Part shown: in pieces, positions 1-64,000 of the stretch | How positions within the stretch are numbered: the first letter of the stretch is position 1 | How the letters are laid out: each line of letters begins with the position of its first letter | Assembly (NCBI GenBank): GCA_963826215.1 | Contig: CAWGWL010000037.1 | Span: 27,921-91,920 of the forward strand | Direction: 5' to 3' | DNA length: 64,000 nt | Source of the DNA: an uncultured Chloroflexia bacterium | GTDB taxonomy: Bacteria > Chloroflexota > Anaerolineae > Anaerolineales > Villigracilaceae | Made by a program: the position numbers and the translations under genes | Notes under the pieces: generated by a model | Databases searched by the model: none | What the model saw: only the letters and a program-made list of their open reading frames with translations | What the model was told of the DNA's origin: nothing

Positions 1-2195
1 CGTGAGGGACAGCCGGGTCGGCAGCGAGGGCGCTGGCCGGAACCAGGTCTGTAACGACATTGACCCACAAGAGCATGATGGCAGAAAGGGGGAAATACCC
101 GGCGATGGAAAGGGCAAGGACAACGAATACCTCACCCAGACTGGTGCTGAGCAGGTAGTTGGTGAACTTGCGGATGTTATCGAAGATTCGCCGGCCTTCT
201 TCGACCGCAGCAATGATGGTTGAGAAATTATCATCCAGCAGGACCATGGCAGCAGATTCCCGGGCAATGTCCGTGCCGCGGAGACCCATTGCAATCCCCA
301 CATCGGACTGTTTGAGGGCGGTGGCATCATTGACGCCGTCCCCGGTCATGGCCACCACATGCCCGTCATCCTGGAGGGCTTGCAAGACCTGCTGCTTGAC
401 TTGCGGGGTAGCCCGGGCCACGATATCCACCACCTTCATCTTTTGAGTGAGTTCGCTGCGGGTGATTTCTCCAAGCGTACGGGCATCCACCACGCGCTGC
501 CCGATCCCGAGGGTTCCAGCAATTGCCTGGGCGGTCAGACCGTTATCCCCGGTGATCATTACCACGCGGATTCCGGCTCCCCGGGCACGGGCAATGGCTT
601 CAGCAGCCCCGGGGCGCGGCGGGTCGATGAGAGCTAAAAGACCGATGAAGGTCAGGTTATCTTCAGCTTGATCAAGCGGGGCATCCTTCGCCAATTCCCT
701 GCCAGCCACCCCCAGGACATAAAACCCTTTTCCCTGCAGTTCTGTCACCTGCTGGCGGATAGCCTGGCAGCGCTGGTCTGCGAGCGGAAATTCTTCCGCA
801 ACTTCACGGCAATGCGAACAATGCTCCAGCACAGGCCCCGGGGCACCTTTTGTGATAACCATCAACCGCCCAAGCCTGGTCATGGATCGTGGTCATCATC
901 TTTCGTTCGGAGCTGAAGGGAATCTCGTTGAGACGTGGATATGTTTTTCGCTCCTGCTCCAGGTCAAGACCAGCAGCATGAGCTGCCTTGACCAAGGCAG
1001 TATCCACCGGGTCGCCCTGCACATCGGTCCCGTTGCCATCAGGATAAGAGGCCTCATTGCATAAAATTCCCGCCCGCAGCAATTCGAGGGCGGCTGGGTT
1101 GGCGTGCACGTCCTGTGGAAGTTCCAGCAACTGTCCAGCGATATACATTTTTTGCAGGGTCATCAAATTTTGTGTAAGGGTACCGGTCTTGTCGGTGCAG
1201 ATGGTATCCACCGACCCGAGTGATTCAACGACCGACAAGCGGCGGACCACAGCCTTGCGACGGGACATCTGACGAGCCCCGAGCGCCAAGGCAAAGGTGA
1301 GCACAATTGGCAGGCTCTCGGGGATGGTGGCAATGGCCAGGCTAAGGGTATTGAGGGCGATGTCGACCGGCGGTTCGTGGAGGAGAAAGAGCAGTACTCC
1401 AGCCACCAAAACCGCAAGAGAGGCTACGAGGACCGTCATCTGGCGGGCCATCTTTTGCACTTCAACCTGGAACGGGGTGGGACGCTCAGCCATGAAGCCG
1501 AGTGTTGCTGCAATCTGACCAACCTGCGTGTCCATCCCGGTATTGACTGCGACTGCCTGACCGGTCCCATGGGTAACGAAAGTGGAGGCGAATACCATGC
1601 TGGTGCGTTCCGCAAGGGGTGCGTCTGGTGCAACGGGCTGGGGAGATTTATCGACCCCCACACTTTCCCCGGTGAGGGCTGACTCGTCGGTGCGCAGGCT
1701 GTGTGCATCGACCAGGCGTGCATCAGCAGGAACCTTCTGCCCCTGAATAAGCACGAGGATGTCCCCGGGGACGACTTGAGCGGCGTCAATTTGACGGGAA
1801 ACGCCGGAGCGCAAAACCGTGGTCTTGAAGACAAGCAGCTGGTCGAGGGCTTCCAGTTCCCTGCGGGCGCGGTATTCCTCGAAAAAGTTCAAAGCCACGC
1901 TCAGAATTACGATGGCAAGAATGAACCAGCCGGTGAGTCGACGCCCACTTTCACCAGGAAGAAAGCTGACAGCAAAAGCCAGGAGGGCGGCAAAAAGCAA
2001 AACGAGAATGAAATAGTTGGCAAACTGTCTGAAAAACAGGATCCAAGGTGAGACCGGTTTACGACGGAGAATCTCGTTACGCCCGAGACGAGCCAGACGG
2101 TCGGTGACTTCTGCGTCCGTCAGACCTTCGGGACGGGTATCGAGCTGTCGATAAACTTCTGTCAACCCCAGATGATGCCAGATTTGAGTTTCCAT
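1..2195 (-). pseudogene. Cation-transporting P-type ATPase (HAD-IC/P2-like). The 3' end runs off the window and the frame is broken once as assembled.
   Basis: ORF 804..2195 has the N-terminal cation-ATPase domain, LTGES and the phosphorylation motif ICTDKTGTLTQN. My translation of the minus strand of 1..882 in the next frame continues VITKGAP..., VMITGDN..., MTGDGVNDATALKQSDVGIAMG (hinge motif). The two open frames overlap only between ~855 and ~891, so one extra base there splits the gene. Confidence 0.85.
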
Positions 2196-2304
2196 TAATC
2201 CCTAACAAGCAAAACCAAGTCAAGATAGCGATCAACCATACCATTTTAACTTGTTACATCCCAATTTCGACAGGGCGGCCGACAAACGATGGGACATTGG
2301 GATG

Positions 2305-2751
2305 TTACTTTGGGGAGGAATTGTACCAGCCACTGCGAGTACCGGTGTGCACGTCAAAATCCGACACATAGGGCTTGATATCCAGGAGCGGGGTGCCATC
2401 CAGTATGTCCAGCCCTTCGACCTGCAGAATATTATCGTTTCGGGAGATCAAAGTGACGACCGATAACCCAATCGGGTTTGGACGGGCGGGATAGCGAGTG
2501 GCGAACACCCCACGCAATTGATCGTCGAGGAAAGGTTTGACGAGCAGGGAAAACCCTGACAACTCGTGAAAGAAATATAACAAAATAATGTGAGAGAACC
2601 CTTCCAGGTCTTGCAGCCCCTCAGCATATTCCGGATAGACTTCCACGACTCCTTTTGCCTGGGACCGGGAAGCCTGGATGGGCGTTTCAGATTTGTCGAT
2701 GAACGAGGAATGGATGATCCCAATTGGGCGCAGTTGAAAGTCCATGATCAC
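2305..2751 (-). CDS. TsaA/TrmO (YaeB, UPF0066) family tRNA-methyltransferase-like protein
   Basis: 148-aa ORF with family hallmarks: PIGIIHSSF near the N-terminus, RPNPIGLSVV, and GTPLLDIKPY. Confidence 0.7.
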   Translation of the reverse strand: MIMDFQLRPIGIIHSSFIDKSETPIQASRSQAKGVVEVYPEYAEGLQDLEGFSHIILLYFFHELSGFSLLVKPFLDDQLRGVFATRYPARPNPIGLSVVTLISRNDNILQVEGLDILDGTPLLDIKPYVSDFDVHTGTRSGWYNSSPK

Positions 2752-2768
2752 ATTCTAATGAAGTCCAG

Positions 2769-3080
2769 TTATTGGATAGACTGAGAGCGTTTATGGATTT
2801 GATCTACTAAAATGCTGCGAACAAGATCACAGACAACAGCAATTTTATCATCCGTTATCTGGTAAACCCTTGTATTGCCTACCTTCCTCGAAGTTACAAC
2901 ACCCACGTTATGGAGGACAGATAACTGACGCGAAACAGACCCCTGCGGCAAGTTGATCTCCTGGCAGATTTCACTGACCGTAAGAGGATGTTCGCGCAGG
3001 ATGTGGAGCAATTGCAAGCGTACAGCGTTGCCCATCGCCTTGCAAAATTCCGCCTGAATTGCGAACATATACTGATTCAT
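2769..3080 (-). CDS. ArsR/SmtB family transcriptional regulator
   Basis: 103 aa, winged-HTH core AMGNAVRLQLLHIL...LTVSEICQEINLPQGSVSRQLSVL. Confidence 0.85.
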   Translation of the reverse strand: MNQYMFAIQAEFCKAMGNAVRLQLLHILREHPLTVSEICQEINLPQGSVSRQLSVLHNVGVVTSRKVGNTRVYQITDDKIAVVCDLVRSILVDQIHKRSQSIQ

Positions 3081-3102
3081 ATCAGGGGTTTCCTTCTGAT
3101 TT

Positions 3103-3495
3103 TCAGTGCAACCACTCGGGGTGGTCCTCCAGTTGACCGTTCAGGTAGGACTTTAGAGCATGATCAATTTCGAGAATATCCGTCAGGATGGGTTTAATCC
3201 CGGCTTGCACCAGGTTATTATAGGCACCCTGCCCCATTCCACGCGCCAGCAACACCTGGCAATCGCGAATGGGTGCGAGCATGCGTGCATGCAGACCTTC
3301 CTCAGCCGGGCCAAAACCATGGGCGAAACCTGGCTCTGTCTGATGTTGATGCCCAGGCTGATCATGTGCGGGTTTTGGGAGGGTCTCCTGCCCTGTGATC
3401 TTCCCATCAGAAATTGTGAAAACTTCGTAGAATACGGCACGCCCGAAATGGGCACTGATCGTTTTGTGGTCATCCGTTACAACAGCAATTTTCAT
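3103..3495 (-). CDS. NifB/NifX-family (dinitrogenase FeMo-cofactor-binding domain) protein
   Basis: MKIAVVTDD...ISAHFGRA...VLLARGMGQGAYNNLVQAGIKPI pattern typical of the family. GGGAG Shine-Dalgarno 7 nt upstream of ATG 3495, while the ORF-track start 3531 lacks one. Contains a His/Gln-rich insert. Confidence 0.6.
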   Translation of the reverse strand: MKIAVVTDDHKTISAHFGRAVFYEVFTISDGKITGQETLPKPAHDQPGHQHQTEPGFAHGFGPAEEGLHARMLAPIRDCQVLLARGMGQGAYNNLVQAGIKPILTDILEIDHALKSYLNGQLEDHPEWLH

Positions 3496-3625
3496 TTTGT
3501 TCTCCCTTAACCTAGCATTAGCAGGATACATTAAATATATTATCGTCCAAACGTTTTATACTTTCCATTCCCCTCTTCTGTCAAAAATAAAGGATGGTCT
3601 CAATTTTGAGAAGCAACTATATTGT

Positions 3626-4186
3626 CTAAATATGATGCCGATCCATCCAAACCAGTCCAAAAACAAAGAGCAACACGATCGACATCATAGCAACAACTAC
3701 CAAAAAAGATTGCCAAGAAAAAGATGAGCTGATTAGTTTGGTTGAAATATTGATATTTCCCGACATTGGCCCAGCATAGGTGTTGACAACTGGCAAGAGT
3801 GTAGGCGTTGCACAACTGCCAGGTGTGACACCCAATGTTGGGGCGAAAATGGATGCACGCCCAACATAGTCCAACGGGTGGCAGCTATGGCAGTCAGTGT
3901 AGATATCGTTCAGGGGGTTTGCTGTCAAGTCTTCGTGAGCCAAGTCTTTAACCATCGATGTACCGTTGCCGCCATGGCAATTGATGCAGATATCTTTGCT
4001 GGCATGAATTATATGCCATTCACCTTTCCCATTCACTGGATCTTCCTTTGTATGACAGGTAATGCAAGAGGAAGATTGTGGATCTCCGCAGGATGCCCGA
4101 ACGGGAATTATCATAAACCAAAGCATTATGGTGACACCCGCCAGCGAAGAGAAGAGGAACCAACGGAAAATCCGTCTCGTTACCAA
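3626..4186 (-). CDS. Membrane-anchored triheme c-type cytochrome
   Basis: N-terminal signal/anchor helix, three CXXCH motifs (CITCH, CINCH, CHSCH) and a C-terminal TM helix. Paralogue of 13283..14170. Confidence 0.75.
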   Translation of the reverse strand: MVTRRIFRWFLFSSLAGVTIMLWFMIIPVRASCGDPQSSSCITCHTKEDPVNGKGEWHIIHASKDICINCHGGNGTSMVKDLAHEDLTANPLNDIYTDCHSCHPLDYVGRASIFAPTLGVTPGSCATPTLLPVVNTYAGPMSGNINISTKLISSSFSWQSFLVVVAMMSIVLLFVFGLVWMDRHHI

Positions 4187-4214
4187 AATACACCTCCTTT
4201 AAGGTGCATTAACC

Positions 4215-4841
4215 CTATCGTGAGAAATGACGCTCTTTTGGACGGTCGCGATCGTCCAATGGACAGAGAAGAAGTAAATTACGGGAAGGGGTGGCACCCA
4301 TATTTTTCCACTGGTGAGGCAAATAAGCTTCAAAGAAGAGGCTGTCACCCGGATTGAGTACATAATTCTCGGTATCCACGCGATAAGTAATCTGCCCTTC
4401 CAGGCAGTAAACGAATTCGCGCCCAGTGTGGACAATGGGAGTTTTACCACTATCTGCATTTGGAGCAAGCGTGACGATGAACGGTTCCGCCCCAAAGCGC
4501 GGCATCCCCGCCCCCAGATCCTCGATCGAACCATGGATGAACGCGGCGCGCGGGCGATTTCCGACTTTCTGGTGTACAACAAGTTGGTCACCGTGATCAG
4601 TCTCGAAGAAGGCGGATATGGGTACCTGCAGAGTCTGCGCCAATTGCTGGAGTGTGCTCACACTCGGAGAAGTGCGCCGATTTTCAATCAGGCTTAACGT
4701 ATTTACGTTAAGACCACTTTGTTCAGCCAGAACACGAAGGGAAATGTCACGGGTAGCGCGGCAATTCGCGCAACCGCCGACCCACATCAATATCATCGAC
4801 GGGAGCATTCTCAACAGGCTGTTCTTTCGAAATTGGTGCAT
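4215..4841 (-). CDS. XRE-family HTH + cupin-domain transcriptional regulator
   Basis: HTH_3 segment ISLRVLAEQSGLNVNTLSLIENRRTSPSVSTLQQLAQTL followed by a cupin beta-barrel (HTGREFVYCLEG...PGDSLFFEAYLPHQW). The true start may be an internal Met (4787-4808). Confidence 0.8.
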   Translation of the reverse strand: MHQFRKNSLLRMLPSMILMWVGGCANCRATRDISLRVLAEQSGLNVNTLSLIENRRTSPSVSTLQQLAQTLQVPISAFFETDHGDQLVVHQKVGNRPRAAFIHGSIEDLGAGMPRFGAEPFIVTLAPNADSGKTPIVHTGREFVYCLEGQITYRVDTENYVLNPGDSLFFEAYLPHQWKNMGATPSRNLLLLCPLDDRDRPKERHFSR

Positions 4842-5040
4842 TTGTCATAATAATTTTCCTAAGTGTGTTTTATTACTATTATTATAGTACATTTATAGGG
4901 AAATTACAAATAATGTTACTATTATAATGGTTGTTAATATTATATCTTTAGGAAGGTATTCAAAGCTACATGCCAAGATTGTCCTCGAGTCAATAGTCTA
5001 CTCATTAGTTCAAACATATAAGTGAGACTTACCGGAAGTA

Positions 5041-5077
5041 ATAAAAAGAGCCCTTGAATATGATCAAGAGCTCTTGG
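5041..5077 (-). terminator. Intrinsic terminator of the respiratory operon
   Basis: On the minus strand, 26 nt after the Rieske stop: 12-bp stem (AAGAGCTCTTGA/TCAAGGGCTCTT, one mismatch), 6-nt loop, then TTTTTATT. Confidence 0.6.
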
Positions 5078-5102
5078 ATGGGAAGGCGAAGAAAAGATTC
5101 CG

Positions 5103-5519
5103 TTATCTAATGTACAAGTGTAAATTCCCATCGGAAGTAATCCCCGAGAGAAAGGAATTTAAAGGTTTAGCCGCCGGGCCACGGGTCACATTGCCTTGCA
5201 AGTCGAACCTGGAACCGTGACACGGGCAGGCAAACCCATCCGGCTTGCTTTCAACGGTGCAGCCCAGGTGGGTACAAAGCAGGCTGACGGCTTTGAATCC
5301 GGTTTGAGTGTGGAGGAGCAGCGCCGGGACTTCGAGTAGGACCGTGCGCGAATTGAGTGGATACTTGCCAGGAGAGCCGAGGTCAAAATCGGTTGGCGGG
5401 GAGGGTTCGGTGCGGGTATCCAGGAAACGGAACAGCCCACCCAGCCCGAGGAGACCACTGATCGATAAAACAGCAGCACTGGCAAGCTTTAGAAAATTCC
5501 GACGAGAAATATCTGCCAT
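5103..5519 (-). CDS. Rieske [2Fe-2S] protein with twin-arginine signal
   Basis: [17 protein letters not shown] (Tat motif). Cluster boxes CTHLGCTV and [14 protein letters not shown] 3 nt upstream of ATG 5519. Confidence 0.9.
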
Positions 5520-5524
5520 ATCCT

Positions 5525-6780
5525 TTACCGCTCCACTGCGTGGCAGGTGTGGCAATAGGCCGAGGACTGGTCAACTCCATTTTGGGTACAGGCGCTGCCC
5601 AGCACGGGTTTGAATGGGAAAACCTGGCTGGTGGCTTTTCCGACCAGTTGATAAGTCCCACCGGGCAGGACAAGCGTGTTCCAAAGCGGTTCATCTTTTT
5701 CAGTTACCAGGATGGTATCGCCCAACTTTAAATCCACCACCGGGTTGAGAAGCGAGAGGCGGAAGGCCAGGTCGTTGGGATCAGTCAGCGTACGAGTCTG
5801 CGGCAGGGCGGTGGGAGTGCCGTGACAAGTTTTACATTGAACATATTGAATATCCTTTTTGACGCTGTACAAGTTACCATCCCCCATAGCTTCGGACCGG
5901 GTATGACAATCAACGCAGTCGAGCTTCCACTCACATCTGGTGAACTGGGCAATGGGTTGATAGTAATCATGCAACCGGTCTGTGGGGAAATCCTGACGGG
6001 AGGTGAAGGTAATCGTGCGCAGATCGTAGTTGCCACGGTTATGGCAGGTATCGCATTGTGTGTAGGATATGGCGGTAGTGAGCTTATGAACCTGGTTCGA
6101 CTGAATATCCCGAGCGTTGGAACGGTCTGCGGATTGGGTGGGAGTATGACAGGCAGCACAACCGGTAAACCGGTAATAATCGCTTCCAGGCAATGGTTGG
6201 GCGGATAGGTGACAGGTCAGGCAATTTTGTCCGAAAGCCCTGACCGAAGGATTGGTTTCCCGGGTGGGATCAAACGCCTCCAAGGAGGTAATGCCACTGG
6301 TGCCCCTGGCACCTGGACGGCATATATTCCCAGCCGGGCTTTCAAATCCGGCTGGGCGCCAAATGTATATAGAATATTGGCGATGGCGCCTGCATAAGTT
6401 GCCTGGATGCTGGTGGTGGCACGCTGGATATGATCGCTGAAATTTCCGGGGGTGCCGTAGTGGCAATCAGCCCCACCACAGGAAGCCTGGACGACCGAGA
6501 AATCTGAAGGATTCTTCCCACCCCGCATAGTGCTGTGAGCCAGATCTGCATCCAGCGCCAGGGGCTCACCACCGTGACAGAGCACGCAGCCAAATGACTG
6601 AAGCGGATGTGCGTTGCTAATCTGTTCCAGGTCCGAGTGACAGGTGAGGCAGTACTCCACCTGACCGGTGATCGTGGGGGTAAGGGGAACAGGTGGCGGA
6701 CGACGACCTTCCTGCCAAGCGGCGACGAGTATGGCAAGTAATAAAGTGAATGAACCGGCGAGGTGAAAATAGCGGCGCAT
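5525..6780 (-). pseudogene. Multiheme c-type cytochrome (8 CXXCH + 1 CX4CH), frame broken once as assembled
   Basis: ORF 6217..6780 (signal anchor, CLTCH, CVLCH, CGGADCH) and ORF 5525..6466 (CLTCH, CAACH, CDTCH, CVDCH, CKTCH, CHTCH) overlap in different frames. Sense reads ...GIYAVQVPGA then shifts to TSGITSLEAFDP... at the CCCC run 6303-6306 (one base missing). Confidence 0.8.
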
Positions 6781-6789
6781 ATACTGGAT

Positions 6790-7823
6790 TCAGGAGGCGG
6801 GTACCAAAGCCAGAATGGTCAATACAAATACAGCCAAAAGGACGAAAACAGCCAACCCCTGTGCGAGGCGGCCTCTTTTGGGGAACCAGCGTCCCAATTC
6901 GGTCCTGACCGGTTTCGGGAAGATATAAGGGATGAGAGAAAGGAGCAGAAACACAGCCAGCGGGACGAACACCCCCCAGAAGAAGGGGCTGCCCAGCTTG
7001 AGCATCTGCTGTACCCAGAGGAAAAACCAGGGGCGCGGGCAGTCTCCACAATGGGGGAGGAGGCGGTGATCGAGGCGGCCAGTGGGGCGGGAGCGTAAGT
7101 AGCGAGCAGGAGCAACCCGGCGCCTGCCAGAAGCATGGCGAGAACTTCACGCCGGATCAGCTCAAAGCGGGAAATGCGAATTTGATCCTGGCGGAACGCG
7201 GGCGGGGGAACGGCGATACCGCCATCGCGGCGGACGCGAAAAATATGCCACACAACCAGGATCCCGGCGGCGAGGGTAAGGCCAAAAATATGCCAGGCAT
7301 AGAAACGAATCAGGGTAGCCGGGCCAGGCTGAGTGCCACCCACCAATATTGTATAAAATGCATTACCTACGAGGGGGATCGTTTTCACCAGGTTGGTGCC
7401 GGTGACCAGCGCCCAATGGATACCCTCATCCCAGCGCAGGACATAGCCGGTAAAATCCAGCAGGACTGCCAGCATAAGGAGTCCCATCCCCAGCAGATAG
7501 TTGAGGCGACGCGGAGGAGCATATGACCCGGTGAGAATCACCCGTAAAAGGTGTACGAGCGTGACAACGACCAGGAATTGCGCCGACCAATAGTGCAGGT
7601 TGCGGACCAGTCCACCGAATGGGACCAGGAATGTGAGAGTCTGGATCGAGAGCGCAGCCTGGTCGGGGGTGGGGATATAGTAAAACATCTCCAACAGGCC
7701 GGTGACCAGAAGAATGAGCGACAGGAAGACAGCCAAACCACCGGCGGCGAGAGTATAACGCAAACGCGCCTGGCGGGCAGGGATGGTTGGTGGATGGAGG
7801 TGATGGAAAAAATTCGGCCTCAT
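6790..7823 (-). pseudogene. Cytochrome b (b6 + subunit-IV-like fusion) of a Rieske/cyt b complex, frame broken once as assembled
   Basis: HLHPPTIP N-terminus and His-bearing helices (RNLHYWSAQF...VHLLR; YAWHIF...VWHIF). The 6819..7823 frame becomes nonsense after ...ETARAP. The adjacent frame continues WFFLWVQQMLKLGSPFFWGV... (ORF 6790..7005). The shift is at the GGGG run 7030-7033 (one base missing). Confidence 0.85.
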
Positions 7824-7880
7824 AATAAGATTATATCGTGTGATGAAAAACCGCCCCTCTTCCCGGAGCGGTTTTTTGAT

Positions 7881-9101
7881 TCAGGGGAAAGGGGGTCTCG
7901 GACTACCAAGAGGTTTACGAGACGATCCCCGGGGTCTCTTCTCCGGTGCCGGGTCGAAAACCGTAAGGTATTTCACTGCCAGGCCAAAGGCCAGGATTCC
8001 AGCTGAAAAGATGCCAATAGAAAGAGCCATCTCGGGAATGGACGGAAAATAAGTGACCTGGCTCATAAAAGTGGGCATATAAGTGACGGGGTCTGGATGA
8101 GTGACAGCGAACCAGCTCACATTGAATCGGTTCAAGATCATCCCAAGCAGCACCGCCAGGGCGCCAATCAATAATCCACGCGGACTCTGGCGGACCTTGC
8201 TGAATGAGAAAAGCAAAATGGGCAAAACTGCACCCAAAAGGATCTCTGCCCAAAAGAGGACGCTCATCAGGCCGCCGGTAAAGAGATATTGCAGATCACC
8301 GGCGTATGCGAGTTGACCAAATTTAACAACCAGGTAGAGCCCGAGAACAAATGGAATAAAGCAGGCCAGTTTCTCCAGCAAATGGATCTCAAGGCCACGG
8401 TTGAAGTAGCGCGAACTGAGAGAAGATTCAAAAAGGATCATGGCGAGACCGATCGCCAACGCAGAAATGAAGAACAGCACCGGCAAGATGGGCGTCCACC
8501 AGAGGGGGTAGAGCTTGGCAGGCTGGATGAGGAGAAGCGCACCCAGCGCTCCCTGATGGAGGGTGGAGATCACCGCCCCGAGGATAACGAGCGGCTTCAT
8601 GAAACGGCGAATGAAACCGGCAAGTTTATCCCATTTCAGGCGTTCGAAAATTGCCGGGGCAAATTCAACCGCCATGATGGCCGAATAAGCCATCACGTAG
8701 AGACCGATGACCAACAGGAAGGAGGTGAAATTCTGGTAGATGAAATAATGCCAGATGCGTTCCGGGTGACCCAGATCGACCAGGAGGGCGATAACCTCCA
8801 TGATGTAACCAAGCAAGCCGGTCAACAGGGTGGGGCGGACGAGGGGACGGAATTGCTCGAGCTCGAGGAGGTAAACGAGGGAGGTAATGATGAAGGCACC
8901 ACTACTGATAGCGATGCCAGTATACAAATCAAAGCTGACCCAAAATCCCCACGGGTAGGCATTGCTCAAGTTGCTGATAGCGCCAATCCCATTGGCATAA
9001 CGAAGCATGGCGACGATAAAGGCAATGCTCATCAGGGATAGGAGAACCACGACCAGCGGTTTCAGGCGGAAGCGAGGATGGATGGTAACTTTAAGATTCA
9101 T
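7881..9101 (-). CDS. NrfD/PsrC-family integral-membrane quinol-interacting subunit
   Basis: 406-aa polytopic membrane protein directly downstream of (4-nt overlap with) the Fe-S subunit gene. Size and hydrophobic pattern match polysulfide-reductase-type NrfD proteins. Confidence 0.75.
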   Translation of the reverse strand: MNLKVTIHPRFRLKPLVVVLLSLMSIAFIVAMLRYANGIGAISNLSNAYPWGFWVSFDLYTGIAISSGAFIITSLVYLLELEQFRPLVRPTLLTGLLGYIMEVIALLVDLGHPERIWHYFIYQNFTSFLLVIGLYVMAYSAIMAVEFAPAIFERLKWDKLAGFIRRFMKPLVILGAVISTLHQGALGALLLIQPAKLYPLWWTPILPVLFFISALAIGLAMILFESSLSSRYFNRGLEIHLLEKLACFIPFVLGLYLVVKFGQLAYAGDLQYLFTGGLMSVLFWAEILLGAVLPILLFSFSKVRQSPRGLLIGALAVLLGMILNRFNVSWFAVTHPDPVTYMPTFMSQVTYFPSIPEMALSIGIFSAGILAFGLAVKYLTVFDPAPEKRPRGSSRKPLGSPRPPFP

Positions 9102-9904
9102 TGTTCCTCCTCCGGCCGTGTTCCTGAGGTTTCAAGCTCCTGGGAATGCGCTTCTTTATTCTTTTTAACCACATGGACACCCACAGCGAGACCAGTTAAC
9201 GCGGCACCCAGCCCGAGTGCAGAAGGCAGGGTCAGTCTCATCACCGCTTCACTGACGTCCTTAACCGGGCTGGAGGGCAACTCCGGCAGGCCAAGCTCGT
9301 TAAACGGGACATGCGAAAGGATAAGGTAAGACGTGCCCCCGTTCTCTGACTCGCCATAGACATGGTTGAGGTAACGCGCCGGCTGAGCGGCGAGGCGGTC
9401 ATGGGCATATTTCAGGAGTTCGTCCCGTTCGCCGAACATCAGCGCACCGGTGGGGCAGGTGGCGACGCAAGCCGGTTCCAGGCCAACGTCGATGCGCTGG
9501 GTACACATGGAACATTTATCGATGAAGGCTCCGTCCACTAAACCCTTGTCATAGTCAAAGTGCGGCACGCCAAAGGGGCAGGCATTCATGCAATAACGGC
9601 AGCCGATGCACTTTTTCGGGTCGTATATTACCGGGCCGTCCGAACGCTTGCTGTATGCGCCCACCGGGCAGGCCGAAAGACAATCGGGTTCGTTGCAATG
9701 CATACAATGATAGACCATGGAGGCGCGCACCGGATTGGGATATTCCCCCTTCAGACCGACACCTGCAACCCAAATGCGGGTCTTATTCATGGGGATCTTA
9801 TTTTCAACACTGCAGGCGACCATACAGGCGCGGCAATCGATACAGCGGGTGGAGTCGAACAGGAAAGATTTATGTTGAATGTCTGGCATGGAATCGGCTC
9901 CCAT
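9098..9904 (-). CDS. 4Fe-4S ferredoxin-type electron-transfer subunit (PsrB/DmsB/HybA-like) with C-terminal membrane anchor
   Basis: Four Cys clusters (CIDCRACMVAC, CMHCNEPDCLSACP, CIGCRYCMNACP, CSMC...CVATCP) and a terminal hydrophobic helix LGLGAALTGLAVGVHVV. The start may be Met6 (9889), which has a GGGAG upstream. Confidence 0.85.
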   Translation of the reverse strand: MGADSMPDIQHKSFLFDSTRCIDCRACMVACSVENKIPMNKTRIWVAGVGLKGEYPNPVRASMVYHCMHCNEPDCLSACPVGAYSKRSDGPVIYDPKKCIGCRYCMNACPFGVPHFDYDKGLVDGAFIDKCSMCTQRIDVGLEPACVATCPTGALMFGERDELLKYAHDRLAAQPARYLNHVYGESENGGTSYLILSHVPFNELGLPELPSSPVKDVSEAVMRLTLPSALGLGAALTGLAVGVHVVKKNKEAHSQELETSGTRPEEEQ

Positions 9905-12079
9905 CTATAACTTCGATACCGTTACAAAAGTCTGGCTGAGGGCCTGACCACCGCTGATGGGGTCAGTGTAAGTTAAGTGTAAATCAGAGTCGCTGGCGCC
10001 AATACCATAGGCAACCGTAAGACCCCGGGATAGATGCCCGTAACCAGGAGTGAGATAAACACAATCCGGCCGGATGGCCTGAGTAACTTCCAGCTTTGTG
10101 TGGATCTTTCCGGCAGCGCTGGCGACTTCCACCAAGTCGTTATCTTTCAAACCCAAACCATGTGCAGTAGCCGTGTTCATCCACAGGCGCGGCTCATCCG
10201 AATACTTATGGAGGAGCTGGTTGTTCTGTGACCCAAACTGAGTGGACTGAGCCACTTTGCCGGTCAATAAATAGAATTGATTCGGACCAGGAGCGGGAGG
10301 TTCCTCCCACTGCGGCACTGCAGAAAAACCACCCTTGTCCAACGTGGAGGAGAAAAGTTCGATCTTCGTGCTGGGGGTATTCCAGGCCGGCTCGGAAAAA
10401 TCGGGCCCCTCGCCGGGCATATCCACGTAACCCATCTGACGGACCTGGTCGAGGGAGACACCCAGGGGAGCCAACTGCTGTTTGAGGTAATCCTCTTCAT
10501 CAGAGTACTGAAAGAAGTCGCCCAGCCCCAGACGGGTGCCGAGTTCCTTGTAGATCCAAAGGGCGGATTTCGCCTGTCCCTGGGGTTCGATGACCGGTTG
10601 GCGAAGGAAAGCTTTATCCCCCACGATGTTGAGGGGGTCGTAGCGCTCCAAGTAAGAGGCCTCGGGAAGGACAACGTCCGAAAACCAGGAGGTGTCGTTC
10701 ATAATAATGTCGACGGTGACGATGAAGTCCATCCTGCCGAAAGCTTCCAAAGTCCGGCCGCGGTCGGGCAGGGACATGGCAGGGTTTTGGCGGGAGATGA
10801 ACCAGCCGTGAGCCTGATAGGGGGTTCCACTCAGGGCGGCTTCGCGTAATTCCTGGAAGACACCAATCTTGAGGGGAACGAATGGGTATTTCCAGGGCAC
10901 TCCATCCAACCGCTGGGCGGAGACACGCGGGTATGGCGGCTGCGGAGGAGCACCCAGCACGCCACTCTCCTCCCCGGAGGCCGGGAACATTGCCACACCC
11001 CAGTTGCCCGCCAATGCATTCAGAATGGCGATGGCACGCTCGGTTTGGAATGAGTTGATGAAATTGGAAGTCCGCCAACCGTTGTGCGCCAAGGCATGAG
11101 GGGCAGAAGCGGCGAATTCACGTGCAACCGCCTGGATGGTTTCAGCGGGGATGCCAGTAATGGCTGCCGCCCAATCGGGGGTATATGACAGCACCGCATC
11201 CGCCAACTTATCGAAACCGGAGGTCAGGTTGGTCACCGTATAGCGGTTGTACAACTCTTCTTTAATGATGACGTTGATCAGTGCCAAGTGGAATGCCAGG
11301 TCGGTGCCCGGTCGAATTGGCAGCCACAGTGTGGATTTCGCAGCCGTCTTGGTGAAGCGCGGATCCAGTGTGACCACCTTTGCACCCCGGTCAATGGCCT
11401 GACTCAGGGCGGAAGTCTCGGAAGTGGAGATGGCTTCCATCAGGTTACGCCCGGTTAAAATGATGTATTTAAGGTCGTCGTATTTTCGGGCGGGTTCTTC
11501 CATGCCGTAGGTGGTGAGGTTGGCCACAATCATGGCGTTGAAACACAAACTGCGCTGTGTACCGTAATTAGGTGACCCGTATGCATTGAGAAGGTTTTCG
11601 AACTGGACCTGACTAAGATTGTGGGTGGAGGAAAAGATCATCGCCTCCGGGCCGTATTTTTGCCTGATGTCAAGCATATTTTTAGCAACCAGGTCGAGGG
11701 CCTCCTCCCAGGAAGCCTTGCGGAACAGCCCTTCGCCGCGCTTCCCGACCCGGATAAGGGGGGTCAGGACCCGGTCAGGGTCGTATGTGTTCATCAGACC
11801 GGACTGGCCGCGCGGACACAATTTACCATTGGAATGCGGGTGATCGGGATTGCCTTCCAGCTTGACCACGCGCCCGGCTTCGACCTTTGCCAGCAGGCCG
11901 CAGCGCCAAACGCACATTTCGCACATGCTGGGAATAACCCCGCTGTCCGAGGCATCCAGCAGACCGCCCGAGCGGGCTGCCTGGGCCACCCAGGGAGATA
12001 AATACTCCCCCAGGGCCAAGGCACCAACGGCTGCGCCGCTAACCTTCAGAAAATCGCGGCGGGAAAGTGTATACGGCAT
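9905..12079 (-). CDS. Molybdopterin (bis-MGD) oxidoreductase catalytic subunit, PsrA/PhsA-like, Tat-exported
   Basis: MPYTLSRRDFLKVSGAAVGALALG Tat signal. N-terminal FS0 cluster motif CEMCVWRCGL...CPRGQSG. ~725 aa. GGAGAAGG precedes ATG 12079, whereas the ORF-track TTG start is at 12091. Confidence 0.85.
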   Translation of the reverse strand: MPYTLSRRDFLKVSGAAVGALALGEYLSPWVAQAARSGGLLDASDSGVIPSMCEMCVWRCGLLAKVEAGRVVKLEGNPDHPHSNGKLCPRGQSGLMNTYDPDRVLTPLIRVGKRGEGLFRKASWEEALDLVAKNMLDIRQKYGPEAMIFSSTHNLSQVQFENLLNAYGSPNYGTQRSLCFNAMIVANLTTYGMEEPARKYDDLKYIILTGRNLMEAISTSETSALSQAIDRGAKVVTLDPRFTKTAAKSTLWLPIRPGTDLAFHLALINVIIKEELYNRYTVTNLTSGFDKLADAVLSYTPDWAAAITGIPAETIQAVAREFAASAPHALAHNGWRTSNFINSFQTERAIAILNALAGNWGVAMFPASGEESGVLGAPPQPPYPRVSAQRLDGVPWKYPFVPLKIGVFQELREAALSGTPYQAHGWFISRQNPAMSLPDRGRTLEAFGRMDFIVTVDIIMNDTSWFSDVVLPEASYLERYDPLNIVGDKAFLRQPVIEPQGQAKSALWIYKELGTRLGLGDFFQYSDEEDYLKQQLAPLGVSLDQVRQMGYVDMPGEGPDFSEPAWNTPSTKIELFSSTLDKGGFSAVPQWEEPPAPGPNQFYLLTGKVAQSTQFGSQNNQLLHKYSDEPRLWMNTATAHGLGLKDNDLVEVASAAGKIHTKLEVTQAIRPDCVYLTPGYGHLSRGLTVAYGIGASDSDLHLTYTDPISGGQALSQTFVTVSKL

Positions 12080-12143
12080 AACCTTCTCCAATCAATAGCC
12101 GGGCCTGCGAACCAGACGCCCGCAGACCCGGCCGGGGGGATAA

Positions 12144-12695
12144 TTAACCTTTCTTTTCCTTGCGGTGCAACCCCATACGATCGATCAGGTAGAAGAGCAC
12201 CAACGCCATCAGTGCGAAGACAAAAATGGCGAGGTATGGGCTGATATGCCACAGGTCGGGGATAACCACGCTGCCAAAATTGCCAATTGCCTTGATCTGG
12301 GGCATGAAACTTTGATAAGTCAGACCAAAAATGACTCCGCCCGTCAGGAAGCCGAGCAGGCCGGGGACGATATAGTCCAGCTTGCCTTCGCCAGCGCCAG
12401 CAGCAGCCGTACCCGGACAGAAACCAGCCCCAGCCATGCCAACCCCAAAGACCAGGCCGCCAATCAGATTCCCAACAACATATGTTTCGGGAATGGCCGG
12501 AAAGGTGATAATGCCGAGGGCGCGCAAAGGATAGACACCGAGCATGGTGACAACGAGGGCGGTCATCATGAACTTCAGCACGGTAAAGTCGGTGAGACGG
12601 AACTGGTTAACAATTTTATGGTACTTGGTAAGACCAGCTTTATTGAGGGCAAAGCCGAACAACACGCCGAGAACCAGAGCATAAACGTAAGTCAT
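12144..12695 (-). CDS. YeeE/YedE family sulfur(selenium)-compound transport protein, half-size
   Basis: 183-aa polytopic membrane protein with a Gly-rich helix ...GMAGAGFCPGTAAAGAG... typical of the YeeE/YedE (PF04143) fold. Paired with 12708..13232. Confidence 0.7.
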   Translation of the reverse strand: MTYVYALVLGVLFGFALNKAGLTKYHKIVNQFRLTDFTVLKFMMTALVVTMLGVYPLRALGIITFPAIPETYVVGNLIGGLVFGVGMAGAGFCPGTAAAGAGEGKLDYIVPGLLGFLTGGVIFGLTYQSFMPQIKAIGNFGSVVIPDLWHISPYLAIFVFALMALVLFYLIDRMGLHRKEKKG

Positions 12696-12707
12696 GGCAT
12701 CCTCCTT

Positions 12708-13232
12708 TTAGTATTTCTTTCCGTAGACGAGCAGAGCTGTGCCAATCCCGGAGGCGAACATCCCTCCGATGAACAGGAAAGCCGCCGGAGCGAGCAGCAT
12801 ACCGCCCGAAATGGCCAGTCCGCTGGTGCAGCCGCCTGCGATCCCAGCCGCAAATTCAACGACTATTCCGCCAACGAAGAGCAGGAGCCAGCGCTTCCAG
12901 GTCTGCTTGCCGTAAGCCGTTTTCCATTGTTCGCTATCCATTTTACGGAATTTGAAGGTGCCGCTGGATAAGGCTCCCAGCATCCCGCCAAAGAAAATAC
13001 CGACCAGCAGGATGACGGGATAGGTGATCTCCGGTTTCATCATGTAGCTGAAGTACACATTGCCGGGGTTTATTGCCTTACCGATATAGGCAGCCAGGTT
13101 CTCAAAGCCTCCCGAGGCTCCCAATAGTTGGTGAGCGAGCACCACGGTGAGGATGCCGACGACGCCAAGCAAAGCGCCAGCAACGTAGGGTGACCATTCT
13201 TCCTTGCGAAATTGTTTTACGAGCGAGTTCAT
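12708..13232 (-). CDS. YeeE/YedE family sulfur(selenium)-compound transport protein, half-size
   Basis: ~174 aa with ...EFAAGIAGGCTSGLAISGG... conserved-Cys helix. AAAGGAG precedes ATG 13232. Confidence 0.7.
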   Translation of the reverse strand: MNSLVKQFRKEEWSPYVAGALLGVVGILTVVLAHQLLGASGGFENLAAYIGKAINPGNVYFSYMMKPEITYPVILLVGIFFGGMLGALSSGTFKFRKMDSEQWKTAYGKQTWKRWLLLFVGGIVVEFAAGIAGGCTSGLAISGGMLLAPAAFLFIGGMFASGIGTALLVYGKKY

Positions 13233-13282
13233 TTGATCTCCTTTCAAAATTTATTGATTAGATATGTACGAGGACGGATAAA

Positions 13283-14170
13283 TTATTCTTCCCGATCTTC
13301 AGAGGCTTGATCCTCAGCGGAGTCTTCATCTGCCAGAGGATTGTCCGCCGGCAGGGACTCAACGGGTTCAACCTGGATCAAATTGTTTATGGAAGCCAGC
13401 AGGTCACCAGCAGCCTGAGGCTTTGCGAGGATGGTTGATAAAATTTGCCGGGAGGCAGGTTTTAATTTTGACAAGGCAGGCAGCAGCCCAACCACGTCAG
13501 CGGGATACTTTTCCTGAACAGGGAGGCGCCTGGGATCCTCAAAGGAAATGTTGATCAATCCCTCCCGCTTGAGAACAAAGAAGCCACCACCAAGGATGAG
13601 GACTGCCAGGATGGCGATCAGAATGATGTTCCCCACATTGGCAGGTGTTTTCCCCAAGGCGACGGCATCATAGCGCTGCGTGTAATCCACCATGTCGGCC
13701 GCGGGTACCACCACCGCGGGCGCAGAAGTTGGAGCAACCCCATTCGTCCCAGGAACTGCGGAAGCAACGGGCAGGCTGGTTCCGCTCCCGCCCGTGCCAA
13801 CCTGCTGACCGAGGGTGGTTGCATAGGTCTGAGCCAAGGCCAGGGTGTCGTCAGGATGACAGCTTTTACAGCTAGCGTCGATGTCCGCCAGGGGAGCCAC
13901 CATGCCGGTGTGAGAAACCACCTTGTCGGTGGCTTGATTATTGCCTGCGTGACACAGATAGCAAAAATCACCAAAGGCGTGCTGGGTATGCCAGGTGGTA
14001 CCGTCATTGTTAACCGGATCCTGCGCCTGCGTTTCGTGGCAGTTTTTACAGGAAGATGCCTGTGAACCGCATTGCGCTTTTACCGGGGTAGCCGTCATTA
14101 AGAACACGCTGCCTGTGACCAGCAAAACGCCCAACACCACGAATAAAATCGTAAACCTTTTTTGATTCAT
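13283..14170 (-). CDS. Triheme c-type cytochrome with N-terminal anchor, second TM helix and acidic cytoplasmic tail
   Basis: CKNCH, CYLCH, CKSCH. The heme domain aligns by eye with 3626..4186. It continues into an Ala/Pro-rich linker, TM helix NIILIAILAVLILGGGFFVL and a ~100-aa tail ending ...DEDSAEDQASEDREE. Confidence 0.75.
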   Translation of the reverse strand: MNQKRFTILFVVLGVLLVTGSVFLMTATPVKAQCGSQASSCKNCHETQAQDPVNNDGTTWHTQHAFGDFCYLCHAGNNQATDKVVSHTGMVAPLADIDASCKSCHPDDTLALAQTYATTLGQQVGTGGSGTSLPVASAVPGTNGVAPTSAPAVVVPAADMVDYTQRYDAVALGKTPANVGNIILIAILAVLILGGGFFVLKREGLINISFEDPRRLPVQEKYPADVVGLLPALSKLKPASRQILSTILAKPQAAGDLLASINNLIQVEPVESLPADNPLADEDSAEDQASEDREE

Positions 14171-14219
14171 ATCGTCCTCATTGAAACAAATGGATTATGA
14201 ATATTTTAATTTAGGGGGG

Positions 14220-14561
14220 TTATGCCGGAATAAATTCATCCATGAGATCAGCGTGATGCTGGATGCGTTCGCGCAAAACACTTCGCAATATGTCGAGTGC
14301 TTCGATGACGCGGTGATCGGTCAACTCATACTGGACGGAGGAACCCTGGCGGGTGGCCTTTACCAAGCCGCCTTCCCGCAATACCTTCAGATGGCGCGAT
14401 ACGGTGGGTTGGGGAACTTCCAATTCCTGAGTCAACTCTGTGACGTTGCGAGGCTGGTCCGAGAGGGCATACAGGAGAAGGAGACGGGTGGGATCTGCCA
14501 GTGCGGAGCACAGGTCGGCGTGGAGGTGGGTAATTTCCTGGGTGAGGGTTGAAGTTATCAT
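14220..14561 (-). CDS. ArsR/SmtB family transcriptional regulator
   Basis: 113 aa. ALADPTRLLLLYAL...NVTELTQELEVPQPTVSRHLKVLREGGLV. Confidence 0.85.
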   Translation of the reverse strand: MITSTLTQEITHLHADLCSALADPTRLLLLYALSDQPRNVTELTQELEVPQPTVSRHLKVLREGGLVKATRQGSSVQYELTDHRVIEALDILRSVLRERIQHHADLMDEFIPA

Positions 14562-14831
14562 ATGACCTTATTCGTATAAACGCATATTGAATAATGAGTA
14601 TAATACTCTTGTGAAGAATTGCACATGTAGTGTCCAATGTCACTTTGAGTTGGACATAATGTCACATATGATGTGATTATTTTAAATTGGACCAGGGTGA
14701 ATTCAACTCCCCCACCCACCTGTTAATGAAGCACCCCCTGGTGAAAAGTCATATAACAAACGCTTGCAGCATTGGCCGTCCCAAATACCCCATGGAGTGT
14801 CACGCCCTGCCAAGCAATCTCAACCTATTAA

Positions 14832-15971
14832 TTACCTTGCAACCTTGAGTGTAAAATTTAATGTGCTGCCCTGGGCGTCCCCGCTGCTCTCGGCCCAAAT
14901 ACTGCCGCCATGGGCTTCGACGAGGAGGCGGGCTATCGTCAGCCCAATGCCTGAACCCCCGCCAGCCTGACGTGATCGGGACTTGTCGACACGGTAGAAG
15001 CGCGTGAAAAGATGCGGTAAGTGCTCAGCTGGAATACCTATCCCAGTATCCACCACGGAAACCTGGACTTCATCCTGGCGCGACCGGGCGAGGATGGATA
15101 TTTTTCCACCGGCGGGTGTATATTGCACAGCATTACCGACCAGGTTGGTAAGTACCTGGGTGATGCGATCCTGGTCCGCTAGCACGGGGGGAAGATCAGC
15201 CGGCAGGTCCGAACGGAGTTCGATCTGTTTTGCCTGGGCTTGCGACTCAAACCGTTTGAGGGTGGTTTTCACAAGGGTTGATATTTCCACTGGGTGGATA
15301 TCCAGGGGGTAAGCCCCTGCTTCCACCCGGCTCAATTCCTGGAGATCATCCACCAGGCGCGCCAGGCGGCCGGCCTCCTGATGAATTTGCTGAAAGGTAT
15401 CGACCGTGGCAGGCAGGACGCTGTCCATCAAGCCTTCCATGGAACCCTTGATAGCGGTAAGCGGGGTGCGGAGTTCGTGACTTACATCCCCGATCAACTG
15501 CCGGCGCATGGATTCCACCTGTTCGAGTTTTTCCGCCATTTGATTAAAGGAATGAGCCAACTGACCAAGCTCATCGGAACCGGCACCCTGAACCCGCTCC
15601 CCGTAATGACCAGCCGCGATTCGCCGGCTGGCGGTCGTTAGGATACGCAGCGGAGCTACAATGCTGCGGCTTAGAAAAAGACTGACAATGATCGCGATCA
15701 CCCCAGCAGTGAGGAGGGCCAGGATGAGTGCCTGATTGAAGGTGGCCTGGAAACTCGTGAACAGGTCAGACAACATCCCGGCACCAGGACCATTTCCATT
15801 CCCCCCCATCATTCCCTGACCAGCCCTGAGCGCCAAGCCCATATGGCTGTTGAAGGCCTCGGGGACTGTAAAGCGGGTGGCCAAGCCAAGGACAATAGCT
15901 CCAACCAGGATCACTGCAATGTAGGAAAGGAAAAGTTTCACTCCAAGGTAACGACGAAAGAATGCAATCAT
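14832..15971 (-). CDS. HAMP-domain sensor histidine kinase
   Basis: Two TM helices flank a ~45-aa loop. H-box VSHELRTPLTAI, N-box LTNLVGNAVQYT, G-boxes DTGIGI and GGSGIGLTIA. 4-nt overlap with the response-regulator gene. Confidence 0.9.
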   Translation of the reverse strand: MIAFFRRYLGVKLFLSYIAVILVGAIVLGLATRFTVPEAFNSHMGLALRAGQGMMGGNGNGPGAGMLSDLFTSFQATFNQALILALLTAGVIAIIVSLFLSRSIVAPLRILTTASRRIAAGHYGERVQGAGSDELGQLAHSFNQMAEKLEQVESMRRQLIGDVSHELRTPLTAIKGSMEGLMDSVLPATVDTFQQIHQEAGRLARLVDDLQELSRVEAGAYPLDIHPVEISTLVKTTLKRFESQAQAKQIELRSDLPADLPPVLADQDRITQVLTNLVGNAVQYTPAGGKISILARSRQDEVQVSVVDTGIGIPAEHLPHLFTRFYRVDKSRSRQAGGGSGIGLTIARLLVEAHGGSIWAESSGDAQGSTLNFTLKVAR

Positions 15972-16651
15972 AAGGTTTCATCCTCAAAGCGATAGCCCAC
16001 CCCCCGGACGGTGGCAACGAAACTTTCAGAGCCAAGTTTTCTGCGAATATGGCCGAGGTGGACGTCCACGACGCGCAGCTCACCGAAATAAGCACCGCCC
16101 CAAACGGTCTCGAGCAACTGTTCGCGGGTCAAAACCCGCCCACGATTTTCAGCAAGGGCTTTCAACAAGTCGAATTCCGCGGCGGTCAGATCGACAGGTT
16201 GATCATCAACAAGGACCTGGCGCGCGGCAAGGTCGATGCGAACGTGGCGAAAGGCGAGAATCCGATTTTCCGGGCCGGTTCCCGACCCAGGCTGCAGCCG
16301 GCGGAGGGCGGCCTTTATGCGCGCCACCAGCTCGCGCGGACTGAACGGCTTGGTAACGTAGTCATCCGCCCCCACTGAAAGTCCGACGATCCTGTCGGTC
16401 TCCTCAGACTTAGCTGTCAGGAGAATGACATATACATTTGATTCGCGGCGCAATTGGGATAGAACCTCGAAGCCATCCTTCCCGGGCAGCATCAGATCGA
16501 GGACGATAACATCCGGTTGGAATGCACGGGCAGCCTTAAGCCCCGCAATCCCATCCGCAGCGGTGTAAACCTCATACCCTTCGGGCTTGAGGTAGGCCGT
16601 GACCAGGTTAACGATGGAAGGTTCGTCATCGATTACAAGGATCTTTGCCAT
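15968..16651 (-). CDS. OmpR/PhoB-family response regulator
   Basis: MAKILVIDDE receiver start (ATG 16651), DLMLPGKDG phospho-acceptor region, and a winged-helix C-terminus ...VRGVGYRFE. Confidence 0.9.
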   Translation of the reverse strand: MAKILVIDDEPSIVNLVTAYLKPEGYEVYTAADGIAGLKAARAFQPDVIVLDLMLPGKDGFEVLSQLRRESNVYVILLTAKSEETDRIVGLSVGADDYVTKPFSPRELVARIKAALRRLQPGSGTGPENRILAFRHVRIDLAARQVLVDDQPVDLTAAEFDLLKALAENRGRVLTREQLLETVWGGAYFGELRVVDVHLGHIRRKLGSESFVATVRGVGYRFEDETL

Positions 16652-16712
16652 GGGAGTATTGTAACGTAAAAAAAAGGACGGGATTGCACCCGTCCATGGG
16701 AGTGCAGGAAAA

Positions 16713-17657
16713 TTAGTAGTCCTGAGTTGAGATGAAGGTACCATGCCAGGTGTGGAGGAAAACCTGGCTACTGTTGCCGTTGACGCTCAACATGCCAACG
16801 ATCTTTCCAGCGCGCAGGATGTCGATGGTGAAATAACCATAAAAGGGATCAGCGTCAGATGCCGCTTGTGTACCAGGCAGTGCTGTGTTCAGGTAGGTCT
16901 GGGCAGCTTGTAACGCTTGGGCCGCGGTTACCGGCATTTCTGCGGAGACAGCCGGCGGGGTTGTGCTCAAAGATGGTTGACCTGTTGTCCCATTTCCACC
17001 ACCCATCATTCCATTCCCACGACCCATCATCCCATTCCCACCACCGCCCATCATATATTGATGGTTCAAAGCAGAATACTTCAGGTTCCACATCATGTTT
17101 GGACCGGGTTCTGGCGTTACCGCCAATGTGGCCGGATCCACGAGCAATTCAAAGGCTCCAACGCCGGTGCTTTGCTCGATGACACGTACATAAGCGTTAT
17201 TGTCGAAGACCATCACTTCAGCAACCTTGAGGTCGGGAATATTCAGCGCGGCGAGGTACGTTCCAGCGGCCTGATATGCCTGATCCAGCGTGATTTGAAC
17301 ACTTGAGGTGTTCAGGTAGCCATTGCCGCCCACACCCGCACATGTACCGGATTGCAGTGCAGGGGCAAGTGTCATACCGGTACCAGAACCGCGCACGCCA
17401 CCCATCATTCCGTTGCCAGAACGGCGCAAGTTCCCGAGATTCATCATGCCACCGCCGACCCTGGTGCTCCCGTTCATCATGCCGAAGCCATTTCCAGAGA
17501 ATGCGCGGTCATCGTACCCCATAATGGGGTAGGCAGGCTGAGCCCAGCCCAAACCAAAGGCCGTGCGGTGTCCAATCCAGGTGCCTGCAATAACCAAGCC
17601 GCCTGCAATTGCAAGGATCCCGATAACCATAAAAGTAATCCGAAGTGCTTTATTCAT
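16713..17657 (-). CDS. Membrane-anchored double PepSY-like domain protein with Gly/Met-rich linkers
   Basis: N-terminal TM helix and two PepSY-like modules (ITLDQAYQAAGTYL..., VTAAQALQAAQTYL...). Each module is preceded by a GNGMMGG-type low-complexity stretch. Confidence 0.65.
   Translation of the reverse strand: MNKALRITFMVIGILAIAGGLVIAGTWIGHRTAFGLGWAQPAYPIMGYDDRAFSGNGFGMMNGSTRVGGGMMNLGNLRRSGNGMMGGVRGSGTGMTLAPALQSGTCAGVGGNGYLNTSSVQITLDQAYQAAGTYLAALNIPDLKVAEVMVFDNNAYVRVIEQSTGVGAFELLVDPATLAVTPEPGPNMMWNLKYSALNHQYMMGGGGNGMMGRGNGMMGGGNGTTGQPSLSTTPPAVSAEMPVTAAQALQAAQTYLNTALPGTQAASDADPFYGYFTIDILRAGKIVGMLSVNGNSSQVFLHTWHGTFISTQDY
16986..17063 (-). repeat. In-frame tandem codon repeat encoding MMGGGGNGMMGRGNGMMGGGNG
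   Basis: Plus strand shows near-identical 19-mers cccatcattccattcccac (17001-17019) and cccatcatcccattcccac (17023-17041), plus partial copies on each side. Confidence 0.7.
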
Positions 17658-17780
17658 TAAACATTTCTCCTATTTTTCAATCCTCAAATACTTTTTTTCT
17701 GTGATGGAAGTATAGGGTTGGAAGTTAAATGGAGAGTGAAGCATCTATGAAGATTGTGTAAAGATTTGGAAGCATAGATC

Positions 17781-17820
17781 TTTAAAACAACGCGCCCATT
17801 TCCTCCACGGAAATGAGCGC
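17781..17820 (-). terminator. Intrinsic terminator after the DUF2892 gene
   Basis: Minus strand: GCGCTCATTTCC-GTGGA-GGAAATGGGCGC (12-bp stem, one mismatch) followed by GTTGTTTTAAAG. Confidence 0.55.
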
Positions 17821-17841
17821 TTTGTCACCGGTTATTTTACT

Positions 17842-18069
17842 TTACTTCCCGGCACGGATTTTCGGTCCACTCATTGGAGCACCAAAGAGCGGGGCAAAAA
17901 CACAAAAGTCGAACAACCCGGCCACCAAAGGGACAAGCCCAAACACAGCCAGGATGGTGCCACCCACGCCGTGGATACCAAACAGTCCCAAGGCGACGAG
18001 GAGGATGCCTGCCACAACACGAGTGATGCGACCAGCGGTGGAAGCCATAAATGTTACGAAGGGATTCAT
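17842..18069 (-). CDS. DUF2892 (YgaP-like) small two-helix membrane protein
   Basis: 75 aa from ATG 18069 (GGAG 8 nt upstream). GRITRVVAGILLVALGL... and ...LVPLVAGLFDFCVFAPLFG pattern. Confidence 0.6.
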   Translation of the reverse strand: MNPFVTFMASTAGRITRVVAGILLVALGLFGIHGVGGTILAVFGLVPLVAGLFDFCVFAPLFGAPMSGPKIRAGK

Positions 18070-18145
18070 TTTATATCTCCTATACAGTTTGAATTTGAAT
18101 GTACCCCAAGTATAGGAGCATACCGTCATCCTGTCTGTGACAAAG

Positions 18146-18820
18146 TCACATAACCGAGTGTGCCTGCAACGCTTCCCGGTCCACTATCCTGATGCTCCCT
18201 CGGGAGACCTCGAGCAAACCCTGGGCGGAAAAATCCTCCAGGATGCGGCTGATGACCTCCCTGGAACTGCCCAACTCGCCAGCAATCTGCTGGTGAGTGA
18301 TCCGGAGCAGGCCGGAGGCTGGGCTGCGTTCCAATAATAATAAAGCCAGCCGGGTGTCCATCCGGCGAAACGCCACCTCCTCGACAATCGCCATGACCGC
18401 AGAGAGTCTCCCGGAAAGCAGCTCGAAGACAAACTCGCGCCACAGGTCGTAGCGTCTGACCCAGTCACGGAAGGTGTCTGAGGGGATCATGACCGCCTCG
18501 GCTTCTTTTTCCACCGTGGCAACAGCGGGGAAACCTTTTTGACTTAGAATGGCATTGGCGGTGAGGATGCAGGATTCTCCATCCCCAAACCGGTACAAGG
18601 TGATCTCCCGCCCGGTCTCACCAATCTTATATACCCGAACAACACCCGAGATGAGCAGAGCGATCGAATCCACTGTGTCGCCCTCGATGAATACATCATG
18701 ACCGGCGGGTATGCGTGCGAAAAAGGCCGTATCCTGAAATTCACGCAGCAGGCGCGGGTCAGCGTGCTGCAAGACTGGCACGACCCTGGTGATCTTATGG
18801 AATTGTTCCTGACTGAGCAT
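18146..18820 (-). CDS. Crp/Fnr family transcriptional regulator
   Basis: cNMP-binding-like beta-barrel (DVFIEGDTVDSIALLISGVVRVYK) and C-terminal HTH (ITHQQIAGELGSSREVISRILEDF). Confidence 0.85.
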   Translation of the reverse strand: MLSQEQFHKITRVVPVLQHADPRLLREFQDTAFFARIPAGHDVFIEGDTVDSIALLISGVVRVYKIGETGREITLYRFGDGESCILTANAILSQKGFPAVATVEKEAEAVMIPSDTFRDWVRRYDLWREFVFELLSGRLSAVMAIVEEVAFRRMDTRLALLLLERSPASGLLRITHQQIAGELGSSREVISRILEDFSAQGLLEVSRGSIRIVDREALQAHSVM

Positions 18821-19088
18821 TTATTCCTTCCCTGAAATTGAAAGCGCATTAATCATACCTTGAGTAGTCCGGAGTTACAAGCAAAGCGAAAACATCAGAG
18901 TGGGTGAAAATCAGACTCTAAACGGAACCGAAAATAACACCCTCAACGCTGCTTATGCTCTTCCGCAAATTGGGAACACAAACCTGGTGAGAAGCGTCTT
19001 GTTATAATCAATGGAAGAGTGTCTGGAACCCAGGGGCAATCAGGGATGAAGGATCATTCCCTGGATCGAAATGAGGAGGAGGTGACCC

Positions 19089-19652
19089 ATGAAAACCAAT
19101 CGAAAAATCGCAACCGCCCTGGCAATATTTATTATCCTAGTATCATTCGGGGTAAGCGGCTGCGCATCAGAACAGGACTCCACGAACCCGCAAATCGCGG
19201 CGATCAATACCCTGCGCAACCAGTTAGAGTTGCCAAAACGACCGCTGGAATTTGTGGAAACAACCGTCTATTCAAACTCTCCCAGTGGAACTTTGCAGGT
19301 TGAAGTCTTTCAGGATAGCGATGGACGAAAGTATTTTGTTGACCCCATCACCAACCAGGTGGTGGAAATGGATGCGCGGGCACTACTGGATAAAATATCC
19401 CCGCTAACCTCCGTCAAGTCAGAAGAAGAACTGCGAGTCAAAGCTCAAAAACTATTTGCGGCGACCATACCGAATTTCGAATCCCTGAGCGCCAATTGGG
19501 TCTATGAAGAGGGGGGCAAAATCGATAACTATTTCTATAACTGGTACAGCGAAAAGGAGGCGGGTTCCAGCAACTCCGCCCGAGCACAAATCGCGCTACA
19601 CAGAACCGGGCTGATATTTGGATATGAAAATACCTTGATGCTGGACAAATAA
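19089..19652 (+). CDS. Hypothetical lipoprotein
   Basis: Lipobox LVSFGVSGC after a basic N-terminus. GGAGGAGG Shine-Dalgarno upstream. No recognisable domain. Confidence 0.6.
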   Translation: MKTNRKIATALAIFIILVSFGVSGCASEQDSTNPQIAAINTLRNQLELPKRPLEFVETTVYSNSPSGTLQVEVFQDSDGRKYFVDPITNQVVEMDARALLDKISPLTSVKSEEELRVKAQKLFAATIPNFESLSANWVYEEGGKIDNYFYNWYSEKEAGSSNSARAQIALHRTGLIFGYENTLMLDK

Positions 19653-19721
19653 CCCATCCCAGATAAACCAAGCGTCGAAATTTCTGATTCCAAAGCAAAT
19701 TTATCGCTAAGGCTTCATCAA

Positions 19722-20117
19722 ATGAGATCAACCACTAGTTTGTTTGTTATTTTTTGGGTCATCGTGCTTTCAGGTTGTTCCTCCAAAGTACAGGGAACTG
19801 GTTCACTTGCCGGTCATGTCGATATCGGTCCACTTTCACCAGTCGCCCGAGTTGGAGAACCCGAACCAACGCCCCCTCCTGAATTATACGCGGCATGGCA
19901 GATTGTTGTCCTGACAAAAAATGGGAATAATGAAATCGCTCGTGGGATCATCAATTCCTTGGGGGATTACCAGGTTCAGTTATCCGCAGGCTCATACATG
20001 GTAACCACCGAACCCAACACCGGTGGAGGTTTCGGTACACAGCAAATATATCCCGTGGAGATTTATATGGGAAAAGCAACACGTTTGGATATTGAGATTG
20101 ATACCGGCATCCGGTGA
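19722..20117 (+). CDS. Hypothetical lipoprotein (possible carboxypeptidase-regulatory-like beta-sandwich)
   Basis: Lipobox IVLSGCSS. GSLAGHV...GDYQVQLSAGSYMV pattern. Confidence 0.55.
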   Translation: MRSTTSLFVIFWVIVLSGCSSKVQGTGSLAGHVDIGPLSPVARVGEPEPTPPPELYAAWQIVVLTKNGNNEIARGIINSLGDYQVQLSAGSYMVTTEPNTGGGFGTQQIYPVEIYMGKATRLDIEIDTGIR

Positions 20118-20210
20118 GATCATCAATATTCCTCCCTGATTTGATCAATAATTAATCCAAGGGAGATGTCACCTCCAATATTCAGGGGAGAAGAATTACA
20201 AAAAAAGTGC

Positions 20211-21086
20211 TTAAGCCAATAAAATTTCATCCCCCATGCGGGCAATTTCGATTGCCAGTGTCGGGGTATGCTTTTTGAGGGTAGAAACCACCAAATTGGC
20301 ATGCTGCAAACCCCAAAAATCAGCCGCGCTGCGTCCCCATTCTTCGAGATGAGTCAAAATGATGCGGCTGGGTTTAAGTGCCAAGCAGAATCGGCAAAAA
20401 TGCTCCAATAATGGCGGAGGTGACAGCAACGCTGCGACTCTTCCCAGCCAAAGGTGGGCAAATAGAAAATCCACCTGACCAAAGTCTTGCAAGCGGGCAG
20501 GGTCGTATGTGCGGGTATCTCCCGGAAACAACAAGCGATTGGAGCCCGACTTAACCAAATATCCAATTGCAGGGACGCCGCGGCGTCCGTCGGGGTAGCC
20601 GGGCGCAGCTTCCCAATGAAGACCTTCGAAGGGGGTGATCTGCAATCCATTCAGATCCATGCGTTGGAGCGGTTTCGGAATTAGGATCTGATTTGAAGGT
20701 AGTCCGACCTCATCCTGAACGATAGAGACCATCGGCCCGGGAATTACCCAGTGGATGGGCAGGTGCCGCAATTGGCGTAATATACCAAAATCCAGGTGGT
20801 CTTTGTGACGGTGGGTCAGTAGAACAACCTCCAGATCTTTTAAATCACCGGCGACGTCCATCCAAGGGGCCTCGGGCAGACGGCTTTTCAACATCAGCGG
20901 ATCAATCGCCCAACGGACACCCTGAGTACGGAAAAGGTAATTGGCGGAATACATCATCCAGGCCCGGTCATCCGGGCCTGTTGATTTCCATCCATCTACC
21001 AGCTTTTTCCAGATGTCAGGGTAGCGAGCAACGATTTCATCCCGCTGCCGGTCGAGCAGGACCTGGTCATCAACCAGTGAGGTCAT
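20211..21086 (-). CDS. MBL-fold metallo-hydrolase
   Basis: LLTHRHKDHLD (HxHxDH) motif. Start taken at MTSLVDDQ (ATG 21086), giving a 17-nt overlap with the upstream kinase gene. Confidence 0.7.
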   Translation of the reverse strand: MTSLVDDQVLLDRQRDEIVARYPDIWKKLVDGWKSTGPDDRAWMMYSANYLFRTQGVRWAIDPLMLKSRLPEAPWMDVAGDLKDLEVVLLTHRHKDHLDFGILRQLRHLPIHWVIPGPMVSIVQDEVGLPSNQILIPKPLQRMDLNGLQITPFEGLHWEAAPGYPDGRRGVPAIGYLVKSGSNRLLFPGDTRTYDPARLQDFGQVDFLFAHLWLGRVAALLSPPPLLEHFCRFCLALKPSRIILTHLEEWGRSAADFWGLQHANLVVSTLKKHTPTLAIEIARMGDEILLA

Positions 21087-21972
21087 GGTTATATCTGGAT
21101 CGAATGAGGGCTTCCACATCATTTATTGGGCGGTCGAATGGCCCCAGTTTTTCCATTTTTATACTGGTAAGTGCAGCCGCCCAAATTCCTGCCTGGCGGG
21201 CAGGTTTCGACAGGCGCATGGCGACGTAAGCGCCAATACAAGTATCGCCACGCCCGCTGCGCCCGTCCAATTGCGACGGGTAGAAACCCAACTCGTAGTC
21301 CCTGCCATCAGCATGGATAAGCAAACCGTCCTTATGAGTGAGGACAATTTCTTTTGGCCCCATATCGGCATAATATTTAGCGGCTTTGAAAATGTCGGTT
21401 TCGCCAGTCAGATATTCGGCTTCGACAGCATCGCTTTTCAAGACATCCAAATAGGTCAGTGTGGTTTTCATCTCCTCCCAAGGAGTGTAAACCAAACTCT
21501 CACCCTGAAGGAAACGGACGAAGCCCTGCATATCTGCAGCCAGCAAGACCTTTTTATCGTTCAGCGCCCGGATCACATCCAGACCGACCTCACCGCGCAG
21601 GCTGGAGGAGATCACGGCTGCTTTCATCTCCAGGTTTTCCACTTCACCAACCGTGATGGCACCAGCAATGCTCTTGACTGATAAATTTCGAATATCGGGG
21701 TTGCTGGTGGGATATTCAAGGCACATCAGAGTGGATTGGGGAGTATAGGTCGGGAAGCAATCGATGCCATCCCGGGTGAACTTCTCAACCACACGGTCAT
21801 CTTCCTTTGCAAGGCGGGTGACCACAGCGACTTTAAGGCCGAGGCGCGCGGCAGCATGGGCGGCATAGTTCATCCCGCCGCCATCAACGTATTTCGTGCC
21901 AGCCGGTGTAATGATCGTATCCTTGGTGTAGTTACCAATGCAAACAACATCGTAGATTTGAGTGGAATTCAT
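21070..21972 (-). CDS. PfkB-family carbohydrate kinase
   Basis: N-terminal GG motif (VDGGGMNYAA) and C-terminal anion-hole motif DGRSGRGDTCIGAY. Confidence 0.8.
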   Translation of the reverse strand: MNSTQIYDVVCIGNYTKDTIITPAGTKYVDGGGMNYAAHAAARLGLKVAVVTRLAKEDDRVVEKFTRDGIDCFPTYTPQSTLMCLEYPTSNPDIRNLSVKSIAGAITVGEVENLEMKAAVISSSLRGEVGLDVIRALNDKKVLLAADMQGFVRFLQGESLVYTPWEEMKTTLTYLDVLKSDAVEAEYLTGETDIFKAAKYYADMGPKEIVLTHKDGLLIHADGRDYELGFYPSQLDGRSGRGDTCIGAYVAMRLSKPARQAGIWAAALTSIKMEKLGPFDRPINDVEALIRSRYNHDLTG

Positions 21973-21991
21973 AAATTCCTTTTATAAAAAA

Positions 21992-22979
21992 TCAGAGGAT
22001 AAGACGGGACAGGACCCAATAGAGTCCCGCTGCCAGAAGAGCCGTAGCGGGGATGGTCAATAACCAGGCGGTGGCAATCTCCCGGGCAACCCCCCAGCGG
22101 ACCTTTTTTACCCGTTCTGCGGCGCCCACGCCCATGATAGCCGAACTAACCACCTGGGTGGTACTCACCGGGCCGCCCACCAGGGAGGCAGTGAGGATGA
22201 CCGCCGCTGAGGCAAATTGTGCAGTAAAACCATCCACCGGACGGATTTTAAAGAACTTTCCACCCAAAGTCCGGATCAGTCTCCATCCCCCTACGGATGT
22301 GCCGATGGCTATCATCCCTGCGCAAATTATGATCACCCAAACCGGGACGGCAAACTCTGTTAAATAACCCACCGGTAACCAAAGCCAGAGTAATTATGCC
22401 CATGGTTTTCTGGGCATCGTTGGCACCGTGGCTGAGGGCGAGGGCTAGAGCGGTAAAAATCTGACCGCGTTTAAATAGCTTATTAACTCCCGGGCTGGCT
22501 TTCCAACAAAACATTATGACCAGACGGAGAACAAGGTAACCAACTGCGAACCCAATAAGAGGTGAGATGAACAGGGCAATCAATATTTTTTCAATTCCAG
22601 GCAGTTGAATAGCCTGCCAGCCCGCGTCGATGACCACCGCCCCGATAAATCCGCCAATCAGGGCATGCGAAGAACTGCTGGGGAAGCCCAGATACCAAGT
22701 TAGAAGATTCCACAAAATGGCACTGCTCAAAGCAGCAAGGAGAACCACTGTATTAATTGCCTGGGCAGCAACCACCTCATGGCCGATTGTATTGGCAACT
22801 GCAACTCCAAAGATAAACGGGCCGGAGAATTCAGCAATTGCAGTCATGGTTAGTGCGACGCGCGGAGAGAGTGCCCGAGATGAGATCATGGTGGCGACTA
22901 TATTGCTGGAATCATGAATCCCATTCAGAAAATCAAAAACCAGGGCTAAAACAATTACGGCAATAATGATTGGCGTCAT
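21992..22979 (-). pseudogene. PiT-family inorganic phosphate transporter, frame broken once as assembled
   Basis: NGIHDSSNIVAT and HGANDAQKTMGIITLAL signatures in ORF 22248..23015. The sense continues in ORF 21992..22372 (GYLTEFAVPVWVII...). Removing one G from the minus-strand GGG (plus CCC 22368-22370) restores LALVTGGYLTEF. Confidence 0.85.
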
Positions 22980-22995
22980 GCTCAGGACCCTTCGC

Positions 22996-23616
22996 CTAAG
23001 TGATCTTGACCACAATATCTGCGATCACGTTGGCAGCCTCATCCCCACGGTCAGAAGCGTTGCTCAAGTGCCGGTAGACCTCACGCAATTTCAGCATCCT
23101 GACCACATGAGAGATATCTTCCGCGCCGCTGAAGAGATCAGCCAAGGCTTCGCGGTAAACATCTTCAACCTTGTTTTCGAGAGCCTTGGCGCGCTGGGCG
23201 TGGTCACCTGCCACACCGGTGTGGTCTTCAAAGCGGTCGACTGCCATAAAAAGTTCATAAGCTGCATCCCGCAGAAGTGAAGTCATCCTTTGCATGTAGG
23301 AGGTAGGCTCCACTTTTAATACCTGCATTTCGATCAGCGTGCTATAAGCATAATCAAGCACGTCATCAATGGTGCGGGAAAGAGTAAAAATATCCTCCCG
23401 ATCAAATGGCGTGATAAAGGTCTTGTTCAACTCATAGATCAGGATGCGGCGGGCTTCATCGGCCTCTTTTTCTTTCGAAACCAGGGTGGCTGCAGCGACC
23501 GGGTCCTGGTTGGTCATATATGTTTTCAAAGCTTCCAACCCAGCTAGTGTGAGGGCAGCTTGTTCGTGAATCAATTTGATAAAAACGTTTTGGCGTCTCT
23601 TAAATAGTTTGAGCAT
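22996..23616 (-). CDS. DUF47/TIGR00153 (PhoU-like) protein paired with PiT
   Basis: ~206 aa all-helical, MLKLFKRRQNVF start with GGAGGAGG upstream. Typical genomic partner of PiT carriers. Confidence 0.7.
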   Translation of the reverse strand: MLKLFKRRQNVFIKLIHEQAALTLAGLEALKTYMTNQDPVAAATLVSKEKEADEARRILIYELNKTFITPFDREDIFTLSRTIDDVLDYAYSTLIEMQVLKVEPTSYMQRMTSLLRDAAYELFMAVDRFEDHTGVAGDHAQRAKALENKVEDVYREALADLFSGAEDISHVVRMLKLREVYRHLSNASDRGDEAANVIADIVVKIT

Positions 23617-23635
23617 GCTCGTCCTCCTCCAAATT

Positions 23636-25321
23636 TCAAACCAGTGTAACACAACCTGCTTCGACCAGATGTTTCATCCCATTCCTGATCTGAGCATAAG
23701 TGTTATGACTCATCACTTCAAGGGTGCGGAATGCTTCCCTGGGGAGGTACCCAGCAATCATGCTGAAATCCACGTCCCCCAGCCCGGGGGCATTATGATC
23801 GATAATCCCGACCACATCGTGCAGGTGAGTGCCAAAAATGCGGGATCCAAAGCGTATGAGCCACATTTCCTCAGGGAAAAAGCCAAGCCGAGCCATCACT
23901 GCGGCGTGACCGGTATCATAAATAAAACCGAGCCGATCTGGTTCAGCAAGTGCAAGCAGAGCAGACATTTCGTCCTGGGTGGGAATATCGAAATAATGAT
24001 AGCGGTTTTCCAGCCCCAGGCGAACGCCATGCTTGTCAGCATATTTCAATAATTCCTTCAAGCTCGTCTCGACAGCTTCCAGGGCCGGGCCGATAAGTTG
24101 GAGGCGTTTTTCGATCATATGACTTTTTGTATCTTCATACTCGGGAGAATCCGTGAGGCGGCTTTCAAAGAGACCACGTAATTTTTTTTCAAGTACCATG
24201 TCCAGCGATACATGGCCACAATGTACCACCACCATCTGGACGGCTAATTTCCCCGCCAACTCGATACTGCGTTTGATTGATGCAACTCCCTGCTGCCTGC
24301 ATTCCTCATCCGTGGAAGAAATCATCCAGTCGCGCCCCTTAAGGGTCTCCACGGAAATATCAGCCGGGCAAGGTTCATGAATCCCACTAATCACATATTT
24401 AGGCAGGTCAACGCTGCTTAACTTCGTGGAGTTGATCTGATGGTTTAATTCAATCTTTGAGAATCCCAACCTTTCAACAGCTAAACAGAAGTCGCTCAGA
24501 ATTGGGAAATTGTTTTTCGCCCACATGGTGGAGAGGGAGGCATTGTAAACCTGGCTATTTTCTTGCGGACGTTTCCCTTTTGCTCTCTTACGGACGGGAA
24601 AGAGTTCCAATAACTCTTTCAAGTTGTCGATCGTTTGATCCGGAATGGGATCACCGTTCTTTGGGAGACCCAGAGGGCTTTTAGGGCCATGCAGGATGAC
24701 AGTCCGGGAGAATCCCGCCTTCCGGGCAGCAGCCACATCGCGACGCGGTTGGTCGCCAATGTAGGCACAGCGTTCAGCAGGAACGCCCATTTGCACGGCT
24801 GCCATCAACAGGATGGAAGGGTCAGGTTTACGGATTCCGACAACGCACGACAAAATGACCGCCTCAAAACATCCGGCGATGCCCAGTTCTTTGAGCAGGT
24901 GCGGGACCTCAACGCTGCTGGTGGTGTTACTTACAAGCCCCATTCGATAGCCGCGACGGAAGAGGGTCAACACTGTCTCTTGTGTCTCGGGAAAGACAAT
25001 ATGCCTACCTGTCGCGTCCCGCCATAGATGATTTAATTGAAGCGCAAGCCGGGTTACCTGATCTGATGGACGGTCGGGCAGCATCCAGTGTGTCCATTGC
25101 TCGACCTCGTTCAGTTCAAGCAAGGTTTTCCCAGCCCAATCTCTATAGGCTTTGGCACGTTTCGACAACAATTGGATGAATTCTAAATCATCATCATTCC
25201 CCCCTAGGAGCGCGATCATTTCATGAATCTTCTCATGATTAACCTCGCGTTCAGGAATGGTGGTACTACGCAGAGTGCCGCCCATGTCAAATATGATGGC
25301 TTCTATGGAGTCTTTCATCAT
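23636..25321 (-). CDS. Fusion protein: N-terminal HAD-superfamily hydrolase + C-terminal xylose-isomerase-like TIM-barrel (sugar-phosphate isomerase/epimerase)
   Basis: Residues 1-~235: IIFDMGGTL, LVSNTT, RKPDP, IGDQPRRDV (HAD motifs I-IV). Residues ~270-561: a TIM-barrel pattern (...IELNHQ..., VVHCG, LGLENRYH, IYDTGHA, THLHD). Confidence 0.75.
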   Translation of the reverse strand: MMKDSIEAIIFDMGGTLRSTTIPEREVNHEKIHEMIALLGGNDDDLEFIQLLSKRAKAYRDWAGKTLLELNEVEQWTHWMLPDRPSDQVTRLALQLNHLWRDATGRHIVFPETQETVLTLFRRGYRMGLVSNTTSSVEVPHLLKELGIAGCFEAVILSCVVGIRKPDPSILLMAAVQMGVPAERCAYIGDQPRRDVAAARKAGFSRTVILHGPKSPLGLPKNGDPIPDQTIDNLKELLELFPVRKRAKGKRPQENSQVYNASLSTMWAKNNFPILSDFCLAVERLGFSKIELNHQINSTKLSSVDLPKYVISGIHEPCPADISVETLKGRDWMISSTDEECRQQGVASIKRSIELAGKLAVQMVVVHCGHVSLDMVLEKKLRGLFESRLTDSPEYEDTKSHMIEKRLQLIGPALEAVETSLKELLKYADKHGVRLGLENRYHYFDIPTQDEMSALLALAEPDRLGFIYDTGHAAVMARLGFFPEEMWLIRFGSRIFGTHLHDVVGIIDHNAPGLGDVDFSMIAGYLPREAFRTLEVMSHNTYAQIRNGMKHLVEAGCVTLV

Positions 25322-25325
25322 CCTT

Positions 25326-26786
25326 CTATCCCTGTTCCATTGAGCCTGACCTGGATAGAAGAGGTATTTTCAGCAAGTCGGAAAAATTTTTGATACAAAA
25401 ATCAGCAGTAACACCATCCTCGTAGTTAAAGGCAACGGTATTGATACCCACTGCTTTTGCCCCATCCAACTCGGATGATTTATGCCCGACAAATATTGCC
25501 TGATCGGCAGTTACGCCTAATTGGTGTAAAGCCACCTGGTAAATCTTCGGGTTTGGTTTGCGGATGCCCAGTTCACTGGATGAAATAACTGAATCCCACA
25601 CATCTCCGAAGCCGCCGCGTTCGAACCAATTCAACTTTACATGAACCGGCAGGGCAGTATCCGTTATGATACCCAACAAATATCCTTCAGCTTTCAAGGA
25701 ACAGAGTGTCTCGGGGACACCATCGAAAAATTTCACATCATTGGCATCCTCATCCAGAATTTCTTTACCGCGGGCAATATCATTCGGGCGGGTAATCCCA
25801 TGGAACCGGAGAATGGTTTTCTGGTAAAGATCATAGTCAATCAGCCCTTGATAGGCCTTATCACGCAGGGCAGTTTGCTTGTCAATTGGAAATTCTTTAT
25901 AGGCGAGCCCAATCTCATTAAGAAATTCCACAAATTTGCTGGAATCATGGTGCCGGTAGTAGAGGATATCCCCAGCGTCAAAAAGAAGAGCACGGATCTG
26001 GTTTTGAGAGTCTTTCGCTGCACTGAAAACTGTTGATGTGTTCATTTCAGTATGCAGGATTTCCAGAATTTCTGTCATATCGTTAATGACAGCATCCGGG
26101 GTGGCACCTTCATCCACTTCTCCATGGGCGTAATCGTGGCGTATCTGCACCGCCAGACGAAATCCAGCCCGTTTGGCTCCAAGGACATCGCGCATGATGC
26201 GGTCCCCGATATATACACATTGACTGGCAGGGACATTGGCCAACCGGGCCGCAAAGTGGAAGATGGCCGGGTCGGGTTTCCTGCGGCCATATTCGCTGGA
26301 TAAAACAATTGGATCAAAATAATGACGGATGCCGTAAAGTTCAAGGTTGGCGGGGACTTGTCCACGGCTATTGACATTGCTGATCAAACCGATCTTTAAC
26401 CCCATTTGATGAATGGCCTCCAGTACTGCAGGAACCTCCGGGCGCATAGCCCGCTGGAACCAGTGGGTTTCGATGAAAACCATCAAATCTTCAGCAATTG
26501 AGGCAAGTTTCACCCGGTCCAAAGGGCAGTCTGGAAAAATATATTCATTCAAAACTCTAGCGGGAGGCAATTCCTCCATGGTTTGCAGGCTCACCTGGTG
26601 GTACGCATCCAGACCGGTGGAAATGATCTCATATAATTGCCTGTCAGTTAAATCCAAGGAAATCCCGGCTTCTACAAGTCGCTGCCGAATACCTTCGGTC
26701 TCCTGGAGGCGTAATTCAGGAGTCCATCCATAGGTTTCGATCGTCCCCCCCATATCGAAGAAAACAGCCCGGATCGACATACCCAT
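25326..26786 (-). CDS. Tandem double-HAD-domain protein
   Basis: Domain 1: FFDMGGTI, ISNVN, RRKPDP, IGDRIMRDV. Domain 2: LFDAGDIL, IITDT, RKPNP, VGHKSSELDG. Confidence 0.8.
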   Translation of the reverse strand: MGMSIRAVFFDMGGTIETYGWTPELRLQETEGIRQRLVEAGISLDLTDRQLYEIISTGLDAYHQVSLQTMEELPPARVLNEYIFPDCPLDRVKLASIAEDLMVFIETHWFQRAMRPEVPAVLEAIHQMGLKIGLISNVNSRGQVPANLELYGIRHYFDPIVLSSEYGRRKPDPAIFHFAARLANVPASQCVYIGDRIMRDVLGAKRAGFRLAVQIRHDYAHGEVDEGATPDAVINDMTEILEILHTEMNTSTVFSAAKDSQNQIRALLFDAGDILYYRHHDSSKFVEFLNEIGLAYKEFPIDKQTALRDKAYQGLIDYDLYQKTILRFHGITRPNDIARGKEILDEDANDVKFFDGVPETLCSLKAEGYLLGIITDTALPVHVKLNWFERGGFGDVWDSVISSSELGIRKPNPKIYQVALHQLGVTADQAIFVGHKSSELDGAKAVGINTVAFNYEDGVTADFCIKNFSDLLKIPLLSRSGSMEQG

Positions 26787-26903
26787 TACTCCACGTTCAG
26801 GAAATACTCATCCAGCACGTTCTGGTCATAGTTTTCAACCAACCGTGTCAAATTTATAACCATCTCCGCCAAATAACTTGGCGAATACTCTAAATGATTG
26901 GGA

Positions 26904-26937
26904 CTTCCTGGGACACGAACACTTGTGTCCCAGGAAG
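26904..26937 (-). other. Perfect 13-bp stem-loop just downstream of the binding-protein gene (intercistronic RNA hairpin)
   Basis: CTTCCTGGGACAC (26904-26916) and GTGTCCCAGGAAG (26925-26937), 8-nt loop, no T-tract on either side. Confidence 0.5.
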
Positions 26938-26978
26938 GAGATAAAGTTCCTGCTGACTTGCTATTATCCTGCCATGAC

Positions 26979-28265
26979 CTACTTTTTGGGAGCTGTAAGC
27001 AGGCTGGCCGCCCAGAAGTCGCGCACGATACTGACGTTATTCCAGTCGAAAATGGGATCCATCTCCCAGACCTGTGGCAACAATTCAGCCAGAGGAATGT
27101 TGTTTTCATTGACGGGAAGACCTTCAGCCGCAGGCCAGGTGCCAATCTCGTTCCAGGGTTGCAAACCTGTTTCCGAGAGTATAAAGCGGATAAAGAGTTT
27201 GGCTGCATTGGGGTGCGGAGCTTTGTTGGCGATGCCCAGGAAGCTGGTCTTGAAGATGCCCATGACCGGGTCCAGGTTAAAACAGGGCGACATGTTCAGT
27301 TCGCCATCCATGGTGGCTTCGAGGGATGAGTAACCTGTCCAACCAAACCCAGGCTCCTCACCTGCGGGAAGCTCAAGCCCGGCAAAGGCCGCGTCCACCA
27401 TATCGCCGTCGTCGAGAACCACAACACCGTTATAGGCCAATTTCTTGAGCCACAGAGAGCCAGCATCTTCCGGCTTTATGCCACTGGCATCCGCCACAGC
27501 AAGTTCGTCAGTGGTCCAGTCCTTGCCGTAAAGTGTCTGATAAGCAACAGCCATCTCGTCGCCATTTTGAACAAATGTGGCTATCTTGGCCATCGTGCTG
27601 ACATCAGACATCGGATCTTCCATGAAGAATTTGGCATAATATTTGGGTTCAACGATCTGCCAGATATTGGTGACCGGACAGCCATTCGGGTAGAACTTGT
27701 TGTTGTACCCGATCACGTCGGTGGAGTGACGCGCAATGGCGAACGGAAAATCCGCAGTCAGTTCCGGGATACTCACATCCCGGGGGACGAACCACCACAT
27801 CCATTCATTGGGAACGAATTTCCCGAACAGGATGTGCCCATCGCTGTTGAACCAGACATCCCCGATGACGTTACCGCTTTCCTGTTCCGCCTGCATCTTG
27901 GTGTCGATGCCATCGGTGTCAGCAGCGTCAAATTCGATGTCCGGATACAGGGCGTACCATGAATCAGGCAAATCTTCAACTCCGCCTGAGTTGGCATACA
28001 CCGTAACCTTGCCTTCCAGTTTTGCAGCCGCCTCGATCGCCGCCCAGTCATCGGTGGCGGGCTGGTATGGACCAAGCCCGTTATCCTTCGCCCACTGCTC
28101 GTTGGCCGTGAGAGGTACTGCGGTATCAGCAGCGGGGGGGACCGGAGTGTCGCCCGGTTTGGTAGTGGGGGGTGGGGGAGCCACGGTCGTGGCCGGTGTG
28201 CCACCGCAGCTTACAACCATGCTGAATAAAACGATCAGAGTAATCAACTTTACGAACGTTTTCAT
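26979..28265 (-). CDS. ABC transporter periplasmic substrate-binding lipoprotein (Fbp/Afu/PotD-like family)
   Basis: MKTFVKLITLIVLFSMVVSCGG lipobox and a Pro/Thr-rich tether. GGAGG upstream of ATG 28265. ~428 aa. Confidence 0.8.
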   Translation of the reverse strand: MKTFVKLITLIVLFSMVVSCGGTPATTVAPPPPTTKPGDTPVPPAADTAVPLTANEQWAKDNGLGPYQPATDDWAAIEAAAKLEGKVTVYANSGGVEDLPDSWYALYPDIEFDAADTDGIDTKMQAEQESGNVIGDVWFNSDGHILFGKFVPNEWMWWFVPRDVSIPELTADFPFAIARHSTDVIGYNNKFYPNGCPVTNIWQIVEPKYYAKFFMEDPMSDVSTMAKIATFVQNGDEMAVAYQTLYGKDWTTDELAVADASGIKPEDAGSLWLKKLAYNGVVVLDDGDMVDAAFAGLELPAGEEPGFGWTGYSSLEATMDGELNMSPCFNLDPVMGIFKTSFLGIANKAPHPNAAKLFIRFILSETGLQPWNEIGTWPAAEGLPVNENNIPLAELLPQVWEMDPIFDWNNVSIVRDFWAASLLTAPKK

Positions 28266-28426
28266 TTCTTCCTCCTGACATAGCACGATATGATTAGGAA
28301 TTCAACACAGGGATTTTCTTCCTGGAAAAGCTTTCCTTTTTATATGCCTCCTTTCAAATGATCTTCTAAATCATTGAAGAGTTGGGATATCCGGTGACAC
28401 ACCCAAGCAAATTCTCTGAATATTTA

Positions 28427-29509
28427 TCAGGAAGTAATAAGGTTGCCGCTTTCCTTGTCGTACAAGTTCAACGTTTGTGGATCGAACTTCAACCAGATCT
28501 TTTGATCCATTTGGATCTTGCTGATGCCCATGACCTTGATGGTTAACTCGGTGCCGCCCAGGCGTGCCAATATCGTCGAATCTGCTCCGGAGGGCAGGAC
28601 GGAATAGGCGATAAACTCTGTTGCTCCCGGTTCAGGACGCTCCGAGATAGCGATATCCTCCGGTCGGATGCCGACCACCACTTTATTGATCGCTCCAAAG
28701 GTGTTCACCGCGGTTTTGAACGATCCAAGATCAACGGTGTTTTTTCCACTGACCTCGCCCTCGAGCAGGTTCACCTTTGGGTTACCAATGAAATCTGCCA
28801 CGAAGAGGTTGGCTGGAAAATGGTAAACCTTATCGGGGGTATCGAACTGCTGCACAACGCCTTCCTTCATAACGGCAATCTTGGTGGACATGGTCAAGGC
28901 TTCCACCTGGTCGTGGGTCACATAGATGGTGGTGGCTCCAGACATATGATGCAGGCGCTTTAGTTCGGCGCGCATGTCCATGCGCAGGCGGGCATCCAGG
29001 TTGGATAGCGGCTCGTCCATCAGGAAGACCCTGGGGCGGTATGCGAGCATACGTGCCAGTGCGATGCGCTGCTGCTGCCCGCCGCTCATCTCGCGTGGAT
29101 AACGATCTTCGTAGCCTTCCATCTGCACTTCTTTAAGAGATTCTTTGACCCTCGTATCCATTTCAGCCTTGGGCATCTTCTGGATCTCCAGGGCAAAAGT
29201 AATATTCTTATCCACCTTCATGTGCGGCCACAAGGCGTAGTTCTGGAAGACCAATCCCAGCTCGCGCTTGCTTGATTGAAGTGAAATGCCTTTGTCGTAT
29301 GAATAAACCAGCTTATTGCCAATGTAGATCTCACCGCCGTCCGGATCTTCCAGACCGGCCACGCAACGCAGGAGGGTGGTCTTGCCACAGCCGGAAGGAC
29401 CCAGCAAGGTCACGAAAGTTCCCGGGTCGATGACCAGACTGACATGATCGAGTGCAAGCACTTTACCGAACTTTTTGGTCAAATTATTAATTGTGATGGT
29501 TGTTTCCAT
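28427..29509 (-). CDS. ABC transporter ATP-binding protein (PotA/FbpC/UgpC-like with C-terminal regulatory domain)
   Basis: Walker A GPSGCGKTT, signature MSGGQQQRIALARM, Walker B VFLMDEPLS, H-loop VTHDQ. Confidence 0.9.
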   Translation of the reverse strand: METTITINNLTKKFGKVLALDHVSLVIDPGTFVTLLGPSGCGKTTLLRCVAGLEDPDGGEIYIGNKLVYSYDKGISLQSSKRELGLVFQNYALWPHMKVDKNITFALEIQKMPKAEMDTRVKESLKEVQMEGYEDRYPREMSGGQQQRIALARMLAYRPRVFLMDEPLSNLDARLRMDMRAELKRLHHMSGATTIYVTHDQVEALTMSTKIAVMKEGVVQQFDTPDKVYHFPANLFVADFIGNPKVNLLEGEVSGKNTVDLGSFKTAVNTFGAINKVVVGIRPEDIAISERPEPGATEFIAYSVLPSGADSTILARLGGTELTIKVMGISKIQMDQKIWLKFDPQTLNLYDKESGNLITS

Positions 29510-29521
29510 GATGTCCTCTCT

Positions 29522-31358
29522 TTACATCCCGAGACCTTTTTTAAGACTGCCACCTGTGAAACGGCCGATGAGGGCGTTGCCCGTAACCGTAATTAATACC
29601 AGGAGCAGGACAACGATGTTTCCCATTTGATCCCTTCCGGCTTCAATATATTTCATGGTCAAGCTGGCCAGCAACTGGGTGTCACGCGTGACCAGCAGGA
29701 TAATCAGAGACAATTCACGCATCGTGGTGATGAACGTAAGCAGGAACCCGGAAACGAAACCGCTCATGGTGAGTGGAAAGATAACTCGCCTGAAACGCTG
29801 CCAGACATTGGCTCCGGCTACCTGGGCAGCCTCCTCCAGTTCGTGCCCTACCTGCATCATGGCCGAGACTCCAGAACGGGATGAATAAGGGAGATGTTTA
29901 GCGACCGAAACGATCACCAACAGGGCAAAGGTTCCATAAAGGGAAGGAAGTGGCCCGATCTTCCTTGCAAACATGGCAATATATACGGCGCCAAAGGCGA
30001 TACCCGGAATGACATACGGGATATATGCAAGCTGGTCGACCAGCTTTGCAAGCCGGGTACCCCGTCCCTTAACGATGGCATACCCGAGCAGGACACCCAG
30101 CAGGGCAGTGAAAAAGGCCGTATAAAGGGCAAGTTTGATGGAATTCCAGGCAGTTTGGTAGACCCTCGGGTTAAGTCAGAACTCCCGGCTCGCCGTCGTT
30201 ATATATCGGGTTCTTCTGCCCTATCCAGTTCTGCAGGGTAAGATTGCTGAAGCTGTAATCTCCAGTCCGCAGCAGGAAGGTGTCATAGGTTAACAAACCC
30301 AAAGGTACAATAAGCACCAGCAGTTGAAAGATGATCACAGCTGTAAAGAAGACCTTCTTCATTTTTCTCAACTTGCTTGGGTTAGAGACAAAACCACGAC
30401 CCCCGATGGTCTCATAACTCTTGCGCGTGCCTACCAGCCTCTGGTTGAGGGAAATGGTAACCATGGCAAATAGGATCAGGACGATCCCCAGCACGAACGC
30501 GTCCGCCTTGTCTCCAGCTGCCAGGCTGCCGCGCAGCATGGTTGCGACCACGTAGTACTTGATCGGCGAACCGAGGATGTTAGGACCGCCAAAAGTGCCC
30601 ATCACCTTGGAAAAAGTCATGATGAAACCGGAAAGCAGAGCCGGCAGCACCAGCGGTAGAGTGATCTTGCGCAAGATTCGCCAGCGGTTGGCACCCATGA
30701 GTTCCCCCGCTTCTTCCAGGTTGGAATCGATCGACATCAACGCCGCTGAAACGAAAAGGAAAAAGAAGGTGTAATAATGGAGCGCACAGCAGATGATGAT
30801 CGGCACCGGCCCGTACGACAACCAGTCGGGTGGACTCACTCCAATAATAGCTTCAAACATCCCCGGTGCTCCACCGGAAAGCCTGTTTTTAAACAGCACC
30901 AACCATGCCTGGGCCAGAGTCCAGGAGGGCATGATGTAGGGCAGCAATGCAAGCTGATTGACCAGTTTTCTGCCAGGCATATCGGTGCGGACAACCAGCC
31001 AGGCCAGCGATCCACCGATCAATAACGAAAGCACAACCGTGCCGATGGCAATGGTCATCGAATGCTGAAGAGGGGTGTAGGTGTAGATCCTGCCAAAGAC
31101 ACCGGTCAGCATCCTGATCCAGTGAAAAGCGGTCAATCCTCCCACCTCGGCATCCGGGACACGACCGAGATCCGAAATCTGCCAGGTAACCGTGGTCTCG
31201 ACCAGTTTGTACAATGGGATGATGACCATGTAGAACAATATGACCAACATGATCAATGCCAAGACAACATGTGGCTTGGTCAGCCAGTGGAAAAACCTAC
31301 GGGAAGCGGCCAACAGGCGTTGGGGAAAGGGTTGTGAAGCTGTTGCGGGTACAGCCAT
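29522..31358 (-). pseudogene. Two-domain (fused) ABC permease of the FbpB/AfuB type, frame broken once as assembled
   Basis: ORF 30171..31358 holds the first MetI-like domain (EAA loop EEAGELMGANRWRILRKITLP). My translation of 29975..30170 in the frame of ORF 29522..29974 gives NPRVYQTAWNSIKLALYTAFFTALLGVLLGYAIV... with no start codon, then the second EAA loop EEAAQVAGANVWQRFRRVIFP. The junction is confined to ACTTAA at ~30171-30176. Confidence 0.8.
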
Positions 31359-31386
31359 GAGTGATCTCCTTTATCAGCGAGTCTTG

Positions 31387-32268
31387 TTACGGGTGAGAGC
31401 CATTGGTTCTTTTGAGACGCTCGCGCAATTGGTCCAATTTGTCGAGATTGGTCATCACTTTTTCCTGGTCCACTGAACTTAAAGACAGGAGTAAGGCATT
31501 GAGGATCGTCATCGGGACTGTCAGGGAATGGAAAGCAGATACGGGACCGCGGCGCGCGGAAAGAACGATATCTGCTTTATCCCCCACCATTGGTCCAAGC
31601 GTGTCGGTTAACAGGATTACCGGGGTCTTGTTCTGGTTGGCGTACTCCAGCACCATCTGCAGGTCGGGAGTCAAGTTGAAAAAGCCTATGGCGATCAGCA
31701 AGTCAGTGCTGTTCATAAGCAGCATGGGCTCGAGCATTTCCCGCCCGGAAGAATTCAACGGGATTACGTGACGGGCGGAACGGGTCAAACGAATTTCCAG
31801 CAGGTCCACCAGTGAAAGGGAAGGACCCAGACCGAAAACAAAAACGCGCTGGTGAGTGCGAAGCAACTCAACAGCCGCTTTCAGGGCTTTCCGGTCAAGA
31901 GTTTGCATGGCTTCCGTGAGGTAATCGATCTCGGATGCCACGAGCCGTTCAAAGATATCCCCCGCTTCACGCAGGTCATCCAGGCGGCTGCGCAGGCGGG
32001 CGGAATGGGTCATTCGGTGGCGGAAATTATCCTGCAACGCCATCCGCATTGCAGGGTAACTGTCAAAACCGAGGGTGCGCGCAAAGCGGACCATGGTGGC
32101 TTCACTGAGCTGCAGTCGATCCGCGATTTCACCTGCAGCAAGAAAAGCTGACTCGTCCTGGTTCTGGTTCAGGTAATTGGCGATCCGTTTCTCGCTCTTG
32201 GTAAGCTGGGAAAATCGCTCACTGATCAATTGGCTGAAACCGACTGGGCTTTGGGTTTCTGGGTTCAT
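31387..32268 (-). CDS. MurR/RpiR family transcriptional regulator (HTH + SIS phosphosugar-binding domain)
   Basis: HTH_6 region LTKSEKRIANYLNQN...IADRLQLSEATMVRFARTLGF. SIS region RVFVFGLGPS... Confidence 0.85.
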   Translation of the reverse strand: MNPETQSPVGFSQLISERFSQLTKSEKRIANYLNQNQDESAFLAAGEIADRLQLSEATMVRFARTLGFDSYPAMRMALQDNFRHRMTHSARLRSRLDDLREAGDIFERLVASEIDYLTEAMQTLDRKALKAAVELLRTHQRVFVFGLGPSLSLVDLLEIRLTRSARHVIPLNSSGREMLEPMLLMNSTDLLIAIGFFNLTPDLQMVLEYANQNKTPVILLTDTLGPMVGDKADIVLSARRGPVSAFHSLTVPMTILNALLLSLSSVDQEKVMTNLDKLDQLRERLKRTNGSHP

Positions 32269-32349
32269 CGAATGACCTCATCCTCAAACCGCAACAGAAA
32301 AGATTGACTTTCATTATTCATTAATTTGAAATTCAACTTTCATTTGGAT

Positions 32350-32378
32350 ATAATACAACAATACTATAAGAATTGCAA
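32350..32378 (-). promoter_or_regulatory. Candidate sigma-70-type promoter for the rpiR-ABC-HAD operon
   Basis: Minus strand TTGCAA (32373-32378), 17 nt, TATTAT (32350-32355). Embedded in a ~37-nt element repeated at 41439-41480. Confidence 0.35.
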
Positions 32379-32409
32379 GTGTTCTTTCATAAGAGGTGTC
32401 ATTTGTCAT

Positions 32410-33669
32410 TTATGAAGCGGGTAAATCAGCGGAAACACCTTCCTTGATTACTTCATCCCCGTTGTACATCCAAAGCTGAGGGATCTTTTTCACCACAATC
32501 CAGGTAGCGAGGATGCACCCCACCCCCCCAGAGATGATCGCGAATGGGACCCCCAGGAGCTGCGCCACCAGACCAGATTCCACTTCTCCGAGCTGGGGAC
32601 CACCCTTGAAGAATATCTGTGTGATGCTCATCATGCGGCCGCGCATTGCATCCGGAGTCTGCAGTTGTCTCACCGTATTTCGGATAATTGAACTTAAACC
32701 GTCAAAGATGCCAATCAAGATGAGCGCCAGCATGGTTAACCAAAATGCGGTGGAAACCCCAAAGAGTATGGTCGCCAGGCCAAACATCGCAACGGAAATG
32801 GAAATCAACATTCCCTGACGAAGTAGTCTTGTTTTCTGTGATAAATATAGCCCAATGGACAAGGTGCCAATTGCCTGGGCGGAGGACAACCAACCGTAAT
32901 GGATCGGACCAACATGCAGGATATCCTGTGCAACGAAGGGCAAGAGGGTATTCGCTGATGAGAAAAAAGTACCAAAGAAATCCAGGATCATGACCGAGAA
33001 AATGATGGGGGAATTTCGGATAAATTCAATCCCTTCACGAATATCGCGAAATGTTCCCCGAAGTTCAAAGGTCTTTCTTTCAATGATTGTTTGAATATCT
33101 CCCATTGCGACCAGGGCTGCAATAACAGCCAGGTAGGAAATGGCATTAATCCAATATGCCCACTGCAGCCCCCAAAAGGCAATCACCACCCCGCAGATCG
33201 CGGGTCCAAGAATACCGCCCACTTTGGAAGCGATGGAGGTTAGACTGTAGGCGTTAGCCAGGTTTTCGCGCGGCACCAGAGAGGGGATGAGAGCCTGGCG
33301 GGCAGGACCATCAAAAGCCACCGCCACCGACTGCATAGCCATCAGACCAAAAATCATCCATAAGGACACAACACTCAACGCTGTTGTCAGACCAAGGAGC
33401 AACGCAACCAGTCCTAATGCAAGCTGGGTGAGGATGGCCATTTTTCTACGGTCGAACCGGTCTGCAGCCACCCCTGCCACAAGGGAAAGCAGGACCACCG
33501 GCAAGAAGCGCGCCAAGCCGATGCCGCTGATAACCATGGGCTGGTCTGACAAGGTGCGGAGATGCCAGTATAGAGCCCACAACTGCATCTGTGAACCCGC
33601 AATGGAGATCAGATGACCAATCCAGTAGAGCATAAAAGGTCTGGATTTGAGAGCGGGGGGAATAATCAT
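32410..33669 (-). CDS. MFS transporter
   Basis: 12-TM pattern and a D-R-F-D-R-R-K loop (AADRFDRRKM) after TM2. Start placed at ATG 33669, 7 nt after the upstream HAD stop; the ORF-track start 33720 would overlap by 44 nt. Confidence 0.8.
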   Translation of the reverse strand: MIIPPALKSRPFMLYWIGHLISIAGSQMQLWALYWHLRTLSDQPMVISGIGLARFLPVVLLSLVAGVAADRFDRRKMAILTQLALGLVALLLGLTTALSVVSLWMIFGLMAMQSVAVAFDGPARQALIPSLVPRENLANAYSLTSIASKVGGILGPAICGVVIAFWGLQWAYWINAISYLAVIAALVAMGDIQTIIERKTFELRGTFRDIREGIEFIRNSPIIFSVMILDFFGTFFSSANTLLPFVAQDILHVGPIHYGWLSSAQAIGTLSIGLYLSQKTRLLRQGMLISISVAMFGLATILFGVSTAFWLTMLALILIGIFDGLSSIIRNTVRQLQTPDAMRGRMMSITQIFFKGGPQLGEVESGLVAQLLGVPFAIISGGVGCILATWIVVKKIPQLWMYNGDEVIKEGVSADLPAS

Positions 33670-33676
33670 CTGGTTT

Positions 33677-34468
33677 TTAATCTTTTGTATGCGGCGATAC
33701 GCGCATTGGGAATATATCAAGCAAATCGTTCAAAGAATGGATGATGGCGTCGGGTTGGATCGGCTGACCTTGTTCATCTGGTCGTGGTTTACCATCAGGT
33801 TCGATAATTATTCCCATGGCAAAGCCTGCGCGTTTGCAGCCAACCACATCGCGCGAAATCCTGTTGCCGAGATATGCACAATGCTCCGGGACTACGCTCA
33901 TTTTGCGGGCGGCTTCCCAGAACATTTCAGGAGCGGGTTTCCGGCTTTTCTCAGCTGAAGAAAGGACAACAACTTCAAAAAGTCCTTTCCAACCAAAACC
34001 AACAATACTACGCGGAATATCCAGGGAAGACATGCTGTTGCTGATCACCCCAAGTCGATAACCACGCTGCTTCAATTCGAGGAGCGTTTCCTCTGCTCCC
34101 GTTTGGGGGAGCGAGCGTCCTTTGCGATCCTTCCATGCAAGGGAAAGTTCCTCTGCCACAGGTTCGATCAGGTCGTATGGAATATCAGGAAGGAGCCAAC
34201 GAGTCCAAATCTCCTTTTCAGATAACTGCAGCAGATTCTCCTGCGCCCATTGGCCATAGGCTTTATAACGGCGAGCCAATTCCTCCCAAAACCCGTCAGG
34301 AACATCATCTCTTCCCATCAATTCCAGCATTCGGGCGACCGCCGCGTTCTGGGTGGGTGCGTGGAATTCCGTCCTTCGAAGCGTTCCATTCATATCGAAA
34401 AGGATCGCCTCGATATCTGGGCAGGGAGCTTTAGCCATCCTGTTGCGGACCAGTAATGGATTCATCAT
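33677..34468 (-). CDS. HAD-superfamily hydrolase (same subfamily as 39861..41343)
   Basis: LFDMNGTL, VISNS, SRKPAP, LGNRISRDV. ATGA start/stop overlap with the upstream kinase gene. Confidence 0.85.
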   Translation of the reverse strand: MMNPLLVRNRMAKAPCPDIEAILFDMNGTLRRTEFHAPTQNAAVARMLELMGRDDVPDGFWEELARRYKAYGQWAQENLLQLSEKEIWTRWLLPDIPYDLIEPVAEELSLAWKDRKGRSLPQTGAEETLLELKQRGYRLGVISNSMSSLDIPRSIVGFGWKGLFEVVVLSSAEKSRKPAPEMFWEAARKMSVVPEHCAYLGNRISRDVVGCKRAGFAMGIIIEPDGKPRPDEQGQPIQPDAIIHSLNDLLDIFPMRVSPHTKD

Positions 34469-35679
34469 TTCTTGTATTCGCCCCGGTTGATTATTTCAAC
34501 AATTTTTTGAGTCACCCAGAGAGCTGCTCCCGTGGTGTCAACAACAATATCGCACACTTGCATCAAAGGACGATAACAATCAACGGCTCTTAAAAATTGG
34601 GTCTGGAAGAACCTGTTCCGAAAATAAGCGGGGTCGTATTTCTTGCGGTAATCAATATCGCGTTTCCATTTTCTTTTAAGCCGAATGGGGTCATCTGTCA
34701 GATAAACTGCTTTGATCCCAATCATGCTGGAGAGTTCTTCAATTTGAAACGGAAAATTGCCTTCCATAAAAATGATATCAGCGGGTTCGATCTCAAGGGG
34801 GACACGACCGGCTTTCAAATTGCCATCCAGGTCATGGCTGGAGGTGGCATTTACAAAATCATATCTTGGGATGGTGATCTTCCTCCCCTGGAGGATTATT
34901 TCCAAGCTTTGCATGAGCAATCCAAAATGGGTCAATTCTTTCCCCATCGATTTATTTTCACGAGAAGCCCGGTCAAGGAGGAAATTGTCAATCTCAATGG
35001 TCGAAAACTTTCTTCCTTCCCTGGTAAAAAGTTTATACAGGCGTTCCGTAATCTCCGTTTTCCCAGCCGCTGTTGGTCCTGCAAGGGTGATGAGTATCGG
35101 GGTGCCACGAACATCAATTAGCGTCTTGATACAATCAACAAACGCTTGATCTATCTCGGAATTTGCTTCTTTGAAATCCTTGTAACCAATTTCCTGATAA
35201 TTCTCAAATTTCCGCTGCCTTTGCTCAAATCTTTTATAAGGTTTGCCACCAAAATGAGCCAATACATCTTCTGTAAAGTAGACCGTCCTGGGTAGAAAAT
35301 AGAATCCTCGAACATCGAAATAGAAGTGGGTCATCACCCATTCTTTGGAGTATTCTCCGTTTACAAGTCCTTTGAAAAGCATGCGTGTCAGGTGAACAAT
35401 ATTTTCATCCAACACGATCCTGCTGCCACTCACGGGTTTGAGCTGGATGCCAGTATAGAAATCACGACTCCCGATCAAACGGATGATTTCCTCTTTTTTT
35501 TGCAGTTCCACTGAGTCCCAACCAGCACCTGGGGTTATGTTGTCGAGGGCGTAACAAAATTCATACAACTCCAGAACTTCAACACCCACATTTACATGCT
35601 TCATTATCTCAAATAGAAATCCAGGAAACAAATCTGGGGTACAAGACGTGCCAGACATTTCCATCCTTTCAGCTTTCAC
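34465..35679 (-). CDS. PRK/uridine-kinase-family P-loop kinase with ~190-aa N-terminal domain of unknown function (paralogue 2)
   Basis: Walker A LAGPTAAGKTEI at about residue 200, followed by IEIDNF..., FMEGNFPF, LKRKWKRDIDYRKKY. Aligns end to end with 35669..36862. Confidence 0.6.
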   Translation of the reverse strand: MKAERMEMSGTSCTPDLFPGFLFEIMKHVNVGVEVLELYEFCYALDNITPGAGWDSVELQKKEEIIRLIGSRDFYTGIQLKPVSGSRIVLDENIVHLTRMLFKGLVNGEYSKEWVMTHFYFDVRGFYFLPRTVYFTEDVLAHFGGKPYKRFEQRQRKFENYQEIGYKDFKEANSEIDQAFVDCIKTLIDVRGTPILITLAGPTAAGKTEITERLYKLFTREGRKFSTIEIDNFLLDRASRENKSMGKELTHFGLLMQSLEIILQGRKITIPRYDFVNATSSHDLDGNLKAGRVPLEIEPADIIFMEGNFPFQIEELSSMIGIKAVYLTDDPIRLKRKWKRDIDYRKKYDPAYFRNRFFQTQFLRAVDCYRPLMQVCDIVVDTTGAALWVTQKIVEIINRGEYKK

Positions 35680-36862
35680 TCAGGATTTCCGAAAATTCAG
35701 GTGTCACCCACAGGGAAGCGCCTGTGGTATCCACGCAAATATCGCAAACCTCCAATTGAGGCAGATAGGCGATCTCGGCCATAATGAACTGGTCTTTGAA
35801 AAACCGATTCCGCAAATAGGATAAGTCATATTTCTTGCGGTAATCGATATCCCTTTTCCATTTGCGTTTCAGGCGTACTGGATCATCAGTCAGATAAACT
35901 ACTTTTATACCGATTAAATGGACAACTTCCTCAAATAAAAAGGGGAAATTACCTTCGATAAAAATTATATCGGCCGGTTCAATCTCGATTGGAGCGGATC
36001 CCGGTTTCAAATTACCTGCCAGGTCGTGGCTGGATGTAGCGAAAACAGTATCGTAATACGGTATGCAGATCTTTTTCCCAAGCGTGATGTCTATAAGGCT
36101 TTGCTTGAAAAGTTCAAAATGAAAGGCTTGTTTGCCTTGCGAATGAATCCCCATTGCCTCCCGGTAATCCCGATCAGTAAAGAAATTATCCAGTTCGATG
36201 GTCGCAACATCCTGACCCGCATGCCTGAATGCCACGCTCAACCTCTCAACGATTTCGGTCTTTCCCGCTGCAGTTGGTCCTGCAATGGCCAGGAGGATCG
36301 GCGTCCCGCGAAATGCGATGATTTTCTTCACGCTCTCGATGAAAAGCGCATCGATATCAGCATTCGCTTCCCTAAAATCCTTGTACCCCAAATCCTGCTT
36401 ACACTCGAAGTTGTTTTGTTTTTTTTCGAAACGTTTATACGGTTTATCACCAAAATGTGCCCGTATCATGTCGGTGAAGTAATGCGTGCGATGGAGAAAA
36501 TAAAACCCCCGGATATCAAAATAAAAAAGAGATTTTACCCAGTCCAGGTCATACTCACCAGTTACCAAGCCCACGAATAGCATTTGCGCCAACCGGATAA
36601 TTTCTCCATCCAGCACAATCCGGTCACCAATTTTCGGCTTGATCAGAATGCCATCGTAGAATTCACGACGACTGAGACGAAATTCGATTTCTTTTGCGTC
36701 ATCCAGCGTTATGGACCCCCAACCATTTTCGGGGAGCAGGTCGTTTAACCCGTAACGGAATTCGTAGAGTTCCATCTCCGAAATGCCTGGGTTTACCAGT
36801 TTCATGCTTTCAAAAAGGGCTTCTGAAAAAGCATCCGGGTCATTCAAAATCAATGTGGTCAT
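35669..36862 (-). CDS. PRK/uridine-kinase-family P-loop kinase with ~190-aa N-terminal domain of unknown function (paralogue 1)
   Basis: Walker A IAGPTAAGKTEI, IELDNF, FIEGNFPF, LKRKWKRDIDYRKKY. Start taken at MTTLILND (ATG 36862, AGGAA upstream). Confidence 0.6.
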   Translation of the reverse strand: MTTLILNDPDAFSEALFESMKLVNPGISEMELYEFRYGLNDLLPENGWGSITLDDAKEIEFRLSRREFYDGILIKPKIGDRIVLDGEIIRLAQMLFVGLVTGEYDLDWVKSLFYFDIRGFYFLHRTHYFTDMIRAHFGDKPYKRFEKKQNNFECKQDLGYKDFREANADIDALFIESVKKIIAFRGTPILLAIAGPTAAGKTEIVERLSVAFRHAGQDVATIELDNFFTDRDYREAMGIHSQGKQAFHFELFKQSLIDITLGKKICIPYYDTVFATSSHDLAGNLKPGSAPIEIEPADIIFIEGNFPFLFEEVVHLIGIKVVYLTDDPVRLKRKWKRDIDYRKKYDLSYLRNRFFKDQFIMAEIAYLPQLEVCDICVDTTGASLWVTPEFSEILSES

Positions 36863-36975
36863 GATGTAATTCCTATTTGCGAAGGTTTTGGGGGATGGAT
36901 AGTAATATGGAAAATCCATTCAAGCCCAGGATCTTCCTGCAAATCTGCATGTGAGCTCTCGAACAAAACAACTCA

Positions 36976-38187
36976 TCAGGCACTAAATTTTTCCAAGCGG
37001 TGGGCATTAGCCAGCGCAATTGGCATGATATGCTTCGCCGGCAACACACCAAGACTGCCGCGCCCGCAAGCCCGTTCTCCGAATTCGGCGATGCCGTCGG
37101 CGCGGACATATTTACCATAAACCAAAGTGGGCACCGGATGCCAACTGTGCCCTTTAAGCACTGCCGGTGTGGAGTGGTCACCACTGACAATTATCACGTC
37201 CGGTTTCAACGAGATTAATCGCGGTATAAGGCGGTCTACTTCTTCAATTATGCTTACCTTGCGGGCAAAGTCGCCATCCTCGCCAGCAATATCGGTATTT
37301 TTGACATGCAGGTAGAAGAAATCAAAATCGTTCCAATTCTTTTCCAATGTCGTAAATTCATCACTTTCCGACCCGCCGTCGACCGGAAGCACCTGCATCC
37401 CAACCAGTTTTGCGATGCCGCGATAGGTCGGATTCAACGCAATTGCAGCTGCACGTAACCCAAAAACTTCCGGAAATGGCGGAAGATCAGGATAACTATC
37501 AAATCCTCGAGTGAGAATCATATTCGCAGGTTGTTTCGGGGTGTAGTCCAACAACAGCTTGTGGGCGCGCTCCACAAATTGATTTACCAGCCGAACTGTT
37601 TTTTCCGACTCCGGATTTAGCGCACGCACCGGGTGCGGAAGGCAGCCATTTTTTAGAGGGTCAGAGCCCGTCACTGAACTACCCAGCCCGGGGCCGCGCA
37701 TGACAATCGCAAGGCGATGTTCCTTGACTGTCTCGACGAAGAATTCGATATCTTCAATTCTGGCAGCCAGTAACTTTGATAACTCCCTGCTCGTTTCGGT
37801 GGGTATTCGGCCGGCGCGTCGATCTGTCACCGCCCCAGATTCATCCACCGTACAATAGTTACCGCGTGCGGCAACATCGTTGGGTCCCAGGTCGAAATCA
37901 ACGCCGACAGCTTCCAAAACACCGCGTCCTATCCGGTACCGGAACGGGTCATACCCAAAAATACCAAGGTGACCAGGACCGCTTTCCACTGTAATTCCGG
38001 GCCCGACTGGAACTGTGAGCCCAAGAGCCGACAGTGCTGCAAGAGCATCAAGATTAGGGGTAAAGGCGGTTTCCAACTCTGTTTTACCGCCTGGTTCCAG
38101 AGGCAACCCCCCCAACCCATCCATGATAATCATGGCGATTTTTGTTCGAGCTGGAATTATCAATTCGCGGATAAATTGTAGGTCCAT
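36976..38187 (-). CDS. ApgM-type (archaeal-type) cofactor-independent phosphoglycerate-mutase family protein (alkaline-phosphatase superfamily)
   Basis: IIMDGLGGLP, TPNLDALA, ...IIVSGDHSTP, ...HSWHPVP motifs. Start taken at MDLQFIREL (ATG 38187). Confidence 0.7.
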   Translation of the reverse strand: MDLQFIRELIIPARTKIAMIIMDGLGGLPLEPGGKTELETAFTPNLDALAALSALGLTVPVGPGITVESGPGHLGIFGYDPFRYRIGRGVLEAVGVDFDLGPNDVAARGNYCTVDESGAVTDRRAGRIPTETSRELSKLLAARIEDIEFFVETVKEHRLAIVMRGPGLGSSVTGSDPLKNGCLPHPVRALNPESEKTVRLVNQFVERAHKLLLDYTPKQPANMILTRGFDSYPDLPPFPEVFGLRAAAIALNPTYRGIAKLVGMQVLPVDGGSESDEFTTLEKNWNDFDFFYLHVKNTDIAGEDGDFARKVSIIEEVDRLIPRLISLKPDVIIVSGDHSTPAVLKGHSWHPVPTLVYGKYVRADGIAEFGERACGRGSLGVLPAKHIMPIALANAHRLEKFSA

Positions 38188-38249
38188 TGAAAGACTCCCA
38201 TTCCATTCCAAAACCGGGACACATGCCAAGTGCGATGGCGGGACTACCA

Positions 38250-39836
38250 TTAGTTCGCTAAATACTGTTTTCCGATGCCCGACACCAGTGCATCAAAGGC
38301 GATGTGGATCCTGGCATAATTGCCGTCGCGGTCAAGTGCAATCCCGCGCCCGATGCCGGTGACAACCTGACCCACTCCGATCTCGTCCATCTTGTGTTCC
38401 AACATCTGCAACAAATCTGGAGCGCTGCCAGGTTCGGTGCTTCGCCCGTCGAATATGACATGCAAGAAAACCTCATTAAGACCACGTTCTTTCGCCATTT
38501 TCAAGAGCGCCAATGGGTAGTCAATCGAACCATGAGAACTTTTTTCTGTGAGCAAGCCAATCAGATGGAGGCGTTTGTTTCGCAATTTGACATCATTGAT
38601 CGTTTTGCAGAGAATCTCATTGCTAAAAAATGAACCGTCCTGCATGGCCAGGTCAAGGCGAACGTCATCCTGCAGGACGACGCGCCCGGCACCGATATTC
38701 ATATGGCCGGCTTCCGAATTCCCCGCTTTACCCGCTTTCAATCCCACTGCCTCGCCAGCAGCCTGAAGCTGGCTACAAGGGTAGCGATTAAGCAGATCAT
38801 CCCATACAGGAGTTTCGGCGAGAAATATTGGATTGGTATCATCTTGACTGCCAATGCCCCAGCCATCCAGGATGACCAGAATCACCCTTCGCTTACCACC
38901 CCAGTGGTACTCAATTACCAGGTTTTTGCCTGACATGACGGCTGGTTGAGCTATATCAAGGGCTGATAAAACCGTTGGCGTTACATCTGCCAACATCCCC
39001 TCTTTCAGACGGACGGGAGCGGATGACCGTGGATCGATCAAAAGGAAAGGAACCGGATTGGTTGTATGCGCCACGTGCGGAGTGCCATCCGGGTTGGTCA
39101 ATAATTCCAGGTTGCCATGATCGGCAGTGATAAGAACAACGTAATCTGAAGCAAGGGCAGCCTCCACCACAAGCCCCAAACGATGGTCCACCAGCGATGC
39201 GCATTGAATCTTGGCTTCCCGATTAGCCGTATGGCCAATCACATCACCATTGGCAAAGTTGGTCACTATCAGATCATATTTCTCTTCGATACCCTGCAGC
39301 ACACGCCTGGTAACCTGAGCCAGGCTCAGCTCAGGCACCTTGTCAAAAGGAATGCCCCTGGGAGAGGGGATACGCACTTGATCCTCCCCGGCGAACGGGT
39401 GGTTTTCTCCCCCATTGAAGAAGAAGGTGACATGGGAGAATTTTTCAGATTCAGCCACTCGAAGCTGGCGCAGGCCTGCCCGGGCAACCAATTCTCCCAA
39501 TGTATCATGAACCCTGGTTGGGGCGAATGCCACCGGAAGATCCTTGAACTTGTCATGATAGAGAGTCAGGATGACAAAACTCAGGTCAGAGAGATCTGGC
39601 CGTGCGAAGTGGTCGAAACCCGGTTCAGTAAAGGCTTCGGTTAACTCTATTTCGCGTTCACCGCGCCGGCAGCAGAAGATTACGGCATCGCCATTTTGTA
39701 TTCGGCCGATTGGATACCCTGGCGCACTGGTCAGCACGACCGGTTCGAGGGAATAATCCGACTGTCCGGCTGCATACAATTCCCTCACCGCACCAGCCAA
39801 TGCAACGGCACCCCGGGGAAGATGATTCTGCAACAT
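38250..39836 (-). CDS. GpmI-like cofactor-independent phosphoglycerate-mutase family protein with circularly permuted domain order
   Basis: One uninterrupted ORF. Residues ~20-315 carry C-terminal iPGM motifs (LRQLRVAESEKFSHVTFFFNGG, NFANGDVIGHT, ITADHGN, HTTNPVP). Residues ~322-530 carry N-terminal iPGM motifs (VILVILDGWGI, GNSEAGHMNIGAGR, LHLIGLL, FDGRS). GGAGG 4 nt before ATG 39836. Confidence 0.7.
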   Translation of the reverse strand: MLQNHLPRGAVALAGAVRELYAAGQSDYSLEPVVLTSAPGYPIGRIQNGDAVIFCCRRGEREIELTEAFTEPGFDHFARPDLSDLSFVILTLYHDKFKDLPVAFAPTRVHDTLGELVARAGLRQLRVAESEKFSHVTFFFNGGENHPFAGEDQVRIPSPRGIPFDKVPELSLAQVTRRVLQGIEEKYDLIVTNFANGDVIGHTANREAKIQCASLVDHRLGLVVEAALASDYVVLITADHGNLELLTNPDGTPHVAHTTNPVPFLLIDPRSSAPVRLKEGMLADVTPTVLSALDIAQPAVMSGKNLVIEYHWGGKRRVILVILDGWGIGSQDDTNPIFLAETPVWDDLLNRYPCSQLQAAGEAVGLKAGKAGNSEAGHMNIGAGRVVLQDDVRLDLAMQDGSFFSNEILCKTINDVKLRNKRLHLIGLLTEKSSHGSIDYPLALLKMAKERGLNEVFLHVIFDGRSTEPGSAPDLLQMLEHKMDEIGVGQVVTGIGRGIALDRDGNYARIHIAFDALVSGIGKQYLAN

Positions 39837-39860
39837 CTGTCCTCCAATATCCCACAACTC

Positions 39861-40607
39861 TTATGGAAATTTGGCCTGGTGGTTCCCTGGGAAAATATCC
39901 AGAAGCTGATGGAACGCGTGGATGATTATGTCAGGCCGGTTCTCATCCGTTACGGTTTCTTTTACTAGTTCTTCGGGAGAAATCATGATAATTACCATTC
40001 CGAACCCTGCAGCGCGGGTACCCGTTATGTCGCGATTAAGGTTATCGCCCACATAAACGCAACGCGCCGCTTCGACCCCAGCCCTTCGGGCTGCCTCGAG
40101 ATAAATTGCAGGGTCCGGTTTTCGTTTACCAAAAACTGAAGAAAGCAGGACGGATTTGAAATAGGGAGCAAACCCTTCCGCCTCCAACCAATCCGGGATC
40201 TCACGCGTGCCGATCAAGTTGCTGATGATGCCAAGGGTATAACCGCGCCGGTGAAGTTCAGCCACGACTTCCTTGCCGTTCTCCACCACCACCCTGCGCC
40301 CCATTGATTGGCGAAACTGATAGGTCAGTTCCTCTCCCAGTGGGGCGATTTTTTCAACAGGAAAGTCAGGTGTGAGCCAACGCGTCCACAATTCTGACTC
40401 AGGAGCTTCGGTCAAGTACTCGAAGGCCCATTTCCGGTAGCTCTTGTAACGGTCGTCGAGTTTTGTGTAGAAAGCATTTGGATCTTCGTTTGTCCCGACC
40501 AGGCGGACGATCTCCTGCCTTGCCCGGGTCATATGAGCCTGATCCTTGACCAGCATGCGCAGGGTATTGCCCAAGTCAATGAATATGGCTTCAATCATTG
40601 CGCTCAT
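39861..40607 (-). CDS. HAD-superfamily hydrolase
   Basis: IFIDLGNTL, IISNL, KRKPDP, VGDNLNRDI. Confidence 0.85.
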   Translation of the reverse strand: MSAMIEAIFIDLGNTLRMLVKDQAHMTRARQEIVRLVGTNEDPNAFYTKLDDRYKSYRKWAFEYLTEAPESELWTRWLTPDFPVEKIAPLGEELTYQFRQSMGRRVVVENGKEVVAELHRRGYTLGIISNLIGTREIPDWLEAEGFAPYFKSVLLSSVFGKRKPDPAIYLEAARRAGVEAARCVYVGDNLNRDITGTRAAGFGMVIIMISPEELVKETVTDENRPDIIIHAFHQLLDIFPGNHQAKFP

Positions 40608-40611
40608 TGCA

Positions 40612-41343
40612 TCACCTTTTAGGCGGAAAGATATCCAACAATTCTTTCATTTCACGGATGGTGTAATCGGGTTTAATTTCAACGGGGGGCGGTTCCTTGG
40701 CCTGAGTGGCCGGCTCGAAAAACAGGATAAACATCCCATATCCTGCTGCCCGGGTGCCTTCCACATCTCGTACAGGGTTGTCACCCACGTAGACACATTT
40801 TTCCGGTTTTACCCCAATCCGGCGGGCTGCTTCCCAATAGATCTCCGGATTTGGTTTTCGAATTCCTAATTTAGAGGAAAGGACGACCGTCTTGAAATAA
40901 CCAGTCAGACCGTCTGTTTCCAAATAATCCGGAATTTCGGTTTCGGTAATTGTGTTGGCAATGATCCCAAGAAGGTAGCCTCGCCGGCTTAGTTCAATTA
41001 CTGTTTCCTTCACATCCTGGCGGGGAACCCGGCGACCATCACAGTCCCGCCACAGGCGGGTCAACTTTCCAGACAGCGGGGCGATCTTATCAGCAGGAAA
41101 ATCAGGCAGCATCCAGTGCGTCCACATTTCTCTTTCGGAGGCCTCGATCAGCTTTTCTTTGGCCTGCTTCCGCAAGCTTTTATAGCGTTCCTCGAGAATA
41201 TGATGGAATTCATCAGGAGTCTCCTTTGCGCCAGTCAACTCAGCCAGTTGCTGACGGGATAAGGCCTGGAAATCCTTGTCTTCAATCACGATGCGCAACG
41301 TATTCCCAACATCCAGAAAAATTGCTTCAATATCACTTTGCAT
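40612..41343 (-). CDS. HAD-superfamily hydrolase
   Basis: IFLDVGNTL, IIANT, IRKPNP, VGDNPVRDV. Close paralogue of 39861..40607. Confidence 0.85.
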   Translation of the reverse strand: MQSDIEAIFLDVGNTLRIVIEDKDFQALSRQQLAELTGAKETPDEFHHILEERYKSLRKQAKEKLIEASEREMWTHWMLPDFPADKIAPLSGKLTRLWRDCDGRRVPRQDVKETVIELSRRGYLLGIIANTITETEIPDYLETDGLTGYFKTVVLSSKLGIRKPNPEIYWEAARRIGVKPEKCVYVGDNPVRDVEGTRAAGYGMFILFFEPATQAKEPPPVEIKPDYTIREMKELLDIFPPKR

Positions 41344-41438
41344 GAGTGCCCTCCTTGCATAGGTGCGCCATGGAATGACAAATTATTCCATTGCTGTTTC
41401 AATCCAAAATCGTTTTGTAACATTTCTTACGTTTGCAA

Positions 41439-41467
41439 ATGATACAACATTTCTAAAAATTATGCAA
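41439..41467 (-). promoter_or_regulatory. Candidate sigma-70-type promoter for the HAD-mutase-kinase operon
   Basis: Minus strand TTGCAT (41462-41467), 17 nt, TATCAT (41439-41444). Shares the upstream TGAAAGAAYACTTGCA box with 32350-32390. Confidence 0.35.
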
Positions 41468-41484
41468 GTATTCTTTCAAAACCA

Positions 41485-41513
41485 TTGACTTTTCGTTCAA
41501 AATTGAGTAAACT
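41485..41513 (+). promoter_or_regulatory. Candidate sigma-70-type promoter for the lacI-led operon
   Basis: TTGACT (41485-41490), 17 nt, TAAACT (41508-41513). The operator palindrome starts 12 nt downstream. Confidence 0.4.
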
Positions 41514-41524
41514 AAGAAAAGAAT

Positions 41525-41538
41525 TGCACACGTGTGCA
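41525..41538. promoter_or_regulatory. LacI-family operator candidate (perfect 14-bp palindrome TGCACACGTGTGCA)
   Basis: CG-centred perfect palindrome 30 nt upstream of the LacI start. An identical core is found at 48992-49005. Confidence 0.6.
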
Positions 41539-41567
41539 TAATTTCCAGCTACAAGGAAAGTAATGGA

Positions 41568-42638
41568 ATGCCGATCACGATAAAGGATATTGCCAAACGG
41601 ACAGAAGTCTCGCATTCCACTGTTTCGAGAGCGCTACATGGTAGCCCGCTGATCGCTCAAGACACTTCGGAAAGGATCCAGCAGGTCGCGCGCGAATTAG
41701 GCTACTTCCCCAGTGCCGCTGCCCGCAGCCTTAAAACCAACCGATCGCAAGCCCTGGGGGTTATTTTGAGCAGCGTAGAGGACCCATTCTTTAGTGAAAT
41801 TTTGCAAGGCATCGAAGAAGTCGCTCAAAAAACCGGTTACAGCCTATTTATAGCCGCCTCACAGCATGATCCTGAAAGAGAACGAGCCATCGTCCAAGCC
41901 ATGAGTGAGCACCGGGTAGACGGGGTGATCATCTGCTCTGCTTCTTTTAAATCCGAGCAGCGCAGGCAGTTCCTCACGTACGGTGTACCCATCGTGGTGG
42001 TTAATAACCAGTCTGCTGAAGATTACCGATATTCGATTTATCACGATGATGTGGACGGCAGCCGCCAGATCACCCAGCATCTGCTTGACCTGGGACACCG
42101 ACTGATAGCCTATCTTGGCAATTCTTCCTCCGGAAGAACCACCCTAGACCGGTTGAGCGGGTTTAAGCAAGCAATGGAAGCGGCAGGAAAGACTGTCTCG
42201 GATGAATACATTCATGAAGTTGCTGGTGGGGGTCCAGCGGACGGTCTTGCAGGGGTGGAATACTTCCTATCCCTGAGTCTCCGACCCACTGCCCTGGTTT
42301 GCTATAACGATATGATGGCAATCGGCGTTCTTAAAGGATTGCAGGCAGCAGGTATAGATGTGCCGGACAAGTTCTCTGTGACCGGGTTTGACAATATCAT
42401 TTTCTCAGCGTACACCCATCCACCATTGACCACCTTCGATCAGCCCAAACGATTTATTGGAGCCGAGGCTGCCCGGCTGGTGCTGGAACTGCTCGAAATG
42501 CCGCCTGGAGAAGATTCTGAGGAGCCCAAAGTAAGGATGTTAAAGGGTCAACTCCTGGTGAGGGAAACCACCGCGAAACCAGCAAACAAAGGGCGGCGGG
42601 CACCGTCCGCGGGGCGGGATGCCTCCCCGGAAGCGTGA
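41568..42638 (+). CDS. LacI/GalR family transcriptional regulator
   Basis: MPITIKDIAKRTEVSHSTVSRALHG HTH plus a periplasmic-binding-protein-like sugar-binding core. Lys/Arg/Pro-rich C-terminal tail. Confidence 0.9.
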   Translation: MPITIKDIAKRTEVSHSTVSRALHGSPLIAQDTSERIQQVARELGYFPSAAARSLKTNRSQALGVILSSVEDPFFSEILQGIEEVAQKTGYSLFIAASQHDPERERAIVQAMSEHRVDGVIICSASFKSEQRRQFLTYGVPIVVVNNQSAEDYRYSIYHDDVDGSRQITQHLLDLGHRLIAYLGNSSSGRTTLDRLSGFKQAMEAAGKTVSDEYIHEVAGGGPADGLAGVEYFLSLSLRPTALVCYNDMMAIGVLKGLQAAGIDVPDKFSVTGFDNIIFSAYTHPPLTTFDQPKRFIGAEAARLVLELLEMPPGEDSEEPKVRMLKGQLLVRETTAKPANKGRRAPSAGRDASPEA

Positions 42639-42654
42639 TTAGCACAAGATAATC

Positions 42655-44130
42655 ATGAGTACAATTTCCTCCAGCTTGTCCCATTTGGACCTGAATATTT
42701 TCCCCCATTCGCCGGTAACCCATAACGGCGTGGAATACGCCATGGCAAAAACCAAGGCCGGACCGGTATTGGCTGTACTGGCAGATCCTCCCAACCTGGC
42801 AGGATTCGAGGGGGAATGCTCTGAATTGGATGGGAAAGCCCTGTTGACAGGTCTATGTAATCCAAAAAATGCCTCTGAGTTACGATCCCGGCTCAACTGG
42901 CTGCGACCATCCCTTCTTGGCTTGCGCACCTCGGCCGGGATGGGCGACCGGTTAGGCCTGGCCACTCCCGGCCACGTGCGCGCAGTTCGCGCTACAGGCG
43001 GGAAAATCGCTCCAGTTTTTACCCAGCAGTCAATTCGTGAAATGACCCGTACCGGGCGCACGCCACAGCAGGTAATGGATGATGCGACATGGGGAATTTT
43101 CCAGGAAGGCTGGAAGGGCGGACATGGCGCTGACGCTGACCACCTTAAAACCCCGGCTGATATCGACGCCTGCCTGGCAGCAGGCTACACTTTTTTTACA
43201 ATTGATCCGGGTGCTTATGTGGAAAACCGCGCCGAAACAGCCCAATTGAGCGATCTACGTGAACTAGCCGAAAGTCTCCCTATTGACTTCCATCCCCGTC
43301 TCAGCAGCCTGCGCGGCAAAAATTTCAATTTTGAGGGCCTAAGGTTATCTTTCAGTGAGACGGTGCTGCTCAAAGCTGCCGTCAAGTACGGTAATGCCAT
43401 TGCCCACGTGGCCTCCATGTACCAATACCTGGTGGTGGCAGCCGGCAACCGCCCATTCGAGATGGAAATCTCCGTTGATGAAACCGACCAACCCACCTCT
43501 CACGCAGAGCACCTATATATTGCCCATGAGCTAAAAAGGCTTGGTGTGAAGTGGGTAAGCCTGGCACCACGCTATATTGGTCGCTTCGAAAAAGGCGTGG
43601 ATTATATTGGTGACCTGGCTGCCTTCGAATCCTGCCTAGAAGGACATGCTGCCATCGCCCGGGAATTTGGTCCTTATAAACTCAGCCTGCATTCCGGCTC
43701 GGATAAATTCAGCATATACCCGGCAGTGGCACGCCAGACCCATGGCCTGGTCCATTTGAAAACTGCCGGGACAAGCTATCTCGAAGCGCTGCGAACGATC
43801 GCCGAACTCAACACAGAGTTTTTTCGCGAACTATACATTTTTGCCCGGCAGCATTACGACTCTGACAAGGCCAGCTACCACGTCTCAGCGGAAGTGAGCA
43901 GGGCACCTCAACCGCAGGACGTTACAAATTGGCCAAGCCTGCTCGACCAATTCGACGCACGTGAAATTCTACATGTCACCTTCGGCTCAGTGCTGACCGG
44001 GAGATCCGCCGAAGGTGGATGGCTGTTCCATGACCGATTGATAAACCTGCTGCGTTTGAACCCGGAAGCCTATGCCTCGAATCTGGAAAAACATTTTTCA
44101 CGCCACCTGGCTCCATTCGTGGTGGGATAG
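42655..44130 (+). CDS. UxaE-family tagaturonate/fructuronate epimerase-like protein (the family also contains hexose-6-phosphate 4-epimerases)
   Basis: 491 aa with GMGDRLGLATPGH, GADADHLK, SLHSGSDKFSIYP and HLKTAGTSYLEALR, which I recognise as family motifs from memory. Confidence 0.6.
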   Translation: MSTISSSLSHLDLNIFPHSPVTHNGVEYAMAKTKAGPVLAVLADPPNLAGFEGECSELDGKALLTGLCNPKNASELRSRLNWLRPSLLGLRTSAGMGDRLGLATPGHVRAVRATGGKIAPVFTQQSIREMTRTGRTPQQVMDDATWGIFQEGWKGGHGADADHLKTPADIDACLAAGYTFFTIDPGAYVENRAETAQLSDLRELAESLPIDFHPRLSSLRGKNFNFEGLRLSFSETVLLKAAVKYGNAIAHVASMYQYLVVAAGNRPFEMEISVDETDQPTSHAEHLYIAHELKRLGVKWVSLAPRYIGRFEKGVDYIGDLAAFESCLEGHAAIAREFGPYKLSLHSGSDKFSIYPAVARQTHGLVHLKTAGTSYLEALRTIAELNTEFFRELYIFARQHYDSDKASYHVSAEVSRAPQPQDVTNWPSLLDQFDAREILHVTFGSVLTGRSAEGGWLFHDRLINLLRLNPEAYASNLEKHFSRHLAPFVVG

Positions 44131-44970
44131 GTGCATATGAACTCTACAATAATTCAAAATTCCTTTGATCTTTCAGGCAAGGTCGCCGTAGTCACTGGCG
44201 GTGCGGGGGTACTGTGCGGGGCGATTTGCCGCGCCCTGGCAACTACCAGAGCAAAAGTAGCCATACTCGACCTGAATGTGGAGGCCGCCGACTTCCTGGC
44301 CACGGAGATCGGGACCAACGGTGGTGAAGCCATGAGCGTGGGCTGTAATGTGCTGGAGAAGGAAAGCCTGGAAGCTGCCGCAAAGGAAGTAGTGGCAAAA
44401 TTGGGATGTGTCGATATGCTGGTCAATGGCGCTGGCGGAAACAATCCGGCAGCAACCACCAGCCCGACCCAATCTTTTTTTGACCTGCCCGCGGAAGCGC
44501 TACGATGGGTCTTTGAGTTAAACCTGATGGGTACCATCCTGCCTTCCCAGGTGTTCGGTAAATATATGGCCGGGCAGAAATCGGGAGTCATCTTGAATAT
44601 TACGTCGATGAATGCCTTTCGTCCGCTAACACGCATTGCAGCCTATTCAGCCGCGAAGGCAGGAGTGGCGAATTTCACCCAGTGGCTGGCGGTTCATATG
44701 GCGCAGGAGGTTTCACCCGCGATCAGAGTAAACGCCATCGCCCCGGGATTCTTCCTGACAGACCAGAACCGTTTCCTCCTGATAGAAAAAACGAGCAACG
44801 AACTGACACCGCGCGGTCAATCCATCATCAACCATACACCCCTTAGTCGTTTTGGAACTCCCGAGGATCTGCTGGGAACAGTTTTGTGGCTGCTTTCTCC
44901 TGCCTCCGCTTTTGTGACCGGAATAGTGGTGCCGGTGGATGGCGGGTTCTCTGCCTTCAGCGGAGTATAA
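44131..44970 (+). CDS. SDR-family oxidoreductase (UxuB/YjmF-like fructuronate/mannonate oxidoreductase candidate)
   Basis: VVTGGAGVLCG Rossmann motif, NGAGGN, and YSAAKAG catalytic Tyr-x3-Lys. Confidence 0.8.
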   Translation: MHMNSTIIQNSFDLSGKVAVVTGGAGVLCGAICRALATTRAKVAILDLNVEAADFLATEIGTNGGEAMSVGCNVLEKESLEAAAKEVVAKLGCVDMLVNGAGGNNPAATTSPTQSFFDLPAEALRWVFELNLMGTILPSQVFGKYMAGQKSGVILNITSMNAFRPLTRIAAYSAAKAGVANFTQWLAVHMAQEVSPAIRVNAIAPGFFLTDQNRFLLIEKTSNELTPRGQSIINHTPLSRFGTPEDLLGTVLWLLSPASAFVTGIVVPVDGGFSAFSGV

Positions 44971-45016
44971 GTCGTTCACTAACAAAGATTCTCACCGTCC
45001 AAACTTTGACTGGCAA

Positions 45017-46333
45017 ATGATCAATTCACAAGCCATCGCCCCGCAAGGAACCCTGCTCAATGAGCAGATCATCCTCGAAACCCTGCAAAAAGGTCTCGCA
45101 GGGCGATTTGCACACCAGAAGGTCCTAGTACTGATCCCCGACCAGACACGTTCGCTTCCTCTGCCAAACCTGTTTCGCGCCCTGGTCGAGGTATTGCGCG
45201 AAACGAAACAATTGGATTTCATGGTTGCCCTGGGTACACACCCAACATTGACCGAGGAGAACCTGAATAATCTGGTGGGGATCAGCTCTGAAGAACGCCG
45301 CACGAAATACGAATCGATAGGTCTGCTAACGCATGCCTGGAACGATGGGCAGGGGTTGACGTCCATTGGCACACTAGAATCTGAAGAGATCAAAACCATC
45401 GCCGGAACACACTGGCATAGCTCCCTTCCGGAGCGAGTGGACATCCGAATTAACAGGGCTGCGCTGGAATATGATGCCCTTCTCATCCTTGGGCCCACCT
45501 TTCCTCACGAAGTGGCGGGTTTTTCAGGTGGTGCCAAGTATCTTTTCCCGGGCATCTCCGGCCCGGAGATGATCAATGCCACCCACTGGCTGGGCGCGCT
45601 TGCTGGAGTAGTCGGCACAATAGGGATCAAAGACACCCCTGTCCGCACCATGATCCACGCAGCGGCAAGACGACTAAGCACCCCGGTCACACTGGTTGCA
45701 TTGACGGTGGCAGCCTCGGTTGATATCGTCGCTGGTCACCCGCTGGCCGGGTTGTTCATTGGCGACATCTTCCAGGCCTGGAGTGCTTCGGCAGACCTTT
45801 CTGCGAAGTGTCATATCCATTGGTGTGATAAACCTTTCAAGCGCGTGCTATCCTGTGCACCTTCCATGTACAACGAACTATGGACCGCGGCCAAAGCCAT
45901 GTATAAGCTCGAACCGGCGGTAACCTGCGGTGGCGAGGTGATCATTCATGCTCCGCATCTTGAAACGATCAGCCAGGTTCACGGCAAATACATTTATGAA
46001 ATCGGCTATCACATATTGCCGTATTTCCTGAACAACTGGGAGCAATTCAAGCATGTCCCGCTGGGGGTGCTGGCGCACAGCACTCATTTGCGCGGCTCAG
46101 GCACGATGGAGAATGGTGTTGAAAAGCCAAACGTACACGTCTGCCTTTCCAGTAAAATATCCGCTGAAGATTGCACCCGTCTCAATCTGGGCTACCTCGA
46201 TCCGGCGAAAATAAATCATGATGAATGGAAAGACCTGCAGGATGAGGGCGTCCTTTACGTTCCCAGGGCTGGCGAGGTTCTATACCGGTTAATTAATCAG
46301 ATTCACCTTCCGGCATCATTTGGAGAGGATTAA
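45017..46333 (+). CDS. LarA-family (DUF2088, nickel-pincer-nucleotide-dependent 2-hydroxyacid racemase/epimerase) protein
   Basis: VALGTHP and PHEVAGFSGGAKYLFPG (the Lys corresponds to the cofactor-tethering Lys of lactate racemase). Start placed at ATG 45017, after the SDR stop. Confidence 0.7.
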   Translation: MINSQAIAPQGTLLNEQIILETLQKGLAGRFAHQKVLVLIPDQTRSLPLPNLFRALVEVLRETKQLDFMVALGTHPTLTEENLNNLVGISSEERRTKYESIGLLTHAWNDGQGLTSIGTLESEEIKTIAGTHWHSSLPERVDIRINRAALEYDALLILGPTFPHEVAGFSGGAKYLFPGISGPEMINATHWLGALAGVVGTIGIKDTPVRTMIHAAARRLSTPVTLVALTVAASVDIVAGHPLAGLFIGDIFQAWSASADLSAKCHIHWCDKPFKRVLSCAPSMYNELWTAAKAMYKLEPAVTCGGEVIIHAPHLETISQVHGKYIYEIGYHILPYFLNNWEQFKHVPLGVLAHSTHLRGSGTMENGVEKPNVHVCLSSKISAEDCTRLNLGYLDPAKINHDEWKDLQDEGVLYVPRAGEVLYRLINQIHLPASFGED

Positions 46334-47743
46334 TGCAAAAAGCAAATTTCGGATTTATCGGGCTGGGGGTCATGGGGCACATGCTGGCGCTAAACATGGA
46401 GCGGCACGGGTTCCGCGTGGCAGGTTATGACCTGGATGAAGAAAAAGTTAAAGCCTTCAAAACGTTATCCACAGGCAAGAACCTGCTCGCCTGCAGCACC
46501 TTGAAAGAGTTTACGGCTGCGCTGGAGACCCCACGCCGAATCATGATGATGGTCCCCGCTGGAAAACCAGTCGATGCTGTCATCGCCACCATGAGCGACG
46601 TTCTTGAACAAGGTGACCTCCTTATCGATGGTGGAAACACCCACTTCATGGATACCGAGCGACGGTCAAAGGAATTGGAAGCCAAGGGCATCGTTTATAT
46701 CGGTACTGGTGTCAGCGGAGGTGAGTATGGTGCTTTATGGGGACCGGCAATCATGCCTGGCGGTCAACTCGAAGCCTGGGAATTGGTTAAACCAATTTTT
46801 GAGACCATCTGTGCGCGGGTGGAAAACGAGCCATGCGTAGCTTATATGGGGCCACGCGGCGCCGGTCACTACGTAAAGATGGTGCACAACGGTATCGAAT
46901 ACAGCGACATGCAGATCATCGCCGAAACCTATGACATCTTGAAGCGCGGCCTGGGGCTGGATGCACCCCGGCTGCATGATGTTTTCAGAAAATGGAACGA
47001 CTGCGAACTTGAGTCGTATTTGATCGAGATTACAGCTGATATCTTTACCCGGACGGATGCTGAAACCGGCCGAGCCATCGTTGACCTGATCCTGGATGAA
47101 GCCCAGCAAAAGGGTACCGGTAAGTGGGCGTCGCAAAACGCACTGGACCTGGGCGCTCCCACCCCCACTATCAACGCGGCGGTTGAGAGCCGTATCGTTT
47201 CAGCATATTATGAAGAACGAATTTCCGCGTCCACCGTGTTGACAGGACCAGATCACTGCATTTCCATTGACCCTGAAATAATCATCGAATGGGCTAAGGG
47301 ATGCCTTGTACGCGGCAAAGATCTGTTCTTATGCACAGGGCTTCAACCTGATGCGCCTGGCGGATAATGAATATGGTTACAACCTCAATTTCAGCGAGAT
47401 CGCACGCATCTGGCGCGGGGGCTGCATCATCCGTGCCCGCTTTTTGAACGAAATCCAGCGGGCGTTTAAGTGCAACCCAGGGCTGACCAACCTAATGATG
47501 GATCCTGAATTTTCCAGAGCTTTAAACGACCGACAGGCTGCTTTGCGAAAGGTGGTAGCTCTGGCTGTCGAGTTCGGCATCCCTGTTCCGGCTTTAAGTT
47601 CGGCTCTGGCTTATTATGATTCTTACCGAAGCGAGCGACTGCCTGCCAATCTGACCCAGGCACAGCGCGATTATTTCGGCGCTCACACTTACCGGCGGAT
47701 CGACCGACCAGGCACATTCCACACGGAGTGGATGTCGGGTTAA
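46333..47743 (+). pseudogene. gnd: 6-phosphogluconate dehydrogenase (decarboxylating), frame broken once as assembled
   Basis: FIGLGVMGHMLALN NAD(P) fold, HNGIEYSDMQ, and GTGKWASQ in ORF 46333..47367. The sense continues [15 protein letters not shown]...[10 protein letters not shown] in ORF 47306..47743. One extra G in the GGG run 47298-47300. Confidence 0.9.
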
Positions 47744-47842
47744 ATATTGAGTGGGAGGAGTATCAATACCAGTAATAGGAAGATCCTGCACTCCAGAACC
47801 CACACAATATGATCTGCTTGCCAAATAATCAGGAGAAAAGTC

Positions 47843-48925
47843 ATGACAACCAACCTTAACATCCCACCCACTGGCACATTGGATTTTCTTTCGCTTGGAG
47901 CCCTGGTGCACCGCCTGGATCCCGGCGTGGTACCGTTCCGAAAAGCCATTGAGTGCCAGATCCATGTCAGCGGCGGGGAATTCAATTGCGCTGCCAACCT
48001 TTCGGACTGTTTCCGCTTGAAGACCGGTATTGCCACTGCCATGGTGGATTACCCCATCGGAGACCTAATTGCTGAACGCGTGCGGGCAATGGGCGTACGC
48101 CCGTTTTACAAGAAATTCAAGCACAACGGTGTTAACGGCCCCAATATGGCTACGGTCTACAGTGACAGCGGGTTCGGTGTGCGCGCCCCGGTAGTTTTTT
48201 ACAACCGGGCGAATGAAGCGGCATCCCAACTTAAGCCAGGCGACTTTGATTGGAACGCCATCTTTAGAGAAGGGGTGCGCTGGTTCCACAGTGGGGGGAT
48301 TTTCGCGGCTCTCTCCGAGACCACCGGTGAACTTATCATTGAAGGGATGAAGGCTGCGAAAGCAGCGGGGGCTGCGACTTCCTTCGATTTAAATTACCGC
48401 CCGAAGCTCTGGAACCTTTGGGGTGGGCAAGAGAAAGCTGCTCTTACGCTGGGTCGAATCGTCGAGAACGTTGACGTGCTGGTGGGCAACGAAGAAGACC
48501 TCCAGTTGGGTCTTAGCATCCCGGGTCCGGAAGCAGGCTCAAAGCCTGGACTTGACCCACATGCATTCTGCGACATGATCGTCGACGTTGTGGACAAATT
48601 CCCACAAATCAAAGTCGTAGCAACCACATTACGGGAGGTCCGCTCTAGCAACCACCATTCCTGGGGAGCAGTGGCATGGATCAATGGAAAGATTTACGTC
48701 TCTCCCAACTGTGATCTCGATGTTTTTGACCGGGTAGGTGGCGGGGATGGGTTCGCCTCCGGATTCTTTTTTGGCCTGCTGAGCGGAGAAACGGAACAGG
48801 AAGCCGTCAACCTGGGCTGGGCTCATGGGGCCCTGCTGACAACCTTTCCGGGCGACACCACCATGGCAACCGTGGAGCAGGTGCGGGCATTCGCCATGGG
48901 CAGTTCGGCACGAATCCAACGTTGA
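47843..48925 (+). CDS. PfkB-family sugar(acid) kinase, KdgK-like
   Basis: 360 aa with a C-terminal DRVGGGDGFASGF anion-hole motif. AGGAG upstream. Confidence 0.75.
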   Translation: MTTNLNIPPTGTLDFLSLGALVHRLDPGVVPFRKAIECQIHVSGGEFNCAANLSDCFRLKTGIATAMVDYPIGDLIAERVRAMGVRPFYKKFKHNGVNGPNMATVYSDSGFGVRAPVVFYNRANEAASQLKPGDFDWNAIFREGVRWFHSGGIFAALSETTGELIIEGMKAAKAAGAATSFDLNYRPKLWNLWGGQEKAALTLGRIVENVDVLVGNEEDLQLGLSIPGPEAGSKPGLDPHAFCDMIVDVVDKFPQIKVVATTLREVRSSNHHSWGAVAWINGKIYVSPNCDLDVFDRVGGGDGFASGFFFGLLSGETEQEAVNLGWAHGALLTTFPGDTTMATVEQVRAFAMGSSARIQR

Positions 48926-48990
48926 TCAATCCGTAAAGGAATATTCAAGGTGATTGATAGAAATCATACCTACTATTGTTCTTAAATATT

Positions 48991-49006
48991 ATGCACACGT
49001 GTGCAT
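48991..49006. promoter_or_regulatory. LacI-family operator candidate (perfect 16-bp palindrome ATGCACACGTGTGCAT)
   Basis: Same 14-bp core as 41525-41538. Lies 43 nt upstream of ATG 49049. Confidence 0.6.
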
Positions 49007-49048
49007 GTTCCATCTGCAGATCGTTCGGATTTTAAAAGGAGAATTATT

Positions 49049-50092
49049 ATGGAAATAATGAAGGCGTATGTGTTCAAGGATGTTGGCAAGCTTGTGTACG
49101 AGGAGAAACCCATCCCCCACGTAAAGAACCCCGATGATGTTTTATTGAAAGTCAAGGCCGTTGGAATTTGCGGCTCGGACTTGAAGATCATCGAAGGCAA
49201 GCACCATTTCAAGCCGGATACGGTGCTGGGGCACGAGTTCTGCGGCGAGGTGGTCGAAATAGGCTCGCATGTCCAGTATGTCAAGATCGGAGACCGGGTG
49301 GCAATAGACAACAATATCCGCTGCGGATTCTGCTCGTTCTGCCGGATGGGATTGAGCAGCCAATGCGTTGAGATCAAGACAAGCGCACTTGGCGTAATGA
49401 GGGATGGTGGATATGCCGAGTACTGCCTGGTGCCCGAGAAGCAGTGTTTCATTCTACCAGAAGGCATTGACGATATCCTGGGCACTCAGGTTGAAACCCT
49501 GGCGACAGTGGTAAATGGCATGAACACTCTGTTGATGCTGCCGTACGATTACGTGCTGATCCTGGGCTTCGGCCCGATCGGCTACCTGTTCGCGCAATTT
49601 GCCAAAAACATCGCCGTCAAGGTGGCCGTCACCGAAATCGATCCGTTCCGGATCCGCGTAGCAAAAGAATGCGGGCTGACTGTCTGGAATCCAAATGAGG
49701 AAGATGTGGTTCAAAAAATCACCGATTTCACCTACGGGCGAAAAGCGGACATAGTAATCGAAGCCACGGGGAATGCAATAGAACAGGCACTCCAATGCGT
49801 TTCCCCCGGCGGAAAGGTATTACCTTTCGGGATGGACTCGTCCATCACAGCAAGTATCATACCGAACGACGTCACCCGTTGGGCTACCAAAATCCTGGGC
49901 TTATACCTTGGGCAAAACACCATGGTACCTTCGATCCGCCTGTTCCAGGAAAAGCGTCTCAATATGGAACCGTTCTTTACCAAGGTTATCCCATTTGACG
50001 AAGGCCTAGGCGCATTTGATCTTTTAGGTCTGGACATGAAGACACTCAAGCATCACCCCAAGAGCGCGATGAAGATCGTGATGAAAATGTAA
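49049..50092 (+). CDS. Zinc-dependent medium-chain dehydrogenase (sorbitol/threonine-DH-like)
   Basis: GICGSDL, GHEFCGEV, structural-zinc Cys cluster CGFCSFC...C, and GFGPIG Rossmann motif. AAGGAG upstream of ATG 49049. Confidence 0.85.
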   Translation: MEIMKAYVFKDVGKLVYEEKPIPHVKNPDDVLLKVKAVGICGSDLKIIEGKHHFKPDTVLGHEFCGEVVEIGSHVQYVKIGDRVAIDNNIRCGFCSFCRMGLSSQCVEIKTSALGVMRDGGYAEYCLVPEKQCFILPEGIDDILGTQVETLATVVNGMNTLLMLPYDYVLILGFGPIGYLFAQFAKNIAVKVAVTEIDPFRIRVAKECGLTVWNPNEEDVVQKITDFTYGRKADIVIEATGNAIEQALQCVSPGGKVLPFGMDSSITASIIPNDVTRWATKILGLYLGQNTMVPSIRLFQEKRLNMEPFFTKVIPFDEGLGAFDLLGLDMKTLKHHPKSAMKIVMKM

Positions 50093-50145
50093 CCCTGTCC
50101 CACTCCCATCAGTCATTCCCGAATGGTTAATATGATAGGAGACCG

Positions 50146-50979
50146 ATGAAACTAGCTTTCCATGGTGCAACGACGATGACGAGCAACCTCGAAACCGATG
50201 TCGCGGTCAGCGCGCACGCGGGATTCAAAGCGCTCGAAGTGTGGGCCGCTAAAATCGATTTTTATCTTGCAACTCACTCGCTGACCGACCTCAGTTCGTT
50301 GTTTGTGAATCAAGACGTTATGCCTATCACGCTCAATTCGATTGAGTTCATTGCATTTCGAGGAAGCAAGTACGCAGAAATACAAGGGCGTCTTCATGAA
50401 TTGGGCAAGATTGCGCAAGCTGTTGGCTGCCCAACCATTGTTGTGGTACCAAGCCCCTTGCCGGACCGCAATCTGCCGTGGGCTGAGGTAATCGCTGAGT
50501 ATGTCAAGGTGTTGCGTGACTTGAGCGATATTGCATGCCAGTACAACATCAAACTGTCTTTTGAATTCCTTGGCTTTGGATGGTGCAGCGTGCGCACGCC
50601 GCGAGCTGCATTCGAGATCATCCAAAACGTGGATCGTGACAATATCGGCCTGACGATCGACGCAGCTCATCTTTACGGTGGCGGGGGCCTGATCAGTGAA
50701 CTTGATCAATTGGATCCAGAGCGCATCTTTGCATTTCATCTGAATGACCTTGAAGATACAGCCAAGGAAGCCATCCTCGACAGCACACGACTCCTGCCCG
50801 GTCATGGAGTGGTGCCACTCGACGACATCTGCGCGCGGCTAAAACGCATCGGGTACAGCGGGCCATGCTCAATCGAACTTTTCCGACCCGAGTATTGGGA
50901 TTGGGATCCCCAGGAATTGGCAATCAAGACCCACCAGGCAGCGCTAAGGGTCCTGTCACCGTATTTTCAACTCGATTAA
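50146..50979 (+). CDS. Xylose-isomerase-like TIM-barrel sugar(-phosphate) isomerase/epimerase
   Basis: 277 aa. ...LSFEFLG..., IDAAHLY, FHLNDL, GHGVVPL pattern. Confidence 0.8.
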
Positions 50980-51019
50980 AGCTGGAAATAAAATTTCTTA
51001 CCAAGGGAGAGAAGTTGAA

Positions 51020-52034
51020 ATGACAAAAAAAGTAAAAATCGCGGTAATTGGCACGGGACGCATGGGCAGCGTTCATGTACGCAACATTGCCCGGCAGATA
51101 CCCGAAGCGGAACTGGTCGCGGTTTGCGACATCCGCTTGGAAGTGGCTCAAGCCGTGGCGGATGAATGCGGTATCAAGCGCGTGGTCAAGGATTACCACG
51201 AACTGCTGGTCTGACAGGGAAATCGAAGCCATCCTGATCGCCACCAGCACAGACACACACGCCTTCATCATGAAAGATGTGGCTGAAACGGGCAAGCATA
51301 TCTTCTGCGAGAAACCTCTGGCTCTTGATTTGGACATGATCGATGAGGTGCTGGTCGCGGTAAAAAAGGCCGGGGTCAAACTCCAAGTCGGATTTAATCG
51401 CCGCTTTGATAAAAGCTATCAGCGGGTCCACGAGATCGTATCTTCGGGCGAGATTGGGCGTCCGTGCATCCTGCGCATCACCAACCGTGACCCCGATTTT
51501 CCTGCCATGGAATTTCTGCGTGTATCAGGCGGAATTTTTTTGGATTTAGCCATCCATGATTTTGACATGGTGCGTTTCCAGGTGGGCGAAGTTGATGAAA
51601 TCTACGCCACAGGCAGCGTGTTGGTTGAGCCAAAGTTAAAAGAATTCGGCGATATCGACACGGATGTGGTCAGCCTCAAGTTCGTCAATGGTGCAGTCGG
51701 TGCAATCGACAACAGTCGCAAAGCAGTTTATGGGTATGACCAGCGTCTGGAAGTATTCTGTTCGAACGGCACAGCAATGGCAAATAACGAATCTGAGACC
51801 GTTGCCGTGAAAGGTAACCAGGATGGTTTCCTCTCAGCGAAACCACCATACTTCTTCATGCAGCGCTATGCTCCCTGTTATGTTGAAGAGGTTCGCCAGT
51901 TTGTAGAATGTGTCCGTGATGATAAACCAACTCCAACAACCGGCGCGGATGGACGTGCTGCTGTTGTACTTGGTTACGCTGCCTGGAAGTCGCTGCGCGA
52001 GAATCGCCCGGTGAAGATCAGTGAGATTGGATAA
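51020..52034 (+). pseudogene. Gfo/Idh/MocA-family oxidoreductase (IolG/inositol-2-dehydrogenase-like), frame broken once as assembled
   Basis: KIAVIGTGRMG Rossmann start in ORF 51020..51214, ending ...DYHELLV-TGA. The sense continues DREIEAILIATSTDTHA...IFCEKPLA...GFNRRFD in ORF 51048..52034. One extra base at GTC-T-GAC (51209-51215). Confidence 0.85.
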
Positions 52035-53382
52035 ACAAGATTTTGGAAGGTTGATGCCAAAAACCGTGAATAGCTGCGTGCATAAACCCTCTGAAACAGA
52101 ATACCTTAACTGCATCCGCTGCGGGTTGTGTCTGGCTGTCTGCCCGACCTACCGTGAATTTCTCAGCGAGACTGCTTCACCGCGCGGGCGGGTGGCATTG
52201 GCGCGTAAGGGGGTGGAGGGAGAATTGCAGCTCAGCCAAAACCTTGCAGAACAGATGTATGCCTGCTTTGATTGCCTGGCTTGCAACGACATCTGCCCGG
52301 TGGGCATCCATCCCGCCGACCTGGCTCTGGAAATGAGGACCCTGCAAGAGCAGTTGCGACCTGCCCAATGGAAGAAAACACTGTTTGGAGGGATTGTCCA
52401 ATATCCCAGGACGGTTGGAGGCTGTAACCTGGCCACTGCGCGTTTACCAGTTGCTGGGGATTCGCCGGGTGGTTAGCACCCTTGGGTTGCGCAATCTCCT
52501 GCCCAGTAAACTGCGTGATATGGAAGCCATGCTGCCACACCAACCACAGCGACCACTCCGAGTGATCATTCCGGAGGTTGTCAGAGCTACTGGCGAGGAA
52601 CGTTACCGGGTTGGATTCTTCCTGGGCTGCGCCCAGAGCCTGATGTTTGCTGGTCAAAGCGCAGCGAGCGTGCGCGTCCTGGCTCGCAACGGCTGCACCG
52701 TAATCACACCAAAAAATACCGTGTGTTGCGGGATGCCTGCCCTCGGTTATGGGCGACCCGACCTGGTCCAGCAACAGGCGCGCGTCAATATCGCAGCCTT
52801 CGAAAAAGCAGGCGTCGAGACCATCGTTACGGATTGTGCCACCTGTGGGTCCACCCTGAAGGACTACGGGAATTTTCTATCCGATGACCCCGCCTGGGCG
52901 AAGCGGGCTGCCGCGTTCAGTACGAAGGTCCAGGATGTGAGCGAATTTCTGCTGTCGATCCGCCTGCAAAAACCGAGGGGCGGATCGAGGCGCGTGTCAC
53001 TTACCACGACCCGTGTCACCTGCGCCGCGGTCAAAAGGTCTGGGAACAGCCGCGAGCAATCCTAAAAATGATCAACGGTCTCGAATTTGTCGAACTCCCA
53101 GAAGCGGACTGGTGCTGCGGCTCGGCGGGCAGTCAGCTGATCACTCATTACAAAACATCGGTCAATGTGTTGGAGCGCAAGGCAACAAATATTGGCACTA
53201 CGCAGGCCAAGTTTGTTGCCTCAGGCTGTCCTGGATGCCAGATGCAATTGATTGTCGGCGTGAAGCGACAAGAACTTGATGTGCATGTGGTTCACCCGAT
53301 CGGATTATTGGACCGGGCATATCGAACAAATGGCAAGTCCCGAGTAAGCCGACCCTGGCACGAGAGAACTGACCATTATTGA
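52021..53382 (+). pseudogene. GlcF-like Fe-S oxidoreductase (2x 4Fe-4S + CCG domains), frame broken twice as assembled
   Basis: CIRCGLCLAVCP and CFDCLACNDICP. CCG-type motifs CCGMPA, CATCG, HDPCHLRRG, CCGSAG and CPGCQMQL are spread over ORFs 52021..52476, 52385..53065 and 53068..53382. Shifts at ~52387-52396 and at the GGGG run 52977-52980. Confidence 0.8.
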
Positions 53383-53422
53383 CGCTAAATTATGTAGTTT
53401 CTACTAGTGATAAGAAGGAATA

Positions 53423-54806
53423 ATGTTGGAAAAGACAATCATCACGCAACTCGAAAAGATGATCGGGAAAGAGAATGTACTCTCCACACCTGAGGACCTG
53501 GCAGTTTATGGATATGATGGCACCTTCGAAGACCATCGCCCGGAAATGGTCGTATTGCCGACCACGACCGAGCAGGTCAGCCAGGTAGTGCGCATTGTCA
53601 TCCCGCCACTGCATCCCGCTGGTGACCCGTGGTATGGGCTCAGGCCTGGCAGCGGCATCGGTCCCCTTCCAGGGAGGGATCGTCCTGTGCCTGACGCGCA
53701 TGAACCGCATCCTGGAGATCGACCAGGCAAATGCCATTGTCCATGCAGAGGCCGGGGTGGTCACTGCGGACCTGCAAACTGCAGTAGAAAAACTCGGGTT
53801 CTTCTATCCTCCCGACCCCTCAAGCATTCGCCACTCAACGATCGGCGGGAATATTGCCTGCAACGCCGGAGGCCCGCGCTGCCTCAAATACGGCGTGACC
53901 GGTGATTACGTGTTAGGTCTGACTGTTGTCCTGGCAGATGGGAGCCTGCTGCACACAGGAGGTAAAGTCATCAAAGACGTGGTCGGCTACGACCTGACAG
54001 CCTTGTTCACTGGCTCAGAAGGGACATTGGGCGTGATCACCGCCGCCCTGCTGCGACTGATCGCCAGACCGAAGTTCGCAAGAGCAGCTTTGGTCGAGTT
54101 TGAAAGGTTGGAGGACGCTTCCCGAACGGTCAGCGCAATCCTTTCAGCCGGCATCGTCCCAGCAGCCATGGAACTAATGGACGAAACGGCCATTGCCTGT
54201 GTTGAGGAAGCGTTACACCTGGACCTCCCTCTGGATGTGGAGGCAATCCTGCTGGTGGAAACAGACGGAGGGGACGAGGCCTCCGTTTTACGCGAAATCG
54301 AAGCCGCGGCAAAGATCTGCACAGAGACAGGGGCGCGAAAGGTGAAAGTTGCCAGAGACGAGAGTGAGCGCGCCAATTTGTGGCAAGCCCGCAGGTCTGT
54401 TTCACCAGCGCTGGCGCGCAAGGCGCCCAACAAGTTGGGAGAGGATATCACTGTGCCGCGCAGTGCCATCCCTGAAGCTGTCCGACGCTTAAAGGTTATC
54501 AGCGCCAAATATGGACTGCCGATCGTCATCTTTGGCCACGCCGGTGACGGCAACCTGCACCCGAATATCCTGTTCGATAAACGCGATCCATCCCAGTGGA
54601 AAAAAGTGGGGCAGATGGCTGCAGAAGAGTTCTCAATGGCCCTGGAACTCGGCGGAACGCTCTCAGGAGAGCACGGCGTAGGGGCATTGAAACGACCTTA
54701 TATGCAGCAGGCGCTTGGGGTGGTCTCGCTCGATATCCAACAACGGATCAAGTACGCATTGGACCCCTCCAATATTCTCAACCCCGGTAAAGTGTTCCCG
54801 GATTAA
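53423..54806 (+). pseudogene. GlcD-like FAD-linked oxidase (glycolate/D-2-hydroxyacid dehydrogenase family), frame broken once as assembled
   Basis: The N-terminal 60 aa in ORF 53423..53905 are sensible up to ...EQVSQVVRI. The sense continues RHCIPLVTRGMGSGLAAASVP... in ORF 53595..54806 (FAD_binding_4 plus C-terminal domain, SGEHGVGALK). Shift near the CCC run 53602-53604. Confidence 0.85.
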
Positions 54807-54835
54807 TCCATATCTTTTCCAAGGAGTAAAAACAA

Positions 54836-55960
54836 ATGTCAAACCAAATCGCACCAAAAGGCTTTCTTTCCACCAACCAGCCTGACCTATTCTTCGAAGA
54901 TAACCCCGTGGGGCGGATGAAGAAAGAAGTATGGGAAGCCAGCGACACGCAGATCGATGCAATGCTTGCCGACTACGGTGTCCCATCACCAGTCGAGTGG
55001 GCAAAGCCGGGCTCATATATTCAGACAACAACCCGCTGGCAAGTGGAACAGAACCGAAAGAAGAATGATGTTGTTTTCATCCCGGTAGGCTGCACCGAGC
55101 TGCACGGACAACACTTGCCGAGCGCAGCAGATACCTTGTATGTAAGCGCCATTTGCGAAGGTGTGCGTCGCTTCACCGCAAAACGCGGCGCGCCAGTCAA
55201 CCTTGCGCTCCCGCCACTGAATTACGGCGGTCATCCATACCACCACATGGGCATGCCCGGTACAGTCATCGTTCGCGAACACGTTGTACGTGAAATGATG
55301 ATCGACGTGATGCTCGGCTTGTGGAACGACGGATTCCGCAAGCAATTGATCGTAAACAACCATGGGCACCTGTGGATGCTTGAGTCAGCCGTGCAGGAGT
55401 TCATGAAACGCTACCAGTTGCCGGGGATTTTCCGCGTCATCGACTGGCACCGCGGTGTGCGCGAGTTTTTCCGTCCGGTCGAACGGGGTGGACAGATGAC
55501 CACCAACTTCGTGCATGCCGACGAATCCGAGACCTCCCTCAGCCTGCTTTTGCATCCTGAAATGGTCGACATGAATTATGCAGTGAACACAGAGGGAAAA
55601 AATTACCTGCCAGAGGGTCACTTCGATAAATCCGTGGATCCATTCGGCCGCCCAAGCCGATGGTCGGAAGGAGAGGGTCACTTCGCAATCGAGATCTCCG
55701 CCACACCTGAGGGAGTGGTCGGCAAAGCCAAATCAGGTACAGCACAGAAAGGCAAGCGCCCGATGGCTGCCATCCTTAAATACCTGACCTTGTGGCACGA
55801 CGATGTGCTCGAAGCGTTCCCGGCGGGGAAGGTCCCACCAGTGGAGGAAGTCACCCTGCGCACAGCCAAGGAAATGGAGCCATACCTGCGCGAACCACTC
55901 AGCGAGGGTTGGAAACCGGTCTACAGCCTGCCACGCATCGGTCAGGGCACGGAAGTGTAA
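54836..55960 (+). CDS. Creatininase-superfamily metal-dependent hydrolase (IolN-like candidate)
   Basis: GCTELHGQHLPSAADT, VNNHGH and VHADESETS motifs. AAGGAG upstream. Confidence 0.7.
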   Translation: MSNQIAPKGFLSTNQPDLFFEDNPVGRMKKEVWEASDTQIDAMLADYGVPSPVEWAKPGSYIQTTTRWQVEQNRKKNDVVFIPVGCTELHGQHLPSAADTLYVSAICEGVRRFTAKRGAPVNLALPPLNYGGHPYHHMGMPGTVIVREHVVREMMIDVMLGLWNDGFRKQLIVNNHGHLWMLESAVQEFMKRYQLPGIFRVIDWHRGVREFFRPVERGGQMTTNFVHADESETSLSLLLHPEMVDMNYAVNTEGKNYLPEGHFDKSVDPFGRPSRWSEGEGHFAIEISATPEGVVGKAKSGTAQKGKRPMAAILKYLTLWHDDVLEAFPAGKVPPVEEVTLRTAKEMEPYLREPLSEGWKPVYSLPRIGQGTEV

Positions 55961-56075
55961 GGAAATTACCCAAACAAGGCAAACGTAGATCATCGAGTAG
56001 ATAACATCTTATGGAATTTCCCATTCCTGTACCTTTGTACCCTTTGAGTCTAGTTCTTATGTGAAGGAGAGAAGC

Positions 56076-57272
56076 ATGAAAGGCAAAATGCAAGGCGTGA
56101 CGTTGGTCGCCGACTGGAGCCCCAAGCCTGGTTTCAAACTCGGTTCGAAAGATATCGAAGGACGGCAAACTTACCTGGGCAGCCAGGTTTGGCGCAACCC
56201 CCGGTTGGAGATCCGCGAATACGATATCCCGGAACCTGGACCTGAAGAAGTGCTGATGGAAGTCAAAGCCTGCGGCATCTGCGGATCGGATGTCCACATG
56301 GCCCAGGCTGACAAGGAAGGCTATATTTACTATCCAGGTCTTACGGGCTTCCCGTCCATCCTGGGTCATGAGTTCTCGGGAGTGGTGATCGAAGCTGGCA
56401 AGAATGCTCGCGACAAACGCACAAATAAATCATTTAAAGGTGGCGAAGCTGTCACTACAGAAGAGATGCTGTGGTGCGGGCAGTGCAAACCCTGTGCGGA
56501 TGGTCAACCCAACCATTGTGAACAATTAAACGAGGTCGGTTTTAATGTTAACGGAGCGTACACCAAATACATTGTCCTGCCATCTCGAACGCTGTGGAGC
56601 TTGGAGCCACTGCGCAAAAACTACAGGGAGGAAGATATCTTTATCGCTGGCAGCCTAGTCGAGCCCACCTGTGTTGCTTATAATGCAGCAATCGAGCGCG
56701 GCGGCGGAATTCGCCCAGGGGACCGTGCTGTAATCCTGGGTGGAGGGCCGGTAGGGATCGCAGCGTGCGCCATCCTTAAGCGTGCAGGCGCTTCACAGGT
56801 AATCATCTCAGAAACTCAGCAGGAACGGGCCAACATGGCCTTGAAGTTAGGAGCAGATTATCACATCAACCCATCCAAGGAAGATTTTGCTGAGCGCGTG
56901 CTCGAGATCACCGGCGGCATGGGTGCTGATATGTTCATGGAAGCGACCGGTCTGCCTGCGGTTGTCTATCCTGGCATCGAGAAAGTCATTTGGGAAGGTC
57001 GCACATTACTAAGCACGGTCGTCGTCACCGCCCGTGCTGAAGCGAAAATGCCCGTAACCGGCGAAGTACTCCAGGTGCGAAAGGCGCGCATAGTAGGTGC
57101 ACAGGGTCACTCGGGGCATGGAAATTTCCCGCGGGTCATCGAGTGCATGGCAACCGGAATGAATATGACCCCCATGAGCACCAAAAAGATCAAACTGGAA
57201 AAACTAGCCGAAAATATCATCAAACTGCAGACCGACCGGTCCGAGTGCAAGATCACCTACGTGGCAGGATAA
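56076..57272 (+). CDS. Zinc-dependent medium-chain dehydrogenase, ~398-aa long form (IolM-like candidate)
   Basis: CGICGSDVH, GHEFSGVV, CGQCKPC...C and GGGPVG. ~50-aa N-terminal extension. AGGAG upstream of ATG 56076. Confidence 0.8.
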   Translation: MKGKMQGVTLVADWSPKPGFKLGSKDIEGRQTYLGSQVWRNPRLEIREYDIPEPGPEEVLMEVKACGICGSDVHMAQADKEGYIYYPGLTGFPSILGHEFSGVVIEAGKNARDKRTNKSFKGGEAVTTEEMLWCGQCKPCADGQPNHCEQLNEVGFNVNGAYTKYIVLPSRTLWSLEPLRKNYREEDIFIAGSLVEPTCVAYNAAIERGGGIRPGDRAVILGGGPVGIAACAILKRAGASQVIISETQQERANMALKLGADYHINPSKEDFAERVLEITGGMGADMFMEATGLPAVVYPGIEKVIWEGRTLLSTVVVTARAEAKMPVTGEVLQVRKARIVGAQGHSGHGNFPRVIECMATGMNMTPMSTKKIKLEKLAENIIKLQTDRSECKITYVAG

Positions 57273-57283
57273 AATCAATCCAT

Positions 57284-57324
57284 CCGTGGACGATGGATTG
57301 CTGTTGGCAAACCATCGTCCACGG
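57284..57324 (+). other. 13-bp perfect inverted repeat (intercistronic hairpin)
   Basis: CCGTGGACGATGG (57284-57296) and CCATCGTCCACGG (57312-57324). The 5' flank CAATCCATCCGTG resembles the one at 58189-58201. Confidence 0.5.
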
Positions 57325-57338
57325 TAAATAGCTGAAAT

Positions 57339-58157
57339 ATGAAACTTTCCATTGTCCTCTCCACCCAACCAGCCCAGTTCGAAGCGGCAACTTTCAAAGG
57401 TGACCTGGAAACAAACCTGCGGAGCATCGCAGCCCTGGGTTATGAGGGGGTTGAATTAGCAATCCGGGATCCCAAGCTTGTCGACATTGGCAACCTGGAG
57501 CGACTAACATCCACATATAAACTATCCGTACCAGCCATTGGCACTGGTCAGGCATGGGGAGAAGAGGGCCTTTCGTTTACCGACCCGGACGCCTCAGTGC
57601 GTCTCGCCGCCATCGAGCGCGTCCGGAGCCACATACCTGTTGCAGCCCGATTCGGAGCAGTAATCATAATTGGACTGATCCGCGGCATCGTCAAAACTGG
57701 TGTAAACCAAGCCCAAGCGATGGAATGGATGGTGGAGGCCTTGCGGCTGTGCAGCTTAGCTGCTCATCCACACGGTGTGCGGCTCGCATTGGAACCAATC
57801 AACCACATCGAGACGACCCTAATCAATACGGTAGCCCAAGGGATCGAATTAACTGAACGAGTAGGGGAGAACAATTTCGGTCTACTGCTTGACACTTACC
57901 ACATGAACCTGGAGGAGAGTGACATCGAGGGAAGCATCCAGCAGTGTGGGGCACGGATTTTCCATTTCCACGTGGCTGACTCCAACCGGTGGTATCCCGG
58001 TGCAGGGCACCTGGATTTCCAATCCATTTTGTCCTCCCTCTTTGCCGGCGGGTATTCGGGATGGGTTTCTGGTGAGTTCATTCCAAAACCAGATGCCGAA
58101 ACTTCCGCAAGGCAGGCCATTAGTAATTTGCGTAAAATATTAAGTATCATCCTTTGA
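57339..58157 (+). CDS. Xylose-isomerase-like TIM-barrel epimerase (tagatose-3-epimerase/IolO-like)
   Basis: LALEPINHIET, LLDTYHMNLEE, FHFHVADSNR and GEF pattern of the D-tagatose-3-epimerase-like branch. Confidence 0.8.
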   Translation: MKLSIVLSTQPAQFEAATFKGDLETNLRSIAALGYEGVELAIRDPKLVDIGNLERLTSTYKLSVPAIGTGQAWGEEGLSFTDPDASVRLAAIERVRSHIPVAARFGAVIIIGLIRGIVKTGVNQAQAMEWMVEALRLCSLAAHPHGVRLALEPINHIETTLINTVAQGIELTERVGENNFGLLLDTYHMNLEESDIEGSIQQCGARIFHFHVADSNRWYPGAGHLDFQSILSSLFAGGYSGWVSGEFIPKPDAETSARQAISNLRKILSIIL

Positions 58158-58194
58158 AATTCCAGCGTTATTTTGAGGATTGTTGAACCAATCC

Positions 58195-58240
58195 ATTCGT
58201 GAGCCATCTGAGTTGCTACGGATATGGATGGCTCACGAAT
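58195..58240 (+). terminator. 14-bp perfect inverted repeat after the last operon gene (possible terminator, weak T-tract)
   Basis: ATTCGTGAGCCATC (58195-58208) and GATGGCTCACGAAT (58227-58240), followed only by TT. Confidence 0.4.
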
Positions 58241-58401
58241 TTAGGGGAGGGAGAGAGTTGGAGAATATATGGGGTGGGATTTTAGAGAGTTGTATAATAT
58301 TAATGTTCGAATAAATCATGAAAACCGCCCGAAAGTAAAATAGATCAGTTTACTCCATATGTATGTACGATGTAGCGACGTATCATAAGGAGGTATTTAA
58401 G

Positions 58402-58884
58402 ATGGAAGACGTGAAAAGGTATACCCTTGAAGAAGCTCAGCAATACTTTGCCAAAACGCTGAATGGGAAAGTGTGGGAATTACTCCAAAAACCAGACCGC
58501 TCAAAGTCAGAAGATGAGCTAATGATTTATGCCGCTCACGCATCCTGTTACCATTGGTTGATTACGGGCACCGGTTTGCACCACCAACGAGGTGAATGGC
58601 TCATCGCGCATGTTTATACTGTACTTGGCATAACCGATGCCGCACTCAGACATGCAGCGCGGTGTCTAGAACTTACAAATGAATTTTCAAGGTCCATGGA
58701 AGGTTTTGACTGGGCTTACTGCTACGAATGCGTGGCTCGAGCCAATGCGTTAGCGGGGAATAGAGATTTAGCCCTTAAGTATATTGAACTTGCCGAAAAG
58801 AATGGGCAAGCCATTAATAACAATGAAGATAAAACCCTTTTCCTGGGTGACTTTAACGGAGGTAGTTGGCACGGGATGAAATGA
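58402..58884 (+). CDS. Hypothetical all-helical (TPR-like) protein
   Basis: 160 aa from ATG 58402 with AAGGAGG 8 nt upstream. No motif recognised. Confidence 0.55.
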   Translation: MEDVKRYTLEEAQQYFAKTLNGKVWELLQKPDRSKSEDELMIYAAHASCYHWLITGTGLHHQRGEWLIAHVYTVLGITDAALRHAARCLELTNEFSRSMEGFDWAYCYECVARANALAGNRDLALKYIELAEKNGQAINNNEDKTLFLGDFNGGSWHGMK

Positions 58885-59123
58885 ATTTCCCTGCCTAATC
58901 ACCACCCCCAATAAAATCCCATTGGGTATGTCAGAAATCCCCAAATATAGCGACGAGCCTATGACAGGAAGATTACATAAATTTTCCTCCAGGAATGAGA
59001 CCGAGGACAGCCAAAATTGCTTGGAATTTTTACACTTTTCGGGACAAGATTGATTTTAAAATTGTTATAATTAGCTCCTTAAACCAATATTTATCTTTTA
59101 TCTTGAAAGAGTGGAGAGAAGAA

Positions 59124-59708
59124 ATGGATTTCGTCCAATTATTCAAACAACGACACGACGTGCTGTATGATTTTTTTCTCGCTGATTTTTGGAAAACCGT
59201 GCCAGTCGACTTGATGCGCCAGAGGCCGCATCCCAGCGTCAATTCTCTCGCCTGGATCTTGTGGCACATGGCCCGGGTGGAAGACGCAGGCATGAACCTG
59301 TTTGTCTCTGAACGCTCCCAAGTCCTGGACGAAGGCGACTGGTTGCGGCGGATGAATTTTCCCTGGCGGCATAACGGGGGTGGAATGGTCTTTACGGAAG
59401 TGGATGACCTGAATCAGCGAATCAATTTAGAAGCATTGCACGGTTATTCAAGGGATGTCCAGCACCGCTCGCAGGAAATCATCGAACAGATCGGCCAAAT
59501 GAACCTGGATGCAACCATGCAACCGGAACGCCTCAAGGTGATCCTATTAGATGAGGGACTGGCTCATTCGAACCCTGAAGAGCTGGTAATATGGTATTCG
59601 GGCTGGTCGAAAGGGAAGTGTTTAATGACCTTCGGTCTTTCCCATCCCTTTCAACATATCGGTGAGATGGGAGTCATAGCAAGCCTGCTCGGAATTGTAT
59701 TTGATTAA
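59124..59708 (+). CDS. DinB-like four-helix-bundle family protein
   Basis: SLAWILWHMARVED... and C-terminal ...HIGEM pattern. GGAGAG upstream of ATG 59124. Confidence 0.5.
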   Translation: MDFVQLFKQRHDVLYDFFLADFWKTVPVDLMRQRPHPSVNSLAWILWHMARVEDAGMNLFVSERSQVLDEGDWLRRMNFPWRHNGGGMVFTEVDDLNQRINLEALHGYSRDVQHRSQEIIEQIGQMNLDATMQPERLKVILLDEGLAHSNPEELVIWYSGWSKGKCLMTFGLSHPFQHIGEMGVIASLLGIVFD

Positions 59709-59756
59709 ATTCGAAGTCCGAATTGGAAACCTGGAATAAGTCGATCAATTCAAAAC

Positions 59757-59792
59757 AAAAACTCCGAGGTTATCCACACGCCCGGAGTTTTG
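59757..59792. terminator. Bidirectional intrinsic terminator between convergent genes
   Basis: AAAACTCCG (59758-59766) and CGGAGTTTT (59783-59791). A-tract and T-tract flanks serve both strands. Confidence 0.6.
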
Positions 59793-59807
59793 AATTACTA
59801 TTTTATT

Positions 59808-60245
59808 TTAGCGGGTACTTACACGTACAAAGGTAAGGGTAGTGTTATCGCTTTCGGCGTAGATCGTTAAGGAATCACCTTCCACAATAAATCTCACTGT
59901 GCCGGTCAGCACCTGGAAGGCCGCGCCTTCCTGTGTCATCAGCGGTTTAGAGCATGCCATCAGGGTTGACGCCAGCGGGCCAAAAACCAATTTATCGTCC
60001 TTCACTGAATAATTACCCGAGAAACCATTACAACCGAGATTTCCGCTTACCTTTCCATCCGTAGCGAAGATCAAGCTAGTTTGCATGCCGGGGGTGGACG
60101 GCGTTTGTTTCCCCACGCTCCCATATGAAACGAGCACCCAGGAAGTCCCGCCCAAGGATGCCCGGGGTAATTTGTATGCACATGCGGAAATGGTTAATCC
60201 TGAAGCAACCAGAATGGCAAAGACTGTCAATGTGATTCTATTCAT
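59808..60245 (-). CDS. META-domain (HslJ-like) lipoprotein
   Basis: Lipobox LTISAC. GTSWVLVSY...GNLGCNGFSGNY...LASTLMAC pattern of META domains. Confidence 0.7.
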   Translation of the reverse strand: MNRITLTVFAILVASGLTISACAYKLPRASLGGTSWVLVSYGSVGKQTPSTPGMQTSLIFATDGKVSGNLGCNGFSGNYSVKDDKLVFGPLASTLMACSKPLMTQEGAAFQVLTGTVRFIVEGDSLTIYAESDNTTLTFVRVSTR

Positions 60246-60362
60246 TTAGCTTTATCCAATGTTTTTTTCAATGGTGAATATCAGTTACCAGACGACCTAC
60301 CGGGTGAAATGTTCCTCACCCGTTATTGCCAGAGGACTCGATTGCCTTATAATATCTTCATT

Positions 60363-61028
60363 ATGAAAAAAGGATCATCTGACTTCATACAAGATGAGCT
60401 CATCAATTCATTGAACCGACTCTGGAAGGATCCGCGGGACCACTCACGCATTTCCCAAACAATCCAATTTCTCAACTCTCAATATGACCTGGATACTAAA
60501 ATTGCGAAGGAATCCGGGGTGATAGAAATTATCGAGCAAATGATCGGCAGGCTGGCAGCTTCCTTTGGAAACACAAAAAACATTGAGAACAAAATAATTC
60601 TTGATATCGCGTGCGGATCGAATACCAGCAAAGCGCCGGCAGCGGTCCATTTAAAAACTCCTTTTGGACGAGTGACATTGGGAGGTGCGAGTAAGGGATA
60701 TACAGCATTATTCGAGCCCTGGTTCTGCCGCATGCTCCTGGATTTGGGAGCGGTACCTGTAGGTGTAGATTTTGGAGATTTAGAGCAAGAATCCTTCAGG
60801 CATTACCGGGTCGATCTCGGGATTCCGGGTGCGCTGGATTTTCTTGCTGATAACTCGTTTGACGCGGTCCAGGATAGCAGGCTTTTTGGATCCCCAGAGT
60901 TCACTGCCCAGTTTCCGCATCAAGCAGACCGGTTGAAGGTGGCCCAAGAAATTCAGCGCCAGGAAAATCGAATTTTAAAAACCGGCGGCATCATCATCCA
61001 TTCAGATGCTGCAGCAATGTTAAGATGA
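60363..61028 (+). CDS. Class I SAM-dependent methyltransferase-like protein
   Basis: ILDIACGSN (motif I-like) and a later acidic loop. Start taken at MKKGSSDF. Confidence 0.5.
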   Translation: MKKGSSDFIQDELINSLNRLWKDPRDHSRISQTIQFLNSQYDLDTKIAKESGVIEIIEQMIGRLAASFGNTKNIENKIILDIACGSNTSKAPAAVHLKTPFGRVTLGGASKGYTALFEPWFCRMLLDLGAVPVGVDFGDLEQESFRHYRVDLGIPGALDFLADNSFDAVQDSRLFGSPEFTAQFPHQADRLKVAQEIQRQENRILKTGGIIIHSDAAAMLR

Positions 61029-61125
61029 TGAGTTTTAATTGAATCCTCAACTTTCCATACTTTCCCACCCTTTTTGCTTGACCGGTGGTTGGGGTAAAGT
61101 CTCCATTAACCAGAGGTAAATTATC

Positions 61126-62382
61126 GTGCGAAATATGAAAAGGCCAATTTTTTTCCTTATCTTTGTTATTGCGCATGTATTTATTCTGAGAAATGTATTC
61201 CTGCTTTCCAAAGACATGCTCAGCGGGGACCATTCCGCGGAGAAACTGATCCCTTTGCCAAGATACGGGTTTGCCAGGATCCCCAACAGTCCATTTACTG
61301 AACAATACCATGCTCAGAATCGGTTGGCAGTGGATTTTGCGCAAATTTATTTTCCTGCGCAACAGATAAACTCCCTGAGCGAAAATTATCAAAGTGGGAC
61401 CCTGGACCCCCTGCAAAGGCCTTCAAGATATGCACCCCTGGTCCACTACCTTTGTTCCATCACGGTTTGCAAGCTGGAATATGGTCCTGCCAGCCTGCTT
61501 CATATGTTCATTCAAGTGTTTATATTTTTCCTGGTTTTCATTTATTCTTTTAAATCATTTAGATTGGAAAAAGGAATACTTCCCGGAATATTGCTGGCAA
61601 ATATCTATTTATTTCTATCCCCAGCAGGCTTATCATGGTTTGAAAGGGGCCAATTTTCGCTTTATGTAGGGGCTGCTTACATCTTGATCATCCTGGGCTT
61701 AATGAAAAGGAATCTCCCCCTTGTCCTATTAGCGGCATTTTTTGCTTTTATCAAATGGACATCCCTCCCAACTATTTTTGTTGTCTTTTCAGTGACCATC
61801 CTGGGTTCTAAAACTTTCGCTGAGGGGAAGAAATACATTATTTTCGCAACGGCGTTTCTGTTGTTCATCATTTGCCTGATATTCTTGTTACCTGCTCCAG
61901 GCCTTGAGTTTCTAAAAGGGTTATGGTTACAGGAACGATTTGCTGCTCCCGGCGGCATTAGTTTGGCGAAGGTCCTGCCAGTTTGGATTGCCAAAACTTT
62001 GCCAATCCCCCTAATCATCCTTGGATATTTACATTTCAAAAAATACCAAAACGTGATTGATCGAACCATCCCGTTTTTGACAGGTTCGACAATCGTTATG
62101 CTCACCTTCCCGACCCTGGCTTATGAATATAACCTTCCCTCCCTGTTTGGTTTCATCCCGCTAATTATGTATTGGGCGGAAATCCCTAACAATCCTATCA
62201 ATGAACCCGCTCGAGATATTATTAAATTTTCTTTCTTTACCTTTGTGTTGCTGGCATCACTTTCCAATTTTATTAACCAGGGATATATCATTATGGGGGA
62301 ATATTTTATTATCGCTTCAATACTTCTCATTTTCCCCCTGTTAATCAAAAACAAGGAGGCTGCCAATCAAAGCAGCCGATAA
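61126..62382 (+). CDS. Polytopic membrane protein, possibly a GT-C-fold (DUF2029/GT87-like) glycosyltransferase
   Basis: ~11 hydrophobic helices and an early extracytoplasmic loop with AVDFAQIYFPA (Asp-x-x-x-Tyr type motif). AT-rich codon usage. Confidence 0.4.
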   Translation: MRNMKRPIFFLIFVIAHVFILRNVFLLSKDMLSGDHSAEKLIPLPRYGFARIPNSPFTEQYHAQNRLAVDFAQIYFPAQQINSLSENYQSGTLDPLQRPSRYAPLVHYLCSITVCKLEYGPASLLHMFIQVFIFFLVFIYSFKSFRLEKGILPGILLANIYLFLSPAGLSWFERGQFSLYVGAAYILIILGLMKRNLPLVLLAAFFAFIKWTSLPTIFVVFSVTILGSKTFAEGKKYIIFATAFLLFIICLIFLLPAPGLEFLKGLWLQERFAAPGGISLAKVLPVWIAKTLPIPLIILGYLHFKKYQNVIDRTIPFLTGSTIVMLTFPTLAYEYNLPSLFGFIPLIMYWAEIPNNPINEPARDIIKFSFFTFVLLASLSNFINQGYIIMGEYFIIASILLIFPLLIKNKEAANQSSR

Positions 62383-62466
62383 TTTAAAAGTCACCGGATA
62401 AACCTAATGGTTGTGAGCAACCCGAAATCTTTTTTATCCGGGATAATTTCATGTTCCCTTTTATAT

Positions 62467-63505
62467 TTATGCCAAATGTAGAAAGATGTGTTCGGCGTTC
62501 CGGAAGTAGACTTTTTCGAGAACATCATCAGGCAGATTCAAACCATGTACATTCCATCGACCCTGCAGAGGAATGGGCGCAGCATTATAGTTGAAATATT
62601 CATCTTCGGTCTCGAGAAACCGATAGATGACCCGATACGCTTCCGGATAAGGGCCAAAATCTGAGCCAAAGAGAATGCGGTCAGCGTAGCGCAAAAAGAA
62701 GCGCCGGGCTGAATACGGCTGGCGGCCTAATTCACCGGTCCGAGCAGAAATGTCCACGTGGAAGTTTGGACAGCGGTCCAGTAAAGCTCCAACCCAGGTC
62801 AGGTTCTCAGCATAGCAACCCACATGGGCACCAATGAACGTGGTTTGCGGGTGACGGGAGACGATGGAAGCAAGGCCTGAGACGATATGCATAAAGGTCG
62901 GAAAGGGAGGGCTGGGGAAAGCCCAGTCGGGGTGATTGTTAAGTCTCCTCCCAGCGTTCATTAGTCTCATCAAGTGGGTCAAAAAAAGCAACCGGGTCTG
63001 CAACATGGATTACCACCGGAAACCCAAGTTCCCCTGCACTTTGCCAGATGGGGACGAGGCGCGGGTCATCAACATTAACTAGTTTTCGCTTGTGATCCCT
63101 GACTTGAAGGCCCAGAGCTTTCCAGATTTTCAAGCCTTCGGCACCTCGTTCTTTTTGGATTCTCAACCTGCCTGCCGCCCATTCAGGAAAGGAATCTCCC
63201 TTTTCCGCCCACTGCGACCAGTCCACACCGCCGAAGACCAGGAAACGATCAGGCGCAGGCTGCTTGAAATGTTCCAGGTGGGTGTTAAGGATTTGTTCAC
63301 CCCAACCTCCATCCAGATCCAGGTAACGCACAACACCAGACTGGTCGAGCAAGTCAAGCAATTGGGGCAATGGGCGCTGATCCCAGCCGCCCCCAAATTC
63401 TTCCCCAAGGTGGTTGTGAGCATCGAAGACTGAAAAGCGAGGTTTCTCCACCAAGGTTTTTTTAGTAACCATTTTGGAGTTAGGATTAAAGTTTTGAAAC
63501 AGCAT
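62467..63505 (-). pseudogene. Amidohydrolase-2-type TIM-barrel metal-dependent hydrolase, frame broken once as assembled
   Basis: FDAHNHLG (HxH) and VVIHVADP in ORF 62939..63505, ending ...NERWEET-TAA. The sense continues LNNHPDWAF...GAHVG...HVDISAR...FGSDFG in ORF 62467..63006. Confidence 0.75.
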
Positions 63506-63884
63506 AGTTTATATTTGGGATCCTGGATTCTGAATTTTTTTGTTAATAGAACTCCCAAACCACTCGACATATTCTCGCATGTTTCATGAGCAAATTCAAG
63601 TGACTAATTTCATATTTGCCAATAATAATAAGGGCTGGGTAATTTTCCCTGGTTTCGTGAACCCCAACAAGACTTCAAATGCGCTCTTTTGGTATTATCC
63701 ACTTTTTTCCGGATGGTTTGCTCTCAAATTACGCGGATTAGACCAGCATTAGAGACGTTTACACCCCGCAACTAATCCACCTCGAGAGCGTTATAATTCC
63801 AAACAATCCCCCCAAAACGACAACCTGTCTAGTCAACCATGCCCTGAACAGTGGAAATTCTTTTTGCATTGGAGATTTTTGTCC

Positions 63885-64000
63885 ATGAAAGCTACCCCGA
63901 AAAACACAAACCTGATCCTCGAACAAAAACTTCAGACAGTTCCCATCGCGGTTATTGGTATGTCGTCCATTTTCCCGCAGGCTCATAACCTTCAAGAGTA
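63885..64000 (+). CDS. 5' end (38 codons) of a beta-ketoacyl-synthase/PKS- or PUFA-synthase-type gene, truncated by the window edge
   Basis: My translation: MKATPKNTNLILEQKLQTVPIAVIGMSSIFPQAHNLQE. PIAVIGMSxxFP followed by NLxE(F/Y)W is the usual start of type-I KS domains. GGAG 10 nt upstream. Confidence 0.4.
   Translation, partial: MKATPKNTNLILEQKLQTVPIAVIGMSSIFPQAHNLQE

Follow-up and report, generated by a model that had tools for sequence, protein, structure and literature searches.

Pairs of iron-sulfur and NrfD-type subunits of the HmcBC type usually partner multihaem cytochromes, as in Hmc, Qrc and ACIII, and the HybA/HybB and HmcB/HmcC modules deliver periplasmic electrons to the quinone pool. 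N2O respiration in W. succinogenes reportedly requires the NosGH module plus a Rieske/cytochrome bc complex. In C. jejuni, the Nap and Tor reductases of the periplasm obtain electrons through Qcr, so that reduction is electrogenic (PMC6195509). The Geobacter Ext module has no linked molybdoenzyme (PMC5877670). Here we describe a locus in the window, the 64,000-nt stretch of Anaerolineales DNA that was analysed, where a cytochrome b resembling ExtP plus ExtQ, a multihaem cytochrome resembling ExtM and a Rieske protein resembling ExtO adjoin, in contrast to the Geobacter module, a molybdoenzyme. The locus looks like two neighbouring co-oriented transcription units, unit 1 running from 14561 to ~7846 and unit 2 from 7823 to 5046.

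Gene content and reading frames

By combining ORFs, profile searches and a motif scan, we found ten minus-strand genes between 14561 and 5103, in the order and close packing given by the first-pass annotation (Table 1); the gaps are short as claimed, although they range from 0 to ~57 nt instead of 4 to 57 nt. The terminator placed at 5041-5077 corresponds to a strong hairpin.

Table 1. Features of the locus and of the neighbouring accessory block, in window coordinates.
Feature	Position	Strand	Evidence or remark
ArsR/SmtB-family regulator, 113 aa	14220..14561	-	PF01022 E 6e-19; opens unit 1
Membrane-anchored trihaem cytochrome c, 295 aa	13283..14170	-	3 CxxCH at 41, 70, 101
YeeE/YedE half-protein, corresponding to C-terminal half of full-length TsuA/YeeE	12708..13247	-	PF04143 E 8e-17, profile 167-307 of 310
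YeeE/YedE half-protein, corresponding to N-terminal half	12144..12695	-	PF04143 E 3e-18, profile 11-150 of 310
Tat-exported Mo/W-bisPGD catalytic subunit	9905..12091	-	RRDFLK; FS0 Cys C57/C60/C64/C92; Mo ligand Cys183
Four-[4Fe-4S] subunit with C-terminal TM helix (228-246)	9098..9904	-	Cys groups at 21, 67, 99, 131
NrfD-family membrane subunit, 10 TM helices	7881..9101	-	PF03916 E 2e-30
Terminator-like hairpin	7846..7876	-	A-tract, CCGCTCC, 7-nt loop, GGGGCGG, TTTTT; -18.3 kcal/mol, z = -3.78
TATAAT box	7830..7835	-	exactly 6 nt upstream of cytochrome b ATG (7823); candidate leaderless-mRNA promoter
Cytochrome b6-like N-terminal domain fused to subunit-IV-like C-terminal domain	6790..7823	-	PF00033 E 1e-31
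Nonahaem cytochrome c, N-terminal anchor, ExtM-like	5525..6780	-	8 CxxCH + 1 CxxxxCH
Rieske [2Fe-2S] protein, Tat-signal, membrane-anchored	5103..5555	-	CTHLGC, CPCHGS, RRNFLK
Intrinsic-terminator-like hairpin	5046..5075	-	12-bp stem + T-run; -19.1 kcal/mol, z = -4.33; closes unit 2
Accessory block, five genes	2305..4841	-	genes in the rows below
XRE-cupin regulator	4215-4841	-	accessory block
Trihaem cytochrome paralogue without cytoplasmic tail	3626-4186	-	accessory block
NifX/Nitro_FeMo-Co-like protein	3103-3531	-	accessory block
Second ArsR	2769-3080	-	accessory block
TrmO-like protein	2305-2751	-	accessory block

The frame-corrected cytochrome b of 344 aa matches ExtP over residues 4-203 (209 bits) and ExtQ over residues 227-341 (46 bits), and it displays seven TM helices, the motifs H-x13-H and H-x14-H and the Qo motif APWF; the haem-ci Cys was absent in a sequence motif check. 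The multihaem cytochrome, 418 aa once corrected, scores 138 bits against ExtM (profile 17-391 of 599). It had been credited with eight or nine haems, and the motifs give nine, all invariant across 41 orthologues. The Rieske protein probably starts at the ATG at 5519, giving 138 aa, and matches the b6f PetC and bc1 Rieske models with E values of 1e-14 to 1e-17, below cutoffs. Together, the cytochrome b6/subunit-IV fusion, the nine-haem cytochrome c and the Rieske protein would form a dedicated menaquinol:cytochrome c oxidoreductase.

At the upstream end of unit 1, the ArsR protein, present in 41 of the 49 full loci compared below, exceeds the cutoff of the NCBIfam HTH_metalloreg model (86 bits against 55), while its matches to CmtR, TsoR and BigR are weaker and each below cutoff. 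The trihaem cytochrome (kept in 44/49) matches Pfam cytochrome models only weakly; it has an N-terminal TM/signal helix (6-24), a linker between the haem part and a second helix (182-200), and a ~95-aa cytoplasmic C-terminal tail. The YeeE half encoded at 12708-13247, with a probable start ATG at 13232, scores far under the cutoff of the TsuA models, and the pair may constitute a split YeeE/YedE-type transporter whose substrate would be a sulfur or selenium compound.

The catalytic subunit, with a probable start ATG at 12079 and orthologues of 724 aa, aligns over the full length with PsrA of T. thermophilus (2VPW, E 4.5e-130), whose Cys173 and His145 are conserved as Cys183 and His157. It scores 560 bits with the NCBIfam PhsA model (cutoff 694) and at most 261 bits with all other Mo families, and is on these matches assigned to the PsrA/PhsA/SrrA family; since PsrA, PhsA, SrrA and aSreA do not form separate groups in phylogeny but intermingle (PMC10100899), the sequence does not reveal the substrate. 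Nearby MobA-like and FmdE-like genes point to an active Mo cofactor. The iron-sulfur subunit gives 226 bits with HmcB and 199 bits with HybA, its top PDB matches being FdnH (1KQF_B) and then PsrB, and the NrfD-type subunit gives 280 bits with HybB, 266 with HmcC, 32 with NrfD and 22 with TtrC. Both are thus HmcBC/HybAB-like, the iron-sulfur subunit being also FdnH-like.

That these two subunits score highest against HybA/HybB and HmcB/HmcC is in line with an oxidative direction, where the Mo enzyme would oxidise sulfide, polysulfide, thiosulfate or arsenite outside the membrane and reduce menaquinone via the HybB/HmcC-like NrfD, while the dedicated Rieske/cytochrome b would re-oxidise menaquinol and pass electrons to the multihaem cytochromes and on to an oxidase or external acceptor. 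The locus would then be a complete donor-to-cytochrome chain. Arx-type arsenite oxidases, which belong to the neighbouring Mo clade, share this architecture (PMC10100899), and the first-pass annotation had also raised reverse electron flow. However, the ArxA/ArrA and SoeA models fall far below PhsA for the Mo subunit, a search around the loci found no linked gene for a terminal oxidase or for a cytochrome c oxidase, and a housekeeping bc complex, as found in relatives, could re-oxidise the quinol and make a dedicated copy unnecessary. We judge this direction unlikely.

The cytochrome b and multihaem genes are both present, but as the sequence stands each has a broken frame. The cytochrome b ORF (6819-7823) loses frame at ~7032, the true C terminus being encoded in ORF 6790-7005, through one nucleotide missing from a C-run at ~7031-7034; relatives are intact (343-344 aa), and short-read contigs of relatives (runs X2 and X4) have the extra base at 7032. 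One nucleotide missing at ~6303-6310 (~6305) breaks the multihaem gene into 6217-6780 and 5525-6466, and a short-read contig of run X6, with one mismatch in 212 nt, has the extra base at 6305. The NrfD gene probably lacks one nucleotide at ~7942 and has its real stop at 7915; the alternative frame ends in ETPGIVS and a stop, as in the relative L001. Single-nucleotide shifts in two, probably three, adjoining genes could be taken for true pseudogenes of a decaying locus in the source genome, which we hold to be highly improbable. Both confirmed shifts are bases lost from short C-runs, and L001 has its own frameshift in another gene of the cluster. Since the absent base is found in relatives and in near-identical short-read contigs, and at least five unrelated genes of the window (6PGD, GlcF-like, PHO4, ABC permease and P-type ATPase) are split likewise, the three frameshifts are, on this comparison, assembly errors.

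Junction between the NrfD and cytochrome b genes

The 57-nt gap between these two genes is no plain spacer; its features suggest that a terminator and a promoter of the leaderless type lie inside the cluster. A terminator-like hairpin lies upstream of cytochrome b in 32 of 59 loci, with stems that differ between lineages, as compared to 1/48 at the control junction upstream of the Mo gene. In 31/59 loci cytochrome b is preceded by the box TA[TAG]AAT, usually 6 nt away, and the TATAAT-N6-ATG type of pattern is rare in the window (2/67 ORFs). Besides, the cytochrome b start is without a Shine-Dalgarno sequence in 53/56 loci, while the NrfD start has one in 37/38. A check of RNA runs found none that holds the sequence. 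Because the conserved hairpin, the TATAAT-N6-ATG pattern and the missing Shine-Dalgarno sequence all occur before cytochrome b, we propose two transcription units; the single co-transcribed operon of the first-pass annotation, which itself named internal terminators or promoters as evidence against it, is not retained.

Conservation across Anaerolineales

Among Anaerolineales MAGs, taken as one genome per species, we compared 60 cytochrome b plus multihaem loci, 52 of them judgeable and 8 on contigs that are too short. The Mo-FeS-(NrfD) genes lie upstream of cytochrome b-multihaem-Rieske in 51/52 judgeable loci while the flanks change; Mo-FeS-NrfD is directly upstream in 49/60, and in two more these genes are likewise upstream, although either 2.8 kb is inserted or NrfD was not detected. 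The core genes are present in 41-53 loci and the commonest flanking family in 21, and identities to the window co-vary over loci (Mo versus cytochrome b, rho 0.67). The synteny in related genomes therefore bears out the association of the NrfD-anchored Psr-like enzyme with the Rieske/cytochrome b/multihaem genes and the YeeE pair as real and non-random. Two cluster-bearing relatives also carry a separate monohaem-c::cytochrome b plus Rieske complex (L044+L063; L029+L064), which contradicts a sole bc complex sitting adjacent by chance; because of this additional ordinary complex, we consider the copy in the locus a dedicated paralogue.

Because all loci come from one order, common descent and not selection may account for part of the synteny. 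This would suit two independent systems, the Psr-like enzyme working alone with its NrfD anchor and unit 2 serving separate electron export (to metal, humic or Se/Te acceptors, as suggested for Geobacter Ext), with adjacency due to shared regulation or inherited synteny. Consistent with independence are the conserved terminator and promoter between the units, the 2.8-kb insertion located precisely at the junction in L005, the occurrence of unit 2 alone in L068, the sole judgeable locus without the Mo cluster, and the Geobacter precedent (PMC5877670). Yet adjacency holds in all judgeable loci but one amid otherwise reshuffled surroundings, and the trihaem cytochrome of unit 1 would have no obvious role if Psr acted alone; independence is a possible reading, though an unlikely one.

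The XRE-cupin, cytochrome paralogue, NifX-like and second ArsR genes of the accessory block recur in 7-17 of the 52 loci, and in L002 they are found, along with a rhodanese, immediately upstream of the cluster. The YeeE halves, a membrane-anchored rhodanese with a domain predicted to face outward (9 loci), and TusA plus rhodanese in L002 point to a sulfur/selenium context.

Proposed function

In the reading that we favour, units 1 and 2 would cooperate in the anaerobic respiration of a chalcogen compound, for example selenite, tetrathionate, polysulfide or thiosulfate, which the Mo site would reduce outside the membrane. Menaquinol could be oxidised by two routes, either directly at NrfD, without energy conservation, or via a Q-cycle of the Rieske/cytochrome b complex, and reduction by the latter would therefore be proton-motive. 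In this second route, the nine-haem and three-haem cytochromes would relay the electrons either to the iron-sulfur subunit and Mo site, through a hypothetical cytochrome-to-iron-sulfur subunit contact, or to a second extracellular acceptor.

Several points speak against cooperation. The internal terminator and promoter predict that the units can be expressed separately, L068 retains unit 2 without the Mo cluster, and the NrfD/iron-sulfur module would by itself be enough for quinol coupling. A Rieske-driven route suits only fairly high-potential acceptors such as selenite and tetrathionate, not polysulfide or thiosulfate, the substrates of most similar enzymes. The whole reading, a two-unit locus whose units cooperate in chalcogen-compound respiration and whose frameshifts are assembly errors, is thus a tentative one, held with slightly less than even confidence.

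Altogether, the pairing of a Mo enzyme with a dedicated Rieske/cytochrome b and multihaem cytochromes in soil and sediment Anaerolineales is a previously undescribed combination of known modules, which would most likely serve the respiration of sulfur or selenium compounds, with the Rieske/cytochrome b as a proton-motive second electron route.

Gene content and reading frames of the locus

Ten closely spaced minus-strand genes occupy positions 14561-5103 and, as determined with Pfam, NCBIfam and direct inspection, follow each other in the order given by the first-pass annotation. In the given sequence neither the cytochrome b nor the multihaem cytochrome is encoded intact: the cytochrome b frame is lost past '...ETARAP' and the conserved continuation 'PWFFLWVQQ...' is found in another ORF, and the multihaem gene is likewise divided between two ORFs. 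We aligned the locus with that of L001, the closest long relative (89% DNA identity), and found one base missing from a C-run of the window in each of the two genes, while a third is probably missing in the NrfD tail. With one base put back at both of the first two sites, the cytochrome b becomes 344 aa long and the multihaem cytochrome 418 aa, the latter with eight CxxCH motifs and one CxxxxCH; these lengths agree with those of the orthologues (343-344 and 410-425 aa, respectively).

Features of the locus and of the remainder of the window
Feature	Position (nt)	Strand	Details
ArsR/SmtB regulator		minus	first of the array; Pfam, NCBIfam, inspection
Trihaem cytochrome		minus	295 aa; three CxxCH, two membrane helices, ~95-aa cytoplasmic tail
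Two half-size YeeE/YedE proteins		minus	PF04143; jointly span both halves of the full-length transporter
Mo-bisPGD subunit		minus	Tat signal
Four-[4Fe-4S] subunit		minus	C-terminal membrane helix
NrfD-family protein		minus	10 predicted helices
Cytochrome b	6819-7823; 6790-7005	minus	locus member; frameshifted in the given sequence (two ORFs)
Multihaem cytochrome c	6217-6780; 5525-6466	minus	locus member; frameshifted in the given sequence (two ORFs)
Rieske protein		minus	Tat signal, CTHLGC and CPCHGS boxes
Hairpin at array end	5046-5075	minus	12-bp stem then T-run; -19.1 kcal/mol, z = -4.3
Internal hairpin with tracts	7876-7846	minus	A-tract, CCGCTCC, variable 7-nt loop, GGGGCGG, TTTTT; -18.3 kcal/mol, z = -3.8
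TATAAT	7835-7830	minus	ten bases past TTTTT, exactly six before the cytochrome b ATG (7823)
Base missing, cytochrome b	7034		C-run
Base missing, multihaem cytochrome	6310		C-run
Base probably missing, NrfD tail	7942		
Nine-haem gene start	6780-6790		
Promoter-like site upstream of ArsR	14706-14679		
Inverted repeat TCACAT-cat-ATGTGA	14676-14662	minus	upstream of ArsR; candidate operator site
Inverted repeat GTCCAA-N12-TTGGAC	14655-14632	minus	upstream of ArsR; candidate operator site
Trihaem cytochrome tail	13283-13570 region		after second TM helix
Trihaem cytochrome paralogue	3626-4186		
TrmO-like gene, start	2745-2760		TAGAAT-GTGATC-ATG
HisKA/response-regulator pair	14832-16744		
Gly-Met-rich membrane-anchored protein	16713-17657	minus	314 aa
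6-phosphogluconate dehydrogenase	46333-47743		two ORFs
GlcF-like Fe-S/CCG protein	52021-53382		three pieces
PHO4	22248-23015		truncated or split
ABC permease	29522-31358		truncated or split
P-type ATPase	804-2195		truncated or split

In the short-read run X6, a contig with a single mismatch to the window in 212 nt has an additional base at 6305; such bases also occur at 6303 and at 7032 in short-read contigs of close relatives. Unrelated genes of the window are interrupted as well, with 6-phosphogluconate dehydrogenase divided between an ORF for profile positions 1-142 and another for 149-290, and four further genes truncated or broken, which indicates a generally indel-prone, long-read assembly. 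L001 has a frameshift of its own, in the trihaem gene, and the relatives are long-read soil and sediment MAGs. The short-read bases, the split unrelated genes and the L001 frameshift together indicate that the broken frames of the locus are assembly errors and not decay, and a true pseudogenisation of these genes is most improbable. The practical lesson is that frequent 1-nt indels in long-read MAG sequence of this kind imitate pseudogenes. An exact-protein look-up of the Mo and NrfD products of the window returned no record, and relatives were reached via homologue searches.

Conservation and transcription of the gene block

Both the Mo subunit (74-95% identity) and the cytochrome b have many close homologues, and all those named come from Anaerolineales or Chloroflexota MAGs. 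With an alignment of cytochrome b we scanned a set of one genome per species, and mapped the window proteins on the loci of the best 80 of 468 relatives, all of which are Anaerolineae. The cytochrome b gene is followed by the nine-haem gene in 60 loci among these 80, and Mo, FeS and NrfD genes lie directly upstream in 49 of the 60, so that the juxtaposition described in the first-pass annotation does recur in related genomes. The contig is too short for judgement in 8 others; L005 has the same upstream genes beyond a 2.8-kb insertion, L039 has Mo and FeS genes with NrfD undetected, and L068 has the cytochrome b and nine-haem genes without the Mo cluster. In the 49 full loci, ArsR, the trihaem cytochrome, both YeeE halves and the Rieske protein are each present in 41-44. 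Core genes are found in 41-53 loci of the best 80, while the commonest flanking family, an FmdE-like zinc-finger protein, is found in 21, followed by an XRE-cupin regulator (17), a MobA-like guanylyltransferase (13) and a NifX-like protein (9); the block is thus kept together amid reshuffled surroundings. Identities to the window also co-vary between the modules across loci (Mo versus cytochrome b, rho 0.67).

Several loci showed peculiarities of their own. By eye, the L005 insertion (7200-10000) includes a gene whose product starts like a DsrE-family protein, and L020 has transposase-like ORFs at 4334-5327, where ArsR to YeeE would be expected and none of those genes was found. L045 and L082 are without the YeeE pair. 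In the window, the 314-aa protein encoded beside the HisKA/response-regulator pair contains Gly-Met repeats (MMGGGGNGMMGRGNGMMGGGNG); it matches no family, its motif is akin to those of Met-rich metal-binding proteins, and its L001 orthologue has 242 aa, being shorter owing to a 1-nt difference at 16891.

A second class of cytochrome b was found in 16 loci among the best 80 of 468 (L043, L047-L049, L053, L057, L061, L063-L065, L069, L070, L072-L074 and L080). Here an N-terminal monohaem cytochrome c is fused to a cytochrome b 61-66% identical to that of the window (567-584 aa in all), the Rieske gene follows directly and no Mo genes are nearby; the complex is of the ordinary bc type. A dihaem cytochrome c also follows the bc genes in L049. 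Two genomes, MFD03899.bin.2.128 (L044 and L063) and C1.bin.8.strict (L029 and L064), hold both classes. This speaks against the earlier caveat that the Rieske/cytochrome b genes might be the only bc-type complex of the organism, adjacent by chance, and makes those of the locus a dedicated paralogue.

The ten genes had at first been taken for one operon. A single operon without internal terminator or promoter is contradicted at the NrfD/cytochrome b junction, where a hairpin with T-run is followed by TATAAT-N6-ATG with no Shine-Dalgarno motif. This element came to light by aligning the gaps of the relatives; a generic promoter and terminator scan, whose counts were not above those for shuffled sequence, did not pick up the internal hairpin, probably since its stem is lengthened by the A/T tracts. 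Among the best 80 of 468, a terminator-like hairpin with T-run lies within 110 nt before cytochrome b in 32/59 loci, as against 1/48 at the control junction before the Mo gene, and the stem sequences are unrelated between lineages, which means that the structure and not the sequence is conserved. TA[TAG]AAT precedes cytochrome b in 31/59 loci, almost always 6 nt from the ATG, a pattern shared by 2/67 ORFs of the window. In the same set a Shine-Dalgarno-like motif is absent from the cytochrome b start in 53/56 loci and present before NrfD (37/38), YeeE (22/23) and the trihaem gene (9/9). Leaderless mRNAs are typified by a -10 hexamer six bases ahead of the start codon and the lack of a ribosome-binding site, and we infer that the cytochrome b gene is transcribed in this form. 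The sole large insertion in any locus examined among the best 80, that of L005, sits exactly at this junction. Taking together the conserved hairpin, the TATAAT-N6-ATG arrangement, the absent Shine-Dalgarno motif and the insertion site, the locus is best read as two predicted transcription units, ArsR to NrfD and cytochrome b-multihaem-Rieske; at the least, it would be an operon with an internal terminator or attenuator and its own internal promoter.

The two units might then also be functionally independent, which would agree with the terminator and promoter between them and with L068; given how regularly they are kept side by side in the other loci, we consider this rather unlikely.

The sole other window ORF with the hexamer pattern is the TrmO-like gene, which could be a second case of a leaderless start. 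The start of the nine-haem gene lies 9 nt past the cytochrome b stop and has no Shine-Dalgarno motif in 31/32 loci, pointing to translational coupling or some other unusual mode of initiation after a leaderless first gene. Upstream of ArsR, the two inverted repeats are placed between the promoter-like site and the ArsR start, and GTGACAT is also repeated; an ArsR operator shared by both promoters was considered and dropped, the likeness not being conserved outside close relatives. An Rfam scan of window positions 1-20000 gave no riboswitch or known RNA and no Moco motif, only one chance miRNA match.

Subunits and their relation to known systems

The alignment of the Mo subunit to Thermus thermophilus PsrA (2VPW, E 4.5e-130) spans it from end to end. 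The subunit carries a Tat motif (RRDFLK at residue 11) and the FS0 cysteines C57, C60, C64 and C92, and matches to PF04879, PF00384 and PF01568 place both PGD-binding domains in it. The Mo-ligand Cys183 and the active-site His157, equivalent to Cys173 and His145 of PsrA, are conserved, while around the counterpart of Arg332 the alignment is gapped and the residue uncertain. The PhsA model scores 560 bits, under its equivalog cutoff of 694 and yet more than twice any other Mo family (<=261 bits). The PsrA alignment, the kept ligands and the PhsA lead place the subunit in the PsrA/PhsA/SrrA lineage. Within this lineage, reductases of polysulfide, thiosulfate, selenite and sulfur are reported to be phylogenetically intermixed (PMC10100899), and the substrate is therefore not readable from the sequence.

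The membrane module is of another type. The best models are HmcB (226 bits) and HybA (199 bits) for the FeS subunit, whose best solved relative is FdnH, and HybB (280 bits) and HmcC (266 bits) for the NrfD subunit, which in a phmmer search of the PDB matched neither PsrC nor any other entry at E <= 1e-3. With a C-terminal transmembrane helix in the FeS subunit and a 10-helix HybB/HmcC-like anchor, where PsrBC-type modules have a soluble four-cluster PsrB and an 8-helix PsrC, the two subunits are predicted to differ in detail from PsrB and PsrC. The Tat-exported, Cys-ligated Mo-bisPGD subunit, the four-cluster FeS subunit and the NrfD-family anchor without haem motifs are nonetheless common to the polysulfide, thiosulfate and selenite reductases PsrABC, PhsABC and SrrABC, systems that lack a linked Rieske/cytochrome b complex, multihaem cytochromes and a YeeE pair.

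In L014, L015, L018, L020, L026, L041, L042, L046, L054, L056, L059, L060 and L079, the Mo subunit is 69-89% identical to that of the window while FeS and NrfD reach ~53% and ~38%, compared with ~75% and ~65% in loci outside this set. The divergent L014 versions are still HmcB/HybA-like and HybB/HmcC-like, and it looks as if a divergent paralogue has been swapped in as membrane module in such loci. The divergent Mo subunit of L021 (53% identity) was dismissed, that assembly being full of frameshifts.

FeS/NrfD modules of the HmcBC, Qrc and alternative complex III types partner multihaem cytochromes. Similarly, the HmcB/HmcC-like pair is encoded here with membrane-anchored multihaem cytochromes, and QrcB/C/D models match locus proteins. 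In contrast to ActB and QrcB, the MopB subunit of the window keeps the Tat signal, FS0 cluster, Mo-ligand Cys and both PGD-binding domains, and with ligand and cofactor domains intact it should be catalytic. No homologues of ActA/D/E/F or HmcA/D/E/F were found in the locus, which in both respects departs from alternative complex III.

The corrected cytochrome b has seven TM helices, a b6-like N-terminal domain with H77/H91 (H-x13-H) and H178/H193 (H-x14-H), and a subunit-IV-like C-terminal domain whose Qo motif is the variant APWF in place of PEWY; it lacks the haem-ci Cys known from b6f and Firmicute complexes, with Ala at the position aligned to b6 Cys35. The Rieske protein carries its CxH...CxxH cluster boxes as CTHLGC (residue 82) and CPCHGS (residue 98), together with the disulfide cysteines, behind a Tat signal/anchor. 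Four haem His in helices B and D, a subunit-IV domain with Qo motif and Rieske cluster boxes are what a bc1/b6f-type complex comprises. The best-scoring models for the cytochrome b and the nine-haem protein are NCBIfam ExtP fused to ExtQ and, across two-thirds of the profile, ExtM.

In Geobacter sulfurreducens, extHIJKLMNOPQS encodes Rieske ExtO, cytochrome b ExtP, membrane protein ExtQ and multihaem cytochromes, and this uncharacterised cluster has been proposed to act in electron transport (PMC5877670). ExtMNOPQS (GSU2930-2935), part of this 'selenite/tellurite reduction' cluster, shares with our locus the Rieske protein, the b6-type cytochrome b, the subunit-IV-like protein and a large multihaem cytochrome, and a rhodanese occurs in both (ExtH there; membrane-anchored and in 9 loci of the best 80 here). 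The scores miss the equivalog cutoffs (ExtP 209 versus 290, ExtQ 46 versus 150, ExtM 138 versus 800 bits) and thus speak for homology to the Ext module, not membership. Moreover, ExtP and ExtQ are fused in the window, the cytochrome has 9 haems instead of 12, and a Mo enzyme is linked that the Geobacter cluster lacks. ExtN, ExtS, ExtKL, porin ExtI and matching outer-membrane conduit genes are missing from the locus; as to the ExtHIJKL parts, the window and 52 loci of the best 80 show neither porin-like nor ExtKL-like genes, and only the rhodanese was found.

Orthologues of the nine-haem protein are annotated as 'hypothetical protein' or 'multiheme c-type cytochrome'; a phmmer search of the PDB yielded no meaningful match, and an AlphaFold2 model built with 35 orthologues (mean pLDDT 46.5) was too poor for a fold search. 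Across 41 orthologues, the invariant candidates for distal ligands are H58, H82, H232, H411 and M299, with H117 in 88%, and the extra cysteines C283 and C398 as well as K382 (corrected numbering) are invariant or nearly so. Some haems may therefore be five-coordinate or His/Cys- or His/Lys-ligated, and so few invariant distal ligands, together with the extra Cys and Lys, hint at catalysis and not pure wiring. With only 5-6 invariant His/Met ligands and two invariant extra cysteines, the protein could itself be catalytic, by analogy with the His/Cys-ligated haems of TsdA, SoxA and DsrJ. The cytoplasmic tail of the trihaem cytochrome matches no family and is conserved in L002; a paralogue in the window has the same three haems and a TM helix without the tail.

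The two YeeE genes belong to the family (PF04143) of the thiosulfate importer YeeE/TsuA and of YedE, a membrane protein associated with selenium, and cover both halves of the full-length protein, but the transporter is split, with the C-half-like gene first, and the halves score 25-31 bits against TsuA/YedE cutoffs of 350-645. As TsuA is a single protein of ~330-350 aa scoring above its cutoff (400-645 bits for the models compared), only membership of the Pfam family can be assigned. No TusA or YeeD adjoins the halves in the window.

Proposed electron transfer and its significance

Every module of the locus is of known kind. As predicted from its proteins, it comprises genes for a Psr-family enzyme that is extracytoplasmic and cofactor-competent and has an FeS/NrfD anchor, for a complete Rieske/cytochrome b quinol oxidase with a membrane-anchored nine-haem acceptor, and in addition for a further trihaem cytochrome and a YeeE-type transporter. 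Rhodaneses go with Psr (Sud) and with Srr (SrrE/F), and the rhodanese of the 9 loci has an N-terminal anchor and a domain predicted to face outward; together with YeeE and with the TusA found in L002, it points to a sulfur or selenium compound.

It is quite possible, if somewhat short of an even chance, that both units serve one respiration. Menaquinol would be oxidised directly at NrfD and additionally through the Rieske/cytochrome b Q-cycle, from which electrons would pass over 9 + 3 haems and reach either the FeS subunit and Mo site or a second, external acceptor. On thermodynamic grounds the Rieske route needs an acceptor well above menaquinone, which favours selenite or tetrathionate over polysulfide or thiosulfate. 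The resemblance of the membrane module to HybAB/HmcBC would suit a Mo enzyme working in the oxidative direction. Quinol formed in that way could be re-oxidised by a housekeeping complex, so a dedicated bc paralogue fits the supply of a specific reductase better, and we regard the oxidative direction as unlikely. That the two units form a physical supercomplex, with a private Q-cycle wired via twelve c-haems into the Psr-type FeS chain, seems distinctly unlikely; if true, a monoderm bacterium would respire sulfur or selenium in a proton-motive way or, alternatively, could drive electrons to a low-potential substrate through quinol-based bifurcation.

A precedent for joint service exists: N2O respiration (NosZ) of Wolinella succinogenes reportedly requires both the NrfD-type NosGH module and the Rieske/cytochrome bc complex, so that an NrfD/NrfC-type module and a bc complex serve one reductase there. 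Likewise, a Rieske/cytochrome bc complex, Qcr, feeds the periplasmic reductases Nap and Tor of C. jejuni (PMC6195509). In Campylobacter and Wolinella it is a single housekeeping complex encoded elsewhere, whereas that of the window is a dedicated paralogue beside the enzyme, with a nonahaem cytochrome.

The first-pass annotation did not recognise the arrangement as a standard one, and in our literature searches no description turned up of a catalytic Psr-family enzyme on an Hmc/Hyb-type anchor combined with a split YeeE, a trihaem cytochrome and a dedicated ExtMOPQ-like complex. The nearest mention, from 2013, concerns 'two PetAB complexes' of Chloroflexi RBG-9 and octahaem cytochromes in operons with DMSO-reductase-family subunits (PMC3971608).

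The presence of the locus in >50 Anaerolineales species (best 80 of 468) would mean an unrecognised anaerobic respiration, in which a chalcogen-type molybdoenzyme is paired with its own Q-cycle complex and twelve c-type haems. Fermentation is the lifestyle usually ascribed to Anaerolineales, which are abundant in soils, sediments and sludge and mostly uncultured. Should electrons pass between the units, the locus would be a case of genetic hard-wiring, with a bc-type complex reserved for a periplasmic-type Mo reductase, such service having so far been shown physiologically only, in Campylobacter and Wolinella. The locus also provides a second, independent context for the uncharacterised ExtMOPQ module of Geobacter.

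Follow-up and report, generated by a model that had tools for sequence, protein, structure and literature searches.

The region described here occupies positions 20211–41343 of a 64,000-nt stretch of DNA (the whole of which is referred to as the window), and contains 18 co-directional genes, all on the minus strand. ORF calling together with Pfam and NCBIfam searches recovered all 18, with the domains named for them in the initial annotation. The domain order of unit 1 is HAD, HAD, permuted iPGM, ApgM, two PRK/Udk-like kinases, HAD and MFS_3. Unit 2 begins with RpiR (HTH_6 + SIS), a fused two-domain ABC permease, an ATPase and a lipoprotein binding protein, and ends with HAD-HAD, HAD plus a xylose-isomerase-like TIM barrel, DUF47, PiT, PfkB and MBL. 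With ORF-maximal starts, the intergenic gaps are 4, 3, −1, 113, −11, −4 and −44 nt within unit 1, 141 nt between the units, and 28, 12, 161, 192, 4, −17, −20, 19 and −53 nt within unit 2. Improved starts were obtained for piPGM (39836) and ApgM (38187) by exact match to public gene calls, and for DUF47 (23616) and MBL (21086) from orthologue lengths. The permease and PiT genes each carry a 1-nt frameshift in this copy; both are intact in relatives, and hence the frameshifts reflect either mis-assembly or recent pseudogenisation. The block had been described as an island, a term that is not supported if it implies a mobile element or foreign DNA: no composition break was seen at the block, no tRNA was found within the 64-kb window, and the flanks are also kept in one relative.

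Unit 1 opens with two paralogues, HAD1 (40612–41343) and HAD2 (39861–40607; Pfam and motif alignment). HAD1 is a HAD-IA domain protein (Pfam HAD_2/Hydrolase) with the motif I DVGNT, which lacks Asp+2 and is kept in 62 sequences; the closest solved structures are PH0459, PH1655 and HDHD3. The corresponding motif in HAD2 is DLGNT. The following gene, piPGM (38250–39836), encodes a 528-aa, circularly permuted cofactor-independent phosphoglycerate mutase. The permutation is clean: residues 322–532 align with 1EJJ residues 3–213, while residues 24–315 align with 1EJJ residues 220–510, and the 498-bit match to TIGR01307 is split over two stretches. The nucleophile, the metal ligands and the phosphoglycerate-binding arginines are all retained, and every one of the 65 aligned sequences not gapped at that site carries D154S. 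ApgM (36976–38187; 403 aa) is an archaeal-type cofactor-independent phosphoglycerate mutase that scores 550 bits against NF003160 (equivalog cutoff 468) and matches 2ZKT with an E value of 5e-71; a Glu is read in place of one metal-ligand His.

The mutases are followed by PRKa (35669–36862), in which Pfam and homology searches distinguish an N-terminal domain of ~185 aa, matching nothing in our searches, and a PRK/Udk-like P-loop kinase domain. PRKb (34465–35679; start uncertain, near 35664) is a PRKa paralogue (59% identity) and an optional member, present in 26 of the 81 listed loci. Judged by sequence, these kinases are a tiny, lineage-restricted family: a set of 1.84 billion representatives contains about four full-length clusters of them at 50% identity, and paralogues at 43–47% identity still directly adjoin ApgM or piPGM. 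Their scores fall far below the equivalog cutoffs for Udk (59.6 versus 180) and PRK (64 versus 236). Unit 1 closes with HAD3 (33677–34468; Pfam and motif alignment), which is optional and carries the motif I DMNGT and GN rather than GD in motif IV, and an EntS-like MFS_3 transporter (32410–33720; start probably near 33669; Pfam, NCBIfam). The latter is likewise optional, being present in 41 of the 81 listed loci; other loci carry a second MFS type instead.

In unit 2, the RpiR/MurR-family regulator gene (31387–32268; Pfam, NCBIfam) is followed by the fused permease (29522–31358), which is ~611 aa in relatives and here contains a 1-nt insertion near 30175, seen by comparison with a 94%-identical relative. 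Next come a UgpC/MalK-type ATPase (28427–29509; Pfam, NCBIfam) and a lipoprotein substrate-binding protein (26979–28265) with a signal peptide, a lipobox Cys and a Pro/Thr linker. The binding protein gave nothing above threshold in Pfam; sequence searches reveal a distant, weak Fbp-type similarity, and JGI labels its relatives afuA/fbpA-type. The prediction of an Fbp/Afu-type importer is thereby borne out, although a sequence search found no match to AfuA itself, the AfuABC system being a hexose phosphate importer (PMC4546632). Homologues of the binding protein (29–30% identity) occur in Sinorhizobium and Shinella, in operons of the form RpiR-SBP-fused permease-ATPase-histidine phosphatase. 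A perfect 13-bp stem-loop with no T-run lies 3' of the binding-protein gene (26904–26937).

The remainder of unit 2 consists of a HAD-HAD fusion (25326–26786; Pfam, NCBIfam; N domain DMGGT, C domain DAGDI with motif IV GH), a HAD (DMGGT) fused to a xylose-isomerase-like TIM barrel (23636–25321; Pfam and motifs), a DUF47 (PhoU_div) protein (22996–23616), a PiT-family phosphate transporter (21992–22979; Pfam) interrupted near 22372 by one surplus G within a G-run, PfkB (21070–21972) and an MBL-fold hydrolase with an HxHxDH motif (20211–21086; Pfam). The 17-nt overlap between the MBL start and the PfkB end is also found in a relative. In each HAD protein, motif I lies no more than ~10–20 residues from the N-terminus, so that none has a signal peptide, which supports cytoplasmic processing. 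None of the six HAD domains of the block has the Asp+2 general acid/base, and in two of them motif IV is altered as well, such that simple hydrolysis is not assured. The earlier proposal that almost every enzyme here makes, moves or breaks a phosphoester was therefore too confident for the HADs.

The initial annotation also counted three kinases. The kinase calls were reproduced; however, PfkB, a TM0415-family enzyme of the 'homolog No. 49' type, is predicted from its donor and acceptor signature to use pyrophosphate rather than ATP. All five PPi-donor determinants (K171, F221, R229, R232 and M266) are retained, and the acceptor signature, kept in 127 sequences, is identical to that of homolog No. 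49 from Levilinea. In experiments, the Levilinea enzyme used PPi and not ATP or ADP; its action on myo-inositol was ambiguous, and its authors concluded that myo-inositol is not a genuine acceptor.

Phylogenetic footprinting of related loci placed one promoter/operator region ahead of each unit, with cores exactly where promoters had been proposed, at 41.44 and 32.35 kb; a generic sigma-70 scan gave scores no better than those of shuffled sequence. P1 (41413–41480, upstream of HAD1) comprises a TGAAAG box with the −35 CTTGCA (41463–41480), the −35/−10 block CTTGCA-N18-TATCAT (41439–41468) and the operator variant TTGCAAACGTAAGAAATGTTACAAAA (41413–41438). P2 (32303–32409, upstream of unit 2) contains a TGAAAG box with the −35 (32374–32389), CTTGCA-N18-TATTAT (32350–32379), the operator CAAATGAAAGTTGAATTTCAAAT (32324–32346), a distal box AATGAAAGTCAAT (32303–32315) and an additional element ATGACAAATGACAC (32396–32409). 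All of these elements read on the minus strand. The regular expression for the promoter/operator matches the window exactly twice, at P1 and P2, and the common element precedes HAD1 in 42 of 55 related loci and unit 2 in 42 of 62. Just downstream of the near-identical promoters of HAD1 and the RpiR gene, the operator takes the form of an inverted repeat, CAAATG(A/T)AAG-N5-6-TT(T/A)CA; in the P1 variant of the window both half-sites are altered symmetrically (TGAAA..TTTCA to TGTAA..TTACA). The strict pattern, for which zero chance occurrences are expected in the window, is present in 51 of 87 loci; its matches lie upstream of HAD1 and RpiR on the operon strand, the exceptions being reverse-strand re-readings of two palindromic sites. 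The RpiR-family regulator, with its SIS domain of the phosphosugar-binding fold, is the most likely protein to bind this repeat.

Species-level genomes of ~80 Anaerolineae, the isolate Levilinea saccharolytica among them, carry the block with the same gene order. In a pattern-limited scan of 185,579 species-representative genomes, the PRK/Udk-like kinase was found in 186, and 80 loci were read. The recurrent order, kept beyond chance, is HAD1-HAD2-piPGM-ApgM-PRKa-(PRKb-HAD3-MFS)-RpiR-permease-ATPase-SBP-HADHAD-HADTIM-DUF47-PiT-PfkB, running on into MBL. In seven rearranged loci (L014, L042, L044, L045, L052, L064 and L065) the ABC system, HADs, mutases, kinase, PiT, DUF47 and PfkB are still adjacent; MBL is found in canonical loci (L084, L085) and missing from rearranged ones. 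In a few loci (L034, L036, L051) neither mutase occurs within 10 kb. Synteny, linkage after rearrangement and an operator common to both units together indicate that the genes form one functional unit, as had been suggested, and no described pathway was found to match it.

The neighbouring plus-strand genes (IolG, an IolM-like dehydrogenase, UxaE, mannonate oxidoreductase and KdgK) are a Thermotoga-type inositol/hexuronate-to-KDG route, in line with the inositol/sugar-acid catabolism originally assigned to them. This cluster has its own LacI operator, which is absent from the block, and is a separate regulon. It adjoins the block in only ~60% of loci: among the 45 with enough upstream sequence, LacI is adjacent in 27, UxaE in 25 and Gfo/ADH/TIM genes in 14.

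We put at about an even chance the explanation that the block is an RpiR-controlled regulon for the import of an anionic organophosphate (which might be a cyclitol phosphate or a phospho-sugar acid), the removal or repositioning of its phosphate, and the handling of the released Pi. The unit 2 importer (lipoprotein SBP, fused Fbp/Afu/Thi-type permease, MalK-type ATPase) would take up the compound intact; the cytoplasmic, non-canonical HADs and the HAD-fused TIM-barrel isomerase/epimerase would remove the phosphate or shift its position, and the PiT/DUF47 pair would manage the resulting Pi flux. The PPi-dependent ribokinase-family kinase may put a phosphate back on the carbon skeleton where it is of use, or work in reverse. 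In unit 1, one to three NTP-dependent PRK/Udk-like kinases would be closely coupled to the permuted GpmI and ApgM, which would deliver a phospho-carboxylate (either phosphoglycerate or something closely analogous) to lower glycolysis; another two or three HADs, together with the MFS carrier, may serve as a safety valve. The accessory PHP phosphoesterase and FruK-type kinase of variant loci, themselves phosphoester enzymes, fit this explanation. Several points weigh against this explanation. They include the absence of Asp+2 from the HADs, the frameshifts in the permease and PiT, the lack of a match to AfuA, the few loci with neither mutase nearby, the separate LacI operator and incomplete adjacency of the inositol cluster, and the conclusion on myo-inositol drawn for the Levilinea enzyme. 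In addition, it would be futile for a kinase, a mutase and a phosphatase to work on the same compound if they did not target different positions, and it is not obvious what phosphoglycerate mutases would do in the breakdown of a cyclitol phosphate.

The predominance of phosphatase-type domains, and the PiT and PhoU-like DUF47 embedded among them, would also suit a phosphorus-scavenging system, in which a cell short of phosphate would import any available organophosphate mainly for its Pi, while the kinases and mutases would just recycle carbon skeletons. Among the accessory genes of variant loci are those for the PHP phosphoesterase and for a sulfatase-like enzyme, and the rhizobial analogues couple an importer with a phosphatase. 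We nevertheless regard scavenging as unlikely: the regulator is RpiR/SIS rather than PhoB-type, the operator is a promoter-adjacent inverted repeat rather than a Pho-box-like direct repeat, PiT is a low-affinity carrier rather than a starvation-type Pst system, and phosphoryl donors are spent by the PPi-dependent kinase as well as by one to three NTP-dependent ones. Slightly less probable again is a biosynthetic or storage pathway, with kinases and mutases building a multiply phosphorylated small molecule (for instance a solute or phosphate store of the bisphosphoglycerate or cyclitol polyphosphate type) that the HADs remobilise and MFS_3 exports. The piPGM-PRK-ApgM-PRK arrangement of L083, L023 and L065, the PPi-dependent kinase, the EntS-like exporter type of the MFS carrier and HADs that, lacking Asp+2, would retain phosphate rather than hydrolyse it are all compatible with synthesis or storage. 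Yet the core includes a binding-protein-dependent ABC system, which is an importer, MFS_3 is optional, RpiR-type control is typical of catabolic loci, and no synthase, cyclase or glycosyltransferase was seen across ~80 loci.

Both mutases exceed curated phosphoglycerate mutase cutoffs and the kinase C-domain is nearest to uridine-cytidine kinase, as would be expected if there were no single pathway here, only a conserved neighbourhood of housekeeping glycolytic mutases, nucleoside-salvage-type kinases and an unrelated transporter operon. This is improbable given the shared operator and promoter, the linkage that persists through rearrangement, and kinase scores well under the Udk and PRK cutoffs; a kinase with a universal housekeeping role would not be expected in so few of the genomes scanned. 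Nor are the mutases and kinases plain housekeeping enzymes, because a pathway-specific operator precedes them and the kinase family is known only in this context, beside ApgM or piPGM. We think it very improbable that the block salvages nucleotides or RNA breakdown products, with imported 2'/3'/5'-NMPs dephosphorylated by HAD nucleotidases and re-phosphorylated at 5' by the Udk-like kinases. The kinase domain does keep the catalytic Asp, lid arginines and SSH motif, the HADs weakly match YjjG-type nucleotidases, and the MBL hydrolase could be a phosphodiesterase. Set against this, the UCK2 ribose-binding FDH segment is absent from the kinase alignment, the mutases are of the phosphoglycerate type and not phosphopentomutases (498 and 550 bits versus ~39 bits), no locus examined contains a nucleoside phosphorylase or hydrolase, and none of inosine, adenosine and cytidine served as an acceptor for the Levilinea PPi kinase.

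Returning to organophosphate import and processing, the likeliest class of substrate is a cyclitol (inositol-type) phosphate, with phospho-sugar acids or phosphoglycerates as the next candidates; the free cyclitol would then feed the adjacent, separately regulated inositol/hexuronate-to-KDG cluster. The block itself is most likely a single pathway-specific regulon, organized as two operons, in a subset of the Anaerolineae.

Open reading frame calling in the window recovered 18 co-directional minus-strand genes between positions 20211 and 41343, and every domain named in the initial annotation was recovered by Pfam and NCBIfam. The first unit of the block consists of HAD1, HAD2, a permuted iPGM (piPGM), an ApgM-type mutase, the PRK/Udk-like kinases PRKa and PRKb, HAD3, and an MFS_3 carrier. 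The second consists of an RpiR regulator (HTH_6, N-terminal, 64 bits; SIS, C-terminal, 37 bits), an ABC permease, an ATPase, and a binding protein (SBP, 26979..28265) without a Pfam hit, followed by a HAD-HAD fusion (HADHAD), a fusion of a HAD domain to a xylose-isomerase-like TIM barrel (HADTIM), DUF47, PiT, a PfkB kinase, and an MBL-fold hydrolase. Exact matches in NCBI/ENA set the gene starts of piPGM (39836) and ApgM (38187). The very short gaps and overlaps ascribed to the block hold for most junctions, which overlap or are separated by 28 nt or less, but not for internal gaps of 113, 161 and 192 nt; a 141-nt gap marks the boundary between the two units.

Two genes are broken in this copy: the permease by a 1-nt insertion (versus a 94%-identical relative), and PiT by an extra G within a G-run. 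Both are uninterrupted in other genomes, and related long-read MAGs show comparable splits in other genes; these frameshifts may be either assembly errors or recent decay. Just 3' of the SBP gene, at 26904–26937, lies a perfect 13-bp stem with an 8-nt loop and no T-run. This hairpin may be mRNA-stabilising or attenuating, raising SBP expression relative to the downstream genes.

A scan of one genome per GTDB species identified 186 genomes that encode the PRK-like kinase, whose relatives at 70% identity or above come only from Anaerolineae/Chloroflexota metagenome bins. We read the loci of 80 of the 186, the cultured Levilinea saccharolytica KIBI-1 among them. The block order is kept in most of these 80 loci, and its parts are not scattered. 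Specifically, the tblastn layout of most loci runs HAD1-HAD2-piPGM-ApgM-PRKa-(PRKb-HAD3-MFS)-RpiR, and continues from RpiR through permease-ATPase-SBP-HADHAD-HADTIM-DUF47-PiT-PfkB; in canonical loci, PfkB is followed by MBL. Gene counts were taken over 81 listed loci (two of which, L001 and L007, are the same contig), with a flank limit of 10 kb under which the last block members are under-counted. PRKa was found in 80 loci, piPGM in 73, the permease in 67, the ATPase in 65, RpiR in 63, ApgM and SBP in 62 each, HAD1 in 59, HADHAD in 58, HAD2 in 54, HADTIM in 42, MFS in 41, and PRKb in 26. In seven rearranged loci the ABC system lies upstream, and PiT-DUF47-PfkB comes immediately after PRKa. 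The same parts are still adjacent even here, which argues for functional linkage.

Some loci carry additional genes. These include (i) a PHP-domain phosphoesterase after PRKa (at ~11.2–12.0 kb in loci L023, L025, L033, L037 and L053), (ii) a FruK/LacC-type PfkB kinase within the block (L033, L037 and L046), (iii) an aldo-keto reductase between ApgM and PRKa (L007, L010 and L023), and (iv) a sulfatase-like enzyme within the block (L014 only). The possibility of a mobile or foreign island was rejected: there is no composition break, the window contains no tRNA, and the 187-aa ORF and Crp regulator that flank the block downstream are kept in one relative as well. A search with the whole block as DNA returned nothing from E. 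coli genomes and only short matches to the ATPase gene (~140 nt or less) from plasmids, in collections that contain no annotated relative.

A generic promoter/terminator scan performed no better than on shuffled sequence, and regulatory footprinting was used instead, by counting K-mers in the sequence that precedes HAD1 in 55 loci and RpiR in 62. One architecture is common to both. In the direction of transcription, it begins with TGAAAG-N4-CTTGCA (-35), a spacer of ~17–18 nt, and (A)TGTTGTATnAT (-10); downstream of the -10 follow CAAATG(A/T)AAG-N5-6-TT(T/A)CA(A/T)AA, ~12 nt, and then TTGAAAG. A regular expression for the -35/-10 portion matches in 42/55 HAD1 and 42/62 RpiR upstream regions. 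In the 64-kb window there are exactly two matches, both of them minus-strand (41439–41468 and 32350–32379). The candidate promoters initially placed at 41.44 and 32.35 kb were therefore correctly positioned, and the conserved footprint is present at both.

A strict pattern for the candidate operator, for which chance predicts 0 occurrences in the window, was observed once, before RpiR. In 51/87 loci the same pattern is found on the strand of the operon, before HAD1 and before RpiR; its reverse-strand matches are solely re-readings of two palindromic sites. The operator at the second promoter reads CAAATGAAAGTTGAATTTCAAAT (32324–32346). In the variant at the first promoter (41413–41438) both half-sites are altered symmetrically, from TGAAA..TTTCA to TGTAA..TTACA, which is what the site of a dimeric regulator would show. 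Given that promoter and operator are shared by both units, the two most likely constitute one regulon, and we infer that the RpiR protein is the binder of the candidate operator.

A further element, ATGACAAATGACAC, sits at 32396–32409, right behind the MFS stop codon, and has palindromic variants such as GTGACAAAAGTCAC. Similar elements (found with a loose regular expression) occur upstream of RpiR in at least 16/62 loci and upstream of HAD1 in none, and could be the site of a second regulator. A nearby Crp-family regulator gene, at 18146–18820, is kept in a locus from another genome (L084).

The cluster divergent from the block, on the plus strand, encodes LacI, UxaE, a D-mannonate oxidoreductase, a LarA-like putative hexonate epimerase, a truncated Gnd, KdgK, an IolM/Tdh-like dehydrogenase, a TIM-barrel protein, and IolG. 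UxaE scores 480 bits in Pfam, the mannonate oxidoreductase scores 381 against a cutoff of 281, and KdgK matches 2AFB with E 2e-43. The IolM-like dehydrogenase reaches 167 against a cutoff of 450, and IolG (51048–52034) 354.1 against 355, with its model matched from position 56 only; the N-terminus of IolG may have been lost through a start-codon or frameshift problem. The presence of IolG, IolM-like, UxaE, mannonate oxidoreductase and KdgK genes is in line with the earlier assignment of the cluster to inositol/sugar-acid catabolism. By analogy, it appears to encode the inositol/hexuronate-to-KDG route reportedly described in Thermotoga by Rodionova et al. 2013. Upstream sequence was sufficient in 45 loci; of these, 27 have LacI next to the block, 25 have UxaE, and 14 have Gfo/ADH/TIM genes.

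A 14-bp perfect palindrome, TGCACACGTGTGCA, occurs exactly twice in the 64 kb—before lacI-uxaE (41525–41538) and before ADH-TIM-IolG (48992–49005)—and is kept in ~35/55 of the corresponding intergenic regions in related loci. This palindrome is probably the operator of LacI, and would mark the cluster as a separate, LacI-controlled regulon. LacI control of the block itself was rejected, because TGCACACGTGTGCA is found only before the lacI and ADH-TIM-IolG genes.

Several further features of the surroundings were recorded. The Gnd ORF (46333–47367) matches positions 1–330 of a 476-position model and is followed by 476 nt, to 47843, without a long ORF; this looks like a further frameshift or truncation in this assembly. 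The LarA-like (nickel-pincer) protein (44939–46333) is encoded between D-mannonate oxidoreductase and Gnd, and beside UxaE in many relatives. Its best model, 'putative hexonate epimerase', scores 160 bits against a cutoff of 500, and the protein may be an uncharacterised sugar-acid epimerase. Finally, positions 9905–17657 encode a TAT-exported molybdopterin oxidoreductase, a split YeeE/YedE-type sulfur transporter, an OmpR-type two-component system, and a possible multihaem cytochrome, all of which appear unrelated to the block.

The six HAD domains share an unusual active site. The nucleophile Asp of motif I, the Ser/Thr of motif II and the Lys of motif III are present in 6/6, while the Asp+2 general acid/base (DxDxT) is missing in 6/6: motif I reads DVGNT, DLGNT, DMNGT, DMGGT, DAGDI and DMGGT, and is kept in orthologues. 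The acidic pair of motif IV (GDxxxD) is kept in HAD1, HAD2, the N-terminal domain of HADHAD, and HADTIM; GD is replaced by GN in HAD3 and by GH in the C-terminal domain of HADHAD. Motif I lies no more than ~10–20 residues from the N-terminus, placing the HADs in the cytoplasm. The initial annotation held that almost every enzyme here makes, moves or breaks a phosphoester. For the HADs this view goes too far: without Asp+2, and in two domains with an altered motif IV, they may not be simple hydrolases.

The closest solved structures are PH0459, PH1655 and HDHD3, all of unknown function. These HAD-IA proteins (TIGR02253, TIGR02252), with a VGDNPVxD motif IV, are the best structural-sequence relatives of the block HADs. 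They are, however, single-domain proteins, whereas each block locus encodes 5–6 paralogous HAD domains, some fused to another HAD or to a TIM barrel, and with a cap signature of their own (E-x-W-T-x-W-x-L-P-D-x-P or ELWTxWxLPDxP, and G-R-R) that is common to several of the domains. A RuBP-phosphatase-type identity was rejected, with scores of 50–115 bits falling well under the cutoff of 330.

Alignment of piPGM with the Bacillus stearothermophilus GpmI structure 1EJJ (E 3e-114) shows that residues 322–532 correspond to 1EJJ 3–213, and residues 24–315 to 1EJJ 220–510. That is, piPGM is a clean circular permutation of GpmI. It lacks the linear order phosphatase-N, transferase, phosphatase-C; the chain now starts and ends inside the transferase domain, near residue 215, and ~6 residues link the old termini. 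The TIGR01307 score is 498 bits against a cutoff of 331. The nucleophile Ser62, the Mn ligands D12, D403, H407, D444, H445 and H462, and the substrate-binding residues H123, R153, R185, R191, R261, R264 and K336 are all aligned, and kept in 63–66 of 66 sequences. piPGM hence shares the catalytic and substrate-binding residues of canonical GpmI, from which it differs by the permutation and by D154S: D154, of the substrate-site motif DGRD, is Ser in all 65 sequences with a residue there (one of the 66 is gapped). No description of a permuted iPGM was found in our literature search. The second mutase, ApgM, of the NF003160 / TIGR00306 type, scores 550 bits with NF003160 (cutoff 468) and matches the Pyrococcus iPGM 2ZKT with E 5e-71. 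Its nucleophile-motif Ser/His and DH motif are kept, and the metal-ligand His of TDxxGH aligns with Glu. A phosphopentomutase or nucleoside-salvage identity of the mutases was rejected, their scores being clearly of the PGM type.

PRKa and PRKb, 59% identical to each other, each consist of a ~185-aa N-domain that matched no Pfam family, followed by a P-loop domain whose nearest relatives are uridine-cytidine kinase and PRK (PF00485: 54 and 52 bits; cutoff 22). The GPTAAGKT P-loop, the catalytic D225, and the lid residues R330, R333 and R337 are invariant. Equivalog scores fall far below cutoff for both Udk (59.6 against 180) and PRK (64 against 236), and in the alignment a gap falls at the ribose-binding segment of UCK2. 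The family is rare, with ~4 full-length 50%-identity clusters in 1.84 billion representative proteins; the two distant members that could be placed (43% and 47% identity) are encoded directly beside ApgM or piPGM. The AlphaFold2 model, built on a shallow alignment (at least 70% identity), was too poor (pLDDT 60). With this poor model, Foldseek matched the C-domain only to Udk, PRK and PanK (TM ~0.5, rmsd ~10 Å), and the N-domain to nothing.

The PfkB kinase matches Thermotoga maritima TM0415 over its full length (E 1e-43). In TM0415-type kinases, pyrophosphate use is defined by K171, F221, R229, R232 and M266 (PMC5931981). Alignment to 5YSP/1VK4 shows that the window PfkB has all five determinants, which are kept in 123–127 of 127 homologues; it is predicted to be a pyrophosphate-dependent kinase. 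The myo-inositol acceptor site of TM0415 (N78, S89, L116, I76) is absent, with L, L, S and M in its place; the full set of differences from TM0415 is N78L, S89L, L116S, I76M, T230S and S9T. At these acceptor-site positions the window PfkB is identical to homolog No. 49, the PPi kinase of L. saccharolytica, and the signature is kept in 127 homologues. Homolog No. 49 gave three different inositol monophosphates (PMC5931981), and its authors concluded that its genuine acceptor is not myo-inositol (Nagata et al. 2018, PMC5931981). The identical signature, together with the conserved order in other loci, suggests that the Levilinea and window PfkB genes are orthologous. TM0415 likewise adjoins an inositol catabolic cluster (PMC5931981), but PfkB here lies behind PiT/DUF47 and shares its operon with HADs and an ABC importer. 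A TM0415-like PfkB with 30% identity was also seen in Prevotella sp. oral taxon 299 (L088, 8986–9840). Its neighbours (an aminotransferase, a nucleotidyltransferase and LicD) are uninformative for the block, and hint at another use of such kinases, in phospho-head-group decoration.

All parts of an importer are present in the block: a fused two-domain permease, an ATPase and the extracytoplasmic SBP, a lipoprotein with a Pro/Thr linker. The similarity of SBP to Fbp-type proteins is remote (E ~4e-4), AfuA itself, whose sugar-coordinating motif is H205, D206 and E229, was not among its PDB sequence matches, and its AlphaFold2 model, from a similarly shallow alignment (at least 70% identity), was too poor (pLDDT 47). 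AfuABC of Actinobacillus and Citrobacter imports hexose and heptose phosphates intact, and was long mis-annotated as an Fe(III) system (PMC4546632). The block importer resembles it in being SBP-dependent with a fused two-domain permease, and JGI gives SBP relatives the same label, 'iron(III) transport'. Unlike AfuABC, the block SBP is the lipoprotein of a monoderm, and is accompanied by ~10 processing enzymes that are absent from AfuABC loci. A phosphonate system was rejected: matches to PhnU2, PhnT2 and PhpG are weak and far under cutoffs, and no C-P enzymes are present.

SBP homologues of 29–30% identity are found on Sinorhizobium and Shinella replicons, in an operon of RpiR, SBP, fused permease, ATPase and histidine phosphatase. 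Its logic and gene order—RpiR, SBP, permease, ATPase, intracellular phosphatase—are those of the block, but the rhizobial operon has one histidine-phosphatase-family enzyme instead of six HAD domains, and no kinases, mutases or PiT. The Sinorhizobium meliloti copy (L086; pSymA 246957–252483) lies beside idonate/gluconate genes, and the other (L087) on a Shinella plasmid; the permease is labelled 'iron', and the rhizobial binding protein is the nearest annotated relative of the window SBP. Across L001–L081, SBP identity to that of the window falls into three classes (~37–48%, 52–60% and 68–97%), while the enzymes vary smoothly. These classes may reflect different ligand specificities upstream of a common intracellular pathway.

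We propose, with moderate confidence, that the block is a regulon for importing and processing an anionic organophosphate. By analogy with AfuABC and the rhizobial RpiR-ABC-phosphatase operons, it would be, in kind, a regulator-controlled uptake and processing locus. Several components miss family-defining features: the HADs Asp+2, piPGM the canonical domain order and D154, and the kinases an above-cutoff equivalog score and a recognisable N-domain. In the direction of flux that we infer, (i) the organophosphate would be taken up intact, (ii) RpiR would sense it or a phosphorylated product, (iii) the non-canonical HADs and the HADTIM enzyme would strip or reposition phosphate, with Pi balanced by PiT/DUF47, (iv) the PPi-dependent and PRK-like kinases would re-phosphorylate at productive positions, and (v) the two mutases would hand a phospho-carboxylate to lower glycolysis. 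HAD3 and the MFS carrier may serve as an overflow valve. Similar logic is seen in cell-wall recycling, where the HAD phosphatase of MupP-AmgK-MurU removes a phosphate at one position and the kinase re-phosphorylates elsewhere, and in the relief of sugar-phosphate stress in E. coli, where the YigL phosphatase removes phosphate and a Set efflux pump expels the sugar. The likeness of these systems to the HAD/kinase and HAD3/MFS pairs is one of logic only; the proteins are unrelated and the substrates differ. The initial impression that the composition matches no described pathway holds for the literature searched: searches on the cluster, permuted iPGM, follow-up of the Levilinea kinase, and inositol phosphate ABC importers found nothing specific.

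As for the substrate, we would rank a cyclitol (inositol-type) phosphate first, on the strength of the TM0415-type kinase, the inositol genes that often lie adjacent, and HAD caps rich in arginine. Second are phospho-sugar acids or phosphoglycerates, given that the carboxylate-binding arginines are intact in the mutases, and ordinary hexose or pentose phosphates rank third. The proposed mechanism has its weak points: it is not obvious what the mutases would do with cyclitols, in three loci neither mutase lies within 10 kb, the inositol cluster is a separate regulon, and HADs without Asp+2 may not act as plain hydrolases.

Other explanations can be weighed against the same evidence. That the block serves phosphorus scavenging is unlikely, in view of its RpiR-type control and the number of kinases, and synthesis or storage of a polyphosphorylated solute is quite unlikely, given that the importer is core and no synthase occurs in ~80 loci. 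The idea of a mosaic of housekeeping genes sits poorly with the shared operator, the persistent linkage, and a kinase family confined to this context; we regard it as improbable. Nucleotide salvage is highly improbable: the mutases are of the PGM type, there is no nucleoside phosphorylase or hydrolase, and the Levilinea PPi kinase is inactive on nucleosides.

A more radical departure, which we consider quite unlikely, is an undescribed, phosphoryl-conserving use of organophosphates. The HADs without Asp+2 would then be phosphotransferases or position-specific mutases rather than hydrolases, acting with a piPGM of altered specificity (the invariant D154S) and the new kinase family. After import of a cyclitol or polyol (poly)phosphate, its phosphate would be moved around and in the end placed onto Pi, with the TM0415-type kinase running in reverse to yield pyrophosphate as an energy currency; PiT would provide the Pi or let it out.

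Soils, sediments and digesters are rich in Anaerolineae, of which few members have been brought into culture. Under our preferred reading, of organophosphate import and processing, the block offers a well-defined, widely conserved and experimentally tractable regulon in this poorly understood class; its presence in the isolate L. saccharolytica, which is culturable, makes it a tractable entry point. It brings together four enzymological oddities: a permuted iPGM, a new PRK/Udk-like family, a HAD set without Asp+2, and a PPi-dependent kinase. The operon context also provides candidate partners—SBP, the RpiR sensor and the HADs—for the question of the acceptor of the No. 49 kinase (Nagata et al. 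2018). Should the compound taken up prove to be an inositol phosphate or some other organophosphate of soils, the locus would bear on organic phosphorus turnover.
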